Shown: positions 1 to 32,000 of the stretch, piece after piece
How positions within the stretch are numbered: position 1 is the first letter of the stretch
Layout: each line of letters begins with the position of its first letter
Source of the DNA: Sedimentisphaera cyanobacteriorum
Lineage (GTDB): Bacteria > Planctomycetota > Phycisphaerae > Sedimentisphaerales > Sedimentisphaeraceae
Length of the DNA stretch: 32,000 nt
Assembly (NCBI RefSeq): GCF_001997385.1
Contig: NZ_CP019633.1
Span: 810,001-842,000 of the forward strand
Reading direction: 5' to 3'
Notes under the pieces: model-generated
Seen by the model: only the letters and a program-made list of their open reading frames with translations
Told to the model about the DNA's origin: nothing
The model's database searches: none
Position numbers and translations under genes: made by a program

Positions 1-276
1 AACCGCTGCGCTGAGCACGCCCCTCAGATGAACAGCACCAAAGAGCAGAAATATATCAATATGTATTTCGCTTTCTTTGAGTGCATTAAATACTGAAGCG
101 GTTACATCACCGCAAAACTCCCAGCCGGCATGGGGAACAACTGCTGCTTTAGGCTCGAAATTTGTATCGAGCTGAGGTTCTTTCACCTGCTGTAGCAGAG
201 AGTCTATAGCTCTCTGGCAGTCGCTTTTCAAGGACGGATAAAAGCTTCCGGCGCATATCATCTCTCTGGCAACCAT
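1..276 (-). CDS. MEMO1-family protein (AmmeMemoRadiSam system protein B-like); N-terminal 92 codons only, rest lies beyond the left edge
   Basis: Absent from the ORF track because there is no stop inside the window. Manual minus-strand translation from the ATG at 276..274 gives MVAREMICAGSFYPSLKSDCQRAIDSLLQQVKEPQLDTNFEPKAAVVPHAGWEFCGDVTASVFNALKESEIHIDIFLLFGAVHLRGVLSAAV. The frame is open to base 1. AGSFYP and VPHAGW..CG match the two N-terminal hallmark motifs of the Memo family. Confidence 0.6.
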   Translation of the reverse strand, partial: MVAREMICAGSFYPSLKSDCQRAIDSLLQQVKEPQLDTNFEPKAAVVPHAGWEFCGDVTASVFNALKESEIHIDIFLLFGAVHLRGVLSAAV

Positions 277-288
277 TCTCTCTCCTTC

Positions 289-316
289 TTGAAAAATCAA
301 AAATTATTTATAAAAT
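289..316 (+). promoter_or_regulatory. Candidate sigma-70-type promoter for purE-pfk (TTGAAA-16 nt-TAAAAT)
   Basis: TTGAAA at 289..294 and TAAAAT at 311..316, separated by a 16-nt spacer, about 68 nt upstream of the purE ATG. It lies in the divergent intergenic region between the Memo-like gene and purE. Promoter consensus for this lineage is not well defined. Confidence 0.3.
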
Positions 317-383
317 CATTATACAGTCAAAAAGACGTTTTACAAAAATTAAAGTACTTTTTTATGGGAAGGGTAAGACAGCA

Positions 384-887
384 ATGGGAGATAAAAACAT
401 TAAAGCAGCGGTAATTATGGGTTCAGACAGCGATCTTTCAACAATGCAGAAATGCATTGACACTCTCAAGGAATTCGGCATACAGCCCACAGTAAGGGTT
501 ATCTCCGCTCACCGCACTCCTCTTGAGGCCGCTGATTTTGCTGATAAGGCAAAGGAAAACGGCTATAAAGTTATTATCGCTGCTGCTGGAATGGCCGCCC
601 ATCTTGCAGGGTCTGTAGCAGGAAGGACAGAGCTTCCGGTAATTGGCGTGCCAATGCAGGCTTCTGAAGGCCCCAACGGGCTGGATGCCCTCCTCAGCAC
701 TGTACAAATGCCTCCGGGAGTGCCTGTGGCCTCGATGGCAATAGGCAAAGCCGGAGCGAAAAATGCAGCGATTTTTGCAGCGCAGATAATAAGCCTTTTC
801 GATGAAGAAGTGGACAAAAAGCTCAAACAGTTCAGAACTCGCCAAACCGAAGCTGTGATTGCAAAAGACGCATCAATTAACAGTTAA
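384..887 (+). CDS. purE: N5-carboxyaminoimidazole ribonucleotide mutase (PurE, class I-type)
   Basis: 167 aa. Motifs VIMGSDSDL, ISAHRTP and AAAGMAAHLAGSVAG..LPVIGVP are canonical PurE. An RBS-like GGGAAGGG lies upstream. Confidence 0.95.
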   Translation: MGDKNIKAAVIMGSDSDLSTMQKCIDTLKEFGIQPTVRVISAHRTPLEAADFADKAKENGYKVIIAAAGMAAHLAGSVAGRTELPVIGVPMQASEGPNGLDALLSTVQMPPGVPVASMAIGKAGAKNAAIFAAQIISLFDEEVDKKLKQFRTRQTEAVIAKDASINS

Positions 888-905
888 TGCGGATTTGGAG
901 AGATA

Positions 906-2231
906 ATGCCCGGCACCAATTATGATTTTACTATCAAAACACTCGGCAGATGTACGGTAAATTCCCCGCTGAGCTTTTCAACAACTCAAGGCGATTATGT
1001 GGCGAATTACGCAAGCGACGAGCGGGGGATTATATATAATATCCAGCTGCCTCGAGGGGACATAAATTTAGACATAAAAAAGCATCAGCTGGTTGAAAAG
1101 GCCGGGCCAAGGCAGGAAATATATTTCGACCCTGCGAAAGTAAACGCAGCAGTTGTAACCTGCGGCGGGCTTTGCCCGGGGCTCAATGCTGTTATACGCT
1201 CTATAACGCATACTCTCTTCTACAGCTACGGAGTCAAAAGGCTTACAGGGATACAGTATGGTTATCGCGGCTTTCTGCCTGAATTTGGGCTGCCCACCGT
1301 AAATTTAACCCCAGAAACTGTTGACGATATACACACTAAGGGCGGCACAATTCTCGGCTCCTCTAGAGGCCACGGGGACCGCGCGAGAGAAATAGTTGAT
1401 GCTGTTGAGCGAATGAACATAAATATGCTATTCATTATCGGCGGAGACGGTACTCAAAAGGGTTCTCTTGATATATCAAGGGAAGCGGAAAAGAGAAATT
1501 TGAATATATCAGTTGTTGGCATACCCAAAACGATAGATAATGATTTGAGCTTTATAGAGCGTTCATTCGGCTTTGAAACTGCCGTTTCAAAGGCCATTGA
1601 TGCTGTGGCAGCCGCCCATATTGAGGCAAAAGATGCCTGTATGGGGGTAGGCCTAGTAAAACTTATGGGCAGGGAATCAGGCTTCATAGCTGCTCACACC
1701 GCCCTTGCAAGCCAGGACGTAAATTTTGTTCTTGTACCCGAAGTGCCTTTCAGTCTGAAGGGAGAAAAAGGATTCCTTGCAACGCTTGAAAAGAGAATGA
1801 AATATAAAGACCACGCAGTGATTGTTGCGGCTGAGGGCGCGGGGCAGGATCTGCTTGAAGCGGAAAAAAGCAAAGATGCCTCGGGAAATAGAAGGCTTGC
1901 TGATATAGGTATTTATCTCAAGGAAAACATCGAAGAGCATTTCTCTAGTAAAAATTGGGATATAAATCTTAAATTCATAGATCCAAGCTATATAATAAGA
2001 AGCGCCCCTCCAAACCCAAATGATACGATTTACTGCTCCCGCCTTGGAGATAATGCGGTACATGGAGCAATGGCCGGAAGGACAGAATTTCTGATAAGTA
2101 TGATTTACAATACTTATGTTCACATACCGATCCCCTTGGCTACTTCAAAAAGGAATTACATTGACCCGGACGGGCCTTTATGGAGGGATGTTTTATCTGC
2201 TACAGGTCAGCCAAGACTCATGCAGGGTTAA
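906..2231 (+). CDS. pfk: 6-phosphofructokinase, long plant-like/group-X PfkA family; phosphoryl donor ambiguous
   Basis: 441 aa. Motifs GGLCPGLNAVIRS, IIGGDGTQKG, GIPKTIDNDL and MGRESGFIA. GGAGAG RBS 4 nt upstream; only 18 nt after purE, so probably co-transcribed. Confidence 0.9.
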   Translation: MPGTNYDFTIKTLGRCTVNSPLSFSTTQGDYVANYASDERGIIYNIQLPRGDINLDIKKHQLVEKAGPRQEIYFDPAKVNAAVVTCGGLCPGLNAVIRSITHTLFYSYGVKRLTGIQYGYRGFLPEFGLPTVNLTPETVDDIHTKGGTILGSSRGHGDRAREIVDAVERMNINMLFIIGGDGTQKGSLDISREAEKRNLNISVVGIPKTIDNDLSFIERSFGFETAVSKAIDAVAAAHIEAKDACMGVGLVKLMGRESGFIAAHTALASQDVNFVLVPEVPFSLKGEKGFLATLEKRMKYKDHAVIVAAEGAGQDLLEAEKSKDASGNRRLADIGIYLKENIEEHFSSKNWDINLKFIDPSYIIRSAPPNPNDTIYCSRLGDNAVHGAMAGRTEFLISMIYNTYVHIPIPLATSKRNYIDPDGPLWRDVLSATGQPRLMQG

Positions 2232-3060
2232 TCCCCTCTTCCAGAGTCCTGTAAAGCCTCATTGCATCAAGATTGATTCCAGGCCGGTGAACCCGAATTA
2301 AAGAAACGCCCTGCTGCATTGCGTAGATAGTGGAGGCTATTGTACCGCCCTCTCTGTTTTTTGCTTCTTGCCTGCCCGTTATTTTACCGATGAAACTCTT
2401 CCTGCTCGCACCGTACAAGACCGGACTGCCAAGATCTTTGATTTTTCTGAGGTTTCTGGTAAGCTCTAGGTTGTGCTTCAGAGTTTTGCCGAATCCTATG
2501 CCCGGGTCGAGTATTATATTATCCTCGCAGACCCCTGCCTCAACTGCGGAGGATTTACGCTTCTTAAGATACTCCATAACGTCAAAAGTAACGTTCTCGT
2601 ATTCAGGGGTCTTCTGCATTGTACGGGGCGTACCCTGCATATGCATCAGCACAATGCCTGCCGACTTTTCCGCTGCAAGTTTGAACATCTTCGGATCAGA
2701 GCCGCTGGATATGTCATTGATTATATCCGCCCCAGCCTCCAAAGCTGCTTCGGCCGCTGTGCTGCTTTGAGTGTCAATGCTTATTCGGGTGCTGTGTTTG
2801 GCTTTTACAGCCTTTATTACTTCGTAAAACCGCTCAATTTGAATCTCAGGGCTCACAGGCTCGGCACCCGGGCGGGTGGACTCAGCCCCTACATCTATTA
2901 TTTCAGCACCCTCACAGATGAGCTCATCTGCCCTCATCACTGCACTTTTAAGGTCGGAATAATCTCCCCCGTCACTGAAAGAATCCGGCGTTACATTCAA
3001 TATGCCCATAACCAGCGGGAGCTCTCTTCCTTTAAGCTCATTTTTTATGTTCAGTTTCAT
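2218..3060 (-). CDS. folP: Dihydropteroate synthase
   Basis: Motifs LPLVMGILNVTPDSFSDGG, IIDVGAESTRPGA, SIDT and GASRKSFIG. The track start at 3132 is a TTG. I prefer the ATG at 3060 (MKLNIKNEL...), which has GGAG about 11 nt upstream. The 3' end overlaps the pfk 3' end by 14 nt, convergently. Confidence 0.9.
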   Translation of the reverse strand: MKLNIKNELKGRELPLVMGILNVTPDSFSDGGDYSDLKSAVMRADELICEGAEIIDVGAESTRPGAEPVSPEIQIERFYEVIKAVKAKHSTRISIDTQSSTAAEAALEAGADIINDISSGSDPKMFKLAAEKSAGIVLMHMQGTPRTMQKTPEYENVTFDVMEYLKKRKSSAVEAGVCEDNIILDPGIGFGKTLKHNLELTRNLRKIKDLGSPVLYGASRKSFIGKITGRQEAKNREGGTIASTIYAMQQGVSLIRVHRPGINLDAMRLYRTLEEGINPA

Positions 3061-3080
3061 TTTAGATTGTCTCCGCAAGG

Positions 3081-3119
3081 CAATAAAAGTGAAGACGCCG
3101 CTTGGGGAGCAGCGCCTTC
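3081..3119 (-). terminator. GC-rich imperfect hairpin plus T-rich tail between the DegT-family gene and folP (terminator or attenuator)
   Basis: On the minus strand: GAAGGCGCTGC-tccccaa-GCGGCGTCTTC, an 11-bp stem with 2 mismatches, followed by ACTTTTATTG. It sits 36 nt after the DegT stop and about 20 nt before the folP ATG. Confidence 0.4.
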
Positions 3120-3154
3120 GAATCGGGTACAACCAGTACGCAACAAGTTTATAA

Positions 3155-4282
3155 TTAAAGCCTGTCTAAACACAAGCTCAGTTTTTCACATACAAAATCA
3201 ATCTTCTCATCACTCAAATTGCTGTGAAAAGGCAGTGCAACAGTTCGGCTGCTCACGCTTTCTGTCACAGGGAAACTGCCTTCTTCTATGCCGAGGGGAG
3301 CTTTAATAAACGGCTGGAGATGCACGGGCGGGAAATAATTGCTCGCACAAACCCCTTCAGACTTGAGCATATCGAGAAGTTCGTTCCTTTGATTAAGGCT
3401 GCAGTCTTCAGTTAGCCTTACAACAAAGACAAACCAGCTGAAATCGCAATTATCAGGCAGCTGAGGCATTATGAGCCTTTTATCAGAATTGAGTTTTTCT
3501 ATGTATTTGCCTGCCGCCTGCGATCTTTTCATTTTAATCTCTGCAAACCTTGAGAGCTGAGCAGTTCCCAGAGCGCAGTTTATATCGGATAAACGGAAAT
3601 TATACCCAACTCTTTCATGGCTGAGCCACCCTCCGTCTGGGCTGCGTCCCTGATTCCTCAAAGACCGGCATAAATCGGCCAGTTCGGGGTTGTCCGTAAT
3701 TATTATCCCCCCCTCACCTGTTGTAATCTGCTTATTGGGATAAAAGGCAAAAAAACCGGCATCGCCGAACATACCCGCAGGTATGCTTTTGTACACAGTT
3801 CCAATAGCCTCGCAGCTGTCTTCTATGAGCATCAGACCTCTTTCTCGGGCAATGCGCTGAACCTCATCAATTCCCCACGGATTTCCGAAGGCGTGAACTG
3901 CTTCTATGGCCTTTGTTTTAGGCGTAACCAGTTCATCAATCAAATCGGGATTCATATTCAGGTAATCCGGGTGTATGTCGGCAAAAACAGGCTTCGCCCC
4001 TGCTTGCAGAATAACATTCACCGAGGCTATAAACGTAAATGGAGTGGTTATCACTTCGTCACCCGGGCCTATACCCATAGCTTTCAGGCAGAGGAAAAGT
4101 CCGCTCGTCCCGCTGTTTACAGCAACTGCATACTTTGCACCAGTGAGGGCTTTAACCGCCTCTTCAAATTCGGCAAGCTTTGGGCCTAAAGACAGTTTCC
4201 CGCTTTTTAGCACCTCTGTAACAGCCTGAATCTCAGTATCGGTGATATCGGCAGCTGAAAGTTCAATACGCGAGAAATTCAT
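3155..4282 (-). CDS. DegT/DnrJ/EryC1/StrS-family PLP-dependent sugar aminotransferase
   Basis: 375 aa. Motifs AVNSGTSGLFLCLKA and FAFYPNKQITTGEGGIIIT (PLP-lysine context), plus RNQGR...YNFRLSDI. The start ATG overlaps the stop of the upstream gene as ATGA at 4279..4282. Confidence 0.85.
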   Translation of the reverse strand: MNFSRIELSAADITDTEIQAVTEVLKSGKLSLGPKLAEFEEAVKALTGAKYAVAVNSGTSGLFLCLKAMGIGPGDEVITTPFTFIASVNVILQAGAKPVFADIHPDYLNMNPDLIDELVTPKTKAIEAVHAFGNPWGIDEVQRIARERGLMLIEDSCEAIGTVYKSIPAGMFGDAGFFAFYPNKQITTGEGGIIITDNPELADLCRSLRNQGRSPDGGWLSHERVGYNFRLSDINCALGTAQLSRFAEIKMKRSQAAGKYIEKLNSDKRLIMPQLPDNCDFSWFVFVVRLTEDCSLNQRNELLDMLKSEGVCASNYFPPVHLQPFIKAPLGIEEGSFPVTESVSSRTVALPFHSNLSDEKIDFVCEKLSLCLDRL

Positions 4283-5823
4283 TTTCTAAGATACTCCAGA
4301 CTCGGAGGAAGCGGGATGTTGTTGCCGTAGTTGTCTTCGCCGTAGCCGTAATGGGCAAGAAGCTTGATGTCTTCCAAAACGCGTTTATCCCCCCTGAAAT
4401 GAGCCTGAAGGTTTGTAACGATGTCAACTTTTCCTACAGCTAAGAGCCTGGCTACTTCATCTCTGATAGTGTCAATCAATGTGGCCTCTTTTCTATCATT
4501 AATATCCGGCGAAATCTCAAGCGGATGGTCGTAGATCATCATCTTGCCCTGATCTGCAAGAGTCATAACAAGGTCGTTCACGATGATCCGCATATCTGTA
4601 TTGGAATCAACCTTTCGGTTTATATCCAGATTCAGCACTTCCCTGTTGAGCCCTTTTCTTTTTTCTGAATTAATAGCTTCATTTGCTCTGAAAAGCTCAA
4701 GAGGAGAGCTCGCATCATACTCTTCGCCCAGCATATCCATCTTCAGCTCGCTTCCGTAGTGGTTGGCTATAAGGGCGATAAGCGTCGAAGGACGGACGTG
4801 GAAACCTCTGTATTGGGGAACTGGAACTGTTATCTCGCCCTGCTCGGAATACTTCTTGATCATATTCTGACAGAGATTCTTTGCGCTGTTTACATAATTG
4901 CGAATGTAATGAATGCAGTAGTCGGTAAGGTTTTCTAACAGCCCTGAAGGGTCAACAAGCTGCCCCTTGAATTCCTGTGTAGGGTCTCTGTATTCGCTGA
5001 GATGACGTTCGTAATAATGTGAAAGAGAAACGGCTATAGTGAGAAGATGGAATACAACACTTACATGCCCCCGGAGTATAGGGAGAGATTCATCATGGCT
5101 TTCAGTGTCTGTTTTCGATACATAAGTGTCATAATTGCATTGCATATTGTGGAAATTATGCTCAAGCATCCTGAGCTTTTCTTCGCTTATCGGGGATATT
5201 GAATATGATTCATTATCAAAAGGCTTGTCCCCCTCCACGATGGCCTTAAGAGACGTATCAGCAATCATATTCAAAAAGGATGTGCCGAGAAATGTAACAA
5301 TCTTGCCAACCTCTACAACGTGCCGCCTTTCGTGGTCGTATTTGAGCTTGCCCTCCAAAATGTGCTCGTCAATCTCATCTTCAAGGATCTCTATAGGTTT
5401 GGAATCTATTTCCAGTCTTATGCAGTGTTCTACAAATTGCTTGGCTGTATTGTGAACTATATTCTTGATATAAGAGATTGCCTTATCTGTAGCCTGTTCA
5501 AACTGCTGGCACTCTTCCTGGATTCTGTACTCCGGAATGCCGTATTTTATGTGGATAAGCTCGTAAAGGACATCGCTGAAACGCTTCAGCGTAGCAACGA
5601 AAGACCTGAATCTTGCCCATCGAAGGTTATTTTGAGCTCCGTAGAAATCTACTAGCTCCTCCAGCTGAATAGACTGGGATAATATAATTCCTGCAAGAGG
5701 CCTGGTAAGCACCCTGTGCGGGTCTTCGTGATTTGCCAGAAAGCTTGTGTAACTAAAAAGTATTCTGCTCCTCTGACGCACCAGTCCGCGGAATTTTGTT
5801 TCATCGACGTATTGCGCTGTCAT
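4279..5823 (-). CDS. Hypothetical protein: about 330-aa helical N-terminal region of unknown function plus a C-terminal HPr-like phosphocarrier domain carrying an insertion
   Basis: The track start at 5832 is a TTG; the ATG at 5823 gives MTAQYVDE.... The C-terminal segment GEITVPVPQYRGFHVRPSTLIALIANHYGSELKMDMLGEEYDASSPLEL resembles the HPr beta1/His-site/helix-a region. The His codon is at 4798..4800. Confidence 0.6.
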   Translation of the reverse strand: MTAQYVDETKFRGLVRQRSRILFSYTSFLANHEDPHRVLTRPLAGIILSQSIQLEELVDFYGAQNNLRWARFRSFVATLKRFSDVLYELIHIKYGIPEYRIQEECQQFEQATDKAISYIKNIVHNTAKQFVEHCIRLEIDSKPIEILEDEIDEHILEGKLKYDHERRHVVEVGKIVTFLGTSFLNMIADTSLKAIVEGDKPFDNESYSISPISEEKLRMLEHNFHNMQCNYDTYVSKTDTESHDESLPILRGHVSVVFHLLTIAVSLSHYYERHLSEYRDPTQEFKGQLVDPSGLLENLTDYCIHYIRNYVNSAKNLCQNMIKKYSEQGEITVPVPQYRGFHVRPSTLIALIANHYGSELKMDMLGEEYDASSPLELFRANEAINSEKRKGLNREVLNLDINRKVDSNTDMRIIVNDLVMTLADQGKMMIYDHPLEISPDINDRKEATLIDTIRDEVARLLAVGKVDIVTNLQAHFRGDKRVLEDIKLLAHYGYGEDNYGNNIPLPPSLEYLRK

Positions 5824-6168
5824 GCAATTCAAACCGCTTTCACCTGTATTTAGTAGCTCTCAAAACACTTCGACAGATTTTACCTATACTTTATAAAAGG
5901 TCAACACAACAATAGCTGATATGTGCTGATTAACATAATTTAAATCATTATAACAATAATTTCAATTTTAAAAGAATAAATAATACGTTAAAAGTAAAAA
6001 TAAATAAAATAAAAACTTTTCTCGTTTTAATATCAGCGATTTATATATTGGTCAGGAATATTTTTGTTCAAATAAAACAGAATTCACTTACAAAATCCAA
6101 CTTTTTTTTCAACTATTAAAGAAGTTAAGAAAAAAGCGCAATTAAACAATATTCGAGGATAATCTTTT
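5824..6168. promoter_or_regulatory. Strongly AT-rich 345-bp divergent intergenic region with A-tracts; it must hold the promoters for both flanking transcription units
   Basis: The region contains runs such as aaaagaataaataatacgttaaaagtaaaaataaataaaataaaaac. It holds no ORF and lies between divergent genes (4279..5823 minus, 6169..8208 plus). Confidence 0.4.
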
Positions 6169-8208
6169 ATGCTGCACTTATCATATTTTTCAGGTTTGAA
6201 GTCAATTCGCAAATCTTTACTTATTTTGGTGCTTATTTCAGCAGCGGCTATTGCTGAGCCTTCCTCCAGATCTGGGGCTGGGGCAATATTATACCCGGGA
6301 GGAGCAACATTTCGGGTTTGGGCGCCGAATGCTGAAGAGGTAAATGTGGCTGGCGAATTTAATTATTGGAACTCCTCTGCCAACCCGCTCTACAGTGAGG
6401 CAGGCGGATGGTGGTCTGCAGATGTCAATGGAGCCGAAGAAGGCAATGAATACAGGTATGTAATAAACGGAGAGCTCTGGAAAAGCGACCCGCGGGCGTT
6501 TGATGTGGTGAGCTCTGTCGGCAACTCGATAATCACTGATAACCAGTACGACTGGGATGAATTCTCTCCGCCTGCATGGAATGATATGGTTATATATGAA
6601 ATGCATCTTGGAACATACTATGATGCCCCGGGCGGGGATCCGGGAACATACTACTCGGCTGCTATGAAACTTGACCACCTCGTTACGCTTGGCATAAATG
6701 CAGTGCAGCTTATGCCGGTATGTGAATTCCCCGGCAGCTACTCCCTCGGCTATAATCCGGTAAATCTATTTGCACCTGAAAGTGCATACGGGAGCCCTGA
6801 GCAGCTGAAATTTTTCATAGACCAGTGCCATAAGAGGGGCATTGCCGTTTTGATTGATTTGGTTTACAATCATCTAGGCCCTACAGACCTTGGCGAATCA
6901 TTATGGCAGTTCGATGGATACAGCGCCTCCGAAGATACAGGCGGGATATACTTTTATGAAAATGACAATCGTTTTACTCCTTGGGGCGATACCCGTCCGA
7001 ACTACAGCACCGGCGAGGTGCGTTCATTCATCCGAGACAACGTGATGTACTGGCTCAATGAATACAATATGGACGGCATTAGAATGGATGGAACAGCGTA
7101 TATTCGCGAACGCGGGATTATGCAGCCAGAGATACCGGAGGGCTGGACTCTGATGCAGTGGATAAACAATGAGATAGATGCGGCCCATTCCGAAAAGATC
7201 TCTATTGCAGAAGATATGCGCGATAATGAATGGATTACCAAAACCACCGGTGAAGGAGGGGCAGGCTTCGATTCTCAGTGGGATGCGGGGTTCCATCATA
7301 AGATTAAAGGCGTAGTTACACAGTCTGACGATCCGAACAGAAATATGTATGATGTTCGAGATGCGATAACAAATCTCTACAACGGAACTGACACCCAGAG
7401 AGTAATTTATTCCGAGAGCCACGATGAGGCGGGCGCTTCAAGCGGAAAAAGCAGGCTACCTTCAGCTATACACTGGGATAACCCTGAGAGCTACTGGGCC
7501 AAGAAACGCTCTACACTTGCAGCAGGGATTGTTATGACAAGCCCGGGAATACCGATGCTTTTTATGGGGCAGGAACTTCTTGAGACAGGAGCTTGGCACG
7601 ACGATACACCTTTAGACTGGTCAAGAAAAAGCACGTTTTCCGGGATAAATATGCTTTATAAACATCTAATAGCTCTTCGAAGAAATTTGGGCGGAAATAC
7701 CCTCGGTTTGAAAGCAGGCAACGTAAATGTTTTCCATGTAAACAATTCTGCGAAAGTAATAGCATACCATAGATGGTGGAACGGAGGCCCGGGAGATGAT
7801 GTAATAATTCTCGCAAATTTCAGCGGCGCAGGCTTCACTAACTACAGTATCGGCATGCCCAGAGAGGGGCGATGGAGAGTGCGTTTCAACAGCGACTGGG
7901 AGGGCTACGACCCAGAATTCGGCAGCTGGAACTCTTACGACACCTATGCCTACTCAGGCTCCAAACACGGTCTTGATTATCATGCTGATGTGGGGATTGG
8001 GCCGTACAGCATGGTAGTGCTCTCTCAGGGGACTGGGCCAAATATGAATGGAGATACAATCGTTGACAATCTCGATTTCGGAATGTTTTCTGAGCAATGG
8101 ACAGGCAGCTGCGATTTGTGGCACTCCTGCGAAGGAGCAGATTTCAATATGTCCGGCTCGGTGGATATAGAGGACCTGCAGATTTTCGTCAGCAGCTGGC
8201 TTGAATAG
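6169..8208 (+). CDS. Secreted CBM48-GH13 enzyme with branching-enzyme-type conserved regions and a C-terminal dockerin-like tag
   Basis: Signal peptide: KSLLILVLISAAAIA/EP. CBM48-like region: GATFRVWAPNAEEVNVAGEFNYWN...EYRYVING. GH13 conserved regions: YEMHLGTY, DLVYNHLG, DGIRMDGTAYI, ISIAEDM and YSESHDE. C-terminus: DFNMSGSVDIEDLQIFVSSWLE. Confidence 0.85.
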   Translation: MLHLSYFSGLKSIRKSLLILVLISAAAIAEPSSRSGAGAILYPGGATFRVWAPNAEEVNVAGEFNYWNSSANPLYSEAGGWWSADVNGAEEGNEYRYVINGELWKSDPRAFDVVSSVGNSIITDNQYDWDEFSPPAWNDMVIYEMHLGTYYDAPGGDPGTYYSAAMKLDHLVTLGINAVQLMPVCEFPGSYSLGYNPVNLFAPESAYGSPEQLKFFIDQCHKRGIAVLIDLVYNHLGPTDLGESLWQFDGYSASEDTGGIYFYENDNRFTPWGDTRPNYSTGEVRSFIRDNVMYWLNEYNMDGIRMDGTAYIRERGIMQPEIPEGWTLMQWINNEIDAAHSEKISIAEDMRDNEWITKTTGEGGAGFDSQWDAGFHHKIKGVVTQSDDPNRNMYDVRDAITNLYNGTDTQRVIYSESHDEAGASSGKSRLPSAIHWDNPESYWAKKRSTLAAGIVMTSPGIPMLFMGQELLETGAWHDDTPLDWSRKSTFSGINMLYKHLIALRRNLGGNTLGLKAGNVNVFHVNNSAKVIAYHRWWNGGPGDDVIILANFSGAGFTNYSIGMPREGRWRVRFNSDWEGYDPEFGSWNSYDTYAYSGSKHGLDYHADVGIGPYSMVVLSQGTGPNMNGDTIVDNLDFGMFSEQWTGSCDLWHSCEGADFNMSGSVDIEDLQIFVSSWLE

Positions 8209-8221
8209 TAATTTGCCAGCT
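8194..8221. terminator. 7-bp inverted repeat (AGCTGGC-N14-GCCAGCT) spanning both stop codons of the convergent GH13 genes; possible bidirectional terminator lacking a U-tract
   Basis: Arms at 8194..8200 and 8215..8221, read directly from the sequence. Only 11 nt separate the two convergent stop codons, so there is no room for a separate terminator. Confidence 0.3.
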
Positions 8222-9767
8222 AATAGGCAGTTATCCTGAAGATTTCCGTTGAATGCGGCTTGGCTATGCCTGAAATTACTAATGAATCGGTCTTGATTTT
8301 GAGGCTTCTGCCCAAAAGCTTTTCGAAGCAAACTTTGCTTTTTCTGTTACGGCCAATAATCTTGATGCCGTTGACAGAGGATTTGTTTTCTGAAAAATTA
8401 TGCACCACTGCAATTATTTCATCTTCCCAGCGTCTTTGAAAAGCGAGGATGGGATCAGCATCTGAGTTCAGCAGCTTAAAATCGCCGCACCTGAGAGATT
8501 GACTTTGGTTTCTAAGCCTGATCAGCTTTTTATACCAGTTCAGCAGAGAATGCTCATCAGTCTCCATCTTCTCAACGTTGAATTGATTGAAGTTTTCATT
8601 AGGTTTTTTCCAAGGAAGCCCTTTTGTGAAGCCTGCATTTTGGCCTGCAGACCACTGCATCGGCTTGCGGATTTCCGGGTCCGGCTTTGTTCCGGTCATG
8701 CCAATCTCCTCGCCATAATAGATAAAGGGCGTGCCCGGGGAAGTGAGCAGAACAGCAGCGGCAAGCTTCATTTCGGCCATGTTCTTTGAAAGCTGAGAGA
8801 ATATCCTGTTTTGGTCGTGGTTTGAAAGAAACGGGGCAAAACTGAAATCAGAATAATCACTGCACGCCTTATCAATAATCTGAGAAATCTTATTAGGGGT
8901 TCGGTCTTTGATGTCTTCGACTAATGCCCATGAAAAAGGAAACTGAAAACCCATATCAACGCAGCCTTTAATCGTGTATTCACGGATAACATCAGCCTGA
9001 TCCCATATCTCACCTATTATGAATACATCCTCAGAGCAGCTCTTCCAATTCTTTCTCAATTGTTTCAGCACTCTAAATGTTCCGGCTGTATTTTGTATTT
9101 CGCCTTCATTTTCTACGAGATATTTAACAGCATCAAGCCGAAATCCATCAACGCCAACCTCTTCAATCCAAAACCGCCCTGCATTTTTAACCCTTCTTCG
9201 AACTTCGCTGCATCTGTAGTTTAAGTCCGGCATAACCCTGCTGAAAAAGCCGTAGTAGCTGCCTGATTGAGCTTTATGCCAATTTTCTCTGCCTTCAGGA
9301 TCATCTCGCCATACATAAAAGTTTCTGTAACTGTCCTGATGGGCTTTCAATGAATTTTTAAACCACGGATGTTTATTTGAGGTGTGGTTGGGCACAAAAT
9401 CAATTATCACCTTTATGCCGCGACTGTGAGCCTCCTCGAGAAATCTGCCAAAATCCAGCAGGTTCCCGTAATCTGGGTTTATGTCTCGGTAATCGGTAAC
9501 ATCATATCCATGATAACTCGGAGAGGGCATAATCGGCATAAGCCAGAGAGCATTAATTCCTAAGTCTGAAGTTGTTTCAGGGCTGCCGTCATTGAGGTAG
9601 TCGAGCTTTTGAATTAGCCCTTTTATATCCCCGATACCGTCGGCATCGGAATCATAAAAACTCCTTACAAAGACCTCATAGAAAACTGCACCTTCCCACC
9701 ATCTTTCTTCTGCCGATTCAACTGAGGCACAGCAGGTAAAAATAAGCAGCAAAACACAGATTCGCAT
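8220..9767 (-). CDS. Exported GH13 alpha-amylase-family enzyme (MPDLN-type, neopullulanase/GH13_36-like)
   Basis: The track start at 9782 is a TTG. The ATG at 9767 gives the signal peptide MRICVLLLIFTCCASVESA. Motifs: FYEVFVRSFYDSDADGIGD, DFVPNHTS, GVDGFRLDAVKY, IGEIWD, FLSNHDQNR and VMPDLN. It starts 2 nt after the upstream stop. Confidence 0.9.
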   Translation of the reverse strand: MRICVLLLIFTCCASVESAEERWWEGAVFYEVFVRSFYDSDADGIGDIKGLIQKLDYLNDGSPETTSDLGINALWLMPIMPSPSYHGYDVTDYRDINPDYGNLLDFGRFLEEAHSRGIKVIIDFVPNHTSNKHPWFKNSLKAHQDSYRNFYVWRDDPEGRENWHKAQSGSYYGFFSRVMPDLNYRCSEVRRRVKNAGRFWIEEVGVDGFRLDAVKYLVENEGEIQNTAGTFRVLKQLRKNWKSCSEDVFIIGEIWDQADVIREYTIKGCVDMGFQFPFSWALVEDIKDRTPNKISQIIDKACSDYSDFSFAPFLSNHDQNRIFSQLSKNMAEMKLAAAVLLTSPGTPFIYYGEEIGMTGTKPDPEIRKPMQWSAGQNAGFTKGLPWKKPNENFNQFNVEKMETDEHSLLNWYKKLIRLRNQSQSLRCGDFKLLNSDADPILAFQRRWEDEIIAVVHNFSENKSSVNGIKIIGRNRKSKVCFEKLLGRSLKIKTDSLVISGIAKPHSTEIFRITAY

Positions 9768-9769
9768 AA

Positions 9770-12250
9770 TTATTCCCCGCAAGGCAGAACTTTTAATTGC
9801 GAAATGTTGGTGTAATTGTAAGGCTCATTTCCTCCGCCTGTATTTTTGTACGGCGAGTAATGCTGAAAATAGCTCATATTGCGAGAATATTCATCCTCGC
9901 TTATCAGAACTTTATATGTCTTTTCTTTTTCGAGTTCGGCATATATGAAAGCGGAATCTCTGTAAATATCCCAGCCGGGCTTGCCGCTTCCGTGCTTTGC
10001 AGTATGGGGCATAATCAAGTATCCTTCGGTTTTACTGCTGTTTGAATCTTTCTCAGCAAGCTGAATATTTTTCACAGCACATGTGATTCCGGAATTAATT
10101 CCAAAAGCTCCGTTGGAATATTTTACGTATATTCGGTGAAGGCCGGAAAATTTGGGAGTAAACTCGCATTCAATCTCGTGCCCTGATTTGCCCCAGTTCT
10201 CAAAATGATGGTCGTTTACAAGGTATCCGCCTTTGTTTTGCATCTGCGAGGCTTCCACTTCAACCGAATAATCCGCAGCCGGAACATATTCACTTATGTG
10301 CGATGTATTTCCGCTATCATTAAAAACGCTGCACACTGCATAATAGTAAGGCGTGTATTTAAAGCCGGCAGAATTATTGTCCCTCCAGCTGTTTGCCCAG
10401 ATTCTATCTGCGACAAGCTCCCCGTTTCTGTAAACCCTGTAGTATATATTGGAACTTTCCTGTCCCTGCCACTTTAGATGAACAAGCCCGAATTCGCTTT
10501 CAGCAGATACATCCTTCGGCGTTTCCGGAGCAAATATAGTGCTTCCGGAAAGCTTTTCAACAGTATTTATTTTATCTCGGGAAGGTGAACCAGCGGAAAG
10601 ACGTATTTCAAAGCTGTTCACTTTTGAAAGCCTGTTTTCATTTATATGGAAAGAGTTAAGCTGATTCGAATTTAATTTGATGCTTTCCAGATTATAACGG
10701 CTGCTATGTGAGGGCTTTTCAGGAAGATTGAGGGTGATATTTATTATTTTTCCGTGGTATTCAAGCCCTTTGAGCTGAACCTTATTTGCGCCATTGAAGA
10801 GATTGCTGTGCATCCATCCTGTTACGTAGGGAGCGAGTTTTATGCTGTTCCAGCTCGGTTCGAAGCCGAAGATAACTTCCTGAACCATCCCAATATAACC
10901 TGCCACAGACCATAGCTGGCGTCTGGAATTGATAACTGGACCGCTGATTCCATTAGATTCTGCGTAAGCAAGGCCTGATGCAAAGTCGTAATTTTCCATA
11001 TTCGACAAATTTAGAGCCGCCTTTGAAACAAGGGAGTGAACTGCGCTGTTTACAGCTTTTGAGTTCTCAGCAGTCTTTGCTGCCTTAAGTCTGTAAGCTG
11101 AAACAAAAGGCCATATCCCGTGATTGTGATATATCGGCACGTTCTTCACCTGAGGCCAAACCACAGGTGTCCCGAATTTGCCTGTAGGGTAATTCGCTGC
11201 AAGTTTTTCGGCGGTTTTCTCATCTGCCACACCGCAAATAACTGCTAAAGACTCACCGAGAAGATCTCTGCGATTGGTTTTGACAGTCATTTTGTCTTCA
11301 ATAATAAGTGAGCTGTAATATCCATCATCTTCAAGGTAAAAATTTTCATTTATGCTTTTTTTGAGCGATTCAGACCACTCAGAATACTTATCCTGCAAGG
11401 GGGAGTTGTTTCTTTCCGCAAGTTTTGCGGCGAATTTAAGCATATTGTAATGCAGCACGTTTGTTGAGAGCGATTTGGATTGAGCTATGAGAGTAACATT
11501 GTCTCGCGTTCGGTATGGATAGCTCTGTTCCCGCCAGTCGAGAAAAGACTGCTCGCCGGAATACAGCCCGCAGGTGGTGTCGAATATAATTTTCCTGTCC
11601 TGCTCCACGGTGTTTTTTATTACCGGCCAGCACTCATCCAAGAAATCAGCCCTGAGAACACCGTGAAGATTTTTTGCAAGCTCTTTTGCCGCCAAGGCCC
11701 AAACCACCCTGTCTGTAGAAACAGGCCAGCTTCCGCCGGAGCCGGTATCTTGAATAATCTGGGGCTCAAAGCCCCCTTCTATCCCCTCTTTCAGCCGGCT
11801 TGTCTTGAACAAAAGTGAATTGATGCACCTTTCCTGATCAAAGCCGGCCAGCGAGAGCTCTATTGAATATGAAAGGTCTCTTGTCCAAACGTATTTCCAT
11901 TTCTCGCCAGTTTGAAAGTAAGGCCTTTGCAAACTGCTGCTGTAATTAAAACTATAGTCTGAAATGCTTGATACAGAATTTAATTCGGCCTCATAGTAAG
12001 CCATAGCAAAAAGCCCGTCAAAAAGCTTCGAGCCGGAATGCAGTGTTGGCCATGCTTTTTCTGTAATATTCAGCTTGCTGCTGTTGCTGTCTCTGAGCTC
12101 GAGTGTTGTTGACAAGATGAACTGCCTTTTTCCATCATTTTGCTGAACTTCTGCTGAGGCTTCTCCCCTGGTATCTTTATAGGAGTTTGCAGTATAATTC
12201 CCAGCATGGCAAAAAGACACAGCTAAAAGCAAAATAATAAATTTCTTCAT
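9770..12250 (-). CDS. Exported six-hairpin (alpha/alpha)6 glycoside hydrolase (GH15- or GDE-like) with a C-terminal Fn3-like domain and a CBM6/35-like domain
   Basis: Signal peptide: MKKFIILLLAVSFCHA. KYVWTRDLSYS resembles the Y.W.RD region of GH15. Other motifs: PQIIQDTG, FLDWREQSYP and QLWSVAGYIGMV. The C-terminus has an Fn3-like stretch (HLKWQG...YYRVYRNG) and a jelly-roll-like stretch (YSVEVEASQMQNKGGY...IYVKYSNG). The exact family is not resolved by eye. Confidence 0.6.
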   Translation of the reverse strand: MKKFIILLLAVSFCHAGNYTANSYKDTRGEASAEVQQNDGKRQFILSTTLELRDSNSSKLNITEKAWPTLHSGSKLFDGLFAMAYYEAELNSVSSISDYSFNYSSSLQRPYFQTGEKWKYVWTRDLSYSIELSLAGFDQERCINSLLFKTSRLKEGIEGGFEPQIIQDTGSGGSWPVSTDRVVWALAAKELAKNLHGVLRADFLDECWPVIKNTVEQDRKIIFDTTCGLYSGEQSFLDWREQSYPYRTRDNVTLIAQSKSLSTNVLHYNMLKFAAKLAERNNSPLQDKYSEWSESLKKSINENFYLEDDGYYSSLIIEDKMTVKTNRRDLLGESLAVICGVADEKTAEKLAANYPTGKFGTPVVWPQVKNVPIYHNHGIWPFVSAYRLKAAKTAENSKAVNSAVHSLVSKAALNLSNMENYDFASGLAYAESNGISGPVINSRRQLWSVAGYIGMVQEVIFGFEPSWNSIKLAPYVTGWMHSNLFNGANKVQLKGLEYHGKIINITLNLPEKPSHSSRYNLESIKLNSNQLNSFHINENRLSKVNSFEIRLSAGSPSRDKINTVEKLSGSTIFAPETPKDVSAESEFGLVHLKWQGQESSNIYYRVYRNGELVADRIWANSWRDNNSAGFKYTPYYYAVCSVFNDSGNTSHISEYVPAADYSVEVEASQMQNKGGYLVNDHHFENWGKSGHEIECEFTPKFSGLHRIYVKYSNGAFGINSGITCAVKNIQLAEKDSNSSKTEGYLIMPHTAKHGSGKPGWDIYRDSAFIYAELEKEKTYKVLISEDEYSRNMSYFQHYSPYKNTGGGNEPYNYTNISQLKVLPCGE

Positions 12251-12267
12251 AATTCCATGGATCCTTT

Positions 12268-13257
12268 TTAAACTAAGCAGAACGTATCTCTGGCAAGGGC
12301 AGCGCTTCCTATAATCCCGGAATCCTCTCTGAGATTTGCAAAACAGAACTCTATTTTCACATCAATATCTTTGCGGATAAATTTATTGAAATAAAAACTG
12401 ATTCTGTCAAGCAGTGCCTGTCCAGCGGCAATCATTCCGCCTGAGAAAACAATCTTATCGGGGTTTGAGTATGAAAAGATATTCACGCAGAGAAGCCCTA
12501 TAACTTTAGCCGTGAGTTCAGTGATTTCATAAGCAAATCTGTCGCCTTGAGACGCATGCTCGTAAACCTCCTTACAGCTAACATCGCCCCTTTCGATAAA
12601 TATATCCTGAAGTGAAGAGGCCGCTCCCTCAGCAAGCATTTCGTTTGCCCTTTTGGCAGTTGCCGAGGCTGAGGCATAAGTCTCAGCGCAGCCCCTCTGC
12701 GTGCAGCCGCACTCTCTGCCTTCGGGATAGATTATGATATGACCGAGCTCAGATGCGCTGTTACCGGCGCCGTGAATAAGCTTGCCGTCTGTTATTACTG
12801 CCCCGCCGATACCTGTACCGAGAGTTAAAAGCACCATATCATCCACGTCCTCAGCTGCGCCGAGGACATACTCCCCCCAGCCCGCCACATTCGCATCATT
12901 TTCAAGAATGCAGGGAGCGTTTATCTTCTCTGAAACATATCTGCTTATCGAAAAACCCTTATAGACCGGCAGATTGGGCGAGGTAATTATCATGCCTTTT
13001 TTTGTATCCAAAACCCCCGGACATCCTATTCCAGCGGCTTTTATGTCTTCCATCCTTAACCCTGCCTGACTTAATAAGCTGCCAAGTGCATTGACCACTG
13101 AATTCATTGTGGCCTTAGGCCGGTCGTTATCGGTGGGGATGGAGATCTTTGAGAGCATCTCCATCTTCTCGCTGAAGCAGCCGATCTTTACGAACGTCCC
13201 GCCCAAGTCTATTCCAACAAAGAGGTCTTTAGTGTCGGTATTTATGTTTTTCTGCAT
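12268..13257 (-). CDS. glk: ROK-family glucokinase
   Basis: The track start at 13272 is a TTG; the ATG at 13257 gives MQKNINTD.... Motifs: GIDLGGTFVKIG, ENDANVAGWGE, LTLGTGIGGAVI and the zinc motif ELGHIIIYPEGRECGCTQRGCAETY. No signal peptide. Confidence 0.85.
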   Translation of the reverse strand: MQKNINTDTKDLFVGIDLGGTFVKIGCFSEKMEMLSKISIPTDNDRPKATMNSVVNALGSLLSQAGLRMEDIKAAGIGCPGVLDTKKGMIITSPNLPVYKGFSISRYVSEKINAPCILENDANVAGWGEYVLGAAEDVDDMVLLTLGTGIGGAVITDGKLIHGAGNSASELGHIIIYPEGRECGCTQRGCAETYASASATAKRANEMLAEGAASSLQDIFIERGDVSCKEVYEHASQGDRFAYEITELTAKVIGLLCVNIFSYSNPDKIVFSGGMIAAGQALLDRISFYFNKFIRKDIDVKIEFCFANLREDSGIIGSAALARDTFCLV

Positions 13258-13289
13258 AACTTCTTTGCGCAATTAATCGTTTAGATGTA

Positions 13290-14123
13290 TTATCTTTTCA
13301 CTAATGATAATCTGTATGTATCCTGCCAGCGAACTTCACTAACATGGCCATCTACGAAGACAGCATTCGCCGTGCCGTCTCCTCTATCTTGTACGCTTAA
13401 TTCGGTTTTGTGGAAGCTTCCGAAAAGATCATCGAACTGCCCGTCGTAATCCTTGGGGAGGTTGGTCTCAACAAAATTGTCCCTAAATCTGGCACATAGT
13501 GCATTGTCGTTCAGAGCTGCGGTATTTTTCCGTGCCCCGTTTTCCTCCCTAAGCCACATATTCTCTTCTGAGAAAAAGAAAGTATTGCCCGCCCTTTTTA
13601 CTGCATCATATTTCAGCGGCTGACCGTCTGTATAGTTATTGGAATTAGGCGAGAGAAAAGCATTCATACTGTAGCTGTACTGAGGTTCAATTTCAATTTC
13701 AGAATTATGATATGGGTGTTCTGTCCCGTATCTTTTGGCGAAAGATTCAAACATCGGACAGAGATTAATCTCTGTGTTGTCGCCTAAATACGGAAAAAGA
13801 GAACCCTGAAGATGCTGATAATCATCGTTTACAGGATTTCTCTGGGCATCGTGCCACTGGCAGTTGATATCTCCGCCTGCAAGATCGGGCTTGAATATAC
13901 AGTTCCAAGCATTGGGAAATTCGTAATCATTCTCATTCACGTACATATTGCCTGAAATGCCGTACTGCTTTAAGTTATTCTTGCATAAGATATTTTTCGC
14001 TGCTTTTCTGGCTTTGTTGAGCGACGGGATCAAAACAGCCATTAGAATAGCAATAATTGATATAACCACCAGCAGCTCTATAAGGGTGAAGGCTTTTTGG
14101 GTTTTATTATTGTGATTATCCAT
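13290..14123 (-). CDS. Prepilin-type N-terminal cleavage/methylation domain protein of the DUF1559 (H-X9-DG) pseudopilin-like family
   Basis: The track start at 14141 is a TTG. The ATG at 14123 has AAAGGA 6 nt upstream. N-terminus: [35 protein letters not shown]-terminus: [13 protein letters not shown]. Confidence 0.85.
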
Positions 14124-14152
14124 GAGAAATCCTTTCTGCAATAATACAGTGT

Positions 14153-16975
14153 TTATTCAATATATTCGAATTTATCAGTTTTCATAACTTCGATTTCTTT
14201 GCATATATCACCATAGCCGAAGCTTATTCCATTCTCTGTGATCCAAGCAATCTTTACAAAACGCTTATCGTAAGCGAATTCACCAACCTGTTTATCGCAG
14301 GTTACACTGATCCCGCCGTCTGTTCTTTCAGCTTTGAAGTTTGAAACTACGAATTCGCCCTCTTTGAATTCATAGCCTTTGCCGCTGTCTTCATAAAGCC
14401 TGCCGGATGCCTTGCCGTTTTCGTCCAGGACAATCGACAGCGTAATCGGATTGACCGCGCCCAGCTCTTCAGTTGACTGAACTTTTTCTCCTACCGGGAT
14501 AATGCTTCCGCCCTTCTGAAGCAGTTTGCACTGATACTTATCCCACTTTTCGTTATCGCCGATTTCGAGATCTCTGAAAACACCTTCAGGCAAATTAACA
14601 TCTTCTGCCCACTTTGGAATAACAATAAGATTATCGCCAAGCATAAAGACCTGATCCTCAGCTCTGAGGGATTTATCATCGGGGTCTGCAAAGAAAACCG
14701 GTTTCATAACAGCACTGCCGTTTTTATGTGAGTGCCAAAATAGCGTATATAGATATGGCATAAGCCTGTAACGCTTGTTAAGGGCACGCCTTGAGGCTTT
14801 TTCTGTTTCTTCCCCGAAAGACCAAGGCTCATGATTTTTCGTCCCATTAGCTGTATGCGATCTGCTGAAGGGGAAATATGCCCCTGCGCTGATCCAGTGT
14901 GCATAAAGCTGAGGCGTGGCATCACCTACAAAACCTCCGATATCCGGCCCGTTGAATGGCTGGCCGGAAAGAGAAAGATTAAGAGACATTGGAATAGACT
15001 GTTCCAAATGAGCCCAAGTTGAACCGTTATCGCCTGTCCAAGTTGCGCCAAACCTCTGTCCGCCGAGGAAATTAGCCCTTGAAAGAACAAACGGTCTTTT
15101 GTTTGGAGCGTATTGCAGCATACCCTCTCTTGTAGCCTTGATCATCAAATAGCCGTAAACATTATGGTACTGAATATGCTTGCCCGGCTTTAATTTGCCG
15201 CCGCCTCTGTGAATGTTATCCGGCGGCATAGTATGTCCCTTTGCTTCAAAAACGGCCGGCTCATTCATGTCATTCCATACCCCGTCAACACCCTGATCGA
15301 GGAAATCCTGATAATGATCAGCCCACCATTTTCTAACCCTCGGAATAGTATAATCAGGAAAGACGGTTTTCCCCGGCCAGACCTTGCCGATATAATCCTC
15401 GCCGTCTTTAGTTTTAACCCATGCATCAATTTCGCTGCCGCTGTCGTAAACCGAGTACCCCTCTTCATATTTTGGCGCAGGGTCTATCATCCAAACGTTC
15501 TTAAATCCTTTGGTATGAAGATAATCATTCAATCCCTTGGGGTTGGGGAAACGTTCAGGGTCGAATGTAAAAATACGATATCCGTCCATATAATGTATGT
15601 CGAGCCAGATAACATCGCATGGAATCTGCCTCTGCCTGAATTCTCGAGCTATTTCACGTACTCGGCTGTCTGGATAGTAAGAATATCTGCACTGCTGATA
15701 ACCAATTGCCCATCTTGGCGGCATATCGATTTTGCCTGTAATCTCTCCAAGCATTTCAAGCAGCCTTGAAGGGTTCTTAGCTTCGAGGGTGTAAACTGGA
15801 AAATCAAGAGCATCTCCGGGAACTGAAAACAATATGCCCGCTCTTAAATCAATTTCCGACTTCCAAGTCGTATCAAAAATTATTCCGTATGCGGTTCCAT
15901 CCGGACGAACACCCATAACCCAAGGATGACTCTGATACATCTTATCAGGGATCCGGTAGTTGTAGTTGTCTCGATTGTAGAAAACTATCCTATATCCGTT
16001 CCTCTTCAGACCTCCCTGAGCCTCACCTATACCATAGAAATCGTCTTCAGCAGGCGTGTCAAAATAAACATATTTGCGTCCGTTGGTCTTAGAAAAAACA
16101 GGCCTAAGGCCTGGGGTTTCTTGCAGCCTGCTGACATTTTCAAACTCTTTGGCAATTGCAAAAGAGAACGGGACTTGCTCTAAATCAGCATACTTTGCAT
16201 AAAAGCGGTTTACGTCTTTATCGAGCTTTTCACTTCTGCCGGGAAGTTCGGCATTTTTTATTGCTTTTGAGACCTTCCCGCCCGGAGAGTTGTCGTATTC
16301 GAAAAGCGAATCCCAATCTGTGGCGATTTTCAGCTCATCAAACTCCCACTTGTTATTCTCATCTCCCGCTCTGAATCTGAGCTCATTAAAATCAAATTCA
16401 AACTCTCCCCTTGCGATTTTCCATTCGTTTTGGTCGTTTAGGTCTCTCCGTACAAGAGGGTCGAGCCAGATTGTGAATTTATCCTTTTTTCCCTTCCTGA
16501 AATCTATTCGAGCAGCTATAAGATGAACTTCTCCATCTACCAGAGTTGGTGCCTTGCCTATAATTCTGCTGCCGCCGGAATAGTAATATTTGAAATAATT
16601 AGATTCGAAATCGTTACCAATACCAAACAGTTCATTGCCGTTGTTATAAATTCCCAAACCCGCAAAGCTGTGCTTTACATCCGGATTTAAGTTTCTCAGC
16701 AAAAAGCTTATATAAATTGTTTTGCTGTTCTTTCTGTAGGGCTCAATATCAACATCCCACACAGCATCAACATCATTGCCTTTATGAAGGAGTTTATTCC
16801 CGGTTTCCTCTAACCAGCTGAAATCAAGGCTGCCTTTTGAAACTGAAACAGCATTTTCACCGCTTTTGACTGCTGTTTGCGAGATTTGCCTGCAATCGAA
16901 ATTTTCTTCGAAAATAACATCTGAAAAACCTGCACCTACTAAAACAGTTAAAACAAAAAATAAACTTAATCTCAT
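14153..16975 (-). CDS. Exported GH31 alpha-glucosidase with an extra N-terminal jelly-roll-like module of about 210 aa
   Basis: Signal peptide: [20 protein letters not shown]31 motifs: [46 protein letters not shown] (nucleophile region), [29 protein letters not shown] and FSRSHT. Confidence 0.9.
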
Positions 16976-17061
16976 TCGAATCCTCTTAAATTTAATGTTT
17001 AGTTAAAATTTCCCCATTCTTTCGCCCTGCTCATAATTCAGGGCGTAAGGATAAGAAATAT

Positions 17062-17091
17062 GCATTCCCGGCCCAAGTGAGCCGGGAATGC
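17062..17091 (-). terminator. Perfect 11-bp hairpin after the Ig/LamG gene (intra-array terminator or attenuator)
   Basis: On the minus strand: GCATTCCCGGC-tcacttgg-GCCGGGAATGC followed by ATATTTCTTAT. It begins 10 nt after the stop at 17101. A second hairpin, CGCCCTG-N9-CAGGGCG, lies at 17023..17045. Confidence 0.45.
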
Positions 17092-17100
17092 TATTATATT

Positions 17101-19239
17101 TTATTCTGTTGGATAAACGTTGTTATCAATGAGCCACTGGGCTGCAAATTCATCAAAATCAGAAAGGCTTACTTTGCAGTCGCCGTCGAAATCCATCTGC
17201 GGATCGGACTGGCAGACCGGCTCACCAGTCATATCAGCCATCATCTGCGCTATATCGCTTTCTGAGATTGGATAGTTGTATATAGACACCTCATCGAGTG
17301 TGCTGGCCATAAAGCTGAATTCCTGCGGAACTATTACGCCGCCTTCAAGCTCAAATCTTGCCCCCATGCTCACTGGTGAAGATGTTTCTGCGATAGAATC
17401 GCCCGGGAGACTGTCTTCAGATGCGAGTGTGCCGTCGATATACAGCTTCTTCTCGCCGTCATCAAATGATGCTGCAATCCAGTGCCACTGACCGTCAAAG
17501 ATGTTTCTCTCTGAAGGCGTGCCGTCTTCCTCGCCGCCTGTGCCTCGGGTTGTGAAGCAGATCTTACTGCCCTGATCGGCAGTGTTATACTTCCTTACCT
17601 GCCAGCCTTCGCTGCTTTCGCCGTTTCTTGCTACAAACGGGTTCCAGTCTGATGGTGTTGTAGATTTTGCCCAGAAGGTAACTGTCATATTGTAGTTGCA
17701 CTGATCGAAGTAATCCACTTCCTCTATATCGGTATAAAGGGCATTGTCCTCTCCGTTGAAAGTGATCGCTTCGCCGCTCCAGCCTGAAACAAAGTTCGGA
17801 TCTCCGAAAAGATAACTGCTTGGGCTTTCTGCTACTGCGCTTTGATAATCTCCGCCGTCGAAAGACCAGTGAGCGATTTTCTTCTGGATATAAAGCATAA
17901 TAGGATCGCTTGAGACCTCTGTACCGGAATCGTTGGCTACTTTGCAAACGTATTCAGTTTCATCGCCTGCCTGAACATTTGTAACTTCGAGCACAGAAGA
18001 TGTCTCGCCGGAGATTTCCTGAAGCTCGCCTGCTGCATCAGCTTTGTACCACTGATAAGTTTCCGGAGAAATAGAGCCGACTTCAACTTCCATTGATACT
18101 GTCTCGCCTATATCAGAAAGCACGTATTCAGTTTGCGATAGAATCTCAGGAATAGATTTCTTCGTTTGGAACTGCCATGTGAACCCTGTAGTTGTTTCTG
18201 CGCCTCGAACAGCATCAACGCGCCAGTTGTATGTTCTGTCCATATCGAGCGGCTCTGCCGGCGTGTAAGAATAAGACCCGGAAACCTCATCCCAGCCGCC
18301 TGCGGGCTTTGCGGTGGTATCAATAAGGAAAAGATTAGGATCGCCCTCTACAGTATTCATATAGAGCTGGTATTCATCAACAGTTTGATCAACATCAGTT
18401 ACATCGGGTTCTGCAAGAGCAAAATCCCAAGTTAGATCGGTATCAGCAAGTACGCCTGTCTCCCCGTTAGACGGCAGGGGATTGTGCGCTCTTGAAAGCT
18501 TTTGTTCAAAGGTGAATGTTTCCTCGAATGTTGTTGCAACAACAACATCATCCCAGTCTGCTGTTTCCATGCACGCTATCCTAATACCGGTAATCCAGTC
18601 TCCTTCTCTTGCTGAGGCATCCATAAACGCATCTGCTGTGTTGTCTGACGGGCTGTTGTAATAGTCCTCAGCATCGGGATTTACCCATACGCCTACATTC
18701 TCAGTTTCCATATCCCATACGCCAATAATGCGCACTGTTTCGTTGAGCTCAGCTTCAACGTCTGTCAAAGCCTGACCGCCGCCGTCTCCTTCTACGCTCA
18801 ATCCCCAGTATTTTACTCCTGCCTGCTGATAAGGCAGCCCGTATTTAACTTTTTCGCCTCCAGTGTCGGCCATGAAGCTGATTCCGCCCCAGTCGCTGTA
18901 GCCGGTGAGGGTAATAGTTGCTCCGGCGTATATAATTCCGCCGGCCTGCTGAGCGCCTGCCCAGATATCACCGCTGGACCAGTCTCTGTAGGCTCCGCCG
19001 CCGCTTCCGCCGAAAGCTGGGCTGCTGTACACGCCGCCGTTAATTACATCGCCTGTCAAAGTACCCCAGTCGGTTTTCCAAGTTGATTTTGTACCAGTTT
19101 GGGTTCTGTCCCAGCCGATACCTCCGTTCTGCCCTACCAGATTAGACCCGTCCGGATAATCGAAGCTTTCATACCCAACCAGCTCAGCGAAAGAAACGCT
19201 CGCCAAAATGATTAAAATAAATGCTGCTAACTGTCTCAT
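17101..19239 (-). CDS. Secreted non-catalytic multidomain protein: N-terminal jelly-roll module, Fn3-like domain, Ig (I-set-like) domain, LamG/concanavalin-like domain and C-terminal dockerin-like tag
   Basis: The track start at 19269 is a TTG. The ATG at 19239 (MRQLAAFILIILASVSFA) has GGAG 9 nt upstream. Ig-like: YQWYKADAAG...LEVTNVQAGDETEYVCKVANDSG. LamG-like: IAHWSFDGG...MTVTFWAK...GQWHWIAASFDDGEKKLYIDG. C-terminus: DFDGDCKVSLSDFDEFAAQWL. Confidence 0.75.
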   Translation of the reverse strand: MRQLAAFILIILASVSFAELVGYESFDYPDGSNLVGQNGGIGWDRTQTGTKSTWKTDWGTLTGDVINGGVYSSPAFGGSGGGAYRDWSSGDIWAGAQQAGGIIYAGATITLTGYSDWGGISFMADTGGEKVKYGLPYQQAGVKYWGLSVEGDGGGQALTDVEAELNETVRIIGVWDMETENVGVWVNPDAEDYYNSPSDNTADAFMDASAREGDWITGIRIACMETADWDDVVVATTFEETFTFEQKLSRAHNPLPSNGETGVLADTDLTWDFALAEPDVTDVDQTVDEYQLYMNTVEGDPNLFLIDTTAKPAGGWDEVSGSYSYTPAEPLDMDRTYNWRVDAVRGAETTTGFTWQFQTKKSIPEILSQTEYVLSDIGETVSMEVEVGSISPETYQWYKADAAGELQEISGETSSVLEVTNVQAGDETEYVCKVANDSGTEVSSDPIMLYIQKKIAHWSFDGGDYQSAVAESPSSYLFGDPNFVSGWSGEAITFNGEDNALYTDIEEVDYFDQCNYNMTVTFWAKSTTPSDWNPFVARNGESSEGWQVRKYNTADQGSKICFTTRGTGGEEDGTPSERNIFDGQWHWIAASFDDGEKKLYIDGTLASEDSLPGDSIAETSSPVSMGARFELEGGVIVPQEFSFMASTLDEVSIYNYPISESDIAQMMADMTGEPVCQSDPQMDFDGDCKVSLSDFDEFAAQWLIDNNVYPTE

Positions 19240-19318
19240 TTTTAAATTCTCCATTTGCCATGACAACAACCTTGCTTTACCACCCGCATGGCATCAGGGG
19301 CAAAGCTTAAATAATATG

Positions 19319-21661
19319 TTAATTACTTTCCGTTTCTATGTAATCAATGTTTATATCTCCGAAATCATCAGGGGCGTAGTAAATGCAAACCTGATTAATT
19401 CCTTTTTCAAGCTCTGCAGAAACCGAGCTAACTGCCCAGCTGTCCCAGTTTGGAAGAATTGGCAAATCAATCTTGCCGGCTGAATCGCCATTGATAATTA
19501 CAGTCCGCCTTGAGCTTTCATTAGCGGATGCATAATTAAGTTTGATATTGTAACTGCCGCTATGGACTGCTTTTACGTAAAAAGATACGCTATCGTAAAC
19601 TCCGGTAAACTGATCTACAAAACCTTCGCCTGAGAAGCCCGGGTGGTCGTTATCAACAGCTGTGTTAAATTTAATCGCGTCTTCCGCCTCATACCTGTAT
19701 CCCTGCGGGGTATTAAAATCCCTTTCAACCAAGATCATATCCCAGTATTTCAGCTCTTTCACAGTGAATGAGATAAAATCTCCAGTGCTGTCCCTGCCTT
19801 CGGTGAAACTCAGAGGATAAAAGCTGCCTCCGTTTCTATCCGGCGAGCCGCAGAAAACCTTTTTTGCCTCGGCGTTAGGCCCGAGCCTTAGCTTAACCGT
19901 GAAATCATTGACTGTATTTGGCGAAGCCGCCTGATTCCTCCATAAACTGTCATTCCCGAGAAGATTGACAAGATGAAAGATTTCGAAATCCTCATTCGCC
20001 CTGTTGAGAAACCATACCGTATTAGAAGAGGCATCGCCGGAAAGGCTTATCTCAGGTATATCTATCCACTGAAGCCCGCTGTCGCCTAATCTAAGCTCCG
20101 GGGAGAAAAGCAGCTTTTCGTTTGCGGTGATAAAGCTGTAATAGTCTTTGAGCTTATCTTTCAGCGAATCGGTCATAAGTTTTTCTCTGGAAGGAAAAAA
20201 TTCGTTTGCGAGCATAAAATCTCCGTCGCCAAGCTCAAGATGGAAAGCCCCGCATGCAAAAAATGCAGCATCGGCAAGAAGAACTGAATCTTCATCAAAA
20301 TAGCCGCCGGTATCTTCACCTTTATTCATATATGCAGGAAGCACTACTGCCTTCCCTCCGGATTCTTGTTTTGCGTAGCGAATAAAATCCCTTACCCCTC
20401 TGTAGGTATCATTAGCCCAAAGCTCGCTGTAAATCACATCCGTACTGCTTTGTTCTACAATCTCAGAGGATGCCCAGCTGCCTGCGCCTCCGTCAACAAT
20501 GTTAAAAATCACAGCGTCCCTGCCCTGCATATACGGGTACTCAGTTTCGAGCCAGTCCAGATGCATCTTGCTTCTGTTTACTATAGACCGCAAGCCGTCT
20601 GCAAGATTTACTTCTTCCCCCCAATAATCAAAGTAGCTGCCGCTGCCTATATTCCCGAGCTGGTCGATATGCAGTCCGTCCCACTGCAAAGCCTGCATTG
20701 CATCGGTAAACTCGCCGCAGAGATGGTTCTGCCAATCAAGATTGAACGGATTAAATACCCAGATTTTTGTTCCGGCATCATGGTAATACTGGTTTTGATG
20801 AGATTGATCAGAATAGAGTCCCCATTCAGGGCTCACCCCGCTTATCTGCTGATAGTCATCGAGTCCGCAGTAGGCCTGAAAATACGGCATAGCTGCCATA
20901 TTTCTATCGTGCGCCTCACTAATAGAATGAGCAAGAACAGAATAGGATATTTCTGCTCCTCGCCAGTCCTGCCACGGGTCTTTTATGCTTCCATCCTGAT
21001 TTCGCTGTATTACATTCTCATGCCTCCACATCCAGTCGTAATACTGAAGGGAGTTTATGTGATAATCTCTCGAGAGTGAATTCATAATTTCGATATTTCT
21101 TGAAGCCTTCTGTCCTTCGTAAAACTCTGTAACATACCCGTATCGCGGATACATCTTCCAGTCGCTGGAAACATCGATTGCAGATGTTTCGCTATCTGCA
21201 TTGTTCAAAAGAGCTTCAATCTGATAGCCCTGAAAATCATCAGGCGGGAGCTGAAATGAGAACGTTTTATTTGTATTGCCGAAAGAGGAAATCGAGATCG
21301 AATCAGAAGCTGAATAAACGGCGCCGGTGTTTTTAAGGACACGCAGTCTGAGAGTACCGCTGAAAGCATTTTCTGAAGGGTTTGCGCATTTGACTGTTAT
21401 ACAGCAGTTTGCATTCGGGCTGTACCTAGAACCGTCCGTATAAACCTTTTCTATAAAAGCATCAGACTGGTTCAAACCGGAAAGCCACTGAAAAGCCAAA
21501 TCTGAGATATCGAGGCTTTTATATCTGTCCTGCTGCTTGTTTGCAACAGCTGCGAAATCAGAAAGATCAACTTTGCCGTCGAGGTTGAAATCTGTTCTCA
21601 AACCCGCAAAGGACATAGTGCATATCAAACCGGCAAGGAATATTTTTATAAGATGTTTCAT
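19319..21661 (-). CDS. Exported GH66-like enzyme (dextranase / cycloisomaltooligosaccharide glucanotransferase family) with an N-terminal dockerin-like tag and a C-terminal CBM35/CBM6-like domain
   Basis: A signal peptide is followed by DFNLDGKVDLSDFAAVA. YPRYGYVTEF, INSLQYYDWMW, WDGLHIDQLG and DVIYSELW resemble, from my memory of streptococcal and Paenibacillus GH66 sequences, the FPRY, nucleophile (..D..G) and acid/base (..YNELW) regions. C-terminus: YEAEDAIKFNTAVDNDHPGFSGEGFVDQF...YNIKLNYA, which is CBM35/6-like. Confidence 0.65.
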   Translation of the reverse strand: MKHLIKIFLAGLICTMSFAGLRTDFNLDGKVDLSDFAAVANKQQDRYKSLDISDLAFQWLSGLNQSDAFIEKVYTDGSRYSPNANCCITVKCANPSENAFSGTLRLRVLKNTGAVYSASDSISISSFGNTNKTFSFQLPPDDFQGYQIEALLNNADSETSAIDVSSDWKMYPRYGYVTEFYEGQKASRNIEIMNSLSRDYHINSLQYYDWMWRHENVIQRNQDGSIKDPWQDWRGAEISYSVLAHSISEAHDRNMAAMPYFQAYCGLDDYQQISGVSPEWGLYSDQSHQNQYYHDAGTKIWVFNPFNLDWQNHLCGEFTDAMQALQWDGLHIDQLGNIGSGSYFDYWGEEVNLADGLRSIVNRSKMHLDWLETEYPYMQGRDAVIFNIVDGGAGSWASSEIVEQSSTDVIYSELWANDTYRGVRDFIRYAKQESGGKAVVLPAYMNKGEDTGGYFDEDSVLLADAAFFACGAFHLELGDGDFMLANEFFPSREKLMTDSLKDKLKDYYSFITANEKLLFSPELRLGDSGLQWIDIPEISLSGDASSNTVWFLNRANEDFEIFHLVNLLGNDSLWRNQAASPNTVNDFTVKLRLGPNAEAKKVFCGSPDRNGGSFYPLSFTEGRDSTGDFISFTVKELKYWDMILVERDFNTPQGYRYEAEDAIKFNTAVDNDHPGFSGEGFVDQFTGVYDSVSFYVKAVHSGSYNIKLNYASANESSRRTVIINGDSAGKIDLPILPNWDSWAVSSVSAELEKGINQVCIYYAPDDFGDINIDYIETESN

Positions 21662-21680
21662 TCGATTATTTTAGCCTAAA

Positions 21681-23363
21681 TTATCTGTCTGCATCAATCT
21701 TCAGCACCGGATTTCCCCAGAAGCTCCAGTCGAATCCCCAGCTGTCGTCTGCTTCGGTAACAGCAAGGGTTAGGAATCTGTTGTCATCTGCAAGATCAAT
21801 ATTTACATCTTCCAGAAGAGAATCGCTGGACAGCAGTTTCTGAAATCTAACTTCTCCATCAACAATAATATGCATTACAGCTCTAGAGGGAGATTTGGAG
21901 TATTTATTTACAGTGTCAGAAATGCCCGCCTGTGCAATGAAAGATTCAATTTTCATATCGCTGAGAGATTCTCTAATCGAGTTTAGGTCGAAAGTCATCC
22001 CTGTATTTGAATGCATTGTGATAGCGGGGTTGTCTTTTGTCCCGTAAGGTGTACCGTTTTTGCGCAGTCTGTGCCTTGGTACATCCGCTCCCTTATGGAA
22101 TGCGCCGTTGAATATGTATCCCCAGTATGACCCGCTGGTTTCAGGGATATCCTTGCTTAGAAGTCCCGTGGATGCAATCTGAACGCCCTGGCCTGCATTA
22201 TCAGCGCAGAATACTCCATCTATATATTCGTTCTTTGAAACCGATACATACGCATTCTGCCCGTTGCGTTCTCCTTCATAAGAGAGCCTTCCAAGCATAT
22301 CTCCGTCTGAGATTTCAATTCCGGTTTTCTCTGTTCCGCTGCCAAAGCCGTTTCCGCCTCCCACTATATCCGCAAGACAAAGCCCGCCGCCCCGCCAAAG
22401 CATACCGGAGCTTGAATCAATATCCCTTGTGAAGGCTGCAGGTTCGAATCCTGCCTTGCTTACCTGTCCGCTCAAACGCTCAACTTTTCCGGCCTGACCT
22501 ACAGACAGAAATAATTCGCTTAACTTTTCATTTATAGAGCTGAGGGCAGCTTTCCCCTCATAAACCTGAACTTTGGAATCACCGTATTTGTTCACTTGTA
22601 CACCAAACTCTGTTCCCAAATCTATAATCTCAGAGGAAGGAGTTTGAACAGTAAAGCCGACTGCCCTTTCGGGCACATAAGCACAAACTTTCCCGTAATC
22701 AAGTTCGAGAGTTTCCTGCGATGTGCACCTGAAAACTGCTGGAGACTCCACGACAATCTGCGAACCGCCTTCGAAAAGCAGCTCTAAATGACCTTTTTCG
22801 AGCTTGAAGTAATCATCTTTATCGTAAAAAACACCCCCCTCAGAAGGTTTTCTATACTCTTGCGACCATACAGCTTTGTATGAATCATTGACGAATGCGG
22901 TCTTGGTTTTAGTGAAGAAGGTCTCCAGCTTCACTGCCGCAAGAAGGAATAAAAGCGCAGCAGCAGAAGCAACTGCTACAAATACAGTTGGCTTGCTTAC
23001 TTTCCTTTTTGCAGGCTCTGAGGGGTATTCATAAACCGCCGGCGATTTTTGCTTTGTTTTAGGCTGATTCTTATGAGGGACAATCGGAGCATTTTTTATC
23101 TCTTCCTGAAGCTTTGAAACAGCGTCATCATCTAAAGCTGCCGGCATAAACTCATTTACAATTTCCTCATCATCGTATTCCCGAACCCTTGATTCAATGC
23201 ATACATAATCGCTTACAAGCTGCCAGTATTGCTTAACCGCAGCTGGATTGTCTTCGGTGAGCTCTCTGAGCTGCTCTTCAAGTTCCTGCTGCCGGGAGTC
23301 GTTGTTTTCGCCCTCGAGCATACGCAGTATATATTCTGTCAGTTTATGTTCGTGATTATTCAT
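21681..23363 (-). CDS. FecR-type transmembrane anti-sigma factor with a C-terminal NPCBM-like putative carbohydrate-binding domain
   Basis: The N-terminal helical region is followed by a single TM segment (VFVAVASAAALLFLLAAV). FecR-like: GGSQIVVESPAVF...FTVQTPSSEIIDLGTEFGVQV...VQVYEGKA. C-terminus: AITMHSNTGMTFDL...FIAQAGISD...HIIVDGEVRF...LTLAVTEADDSWGFDWSFWGNPVL. It starts 10 nt after the sigma gene. Confidence 0.8.
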   Translation of the reverse strand: MNNHEHKLTEYILRMLEGENNDSRQQELEEQLRELTEDNPAAVKQYWQLVSDYVCIESRVREYDDEEIVNEFMPAALDDDAVSKLQEEIKNAPIVPHKNQPKTKQKSPAVYEYPSEPAKRKVSKPTVFVAVASAAALLFLLAAVKLETFFTKTKTAFVNDSYKAVWSQEYRKPSEGGVFYDKDDYFKLEKGHLELLFEGGSQIVVESPAVFRCTSQETLELDYGKVCAYVPERAVGFTVQTPSSEIIDLGTEFGVQVNKYGDSKVQVYEGKAALSSINEKLSELFLSVGQAGKVERLSGQVSKAGFEPAAFTRDIDSSSGMLWRGGGLCLADIVGGGNGFGSGTEKTGIEISDGDMLGRLSYEGERNGQNAYVSVSKNEYIDGVFCADNAGQGVQIASTGLLSKDIPETSGSYWGYIFNGAFHKGADVPRHRLRKNGTPYGTKDNPAITMHSNTGMTFDLNSIRESLSDMKIESFIAQAGISDTVNKYSKSPSRAVMHIIVDGEVRFQKLLSSDSLLEDVNIDLADDNRFLTLAVTEADDSWGFDWSFWGNPVLKIDADR

Positions 23364-23373
23364 TTCCCTATCT

Positions 23374-23892
23374 TTATTCCTGTCTTAAAAGTTCTCTTTT
23401 AATACAGCTTCTCAGCAGTGCTACAATCCTTGCTAATGATTTGTAAATCCCGTTGCCGGATCTGCCGGTAATTTCTGAAATTTTCTTTACGCTGAATTCC
23501 TTCTTAAATCTCATAAGAAGAAGCTTCCTGTCGGAGGTATTAAGCTTTTTTATACACTTTTGAAGCAGTTCAATCCTTTCTGCCTGATTATCGTCGCTGT
23601 ATTGGGCGAGCTGAACCAAGGATTCGTAAAAGTTTTCGCCGAATACGGGGGCCCTTTTTCTGCTTCGCATATGCTCTTTCACTTTATTCTTGGCAATCCC
23701 AAGAGCCCAGCCAGCGAAATCATAAGAAGGGTCGTATTTATCAAAACTCTCCCAGAGTATCAGGCTTACTTCCTGCATAAGCTCGTCTGCGTCATTGCGG
23801 TTGTGCACAGATGCGAGCAGATAAGTATATAGCCTTAGCTGAACTCTGGAATAATGCTTAATAAAATCCGAATTTTCTTTTTTAATTTTCAT
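23374..23892 (-). CDS. ECF-type RNA polymerase sigma-70 family factor (Planctomycete/Verrucomicrobial subgroup-like)
   Basis: Region 2: DADELMQEVSLILWESFDKYDPSYDFAGWALGIAKNKV. Region 4: LNTSDRKLLLMRFKKEFSVKKISEITGRSGNGIYKSLARI. The track start at 23916 is a GTG; the first ATG is at 23892. The start is uncertain. Confidence 0.85.
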   Translation of the reverse strand: MKIKKENSDFIKHYSRVQLRLYTYLLASVHNRNDADELMQEVSLILWESFDKYDPSYDFAGWALGIAKNKVKEHMRSRKRAPVFGENFYESLVQLAQYSDDNQAERIELLQKCIKKLNTSDRKLLLMRFKKEFSVKKISEITGRSGNGIYKSLARIVALLRSCIKRELLRQE

Positions 23893-23940
23893 ATAAAATC
23901 CGCTCGAATTCTTCACCTATACTTGTATTTGCAGTTAAAA

Positions 23941-23949
23941 ATTGTAACA
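23941..23949 (-). promoter_or_regulatory. Candidate extended -10 element (TGTTACAAT) upstream of the ECF sigma gene
   Basis: The minus strand reads cTGTTACAATttttaact. The element lies 49 nt upstream of the ATG at 23892 and downstream of the terminator at 24020..24047. No convincing -35 element. Confidence 0.3.
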
Positions 23950-24019
23950 GAAAAATAAAAATTAAAGAAGATAATCATAAAATGGGTGACAAATCGGCTC
24001 TGCTGCCTTGTTTGAACTA

Positions 24020-24047
24020 AAAAAGGCGAAACCGTGAAGCTTCGCCT
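24020..24047 (-). terminator. Rho-independent terminator of the PEP-CTERM gene
   Basis: On the minus strand: GGCGAAGC-ttcac-GGTTTCGCC followed by TTTTTT, about 28 nt after the stop at 24075. Confidence 0.7.
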
Positions 24048-24074
24048 TGTGATCTCTGATACAATATCCTGCTG

Positions 24075-24803
24075 TTACTGCCTTCTTCTGAGAACCAGTG
24101 AGCCGATCCCAAGAAGCCCCAATGTGAGAGGCTCGGGTACCATTATTCCATTTCCCGCATCAGGCGCATAAATTACATCTTCCTGCGCATCATAAGTACT
24201 GCTGCCGACACCCCAGCCAGTCTCAACATAACCGTTGCTTTCTCTTGTCATCCATGCCCACATAGTTACTTCATCATCTACATCTGCCCCTATCAGATCA
24301 CGTGAAATGGCAAATTCATCAGCGTTGCTGCCATATGAAGCATAATGCCCGGTTCCGCCGTTCTCAACCCAGCCATCTTCGTCCCACGATGAAGAAGAGC
24401 TGTTCCAAGTTCTAGATTCATACCATACATAGCCGCCTGCATAGCAGAACATCTTATCCGGAAGATTATCACCCGTAAAATTGACCCTTTCGTAACCATC
24501 TAAGGAAGCCCCTGAGCCTGCTGAAGCGTCAACATCGAACGCAACGAAAAATGAATCATCGTCCCATCCTGTATCTCCAAGGGTACGTGATGTGCTGCTC
24601 CTGTCTAAGCCGAGATAAATATTATCAGAATCGAATGTTACTTTAAGGTCGTACGAGCCGCCGTCAGGGGCGTTTCTTGAACCCAAATTAAATATGTCGT
24701 CCCCCGTCCAGTCAGACATATCCGAATCAACATCAATGTATTTGGCTGAAGCCAAACCGGCCATCAACATAAAAACCAACGTTAACGCAATAAACCTGTA
24801 CAT
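24075..24803 (-). CDS. Secreted PEP-CTERM-anchored protein with a beta-sandwich (CBM9/DOMON-like?) body
   Basis: Signal peptide: MYRFIALTLVFMLMAGLASA. The C-terminal VPEPLTLGLLGIGSLVLRRRQ has the full PEP-CTERM layout (PEP motif, hydrophobic helix, basic tail). GAAAGG RBS. The fold assignment for the body is weak. Confidence 0.8.
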   Translation of the reverse strand: MYRFIALTLVFMLMAGLASAKYIDVDSDMSDWTGDDIFNLGSRNAPDGGSYDLKVTFDSDNIYLGLDRSSTSRTLGDTGWDDDSFFVAFDVDASAGSGASLDGYERVNFTGDNLPDKMFCYAGGYVWYESRTWNSSSSSWDEDGWVENGGTGHYASYGSNADEFAISRDLIGADVDDEVTMWAWMTRESNGYVETGWGVGSSTYDAQEDVIYAPDAGNGIMVPEPLTLGLLGIGSLVLRRRQ

Positions 24804-25025
24804 TTTAATAACCTTTCACAAATTAGATTCTTCTCAATACCGTCTAACATCCTGCTCTAAGCAAGCATATTAAATTTAGATGTATCATTTCTAATTGAAA
24901 ATTCAATAAAATTTTGTAAGCAAAAAAAAATATTTTTTCAAAAAAACATTGTTATAAATAGCGATAGGCGGTTGTCTACGTGTAAATTCGTATGTTTTGT
25001 TTTTCAGTAAAAGCTTATAAAAAAA

Positions 25026-26282
25026 TCATTTCTCAGTAATTTTTCGTGCAGACTCTCTTGCTCTTTCGATAATTTCGGCCTCGCCGTTTACTTTTCCTGC
25101 CTGCATGAGAATTTCCCCATTGCATATAACGGTATCTATGCAGGAGGAGTCGCAGCTGTAAACAATATCAGATACAATATCGTATCCGGGTGTCATAAAA
25201 GGGCTTTTTGTATCAACCAATATGCAGTCTGCCGGCCTGCCCTTTTCAATCACTCCGCCATCAAATCCGTAAGCGGCTGCCCCGTTTCTTGTGGCAAATT
25301 TGAACACCGCTTCAGAGCTGAAAATCTGAGTGCATTCGAAGCTGTGTTTTGCCAGAAGCGAGGCAAATTTCATCTCCTCTATCATGCTCAAATTGTTGTT
25401 TGAAGAGCAGCCGTCGGTACCGAGGCATATCGAATCAAGATAATCAGCAAATAAGCCTGCCCTGAATGCCCCGCTCGAGAGCTTCATATTAGACACGGGA
25501 ACATGTGCTATTTTCGCTCCTCTGCGTTTAACCAGTTCGGCATCTTCGTCTGTCATATGAACGGAATGAACAGATACTGTTTTCTCAGTGAGAAGGCCTA
25601 AAGAATCCAAATACTCAAATGGAGTGAGCCCTGTTTCGCTTTGGCAGTCTTTCACCTCCTTTTCAGTTTCAGCAACGTGTATCTGTATCGGATACTGCAG
25701 CTGCTTGGCCATCTCGCTTACCTTCCTGAGGGTGCTTTCCTTTGCCCCGTAAACAGAATGAGGCATAATGGCTGGAATCAGCAGCTCGCTGAAGCTGGGG
25801 AGTGAATTGTAAAATCTCTCAGCCTCTTCAAACTGCGGCTTTGTGAGCGAATCGTCAAAGGCATCAAGAAAGATAGGCCCTGCGCAGCATCTGAGCCCCA
25901 TTTCCGTGATCGTTCTTGATACTTCCGGAAAATGCCAGTACATATCAGCAGCAAAAACTGTCCCCGTTTTTATCATCTCAAGGCAGGCAAGACGCGTGCC
26001 TGCGATAATATCATCCAGAGTAAATTTTGCCTCCATAGGCCAGATATAATTCTGGAGCCAGTCGAAAAGCTCTCGGTCGTCTGCGTAGCCCCGAAGGAGT
26101 GTCATTGGTGAATGGGTGTGGGCATTATAGAACGCGGGCAGAACGGCCAGATTAGTGCAGTCTAAAACGGAATCCGCATTGGAGTATGCCGGCGCATCAA
26201 GCGATTTGAATATGCCGTCTTTTATTAGGATATTACTGAGCGACTGGTCTAATACTGCATTTTTCAAGAGAAGGCTCGACAT
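25026..26282 (-). CDS. mtaD: Amidohydrolase-superfamily nucleoside deaminase (MtaD-type 5'-methylthioadenosine/S-adenosylhomocysteine deaminase family)
   Basis: Motifs: FYNAHTHSPMTLLRGYADDRELFDWLQNYIWPME, IHVAETEKEV, SVHSVHMTDED, AHVPVSNMKLSSG and LGTDGCSSNNNLSMIEEM. All metal-binding and catalytic motifs appear present. Confidence 0.85.
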   Translation of the reverse strand: MSSLLLKNAVLDQSLSNILIKDGIFKSLDAPAYSNADSVLDCTNLAVLPAFYNAHTHSPMTLLRGYADDRELFDWLQNYIWPMEAKFTLDDIIAGTRLACLEMIKTGTVFAADMYWHFPEVSRTITEMGLRCCAGPIFLDAFDDSLTKPQFEEAERFYNSLPSFSELLIPAIMPHSVYGAKESTLRKVSEMAKQLQYPIQIHVAETEKEVKDCQSETGLTPFEYLDSLGLLTEKTVSVHSVHMTDEDAELVKRRGAKIAHVPVSNMKLSSGAFRAGLFADYLDSICLGTDGCSSNNNLSMIEEMKFASLLAKHSFECTQIFSSEAVFKFATRNGAAAYGFDGGVIEKGRPADCILVDTKSPFMTPGYDIVSDIVYSCDSSCIDTVICNGEILMQAGKVNGEAEIIERARESARKITEK

Positions 26283-26284
26283 AT

Positions 26285-27355
26285 CTACACCGAATAGTTT
26301 TGAGTTTCCAAAAATTGCTTAACTTCCTCTGAAATGCAGCTTCCTGCAATTGTCTGTTTTATCAGCATCCTCTCTATATCATCAGGCGGAGATACAAGCC
26401 CAGAATGAAACTCGCTTCTCTGGAGGACAAATGCACCATAGTTATGAAGTGCAAGCGTTGCATCGATATATCTCAATCTTGTGGGTTCGCCCAGGATGAA
26501 ATTCAGCGGCTTCTTTTCGTTGAGAACCCGGTAAGGGGGGATGTCCGGGCCGTATTCATCTTCAGCACCCATATTTATCAAGAAAGCTCTGCTGCTGGTA
26601 AACACATCTGCATCGTAGCTTTTGCTTATAACGCCTTTAATCCCCGTTACTGTAACAATGAAGTCTGCCTCAGCAGCAGCTTCGTGCACAGAGCCTTTGT
26701 CTTTGAAGTCTATAACGGGATATTCGAACTGTTCTTTCCGTGATTCATCCTCCACGAGCACCACTTCAGCCCCCTCGTCTGTGAGTCTTCTGCAAATACC
26801 AGCGCCAACCTTCCCGCATCCGAAGACAAGGTAAGTTTTCCCGGAAACGGGAAGCTCCTTTTCTTCAAGGCTTCGCATAAGCCCGTCTGCTGTACCCAGA
26901 TAATCCTCGAAGTACTTTATAATGCTGCTGTCAACACAGAAGCAGGGTTTAGAGCTGTTTGTGTAGTAATACTCACCAGACTTGGTAAGTTCTGCAAAGC
27001 CGAGGCGGGCATCTAATTGGTGGTAGGCCCCGGCGCAGTCGAGAATGATGTCAAAATCCTGTTTCAAATCTGTTCCGCTGCGGACTTCAAGCCCCATATC
27101 TTCCAGCATTCCAACAACCTGCGGGTTGTATGGGCAGTTTTCGTGCAGACCAACTGTAACCTCTGCGCCCGCGGCCAAGAGTGCTGCAATCTTGGGGCAG
27201 GTATTTCTGAATACCGGACTGCCTTCAAGAATTCGAAGGCCTTTCAGAGGCTGGGATGTCTTCCAGTTTTCATACTGAGAGAGAAGGCAAACGAACTCAT
27301 CGCTTCTGTATGAGGATTCTAACTGTTTTATGAGTATATCTGAGCTGCTGGGCAT
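26285..27355 (-). CDS. S-adenosylhomocysteine-hydrolase-like NAD-binding protein; short, with degenerate catalytic motifs
   Basis: 356 aa. It is collinear with SAHH: PLKGLRIL..., AGAEVTVGLHENCPYNPQVV, DIILDCAGAY, VDSSIIKYFEDYLGTADG, the Rossmann motif GKTYLVFGCGKVGAGICRRL, ADFIVTVTGIKGVIS and LINMGAEDEYG. GGAG RBS. Its stop lies 2 nt before the mtaD start. Confidence 0.65.
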   Translation of the reverse strand: MPSSSDILIKQLESSYRSDEFVCLLSQYENWKTSQPLKGLRILEGSPVFRNTCPKIAALLAAGAEVTVGLHENCPYNPQVVGMLEDMGLEVRSGTDLKQDFDIILDCAGAYHQLDARLGFAELTKSGEYYYTNSSKPCFCVDSSIIKYFEDYLGTADGLMRSLEEKELPVSGKTYLVFGCGKVGAGICRRLTDEGAEVVLVEDESRKEQFEYPVIDFKDKGSVHEAAAEADFIVTVTGIKGVISKSYDADVFTSSRAFLINMGAEDEYGPDIPPYRVLNEKKPLNFILGEPTRLRYIDATLALHNYGAFVLQRSEFHSGLVSPPDDIERMLIKQTIAGSCISEEVKQFLETQNYSV

Positions 27356-27373
27356 TGTTTCTCCATCTTAAAT

Positions 27374-27405
27374 CATAGAATTAAAGTGTAAGTCATAATT
27401 CTATG
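27374..27405. promoter_or_regulatory. 9-bp perfect inverted repeat CATAGAATT-N14-AATTCTATG upstream of the SAHH-like/mtaD pair
   Basis: Arms at 27374..27382 and 27397..27405, 19 to 50 nt upstream of the ATG at 27355. There is no convincing U-tract on the minus strand, so an operator or a 5'-UTR hairpin is more likely than a terminator. Confidence 0.3.
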
Positions 27406-27463
27406 GTTTTAAGACATTTTTTCAAGCAGTTAAAATCGTAAAAGCGGTTTATGCAGCTTTGGC

Positions 27464-28363
27464 TTAAGTATGAGCCTGCTTCTTCAGCCTGAAATACAAA
27501 CACCCGAGTCCCAGCGTTAATATTGAAGCAGGTTCGGGGATGGCCATTATGTCATTTATCTGGCCGCTGTATTGTGAGAGGTCTGAATAAAAGCTCAAAT
27601 TGCCGTAAACGCTTGTCCTGTCCGGCTGGCCGTCGTAAGTGGCAATAGCATGAGCAATTCCAGCAAGCTCCCACTCGCCATTTTTGACGAAAAGGCCGGA
27701 GCCCGAATCATGATCTACTGTTATTCCATAGTCCGGCATATCTTCGAAAGATGTGGCAAAACCCTCTATGCCATTGAAATCAGCGTCTGATTGATAAACT
27801 TCCTCAAATGCCCATCTCTTATCTCTATCAGCCTCCCAATAATAACCTTGTCTTTGGGTATCTGACGGATTCCCCTCTGTTGACCAAACTCCAGTTTGCC
27901 TGTCGATATACCAAGTAGTTTCCGTTGAAGAGGTTTGGCCGTCGCCTGTTCCGATATGAGTTGCCTGAGTTCCAGCAGAAGGAACGCTTGAGGCTATAGG
28001 CGTTGGAGAAAGCCCGCTTAAATTGCCTGCTGAGGTGTCAACTCTGAACATATAGAGGTCTATTTTAGAAGTCTTCTCGAGATTATCCAGCTGAACTCCG
28101 TATTCCTCGCCTGCCATCTTGCTGTAGGTGGCATCCCCGTCAACAGTAAAATATGTCTTGCTGCTTAAGTGGTTGGCCGTTATCACCCAGCCATTCCCCA
28201 GATAAACGCCTGACCCGTTTGTCCCTACACTACCTGAGCGAGCCCAGCCCGGGTCGTCCGAGGGAGCTGTAAGATGGCCTGAATCGCCGCCTGATATAAC
28301 AATTCCAAATGATACATTTGCAAATAAAAGTAAAGCAGCCGTAAAAAATGTTAATCTCTTCAT
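27464..28363 (-). CDS. Secreted trypsin-like (S1-like) serine peptidase domain protein with a PEP-CTERM anchor
   Basis: Signal peptide: MKRLTFFTAALLLFANVSFG. GWVITANHL is a His-motif context, KIDLYMFRV a candidate Asp context, and VDHDSGSGLF a GDSGG-like Ser motif. C-terminus: IPEPASILTLGLGCLYFRLKKQ. GAGGAA RBS. Confidence 0.7.
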   Translation of the reverse strand: MKRLTFFTAALLLFANVSFGIVISGGDSGHLTAPSDDPGWARSGSVGTNGSGVYLGNGWVITANHLSSKTYFTVDGDATYSKMAGEEYGVQLDNLEKTSKIDLYMFRVDTSAGNLSGLSPTPIASSVPSAGTQATHIGTGDGQTSSTETTWYIDRQTGVWSTEGNPSDTQRQGYYWEADRDKRWAFEEVYQSDADFNGIEGFATSFEDMPDYGITVDHDSGSGLFVKNGEWELAGIAHAIATYDGQPDRTSVYGNLSFYSDLSQYSGQINDIMAIPEPASILTLGLGCLYFRLKKQAHT

Positions 28364-28453
28364 TATTAATTCCTCAATTAAAAGCCTTTCGTACTACTTT
28401 ACTAAATTTACTCAAAACTTTCAAGTAATATCTCTATAGGAAGGCCGAGGTAT

Positions 28454-28483
28454 AAAAAAAACCTTCCGGCCGAAACCGGAAGG
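28454..28483 (-). terminator. Rho-independent terminator of the GH43 gene
   Basis: On the minus strand: CCTTCCGG-tttcgg-CCGGAAGG followed by TTTTTTTT, beginning 13 nt after the stop at 28496. Confidence 0.8.
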
Positions 28484-28495
28484 TGGAGAAAACAA

Positions 28496-29650
28496 TTATT
28501 CATCGAAATAGGAAAGACCCCATTCGGTCTGCCATTGAACGATAATCTCGTTATCTTTTATCTGCGCAGGCAGCCACATATATCTGCTGTCTATCTGGTT
28601 TGAAGGCCTCCACACATCAAACATAGCTATAAATGCATTTCGTTTGCCTTCCACAGGGAGTATGTAGGTGCTTTGTCCGCCGAAGGTTTTGATTGAGCCT
28701 ATATCGTTATGCGGATTTTTGCCCTTGCACGGATTGCCAAGAGCCTTCCATTCGCCCATAATATTGCCTGCTCTAAATGAGCGTGCTGTGTTTGGAGCCC
28801 AGCCTGAACATCCCGAGGCAATAAGGTAGTAGCTTCCTTCATACTTGCATATTGCGGGGGCCTCGTTGTATCCGCCCGGCCGAGCTCTGGTGTATCTGCC
28901 TGTAAAATCTTGATAGTCATCGGTGAGCTCAGAGATGTGAAGGGTCGAATTATCTTCTGCGGAATGTATATGATAGGCCTTGCCGTTATCATCAACGAAA
29001 ACCGTCATATCTCGGGACATCTGCCCTTCTTTGAAATCTCTTCTTAATACAATTCCCTTTTCAAGCAGAGTGAGCCAGTAGTCCCAGTCTGATTCCTCTT
29101 TAAGCTTATTGAACTTCTTATCACTGATGGGTTTCTGCCATTTTTTGGGGAAATGAATCGGCCATTGCCCGGCATTCGGGCGGAATGACCTGATATACTC
29201 AAATTCGCCTGTCGGATTATCGGAAACTGCCAGCCCTGTTCTTGCTGCGCTGTAGCCTTGGCCTTTCAGCTCCAGATGGAACCACATTACAAAATTATCA
29301 TTCATTTCGTTGTATATTACCTTCGGCCTTTCGATGATGCAGCCCTTCTCGATATCGTGGCCTTCTTTTTCAAACACTTTCAGAGCAATCCCCTCATCCT
29401 TCCAGTTGTAAAGGTCTTCTGAGCTGTAGCAGTGAACTCCCACATGAGCCTTATTGCCTGCCTTGCCGGCGATTTTATGCTCGCCGTAAAGATAATATTT
29501 TCCGTTGTGATGCAGCACCCCTGCTCCGTGAGCATTCAGATGCACGCCATTATTATCCGGTTTTTTCACGTAGGGTTTGAAACTGTCCGCCCCATTGGCT
29601 GTGAAAACAAAAGCTGCCAAGACAGCAAACGCAATCATACGATACTTCAT
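28496..29650 (-). CDS. Exported GH43-family five-bladed-propeller glycoside hydrolase (subfamily 24-like, exo-beta-1,3-galactanase type?)
   Basis: I prefer the ATG at 29650 (MKYRMIAFAVLAAFVFTANG), which has AAGGGA 6 nt upstream, over the ATG at 29665. Motifs: NAHGAGVLHHNGKYYLYGE, IIERPKVIY, SRDMTVFVDDNGKAYHI and NEAPAICKYEGSYYLIASG. The subfamily call is from memory and is weak. Confidence 0.75.
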   Translation of the reverse strand: MKYRMIAFAVLAAFVFTANGADSFKPYVKKPDNNGVHLNAHGAGVLHHNGKYYLYGEHKIAGKAGNKAHVGVHCYSSEDLYNWKDEGIALKVFEKEGHDIEKGCIIERPKVIYNEMNDNFVMWFHLELKGQGYSAARTGLAVSDNPTGEFEYIRSFRPNAGQWPIHFPKKWQKPISDKKFNKLKEESDWDYWLTLLEKGIVLRRDFKEGQMSRDMTVFVDDNGKAYHIHSAEDNSTLHISELTDDYQDFTGRYTRARPGGYNEAPAICKYEGSYYLIASGCSGWAPNTARSFRAGNIMGEWKALGNPCKGKNPHNDIGSIKTFGGQSTYILPVEGKRNAFIAMFDVWRPSNQIDSRYMWLPAQIKDNEIIVQWQTEWGLSYFDE

Positions 29651-29671
29651 AAAATTCCCTTTCATAATAGT

Positions 29672-31006
29672 TTATTTGGCCTTATTTTCTGAAGCTTTGA
29701 GTATTTCCGCTGCAAAGCCTGAAACCCCTTCAGGCCCCTGAATATCTCTTCTTGCAAGCGTGTCAAGACTTCTCGCTGTAACTATATTTCCCGACCTGAC
29801 AACAGCGGATTCAGTAATAAACCGCCCGCCGTATTTTTTTACAGAGCCTCTAACACCGATACTTCCGGATGCCTTTACACCTCCTGAAAGCACCCCTGAC
29901 CTTGCCAATACGCCTACAGCATAGCCATAAGCCGCAACTGTCTTGTTGAGCTGGTCTGCCTCGTACATTATATCCATTACAAGCTCATCGTTTCGGTAAA
30001 CCCTAGATGTAATGCTCCCGTCGAGAAAAACGAGCGTGTCATAATCCCTTACGGATAAATTATTGATAAGAATATCCGGGCTCATTTTTATTCCGTCTGA
30101 GTTTCGGAATTCATTATCCGGCGCGGCAACATAACACTTTGCATCGGATATCTGGAAGATATTTTTTAGCCCGTTTATGATCCTTCTGTCCGCCCCTCTT
30201 TCGGGAACAATGATTGCTATCCTCAAATTCTCCTGCTTCTTTGGCTGCTCCTTTTCGCTGGTTTTCTGCTTTTTGGCTGGTTCGTCTTGTTTCAGAGTCT
30301 CAGGGCTGATCTGGAAATTGGAATTTTTCAGCTTACCCAGAGATAACATCATTACCGGCTCAAACCCCGAAGGCATCTTCAAAAGCGAGCGAATCTTGCG
30401 CTGTTCCAAATCCGGCTCGGCTTTTACACCCAGGCCAATCGAATTAGCTGCAAGCTCCATATTCTGAGCGATTCTGCCAGCCTCAATAAACAGAAATTTC
30501 CTTCCCTCTCGCGGCCTTCTCACGCCTGCTAGCTTGGGAGAACCTGCGATTAAAAAGTTGGCAGCAGAGATATAGCCATCTTTATCTTTATGTTTGGTTG
30601 CGCTGAAAAGGCGGCGTTTTATATTGTCGTCCACTATCTTCCCGAGTGCATTTTTTTTAGGAATATAAACGAACGCCCCATCTCTATTTACCAGATAGAT
30701 TAGCACAGGGTAAGCATTATCGAAAGATTCTACTGTTCTGCGTTTGTCTTCGCTGTAGCCGTAGCCTAGCTTGAGAATGTGCGAGAGCTGATTTATGGTA
30801 AATTCCTGCCTAGTAAAAACAACTTCTCCGCCGCGTTTTTTGAGGATTTCTTCAAGGGCGATATCGGGTGTGGAGATGCTGCTCAACTCAATTGTGTCCA
30901 GCACTCTTCCGCCTCGGTAGAAGTCTTTATCTACTTTTCGCACTTCTTCAAATGCTGAAACCGATGAGATAACAAGAAGAATAAGTGAAAAATTTTTGAG
31001 AATCAT
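29672..31006 (-). CDS. Exported fusion protein: nitroreductase-fold (SagB-like) domain, Lys/Glu-rich linker, and a DJ-1/PfpI-like domain lacking the nucleophile Cys
   Basis: Signal peptide: MILKNFSLILLVISSVSA. Strong RBS GAGGTGAT. N-terminal half: FTINQLSHILKLGYGY...YPVLIYLV...FLFIEAGRIAQNMELAANSIGLG. Linker: QDEPAKKQKTSEKEQPKKQEN. C-terminal half: RIAIIVPERG...YDTLVFLDG...KTVAAYGYAVGVLARSGVL...GNIVTARS. Confidence 0.6.
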   Translation of the reverse strand: MILKNFSLILLVISSVSAFEEVRKVDKDFYRGGRVLDTIELSSISTPDIALEEILKKRGGEVVFTRQEFTINQLSHILKLGYGYSEDKRRTVESFDNAYPVLIYLVNRDGAFVYIPKKNALGKIVDDNIKRRLFSATKHKDKDGYISAANFLIAGSPKLAGVRRPREGRKFLFIEAGRIAQNMELAANSIGLGVKAEPDLEQRKIRSLLKMPSGFEPVMMLSLGKLKNSNFQISPETLKQDEPAKKQKTSEKEQPKKQENLRIAIIVPERGADRRIINGLKNIFQISDAKCYVAAPDNEFRNSDGIKMSPDILINNLSVRDYDTLVFLDGSITSRVYRNDELVMDIMYEADQLNKTVAAYGYAVGVLARSGVLSGGVKASGSIGVRGSVKKYGGRFITESAVVRSGNIVTARSLDTLARRDIQGPEGVSGFAAEILKASENKAK

Positions 31007-31032
31007 ATATCACCTCTGTAAAAGTGTTTGGT

Positions 31033-31038
31033 ATTATA
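31033..31038 (-). promoter_or_regulatory. Candidate -10 box (TATAAT) for the nitroreductase/DJ-1-GH43 unit
   Basis: The minus strand reads ctgTATAATacc, 26 nt upstream of the ATG at 31006. A weak TTTAAT sits 17 nt further upstream. Confidence 0.3.
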
Positions 31039-31100
31039 CAGAGAATACGAAATTAATTAAAAACAGTTTACAGCAGTTCTGCTCTGTTCTTTTTATTCTA

Positions 31101-31127
31101 TAAAAAAAGGCGTACAGATCTGTAAGC
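31101..31127 (-). terminator. Probable Rho-independent terminator of the GLUG-repeat gene
   Basis: The minus strand reads GGCTTACAGATCTGTACGCC, an imperfect palindrome centred on AGATCT, followed by TTTTTTT. It begins about 25 nt after the stop at 31153. Confidence 0.5.
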
Positions 31128-31152
31128 CCTTTAATACTTAAAACTAATTCAT

Positions 31153-32000
31153 TCAGTTAAGCCAGTTTGAAGCAAAGCCCAGCAAGTCTGAATTTGTTAA
31201 GTTTCCCTCTTTCCACAAATTGGCAAAATGCACAAAGTCTTTAATGTCCACTTTCGAATCACCATTAAAATCGCCAAGAACTATCATCTTAACAGGCAGA
31301 AGAACATCGTATTCTAGCGAACCTGAAGACAGCACAATGTCTGCTTCATAAACCCCCGCTAACATGCCGTCAGGATTCAGAGTTACATCAAGCTTTTTCT
31401 TTGGCTCAGATGTGTTTAGCTCAAAGCTTGCAGGTGATGCTGAGATCCAGCCGCTGCCCTCAGAATATTCCACAGTTATCTGACAAGACAAGCTGCCTTC
31501 CCCATCCATTTCTGCCTGAGGCTTGAATATTGCAGTACTGCCTGCGATCAGAGTTTCTGTATAGCTGGATGGGTTGAAGCTAACTGATACCTGCCAGCCG
31601 AACTGTGGATAACTGCCGTCTATCCTCCAAGTATCAGCAAAATCCCAGTGTTGGAAGGTTGCCTGAGTTTTCATTTCTGATGTAGTTTTGGCCAGTCCGC
31701 CGTCGCTTTCTTCACCTGTAAGGCCGGAAGTATCCTGATCAAAATATGAACCGGAAATGACAGAATCGTTTTTACCCGTAAATCCGCCTTCATAAAGAAC
31801 GTCTGTTACAAAATTTGGGTCTGAAGCATAATCGCTGGCGGAGGAATCAGCTAAAAGGCCGCCATCAACTTGGCCTGCTGAATAGCTTCTGGATATACTG
31901 CCTGAATTCAGTCCGGCAAATCCGCCTGCATAACTGTGCGAGAAAACAGAAGGCTGATTTTCTGCTGATTCAACAAAATCTGATATTGAGAAGCTGCCCG
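31153..32000 (-). CDS. C-terminal part of a large secreted GLUG-motif (beta-helix repeat) protein with an Ig-like domain and a C-terminal dockerin-like tag; the 5' end lies beyond the right edge
   Basis: The track reports only 31153..31674. My manual translation shows the same frame stays open from 31675 to 32000: ...SYAGGFAGLNSGSISRSYSAGQVDGG...EGGFTGKNDSVISGSYFDQDTSGLTGEESDGGLAKTTSEMKTQATFQHWDFADTW. This is the GLUG-type repeat followed by the typical SYWD..TSG....GG.GKTT.EM...TF..WDF ending. C-terminus: GDFNGDSKVDIKDFVHFANLW...FASNWLN. Confidence 0.7.
   Translation of the reverse strand, partial: GSFSISDFVESAENQPSVFSHSYAGGFAGLNSGSISRSYSAGQVDGGLLADSSASDYASDPNFVTDVLYEGGFTGKNDSVISGSYFDQDTSGLTGEESDGGLAKTTSEMKTQATFQHWDFADTWRIDGSYPQFGWQVSVSFNPSSYTETLIAGSTAIFKPQAEMDGEGSLSCQITVEYSEGSGWISASPASFELNTSEPKKKLDVTLNPDGMLAGVYEADIVLSSGSLEYDVLLPVKMIVLGDFNGDSKVDIKDFVHFANLWKEGNLTNSDLLGFASNWLN

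Follow-up and report, generated by a model that had tools for sequence, protein, structure and literature searches.

A conserved, SusC/D-independent gene cluster for predicted dextran-type alpha-glucan breakdown in the planctomycete Sedimentisphaera

Introduction

How would a planctomycete break down dextran-type alpha-glucans and take up the products with a locus that encodes neither a SusC/SusD pair nor any other recognisable transporter? The question is raised by a compact gene array of Sedimentisphaera cyanobacteriorum (Phycisphaerae), located within a 32-kb stretch of DNA that was analysed as a whole (the window). Dextran loci are known from Bacteroidota, namely FjDexUL of Flavobacterium johnsoniae and the SusR2/BT3086-BT3091 PUL of Bacteroides thetaiotaomicron (PMC10316084; PMC3878776). 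The genes behind dextran uptake in planctomycetes have not been identified (PMC5394234; PMC12673574).

Gene array and conservation

An earlier note on this DNA had described nine consecutive, tightly packed minus-strand genes at 8220-23916, headed by an ECF sigma factor and a FecR-type anti-sigma. All nine open reading frames were recovered with these coordinates and on this strand, and the domain hits (Table 1) support a SusC/D-less alpha-glucan/dextran cluster in a PVC bacterium. In longest-ORF calling, the gaps measure 10, 19, 49, 125, 11, 17 and 17 nt; the last two genes overlap by 13 nt, or are 2 nt apart if an internal ATG is taken as the GH13 start. The alpha-glucan unit extends past the array to the PEP-CTERM gene.

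Table 1. Features of the alpha-glucan cluster, ordered by position in the window
Feature	Position	Strand	Length	Evidence
Convergent exported CBM48-GH13	6169..8208	+	679 aa	Pfam CBM48-GH13
Exported GH13, alpha-amylase type	8220..9782	-	520 aa	Pfam 3.7e-99
Exported six-hairpin glycosidase	9770..12250	-	826 aa	AF2 fold, weak GDE_C and Bac_rhamnosid6H
Cytoplasmic ROK-family sugar kinase	12268..13272	-		ROK 2.4e-64
Prepilin-type (pseudopilin-like) protein	13290..14141	-	283 aa	N_methyl 1.1e-8
Exported GH31 alpha-glucosidase	14153..16975	-	940 aa	Pfam GH31 8.8e-122
Terminator-like hairpin, strongest of region	17062..17091	-		13 bp, 9 GC; in 125-nt gap before GH31
Exported Ig/LamG 'stalk' protein	17101..19269	-	722 aa	Pfam Ig_3 and Laminin_G_3
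Exported GH66 endo-alpha-1,6-glucanase (predicted), C-terminal CBM35	19319..21661	-		Pfam GH66 9.6e-132, CBM35 4e-12
Single-pass anti-sigma	21681..23363	-	560 aa	Pfam FecR and NPCBM, AF2 model
ECF sigma factor	23374..23916	-	180 aa	Pfam Sigma70_r2 1.8e-13, r4_2 4.8e-6
Terminator-like hairpin	24023..24048	-		11 bp stem, then TTTTAG; between PEP-CTERM and sigma genes
PEP-CTERM-anchored 'head' protein	24075..24803	-	242 aa	PEP-CTERM motif

In Sedimentisphaera salicampi the whole array is syntenic at 72-90% identity, with order and spacing kept and with an additional GH57, and in Anaerohalosphaera lusitana the gene set is present in a different order; the arrangement is therefore not due to chance. 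The A. lusitana locus comprises sigma, anti-sigma, prepilin, Ig/LamG, PEP-CTERM, CBM48-GH13, GH66 and six-hairpin genes; ROK and a PFK-family gene of distant similarity (25% identity) lie ~5-8 kb upstream. A locus from an Anaerohalosphaeraceae MAG contains GH66, CBM48-GH13, a dockerin-like protein, GH13, six-hairpin and GH31. When S. cyanobacteriorum and S. salicampi are compared, conservation of the non-enzymatic genes equals that of the enzymes (prepilin 90% and Ig/LamG 87% identity; glycoside hydrolases 72-89%). The cluster is confirmed as a real, conserved gene set for which breakdown of a dextran-type alpha-glucan is predicted.

Two terminator-like hairpins were found. The one upstream of the sigma gene implies a separate promoter for this gene, within the AT-rich 100 nt that follow the hairpin. 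The other, judged from its sequence, may be a terminator or attenuator that divides the array into two transcripts, and the distal five genes may be uncoupled from the sigma pair by it. Taken further, the sigma pair would control only itself, GH66 and Ig/LamG, with GH31, prepilin, ROK, six-hairpin and GH13 forming a separate operon. This division would agree with the position of the region's strongest hairpin in the only large gap, with the pairing of GH31 and six-hairpin genes in many PVC loci that lack GH66 and the sigma pair, and with the A. lusitana ROK gene, which is not part of the cassette there and lies ~7 kb upstream of its sigma pair. However, order and spacing are the same in S. salicampi, only a weak T-run follows the hairpin (ATATTTCTTA), a prominent sigma-70-type promoter is lacking, promoter-like sites being no more frequent than in shuffled sequence, and the two halves are functionally complementary, so that we regard two separate units as possible but somewhat unlikely.

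Glycoside hydrolases

Membership of the predicted dextranase in GH66 had been named beforehand as a point on which the dextran reading could fail; the Pfam match is overwhelming. The best PDB match is the CITase 3WNK (3.6e-149, ~50% identity in the core), the CITase 5X7G is likewise among the closest by sequence, and two residues, D209 and E413, line up with their CITase counterparts inside the YDWMWRH and YSE(I/L)W motifs. At the N-terminus, a dockerin-like repeat scores below the Dockerin_1 threshold (E = 0.0075). The GH31 enzyme has alpha-glucosidase II (5DJW, 1e-237) as its best PDB match and an extra N-terminal domain of ~250 aa, of no assigned family, that is kept in Sedimentisphaerales orthologs only; orthologs of ~50% identity immediately adjoin six-hairpin homologs in 8 PVC loci. 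The GH13 enzyme of the array is closest in the PDB to AmyA of Halothermothrix orenii (1WZA, 4e-110), followed by SusG and oligo-1,6-glucosidases. The convergent CBM48-GH13, with GlgB (7e-50) and then TreZ as nearest PDB entries, carries two C-terminal dockerin-like repeats (Dockerin_1 sub-threshold, E = 0.016). It is 70% identical to its counterpart in the A. lusitana locus and 63% to that in locus L008, and it counts among the conserved core of the cluster, a point missed in the earlier note. Besides dextran, alpha-1,4/alpha-1,6 glucans (pullulan or glycogen, for instance) are suggested by the GH13, the CBM48-GH13 and the S. salicampi GH57.

For the 826-aa protein, the six-hairpin fold proposed earlier is confirmed by the AF2 model (pLDDT 87.5, pTM 0.91), in which an N-terminal beta-sandwich is followed by an (alpha/alpha)6 barrel, an FN3-like domain and a C-terminal beta-sandwich resembling a CBM. 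The accompanying label 'GH15-type' found no support: the best Foldseek matches are GH94, GH78, GH37, GH100, GH15 and GH63, all at a TM of ~0.4 and 11-15% identity, and the sequence profile reached only 5e-4 against the PDB, with no close solved relative. Given these distant matches and weak Pfam hits (GDE_C 9e-7, Bac_rhamnosid6H 8e-6), identity with GH15 or GH133 was rejected. The enzyme belongs instead to a large, uncharacterised and unassigned family of predicted glycosidases. This family counts >7000 homologs, including GH66::six-hairpin fusions; Verrucomicrobiota loci have the two genes side by side or fused, and in locus L033 (Akkermansiaceae) they are neighbours. The family is repeatedly linked to GH66, at times fused with it, and is also linked to GH31.

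The enzyme set bears on the substrate. The locus resembles the CITase clusters of Bacillus circulans T-3040 and Paenibacillus sp. 598K in its GH66 core, a CBM35 of the same type, and GH31 and GH13 partners. GH66 could accordingly be a CITase making cyclic dextrins, with a pathway through these as in the Bacillus/Paenibacillus clusters, or the main substrate could be a mixed alpha-1,4/alpha-1,6 glucan (pullulan, glycogen, cyanobacterial storage glucan). The CITases among the best GH66 matches speak for such a reading, as do the two GH13 enzymes, one with CBM48, the GH57 added in S. salicampi, the standing of CBM48-GH13 as the best conserved enzyme between families, and the strain name RPul, which suggests isolation or enrichment on pullulan. 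Against it, the GH66 catalytic domain lacks the internal CBM35 insertion by which CITases are defined, the Pfam GH66 model aligns without interruption, and no characterised GH66 is known to act on other than consecutive alpha-1,6 linkages. The six-hairpin family is moreover fused to GH66 in other organisms, which suggests alpha-1,6-glucan as the common theme. Further differences from the CITase clusters are the GH31, which is of the alpha-glucosidase II rather than the 6-alpha-glucosyltransferase type (5X7O, 6e-26 only), and the lack of an ABC importer. A mixed glucan as main substrate, or a CITase pathway, is in our view unlikely, and an alpha-1,6-glucan is preferred.

Ig/LamG and PEP-CTERM proteins

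The Ig/LamG protein consists of a variable head of ~250 aa, an FN3-like region, Ig_3 and LamG, and ends in a single dockerin-like, EF-hand-like repeat (DFDGDCKVSLSDFDEFAAQWL). The dockerin formerly assigned to it was not borne out, since the Pfam search gave no Dockerin_1 match and the repeat is recognisable at motif level only. Its C-terminal ~460 aa are common to Ig/LamG proteins that follow paralogous sigma/anti-sigma pairs elsewhere, and the heads differ.

The PEP-CTERM gene lies outside the coordinates of the earlier note and was missed there. The motif scores 17.4 bits with TIGR02595 (cut-off 16) and 20.5 against 20.7 with Pfam. The protein shares 48.5% identity, across 98% of its length, with its PEP-CTERM counterpart in the A. 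lusitana dextran locus and matches the head of the Ig/LamG protein of that locus (2e-47); apart from the motif, the searches returned no Pfam domain and no PDB relative. We consider it a candidate surface glycan-binding protein.

Sigma/anti-sigma pair

The ECF sigma factor, which lacks a signal-peptide-like N-terminus, scores 124.0 bits with TIGR02989 (Rhodopirellula/Verrucomicrobium ECF family), just below the cut-off of 124.55. In the anti-sigma, a cytoplasmic helical domain is followed by a single TM helix at ~124-150 (assigned heuristically), a FecR/PupR-like domain at ~154-300 (Pfam FecR, residues 191-272) and a conserved module at ~300-560 with a CBM51/NPCBM-like end (Pfam NPCBM, 448-554, 1.7e-8). 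The AF2 model (pLDDT 84) gave Foldseek matches to the CBM51 structures 7JRL (E = 2.5e-7) and 2VMI (TMt 0.69), and for the FecR part to BDI_1681 and the PupR CCSSD. This sensor-type domain had been overlooked before. Among 1.84 billion representatives searched, the C-terminal module of ~260 aa is nearly exclusive to this anti-sigma architecture; it occurs in 1422 representative clusters, nearly all of ~550-600 aa, at a constant position. The combination of FecR with a C-terminal CBM51-like domain defines >1000 sequence clusters and is a new finding.

The pairing of an ECF sigma with a single-pass FecR-domain anti-sigma, at the head of a nutrient-acquisition locus, is shared with FecIR of E. coli, PupIR of Pseudomonas and the Bacteroides PUL systems of ECF sigma, anti-sigma and SusC-like transducer. 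In contrast to these systems, no TonB-dependent transducer is encoded nearby, and the anti-sigma has the extra C-terminal module. In the sigmaI/RsgI systems of Clostridium thermocellum, membrane anti-sigmas carry an extracytoplasmic carbohydrate-binding module, many paralogs occur per genome, each beside different polysaccharide-degrading genes, and the host uses dockerin-type modules. The present pair may, by analogy, follow the same idea of a glycan-sensing anti-sigma, its CBM51-like domain being a putative glycan binder; further parallels are the many paralogous pairs, each beside a different enzyme set, and the dockerin-type modules. The protein families are nevertheless unrelated: the sigma is ECF and not sigmaI, the anti-sigma has FecR and not the RsgI N-domain (no RsgI match in the Pfam search of the window proteins), and the host is diderm. 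Compared with the present CBM51-like domain, that of the anti-sigma from the A. lusitana dextran locus scores 77 bits, and those of paralogs heading non-dextran loci score 72 and 85 bits; hence there is no signature of dextran-specific sensing.

Export, prepilin and uptake

Export signals were judged with our own heuristic and not with SignalP. Signal-peptide-like N-termini were found on all glycoside hydrolases and on the Ig/LamG and PEP-CTERM proteins and are absent from the ROK kinase, so that the hydrolases appear exported and the kinase cytoplasmic, as had been claimed. The kinase scores 243 bits with TIGR00744 (cut-off 260), has no HTH match in Pfam, and is by sequence probably a glucokinase.

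The reported lack of transporter, SusC/SusD and PTS components holds for the whole window, in which no ORF has three or more TM segments and none matches transporter, SusC/D or PTS-permease families. The earlier note had named canonical transporters in orthologous loci as a finding that would speak against its reading; this is partly the case, since SSF, MFS or ABC sugar importers of ordinary type are often encoded in comparable six-hairpin/GH31 loci of other lineages, and a monosaccharide-type ABC permease adjoins the prepilin/GH31/six-hairpin locus L010. In view of these importers, and by analogy with those loci, the likeliest main route of glucose import would be a transporter encoded elsewhere in the genome.

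The prepilin-like protein shares with type II secretion pseudopilins and PVC H-X9-DG proteins a class III signal, an N-methylation motif and an N-terminal helix that aligns with pilins, residue 1 of the mature pilin aligning with F18 (cleavage before F18, E at +5). It belongs to the H-X9-DG/DUF1559-like superfamily, homologs being named H-X9-DG proteins. The previous label DUF1559 does not stand as written: PF07596 scores sub-threshold (E = 0.029), and the globular part, unlike the N-terminal helix, found no solved relative in the PDB. Conserved features are four Cys, several His and a ...FH..x..DG..N.VFVDGHV motif. In the literature searched, DUF1559 is mentioned in only four papers, with no function reported.

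The earlier note suggested that capture and uptake may lie with the non-enzymatic genes. In the strong form of this model, the locus would be self-sufficient: a prepilin fibre, it or the surface being decorated by the dockerin-like and PEP-CTERM proteins, would capture dextran and draw it in large pieces into the periplasm ('selfish' uptake), so that no canonical outer-membrane importer would be needed and only glucose would cross the inner membrane. Planctomycetes import dextran of 10-40 kDa into the periplasm in an energy-dependent manner, and dextran binds to pili-like fibres (PMC5394234; PMC12673574), but such fibre-mediated uptake is known only from Planctomycetia, not from Phycisphaerae. 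The 90% identity of the prepilin between the two Sedimentisphaera species and the apparent export of all glycoside hydrolases would fit, as would the presence of prepilin genes in the GH31/six-hairpin locus L010 and inside the GH66/six-hairpin loci of three lineages (Sedimentisphaera, A. lusitana, Verrucomicrobia subdivision-3-type) out of five independent ones. However, the prepilins from loci of Sedimentisphaerales and of Verrucomicrobia are not orthologs (33% identity, N-terminal part only), and loci L008, L009, L033 and L038 have no prepilin in the stretch seen. The family is also huge (6224 hits), its nearest members outside Sedimentisphaera (44-48% identity) lie in pectin, beta-glucan or housekeeping contexts, and the window holds no secretin, ATPase or platform gene. 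We consider the fibre model distinctly improbable; with importers present in related loci, an uptake role of the non-enzymatic genes is unsupported and speculative.

Discussion

We consider it rather probable that 6169-24803 is a SusC/D-independent alpha-glucan utilisation cluster, centred on alpha-1,6-glucan (dextran, isomalto-oligosaccharides) and built on a recurring Sedimentisphaerales cassette. In the proposed mechanism, the membrane anti-sigma would hold the ECF sigma inactive until a periplasmic signal frees it, probably via FecR-like regulated proteolysis; most likely, this signal would be an alpha-glucan fragment on the CBM51-like domain, or else a partner such as the Ig/LamG or PEP-CTERM protein in its ligand-loaded state. 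The freed sigma would then activate the array, perhaps in two transcripts with 17062-17091 as their boundary. GH66-CBM35 and CBM48-GH13, with their dockerin-like repeats, are guessed to work at the cell surface or outer layer, where the polymer, bound with the help of the Ig/LamG and PEP-CTERM proteins, would be cut to oligosaccharides; GH31, the six-hairpin enzyme and GH13 would finish the breakdown to glucose at a presumed periplasmic location. Glucose would enter through an ordinary inner-membrane sugar transporter encoded elsewhere and then be phosphorylated by the ROK kinase. The prepilin-like protein could be a subunit of a type II secretion system or of a pilus-like fibre, serving enzyme export or substrate capture.

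The likeness to Bacteroidota dextran loci is loose and lies in an exported GH66 endo-dextranase with a GH31 alpha-glucosidase or dextranase (as in FjDexUL and BT3086-BT3091), surface binding proteins, periplasmic breakdown to glucose and a dedicated regulator, the binding and the breakdown being putative for the present locus. Of the GH66, GH31, GH15 and GH13 that the earlier note had equated with these loci, GH66 and GH31 are shared, whereas the characterised dextran PULs, which combine these two with or without GH97 and GH65, have no GH15 and no GH13 (PMC10316084). Some also have a six-hairpin enzyme, the GH65 kojibiose hydrolase (PMC10316084); the present one is not GH65, GH97 is lacking, and the locus has a GH13, a CBM48-GH13 and a ROK kinase in addition. 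There is here no SusC/SusD pair, SusE/F or SusR, the regulator is the ECF sigma/anti-sigma pair, and the candidate binders are PEP-CTERM, Ig/LamG and dockerin-like proteins instead of lipoproteins.

The cassette itself, which is new, recurs in Sedimentisphaerales: sigma, anti-sigma, Ig/LamG stalk, PEP-CTERM head and glycoside hydrolases, often with a prepilin. It is found around other enzyme sets (GH31-PA14, GH31 with NAGLU, GH97 with GH2), and within it the enzymes are interchangeable.

Layout and extent of the locus

Domains were called on the ORFs of the window with Pfam and NCBIfam, and single proteins were additionally compared with PDB sequences and by Foldseek. All nine minus-strand ORFs that the earlier note had read as a transporter-less, ECF sigma-headed dextran/alpha-glucan array (8220-23916) were found exactly at the coordinates it reported; the array is real, and its core reading as an alpha-glucan or dextran locus is right. 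Taking the longest ORFs, the genes for sigma factor, anti-sigma factor, GH66, Ig/LamG protein, GH31, prepilin, ROK kinase, six-hairpin enzyme and GH13 are spaced by 10, 19, 49, 125, 11, 17 and 17 nt, and the last two overlap by 13 nt, which turns into a 2-nt gap if an internal ATG is taken as the start of GH13. In a simple check of N-terminal hydrophobicity, signal-peptide-like starts were present on every GH, as had been claimed, and also on the Ig/LamG and PEP-CTERM proteins; the ROK kinase and the sigma factor showed none.

Because the gene set is kept in Sedimentisphaera salicampi, Anaerohalosphaera lusitana and an Anaerohalosphaeraceae MAG, the functional unit of the window extends over 6169-24803, including the PEP-CTERM gene that the first reading had omitted. 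The remaining genes comprise housekeeping functions (purE, PFK, folP, a DegT-type aminotransferase and an amidohydrolase) and secreted proteins (GH43 and a trypsin-like protein). These secreted proteins lie upstream: the trypsin-like protein, which has a weak PEP-CTERM-like tail, the GH43-like protein and, in addition, a 173-aa ORF whose dockerin/EF-hand repeat is sub-threshold. Surface and secreted proteins are thus frequent in the neighbourhood of the array as a whole. Coordinates and identities to the two relatives are given in the table.

Features of the window and of compared loci, with identities of the window proteins to their counterparts in S. salicampi and A. lusitana
Feature	Sequence	Position	Strand	S. 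salicampi	A. lusitana	Remark
PFK-family gene	window	906-2231	+
517-aa protein	window	4279-5832	-
CBM48-GH13	window	6169-8208	+	89%	70%
GH13	window	8220-9782	-	72%		520 aa
Six-hairpin enzyme	window	9770-12250	-	76%	51%	826 aa
ROK kinase	window		-	88%
Prepilin	window		-	90%	43%
GH31	window	14153-16975	-	83%
Terminator-like hairpin	window	17062-17091	-			13 bp, 9 GC; 125-nt gap before GH31
Ig/LamG protein	window		-	87%	39%
GH66	window	19319-21661	-	78%	53%
Anti-sigma factor	window	21681-23363	-
Sigma-upstream region	window	23917-24022				TGTCA-type element
Terminator-like hairpin	window	24023-24048	-			after PEP-CTERM gene
PEP-CTERM protein	window	24075-24803	-		48.5%
Trypsin-like protein	window	27464-28363	-
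GH43-like protein	window	28496-29665	-
173-aa ORF	window	31153-31674	-
GH57	L001 (S. salicampi)	14057-16738				893 aa
Integrase fragment	L007 (A. lusitana)	1-141				phage-type
PFK-family gene	L007 (A. lusitana)	5075-6277
tRNA-Thr	L007 (A. lusitana)	8978-9049
GH66::six-hairpin fusion	L002/L003/L004	10001-13984
GH66::six-hairpin fusion	L025	1675-5676
GH66::six-hairpin fusion	L030	8468-12517
Tandem cassettes	L093	1-17698

The two best minus-strand terminator-like hairpins are both intergenic. As one of them falls in the gap before GH31, the array may be expressed as two predicted units, sigma/anti-sigma/GH66/Ig-LamG and GH31/prepilin/ROK/six-hairpin/GH13. A promoter scan returned 32 sites against 34 expected from shuffled sequence, i.e. 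no excess. By eye, a TGTCA-type element is visible in the AT-rich regions upstream of several of the sigma genes in the four sequences compared, those of the window, A. lusitana and two further loci (L005, L006), with the stretches TTTGTCACCC, GGTGTCAAATCTGACA and CATGTCAGAA; it may represent an ECF promoter or operator.

Conservation in Sedimentisphaerales

The entire array is syntenic in S. salicampi, which carries an additional GH57 between GH13 and CBM48-GH13; in the window, GH57 is absent and the stop codons of these two genes are merely 11 nt apart. In A. lusitana, a member of another family, the locus, covered as far as the six-hairpin gene, has the order sigma factor, FecR/NPCBM anti-sigma factor, prepilin, Ig/LamG, PEP-CTERM, CBM48-GH13, GH66-CBM35 and six-hairpin enzyme, with a ROK gene and a PFK-family gene (25% identity, distant) about 5-8 kb upstream. 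The Anaerohalosphaeraceae MAG carries GH66, CBM48-GH13, a dockerin-like protein, GH13, a six-hairpin enzyme and GH31.

Both S. cyanobacteriorum and A. lusitana carry a PFK-family gene within some 5-10 kb of their alpha-glucan locus, which may be coincidence, since the two proteins share only 25% identity. Upstream of the sigma gene of A. lusitana lie a tRNA-Thr gene, at about 400 nt, and, at 9 kb, a fragment of a phage-type integrase, which may hint at a position of this cassette in an integration hotspot; the window contains no tRNA genes.

Enzymes of known families

The GH66 assignment is borne out by a full-length match to PF13199 (9.6e-132, profile positions 1-546 of 546). Its closest PDB entries are CITases (3WNK, 3.6e-149), with dextranases at 1e-86, and the query residues D209 (YYDWMWRH) and E413 (YSELW) align to identical residues of 3WNK, which we take to be the catalytic Asp145 and Glu342 of mature CITase. 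Membership in the CITase subgroup was rejected on the absence of the CBM35 insertion in the catalytic domain: in the alignment, query residues 451/452 are contiguous where 3WNK has residues 402-526, and the inserted CBM35 of 3WNK aligns with the C-terminal CBM35 of the query (653-775). We read the protein as a putative endo-alpha-1,6-glucanase, for which some cyclising activity is conceivable. No description of GH66 in PVC phyla was found in the literature searched.

GH31 matches PF01055 (8.8e-122) together with PF13802, PF21365 and PF17137, covering the TIM barrel and the N- and C-terminal beta domains, and is of the alpha-glucosidase-II type (PDB 5DJW, 1e-237). Its residues 1-250 form an additional N-terminal domain of about 250 aa that has no Pfam match, is conserved solely in Sedimentisphaerales orthologs (L001, L008, L009, L038) and may be a binding or anchoring module. 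The nearest PDB relative of GH13 (PF00128, 3.7e-99) is AmyA of H. orenii; CBM48-GH13 (PF00128, 5e-23, plus CBM48 and Alpha-amylase_C) is nearest to branching enzymes and TreZ. The ROK kinase, a candidate glucokinase, matches PF00480 (2.4e-64) and TIGR00744 with 243.4 bits, just below the cut-off of 260.35.

The six-hairpin enzyme

The 826-aa protein, 100% identical to L21SP3_00624 of S. cyanobacteriorum (Phycisphaerae), contains an (alpha/alpha)6 barrel in its AF2 model (pLDDT 87.5, pTM 0.91), in agreement with the six-hairpin fold assigned to it earlier; the barrel is preceded by a beta-sandwich and followed by an FN3-like domain and a CBM-like beta-sandwich. Foldseek relates the barrel with a probability of 1.0 to those of GH94, GH78, GH37, GH100, GH15 and GH63, and Pfam gives weak matches to GDE_C and Bac_rhamnosid6H. 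The GH15-type label, in turn, had to be dropped: the protein has no Glyco_hydro_15 match at E <= 0.01 in Pfam, the PDB sequence and profile searches returned no GH15 chain, and glucodextranase 1UG9 ranked 40th by fold with a TM of 0.31. GH65 was ruled out by the same PDB searches and Foldseek. As the fold is clear, yet the best structural matches (GH94 phosphorylases first) reach TM values of about 0.4 at 11-15% identity and the family profile scores no better than E = 5e-4 against all PDB sequences, we class the protein as a six-hairpin glycosidase that is not GH15, GH65 or GH133. Because the protein is exported, a hydrolase is more likely than a phosphorylase.

With more than 7000 matches and 581 confirmed genomic relatives, the family spans Sedimentisphaerales, Verrucomicrobiota, Kiritimatiellota, Victivallales and Myxococcota. 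In the 10-kb surroundings of the best 80 six-hairpin loci, GH13 is present at 21 loci, GH31 and CBM48-GH13 at 14 each, and GH66 at 7; eight of those GH31 genes are orthologs (about 50% identity) directly adjoining the six-hairpin gene. Moreover, several Verrucomicrobiota-type metagenome contigs encode GH66::six-hairpin fusions of 1327-1349 aa. There is thus good genomic evidence that the family would act on dextran-derived or related alpha-glucosides. Encoded upstream of the fusions are another GH66, joined to CBM6, a prepilin, a He_PIG protein and a pair of histidine kinase and response regulator, the kinase bearing PA14.

Sigma and anti-sigma factors

The ECF sigma factor consists of regions 2 and 4 only (Sigma70_r2/r4_2) and scores 124.0 bits against TIGR02989, slightly below the cut-off. 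The co-directional anti-sigma factor has a single TM helix at about 124-150, followed by a FecR part (PF04773, 1.1e-6), which in the AF2 model (pLDDT 84) superposes on Bacteroides BDI_1681 (4M0N) and the PupR signalling domain (6OVK), and by a conserved C-terminal module of about 260 aa. The end of this module matches PF08305 NPCBM above cut-off (1.7e-8, 35 bits), and the C-terminal domain of the AF2 model superposes on CBM51 modules, a match of fold.

Searching residues 301-560 against 1.84 billion representative proteins yielded 1422 clusters, of which 1022 have E <= 1e-10. Since nearly all are proteins of 540-610 aa with the module at the same place, FecR-CBM51 anti-sigma factors are a large coherent family rather than an isolated fusion. 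A genome encodes several paralogs. In six out of six further sigma/anti-sigma contexts a PEP-CTERM or an Ig_3 plus LamG protein is encoded one or two genes on, and most also contain GHs, which differ between them (GH31-PA14; GH31 and NAGLU; GH97 and GH2). Substrate-specific conservation of the CBM51-like domain was considered and found no support, as the A. lusitana dextran-locus anti-sigma factor scores 77 bits versus 72 and 85 for paralogs of other loci. The modularity of the system is shown by tandem cassettes in L093, the first with anti-sigma factor, Ig/LamG, PEP-CTERM and a FAD_oxidored-Ig-LamG protein, the second with sigma factor, anti-sigma factor, Ig/LamG, GH97 (which has an NPCBM domain as well), GH2 and prepilin.

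The regulator belongs to the ECF/FecR class but lacks a transducer partner nearby: no TonB-dependent transducer with an N-terminal signalling domain was found in the window or in the six paralogous sigma/anti-sigma loci. Its closest analogues in working principle, although unrelated, are the RsgI anti-sigma factors of Clostridium thermocellum with their CBMs. In the literature searched we found no description of a PVC anti-sigma factor with a CBM or of the FecR-CBM51 family.

Head/stalk proteins and prepilin

Ig/LamG proteins of different loci share a C-terminal tail of about 460 aa (FN3-like region, Ig, LamG) and a terminal, Cys-containing EF-hand-like repeat, D-C-x-V-[DN]-[LI]-x-D-[FL]..[FM]A..WL, and have heads of about 220-250 aa that are mutually unrelated between loci; the Pfam matches of the Ig/LamG protein in the window are Ig_3 and Laminin_G_3. 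These heads are swapped with PEP-CTERM proteins: the PEP-CTERM protein of the window matches both its counterpart in the dextran locus of A. lusitana (6.5e-62) and the head of the Ig/LamG protein encoded there (2e-47), and has no Pfam or PDB relative in its own head. A variable head combined with one or the other of two constant anchors is the pattern to be expected if these are locus-specific binding proteins. The dockerin label in the earlier note stands only at motif level or as a sub-threshold Pfam match: Dockerin_1 scores 16.9 bits at the GH66 N-terminus and 15.9 bits at the CBM48-GH13 C-terminus against a cut-off of 22.9, and has no match at the Ig/LamG C-terminus, where a motif of EF-hand type, D-x-[DN]-x-D...D, can be seen. 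No cohesin match was obtained among the ORFs of the window.

The prepilin matches PF07963 (1.1e-8), with a prepilin-peptidase site KA/FTLIELLVV, Glu at +5, and pilin residue 1 aligned with F18. Its label as DUF1559 was not sustained, PF07596 giving E = 0.029 and 14.8 bits (cut-off 23.3) over residues 43-84 only; a few of its homologs at about 42% identity do carry PF07596, so that the relation is at superfamily level only. The family has 6224 matches, with conserved Cys and His and the ending H-X9/10-DG...VFVDGHV. No function of a DUF1559-type prepilin was found in the literature searched, which contains mentions only.

A dextran-specific ortholog group was rejected: the nearest homologs outside Sedimentisphaera (44-48%) lie in pectin, beta-glucan and housekeeping contexts, the A. 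lusitana locus prepilin (43%) is no nearer than these, and those of Verrucomicrobia loci form their own group. Prepilins of 270-315 aa are found inside the GH66/six-hairpin loci of Sedimentisphaera, A. lusitana and one conserved Verrucomicrobia locus type (HK-RR, He_PIG protein, prepilin, GH66, six-hairpin; prepilins 61-68% identical mutually), and a GH31/six-hairpin locus (L010) also holds one. The association is recurrent, but neither universal nor orthologous.

Transport and uptake

As the earlier note had stated, the locus has no SusC/SusD and no transporter: no TonB_dep_Rec, Plug or SusD match was obtained among ORFs of at least 100 aa in the window, nor in the S. salicampi and A. lusitana loci, and no transporter or PTS-permease family match and no ORF with at least three TM segments in the 32-kb window. 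Whether orthologous loci include a canonical transporter has a divided answer. The Sedimentisphaerales loci examined have no sugar transporter (L008 has an AcrB-type pump only), whereas related loci of other lineages carry SSF importers (L020, L022, L052), MFS importers (L029, L031, L073, L076) or ABC permeases (L046, L048, L070, L086), and a monosaccharide-type ABC permease adjoins L010.

The 517-aa neighbour was considered as a hidden transporter and rejected, being cytoplasmic with a sub-threshold HPr-like domain (TIGR01003, 1.6e-5, residues 335-380, 'GFHVRPS') and no Pfam match. At 96% it has the highest identity of the proteins compared between the two Sedimentisphaera species, in both of which an AT-rich spacer of 336 nt separates its gene from the divergently transcribed CBM48-GH13; the protein may link regulation to sugar metabolism.

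The simplest reading of the transporter-less locus would be complete periplasmic hydrolysis to glucose, which a transporter from elsewhere in the genome would import and the ROK kinase phosphorylate. The proposal of the earlier note, that the non-enzymatic genes serve in capture and uptake, is a minority hypothesis; it stays alive because energy-dependent uptake of dextran into the periplasm and its binding to pili-like fibres are known from planctomycetes, with the genes not identified (PMC5394234; PMC12673574). Dextran PULs of Bacteroidota combine GH66 and GH31, with or without GH97 and GH65, with SusC/D/E and SusR (PMC10316084; PMC3878776). The locus in the window is functionally parallel to them, but lacks the SusC/D pair by which they are defined. 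No description of this locus was found in the literature searched.

Implications

The enzyme logic of the locus is ordinary; what makes it interesting are the anti-sigma family of sensor type, the modular head/stalk proteins, the prepilin linked to the locus and the six-hairpin family that has no GH assignment. We propose, as a reading that we consider rather unlikely, that Sedimentisphaerales, and perhaps PVC bacteria more widely, use a modular glycan-acquisition system in place of SusC/D. The FecR anti-sigma factor may sense glycan via its own CBM51-like domain or a partner, without a TonB-dependent transducer; locus-specific heads on PEP-CTERM anchors or on Ig/LamG stalks with dockerin-like tails may be surface glycan-binding proteins; and the prepilin may build or tune a fibre or secretion piston for polymer capture or enzyme export.

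PVC bacteria play a major part in breaking down complex glycans in sediments, mats and digesters, and to our knowledge it is largely unknown how they sense, bind and import polysaccharides without SusC/D. The locus offers a compact, testable set of candidates in a cultured strain, for a substrate that is cheap and well defined: an anti-sigma family that bears a CBM-like domain and exceeds 1000 sequence clusters, surface proteins of modular head/stalk build, a prepilin linked to the locus, and a widespread, uncharacterised six-hairpin family that is genetically tied to GH66 and GH31 and a plausible new source of dextran- or isomalto-oligosaccharide-processing enzymes. If the modular system were true, the dextran locus would give the first genetic access to the capture of dextran on fibres and its periplasmic uptake in planctomycetes, and the 826-aa enzyme would be the founding member of a new GH family active on alpha-glucans.

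Follow-up and report, generated by a model that had tools for sequence, protein, structure and literature searches.

A prepilin-type protein encoded in a dextran locus of Sedimentisphaera cyanobacteriorum: a candidate link between a pilus or secretion machine and polysaccharide use

The stretch of Sedimentisphaera cyanobacteriorum (Phycisphaerae) DNA analysed here (the window, 32,000 nt of contig NZ_CP019633.1) contains a catabolic gene array whose substrate is defined by a GH66 dextranase, with a single prepilin-type gene, hereafter the pilin, among its enzyme genes (Table 1). All of the locus glycosidases, together with the LamG/Ig and PEP-CTERM proteins, carry signal peptides, and the combination of GH66 with a carbohydrate-binding module is as expected for an enzyme that attacks polymer outside the cell. 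Gaps along the GH31–pilin–ROK–GDE_C–GH13 run measure 29, 17, 17 and −13 nt; the distances originally given for the pilin gene, 29 nt after GH31 and 32 nt before ROK, were both confirmed, the latter when counted from the ROK ATG (17 nt from an upstream TTG). From spacing only, we infer that the pilin is co-transcribed with the locus and falls under ECF control. The hairpin in the LamG–GH31 spacer may be a terminator, an attenuator or a processing site, and would delimit the 5' side of the GH31–pilin–ROK–GDE_C–GH13 unit; this spacer is 84% identical to its S. salicampi counterpart, while synonymous sites differ by ~60%. The array had also been said to lack any transporter, and Pfam indeed detected no transporter families among ORFs 6169–24803 and, among the locus ORFs, neither a SusC-like TonB-dependent transporter nor a SusD-like protein. 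The 32-kb window as a whole holds no secretin, ATPase or platform genes, no prepilin peptidase genes and no Rfam matches.

Table 1. Genes and features of the dextran locus, in window coordinates.
Feature	Position	Strand	Basis or remark
GH13 alpha-amylase-family enzyme, signal peptide	8220..9782	-	Ends the tightly packed run; overlaps the GDE_C-like gene by 13 nt
Six-hairpin (GDE_C-like) glycosidase, 826 aa, signal peptide	9770..12250	-	Pfam, N-terminus
ROK-family sugar kinase, cytoplasmic	12268..13272	-	Pfam ROK, E 2e-64; downstream neighbour of pilin
Prepilin-type (class III signal peptide) gene	13290..14123	-	277 aa; ORF, with N_methyl and TIGR02532 above cut-offs
Pilin C-terminal signature H238-X19-D258-G259-H260-V261	13341..13412	-	Spacing counted
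Pilin hydrophobic alpha1-N segment, 22 residues	14025..14090	-	Glu at mature position 5; PF07963 covers residues 7-31
Pilin leader peptide, 11 residues	14091..14123	-	Predicted prepilin-peptidase cleavage Ala11/Phe12
Shine-Dalgarno-like AAGGA	14130..14134	-	6 nt before the ATG at 14123; read off the sequence
GH31 alpha-glucosidase-type enzyme, signal peptide	14153..16975	-	Pfam Glyco_hydro_31_2nd, E 9e-122; upstream neighbour of pilin
GC-rich hairpin, 13-bp stem, in the LamG-GH31 spacer	17062..17091	-	Sequence
Secreted LamG_3/Ig protein, C-terminal dockerin-like repeat	17101..19269	-	Non-catalytic, putatively glycan-binding
GH66 dextranase with CBM35	19319..21661	-	Pfam, E 1e-131; 100% identical to the S. 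cyanobacteriorum protein; defines the locus substrate
FecR-type anti-sigma factor, C-terminal NPCBM carbohydrate-binding-type domain	21681..23363	-	Pfam
ECF sigma factor, presumed locus regulator (role inferred)	23374..23916	-	Pfam
PEP-CTERM protein	24075..24803	-	First ~215 aa similar to the N-terminal region of the LamG/Ig protein

The pilin lies within a minus-strand ORF (14141..13290) in which the ATG at 14123 opens a 277-aa reading frame. An exact-sequence look-up of this protein gave no match, and the deposited gene probably starts at another codon; the S. salicampi ortholog, 91% identical, is annotated by NCBI as 'type II secretion system protein'. The pilin carries the only prepilin motif in the window. 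Its leader had been described as textbook, and the signal is real: PF07963 (N_methyl) scored 34.5 bits against a cut-off of 21.2, and TIGR02532, the N-terminal methylation model that had been proposed as a check, 28.7 bits against 16.3. The features of a class III signal are all present, namely a short polar leader, a small residue at −1, Phe at +1, Glu at +5 and ~20 hydrophobic residues, but residue −1 is Ala and not the Gly of the textbook form. Prepilin peptidase would be predicted to cut between Ala11 and Phe12. Both residues are common at −1 in the subfamily (Ala in 53 and Gly in 64 of 117 homologs), and 119 of its 121 members keep the complete class III signal along with Glu5.

Membership in DUF1559, the family originally proposed, survived at the level of profile–profile homology and failed at the level of the curated models. 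PF07596 (DUF1559/SBP_bac_10) scored 14.7 bits, below its cut-off of 23.3 and over profile positions 2–42 of 268 only, and TIGR04294 (H-X9-DG) 13.8 bits, below its cut-off of 19 and over positions 7–19 of 22 only; just 35 of the 121 subfamily members reached PF07596 at E ≤ 0.01. When the subfamily was aligned by hhalign with 38 canonical H-X9-DG pilins, however, homology had a probability of 100% at full length (E 9.5e-41) and of 97% for the heads by themselves (E 1.1e-10). By profile comparison, then, the pilin is a divergent DUF1559/H-X9-DG relative, though below the curated cut-offs. A head-only profile found just 867 representative clusters (a subfamily of ~870 clusters), mostly from Sedimentisphaerales-type genomes. 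A contig profile search with the full-length alignment was dominated by the generic FTLIELLV pattern and yielded broad PVC pseudopilins; its loci were used only as a supply of canonical H-X9-DG sequences.

With the DUF1559/H-X9-DG prepilins of Planctomycetota, Verrucomicrobiota and Lentisphaerota the pilin shares the class III signal, a C-x-N-N-L-K-Q-x-G motif ending alpha1, the CP, Y-x-M-N and F-x-E motifs, and an N-x-x-F-x-D-G-[SH]-V C-terminus; like its own kin, these prepilins form large paralog families without assigned function. They differ in a His-to-DG spacing of 9, against 17–19 in the pilin subfamily. The C-terminal ...NAVFVDGHV of the pilin is present and its spacing of 19 was borne out by count. 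The 10-residue insertion regarded as an oddity of this gene does exist, head-only hhalign placing an 8–10-residue insertion after the conserved His, but it proved to be a subfamily trait. X17 is the subfamily consensus (73 of 120 homologs), X19 was found in the two Sedimentisphaera orthologs only and a separate subgroup has X29–32; given the norm of H-X17-DG, the insertion resolves into eight subfamily-wide and two lineage-specific residues.

The AF2 model of the pilin (pLDDT 90.5) consists of a 51-residue N-terminal helix (residues 14–64) and a small beta-sheet (strands 151–154, 182–187, 251–256 and 261–264), which as a prediction only is a lollipop fold, the extended helix set against an antiparallel sheet. 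Foldseek found no similar head fold among solved structures (best PDB E 2.9). Matches of the subfamily profile to PDB sequences of solved type IV pilins and GspG were confined to profile positions ~1–65, and no PDB sequence match to the pilin was found beyond residue ~65. Likewise, the Gsp equivalogs GspG (TIGR01710; 29.9 bits, cut-off 88.85), GspH (21.9, cut-off 80) and GspI (17.8, cut-off 44.35) and the competence pilins ComGC (36, cut-off 75) and ComGE (33.4, cut-off 49) all remained below cut-off, with matches that cover the N-terminal helix only. Pfam recognized no domain besides N_methyl and no known carbohydrate-binding module in the head, and neither fold nor PDB sequence comparison revealed any similarity of the head to true solute-binding-protein folds. 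Many aromatic and polar head residues are invariant: W90, H91, D92, E186, E187, N205, D206, H238 and D258.

Whether the gene is kept in orthologous dextran loci had been named as a test, and the outcome was mixed. The S. salicampi locus has the pilin, in the same gene order. In the rearranged locus of Anaerohalosphaera lusitana, from another family, a pilin-family gene follows the anti-sigma gene at a distance of 15 nt and precedes those for LamG/Ig and PEP-CTERM; it has diverged by 43%, within the 34–53% of the other locus proteins, and because the neighbor-joining tree is star-like, its orthology to the Sedimentisphaera pilins is not resolvable from sequence. A pilin-family gene is thus retained in the dextran loci of three species and two families. 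In another genome, no pilin occurs within 10 kb of the GH66 gene at locus L174. Between the two Sedimentisphaera species the dN/dS of the pilin is 0.039, the lowest among ten locus genes, at a dS of about 1.3 where synonymous sites are near saturation; of the locus genes, purifying selection acts most strongly on the pilin.

The enrichment of related pilin genes in CAZyme clusters, on which the original prediction in part depended, was not general. For the closest homologs, five of the seven distinct contexts are CAZyme loci and 20 of 97 neighbours are GH or PL genes, compared with a genome-wide baseline of at most ~9%, Sedimentisphaerales being CAZyme-rich with up to 8.7% of genes (PMC11131199). 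In a sample of 25 non-redundant metagenomic loci (131 near and 107 far neighbours, assigned by Pfam), no GH family recurred among the near neighbours in the 25 commonest families listed, and an incomplete panel of 14 GH families showed no difference (3 of 132 near vs. 2 of 107 far). Many subfamily members lie in tandem pilin arrays or adjoin housekeeping genes. In the metagenomic sample, prepilin genes cluster (22 of 131 near vs. at most 1 of 107 far), and LamG_3 genes are repeated neighbours, weakly enriched (6 of 131 vs. at most 1 of 107). No secretin, ATPase or platform gene occurred within three genes of the members in these 25 loci. Among 258 prepilin ORFs in 174 related loci none exceeded 372 mature residues and no pilin–LamG fusion was found; any LamG_3 link would thus join separate proteins.

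Our best explanation, favored tentatively and with rather less than even confidence, is that the pilin serves, as a minor (accessory) pseudopilin specific to the dextran regulon, a type IV filament machine whose genes lie elsewhere in the genome. The ECF sigma/NPCBM anti-sigma pair would induce it along with the enzymes; prepilin peptidase would cleave it after Ala11; and it would insert into the inner membrane via alpha1-N and become a low-abundance component, probably the tip, of a T2SS-type pseudopilus. There its fast-diverging ~215-aa head would recognize a locus-specific partner, the likeliest being the co-encoded signal-peptide exoproteins (GH66 dextranase, LamG/Ig and PEP-CTERM). As a cargo adaptor it would have these exoproteins cross the outer membrane or be displayed at it, where they would meet high-molecular-weight dextran. 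The filament machine is assumed, since no secretin, ATPase or platform gene occurs in the window or within three genes of subfamily members in the 25 metagenomic loci.

The pilin shares the leader, Glu5 and long hydrophobic alpha1 of T2SS pseudopilins (GspG, major; GspH/I/J/K, minor), but its ~215-aa head is unrelated to solved pseudopilin heads, and the dextran locus has a single pilin gene rather than one adjoined by ATPase, platform and secretin. Linkage to a secreted alpha-glucan hydrolase is a further likeness: in Klebsiella, the genes of the archetypal T2SS, Pul, adjoin that for pullulanase and are induced along with it. We know of no T2SS in which a cargo-specific pseudopilin has been demonstrated. 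Scattered pseudopilin paralogs beside genes for secreted proteins or polysaccharide degradation in PVC bacteria are a pattern already in print. In Verruconatronum alginivorum the pulG-like pseudopilin pgaptmp_000050, which has 67 paralogs, lies in an alginate-utilization cluster and has been connected by the authors with export through the T2SS (PMC13274419); the likeness to our case (a lone pseudopilin of a large paralog family embedded among the polysaccharide-degradation genes of a PVC bacterium) is one of genomic setting, and phylum and substrate differ. DUF1559-type prepilins, the largest paralog family of many planctomycetes, number 68–100 per genome (P. limnophila, 68; Tuwongella, 91). 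In Tuwongella, membrane fractions yielded 25 of the 91 N_methyl+SBP_bac_10 proteins, whose genes often have signal-peptide genes next to them (PMC8567305).

We think it somewhat unlikely that the pilin is instead the dextran-binding subunit of a retractile pilus-like fibre, by which intact dextran would be captured, pulled through an outer-membrane pore and digested in the periplasm by the exported GH66, GH31 and GH13 enzymes, in analogy to DNA uptake by competence pili. The published observation behind this idea was confirmed: in P. limnophila and G. obscuriglobus, gold-labelled dextran bound pili-like fibres from large crateriform structures (Boedeker et al. 2017, PMC5394234), and a 2025 review describes the players in planctomycetal polysaccharide uptake as still to be identified (PMC12673574). 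The lack of a transporter or SusC/SusD-like importer in the locus and the many invariant aromatic and polar residues of the pilin head are consistent with such capture, the periplasmic NPCBM domain of the anti-sigma factor would imply that glycan reaches the periplasm, and synteny and purifying selection favor capture and the minor pseudopilin equally. Pilins bearing lectin modules are moreover a known design, as in Streptococcus sanguinis PilC and in N_methyl+LamG_3 architectures (PMC8179133), and this pilin too could carry or present a glycan-binding function; in the dextran locus, however, no lectin module is fused to the pilin and LamG_3 is a separate, recurrent neighbour. No carbohydrate-binding domain or fold is detectable in the pilin head; the LamG/Ig and PEP-CTERM proteins are better binding candidates, and GH66, with CBM35 and dockerin-like tags, looks surface-bound or extracellular, which would make import of the whole polymer unnecessary. 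The pilin-free GH66 locus also counts against capture, as does the distance of Sedimentisphaera from the Planctomycetia in which the fibres were observed; no GH66 homolog from Planctopirus or Gemmata was among the best 120 matches listed. Type II secretion, with the pilin as minor pseudopilin, accounts for the same facts at least as well as capture and uptake.

A second alternative, one that we judge distinctly unlikely, is that the pilin does not polymerize and would stay anchored in the inner membrane with a periplasmic head. The head could then bind or scaffold oligosaccharides or the periplasmic glycosidases, or take part in signalling with the FecR/NPCBM anti-sigma factor. The solute-binding-protein label of PF07596, named SBP_bac_10 (PMC2754498), points this way, but the head bears no likeness to true solute-binding-protein folds. 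The A. lusitana gene lies within the regulator's operon, and 68–100 paralogs are hard to place in one filament. Proteomics bears on both sides: Tuwongella family members were recovered in detergent-soluble membrane fractions, but two-domain proteins also occurred in the SDS-only fraction (PMC8567305). The near-universal Glu5 and class III signal argue for filament assembly rather than anchoring, as hallmarks of the former.

The overall plan of the locus resembles that of Bacteroidota SusC/SusD loci, with exported glycosidases, an ECF sigma/anti-sigma pair and non-catalytic putative binding proteins. It differs in having neither SusC/SusD nor a TonB-dependent transducer, and, unlike in Bacteroidota PULs, the anti-sigma factor has its own NPCBM domain; the pilin, LamG/Ig and PEP-CTERM genes stand where Bacteroidota loci have Sus surface proteins. 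A broader proposal, improbable in our estimate, is that a single retractile fibre/secretin machine takes DUF1559-type pilins as exchangeable tip subunits, each specific to a substrate locus. Every glycan regulon would activate a pilin of its own, in this case the dextran one, and that pilin, by itself or together with the neighbouring LamG/Ig protein, would catch the polymer like a harpoon and draw it undegraded into the periplasm. If true, such a system would do in planctomycetes what SusC/SusD does in Bacteroidota, and it would account for the great number of paralogs as well as for the crateriform fibres that bind dextran.

It is very improbable that the pilin is a general paralog with no dextran-specific role, its position reflecting the scatter of a large mobile family through a CAZyme-dense genome: the Tuwongella genes are 'evenly spread around the genome' (PMC8567305), the metagenomic sample lacks CAZyme enrichment and L174 lacks a pilin, but the position is kept between two species at high dS with the lowest dN/dS of the locus, a family member recurs in the rearranged A. 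lusitana locus, and the tight intergenic spacing favors co-transcription.

The pilin is therefore put forward, as a hypothesis, as a good but unproven candidate link between a pilus or secretion machine and polysaccharide use. It is tractable: the substrate, dextran, is defined, and the gene is conserved in that locus across two families and more constrained than the surrounding enzymes. As a test case it offers one pilin, one polymer and few candidate partners (GH66, LamG/Ig and PEP-CTERM), and either outcome would provide a first function for the family.

The pilin gene encodes a protein of 277 aa and has a ribosome-binding site (AAGGA) 6 nt upstream of its ATG. Its N-terminus scores above the cut-offs of both curated prepilin models, PF07963 (34.5 bits, cut-off 21.2) and TIGR02532 (28.7 bits, cut-off 16.3), bearing out the prepilin leader of the original prediction; residue −1 is Ala, not the classical Gly, as in 53 of 117 relatives. 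No other prepilin motif was found in the whole 32 kb. These profile scores show the predicted product to be a type IV filament subunit, and the annotation of its counterpart in the sister species S. salicampi is already that of a T2SS or pilin protein.

The assignment to DUF1559 does not hold at the family cut-offs: the score to PF07596 is 14.7 bits (cut-off 23.3; matching no further than position 42 of the 268 in the profile) and that to TIGR04294 (H-X9-DG) is 13.8 bits (cut-off 19; the distal half of the motif only). It does hold as a relationship. Of the 121 aligned homologs, 35 touch PF07596 at E ≤ 0.01. When the subfamily profile was aligned to 38 canonical H-X9-DG pilins from PVC genomes, the match had a probability of 100% at full length (E = 9.5e–41) and 97% for the head alone (E = 1.1e–10), with the CP, Y-x-M-N, F-x-E and N-x-x-F-x-DG-H-V motifs in register. 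Judged by these alignments, the pilin is a true relative of the DUF1559/H-X9-DG family despite its sub-threshold scores, and belongs as a prepilin-type protein to a divergent subfamily that resembles DUF1559. The subfamily is distinct and modest in size (867 clusters at E ≤ 0.001 for the head-only profile among 1.84 billion representative proteins), with named members from Sedimentisphaera, Anaerohalosphaera and planctomycete MAGs. The earlier count of 19 residues from His to DG was confirmed; 17 is the subfamily norm (73 of 120), 19 occurs only in the two Sedimentisphaera orthologs, and another subgroup has 29–32. Reading the excess as a 10-residue insertion is reasonable because the head-only alignment sets the subfamily S-F-H opposite the canonical S-x-H and places the extra residues after the His, but the insertion is not specific to this gene: it comprises 8 residues that are an old subfamily trait and 2 that are lineage-specific.

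An AlphaFold2 model built with the 121-sequence alignment was confident (pLDDT 90.5, pTM 0.86). It predicts a lollipop shape like that of pilins, the head being elaborate; a large helical insertion separates the N-terminal helix of 51 residues from a small sheet of four strands. Foldseek found nothing alike in the PDB (best E 2.9), and the sequence profile matched solved pilins and GspG only over its first ~65 positions. Invariant head residues include C47, C88, C122, W90, H91, D92, E186, E187, N205, D206, H238, D258 and H260, a pattern that suggests a defined ligand or metal site; no known carbohydrate-binding domain was detectable in the head.

Features of the dextran locus and nearby sequence (dockerin-like repeat positions in residues).
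Feature	Position	Strand	Remarks
PEP-CTERM protein	24075–24803	minus	signal peptide; terminator-like hairpin after gene
ECF sigma factor	23374–23916	minus	
FecR-type anti-sigma factor	21681–23363	minus	C-terminal NPCBM (carbohydrate-binding-type) domain
GH66 dextranase with CBM35	19319–21661	minus	signal peptide; dockerin-like repeat ~24–40 (N-terminal)
LamG_3/Ig protein	17101–19269	minus	signal peptide; dockerin-like repeat ~693–710 (C-terminal); conserved hairpin-bearing spacer after gene
LamG–GH31 spacer	16976–17100	minus	125 nt
GH31	14153–16975	minus	signal peptide
Pilin	13290–14123	minus	
ROK kinase	12268–13272	minus	no signal peptide
GDE_C-like six-hairpin glycosidase	9770–12250	minus	signal peptide
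GH13	8220–9782	minus	signal peptide
GH13/CBM48	6169–8208	plus, opposite rest of locus	signal peptide; dockerin-like repeat ~658–675 (C-terminal)
517-aa ORF	4279–5832	minus	

Minus-strand transcription follows the order PEP-CTERM, ECF sigma, anti-sigma, GH66, LamG_3/Ig, GH31, pilin, ROK, GDE_C-like and GH13, with gaps of 29, 17, 17 and −13 nt from GH31 through pilin, ROK and GDE_C-like to GH13. Annotation agreed with the surroundings first described for the pilin, flanked by GH31 and ROK genes in a locus where no transporter gene was found. Signal peptides are present in every locus glycosidase, the LamG/Ig protein and the PEP-CTERM protein, and not in the kinase. The GH66 protein is 100% identical to the one deposited for S. 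cyanobacteriorum (Phycisphaerae, Sedimentisphaerales).

Other features of the locus deserve record. The FecR-type anti-sigma factor with NPCBM domain also occurs in the dextran loci of S. salicampi and Anaerohalosphaera lusitana, of a different family, and suggests that glycan is sensed directly in the periplasm, with no TonB-dependent transducer involved. The 242-aa PEP-CTERM protein and the LamG/Ig protein are alike in their N-terminal parts, over ~215 residues of the former (42% identity with LamG of A. lusitana across 215 aa); the locus therefore encodes a pair of paralogous, non-catalytic proteins of surface type that differ in their C-terminal sorting/anchoring ends. Three exported proteins each carry one copy of a dockerin-like/EF-hand-like repeat, D-F-[ND]-x-[DS]-G-x-V-[DS]-x-x-D-[FL], suggestive of docking to a putative common partner; S. 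salicampi also has the copies of LamG/Ig and GH13/CBM48, and A. lusitana that of LamG/Ig, with no match in GH66 of these two relatives. The LamG–GH31 spacer is 84% identical between the two Sedimentisphaera species, whereas synonymous sites of the flanking genes differ by ~60%. Its two GC-rich hairpins (17062–17091 and ~17023–17045; GCATTCCCGGC...GCCGGGAATGC and CGCCCTG...CAGGGCG), in a spacer with no Rfam match, may serve in attenuation, in termination or in mRNA processing/stability; hairpins of this kind also precede the LamG gene and occur in spacers of A. lusitana. The 517-aa ORF has a segment resembling the HPr phosphocarrier active-site region (..YRGFHVRPSTLIA..), no Pfam match at E ≤ 0.001, and the hydropathy of a non-membrane protein.

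Related dextran loci keep the gene, as the original prediction had asked. In S. salicampi the gene order of the locus is unchanged and the pilin holds the same position (90.6% identity), at a distance where synonymous sites approach saturation (dS about 1.3), and the pilin dN/dS of 0.039 is the lowest among ten locus genes (glycosidases, 0.09 to 0.19). In A. lusitana the locus is rearranged (sigma, anti-sigma, pilin, LamG/Ig, PEP-CTERM, GH13/CBM48, GH66, GDE_C-like), and its subfamily pilin, starting 15 nt past the anti-sigma gene, is 43% identical to ours, in line with the 34–53% of other locus proteins; a neighbour-joining tree testing strict orthology of the Sedimentisphaera and A. lusitana pilins was star-like and did not confirm it. 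On the strength of this synteny, the lowest dN/dS and the A. lusitana pilin, the gene is tied to the dextran locus as a component that is conserved and under constraint. Not every GH66 locus needs it: in a different genome, of 3.4 Mb (L174:7823-12355), the GH66 gene, 53% identical to ours, has DUF5722 as sole partner gene and no pilin, sigma/anti-sigma pair or LamG gene within 10 kb, a second, simpler kind of locus. The pilin thus belongs to one dextran-locus type, ECF/NPCBM/LamG/PEP-CTERM.

Across the subfamily, the predicted enrichment beside CAZymes held only partly. The surroundings of ten of the closest homologs on long contigs sort into seven types. Two are the dextran loci of Sedimentisphaera and of A. 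lusitana; the others are a recurrent GH16 (laminarin-type) cassette (PEP-CTERM/pilin-hypothetical-pilin/MFS-hypothetical-LacI); a GH95/GH13/pilin/GH3/ECF/FecR/PEP-CTERM/GH30 cluster; three tandem pilins adjoining GH106 and a LamG_3 gene; and two housekeeping contexts (SpoIIE/pilin/cmk-plsC-ispH-rpsA and miaA/queA). GH or PL genes made up 20 of the 97 neighbours, against CAZymes at ~8.7% of genes in the most CAZyme-rich Sedimentisphaerales genome (PMC11131199), with a binomial P of 2e–4 that is inflated because CAZymes cluster. The effect was not seen in a broader sample, 25 non-redundant loci retrieved from metagenomes by head-domain patterns. The 131 genes up to three positions from these pilins belonged most often to the prepilin (22), LamG_3 (6) and fumarase (6) families, no GH family occurred twice, and no T2SS/T4P ATPase, platform or secretin family recurred; among 107 genes six or more positions off, prepilin and LamG_3 each appeared at most once. 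Matches to a 14-family GH panel were as sparse near (3 of 132) as at middle (2 of 79) and far (2 of 107) positions. Subfamily members also occur in tandem arrays and beside housekeeping genes.

In related MAGs (L006, L087, L088, L091), a GH16/GH17/GH30-adjoining cassette (pilin at ~8001–8840 or 10001–10879) starts with a divergent PEP-CTERM gene, a pilin, a 448–488-aa protein without Pfam match and a second pilin, ends with a convergent MFS transporter, an unassigned ~610-aa protein, LacI and an unassigned ~1066-aa protein, and resembles a beta-glucan locus that has two pilins of its own. The nearest sequences outside the genus (L003, L004, L090, L097; 46–48% identity) are single pilins between a GAF/SpoIIE phosphatase gene and cmk-plsC-ispH-rpsA, kept across several Anaerohalosphaeraceae-type genomes, and may be constitutive core members; a second pilin gene lies a few kb off, adjoining a pectin/hexuronate cluster. 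In metagenomic loci L151, L144, L134, L169, L139 and L158, more distant members lie in tandem, three to five prepilin genes in a row, next to housekeeping genes such as fumarase.

Gold-dextran has been imaged on pili-like fibres arising from crateriform structures (Boedeker et al. 2017, PMC5394234), and a 2025 review holds the players in planctomycetal polysaccharide uptake to be still unknown (PMC12673574). DUF1559 is the largest paralog group of P. limnophila (68 copies, two essential). Of the 91 N_methyl+SBP_bac_10 proteins of Tuwongella, 25 were found, in membrane fractions, and their genes are scattered round the genome, often alongside genes for signal-peptide proteins (PMC8567305). The verrucomicrobium Verruconatronum alginivorum has a pulG-like pseudopilin (67 paralogs) within an alginate cluster, linked by its authors to type II secretion of lyases (PMC13274419), and pilins with lectin modules, LamG_3-type included, are a recognized design (PMC8179133). 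With such cases the general pattern is already in print; the conserved tie of such a pilin to a dextran locus is not.

T2SSs are classically associated with secreted glycosidases, as with Pul and pullulanase. This association, the CBM-bearing endo-dextranase, the signal peptides of all partners and the Tuwongella neighbourhoods lead us to favour, tentatively, a dextran-regulon-specific minor pseudopilin of a machine encoded elsewhere. The pilin would be co-induced with the locus enzymes, cleaved after Ala11 and inserted into a pseudopilus built by that machine; its divergent head would recognize the locus's own exoproteins, which would thereby cross the outer membrane or be displayed at it. 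Capture of dextran by the pilin itself, driving uptake, as first proposed, accounts for the lack of a transporter and for a sensor domain in the periplasm, and fits the fibre images; with no sign of a glycan-binding head, and with the LamG/Ig and PEP-CTERM proteins as better binding candidates, we consider it somewhat unlikely. A static role in the periplasm, as a membrane-anchored binder or signalling partner, is unlikely, and a role unrelated to dextran very improbable. The initial interpretation is thus partly supported as a whole, and the pilin, unsurprising to a specialist, yet offers clean access, through a defined substrate, to two open questions.
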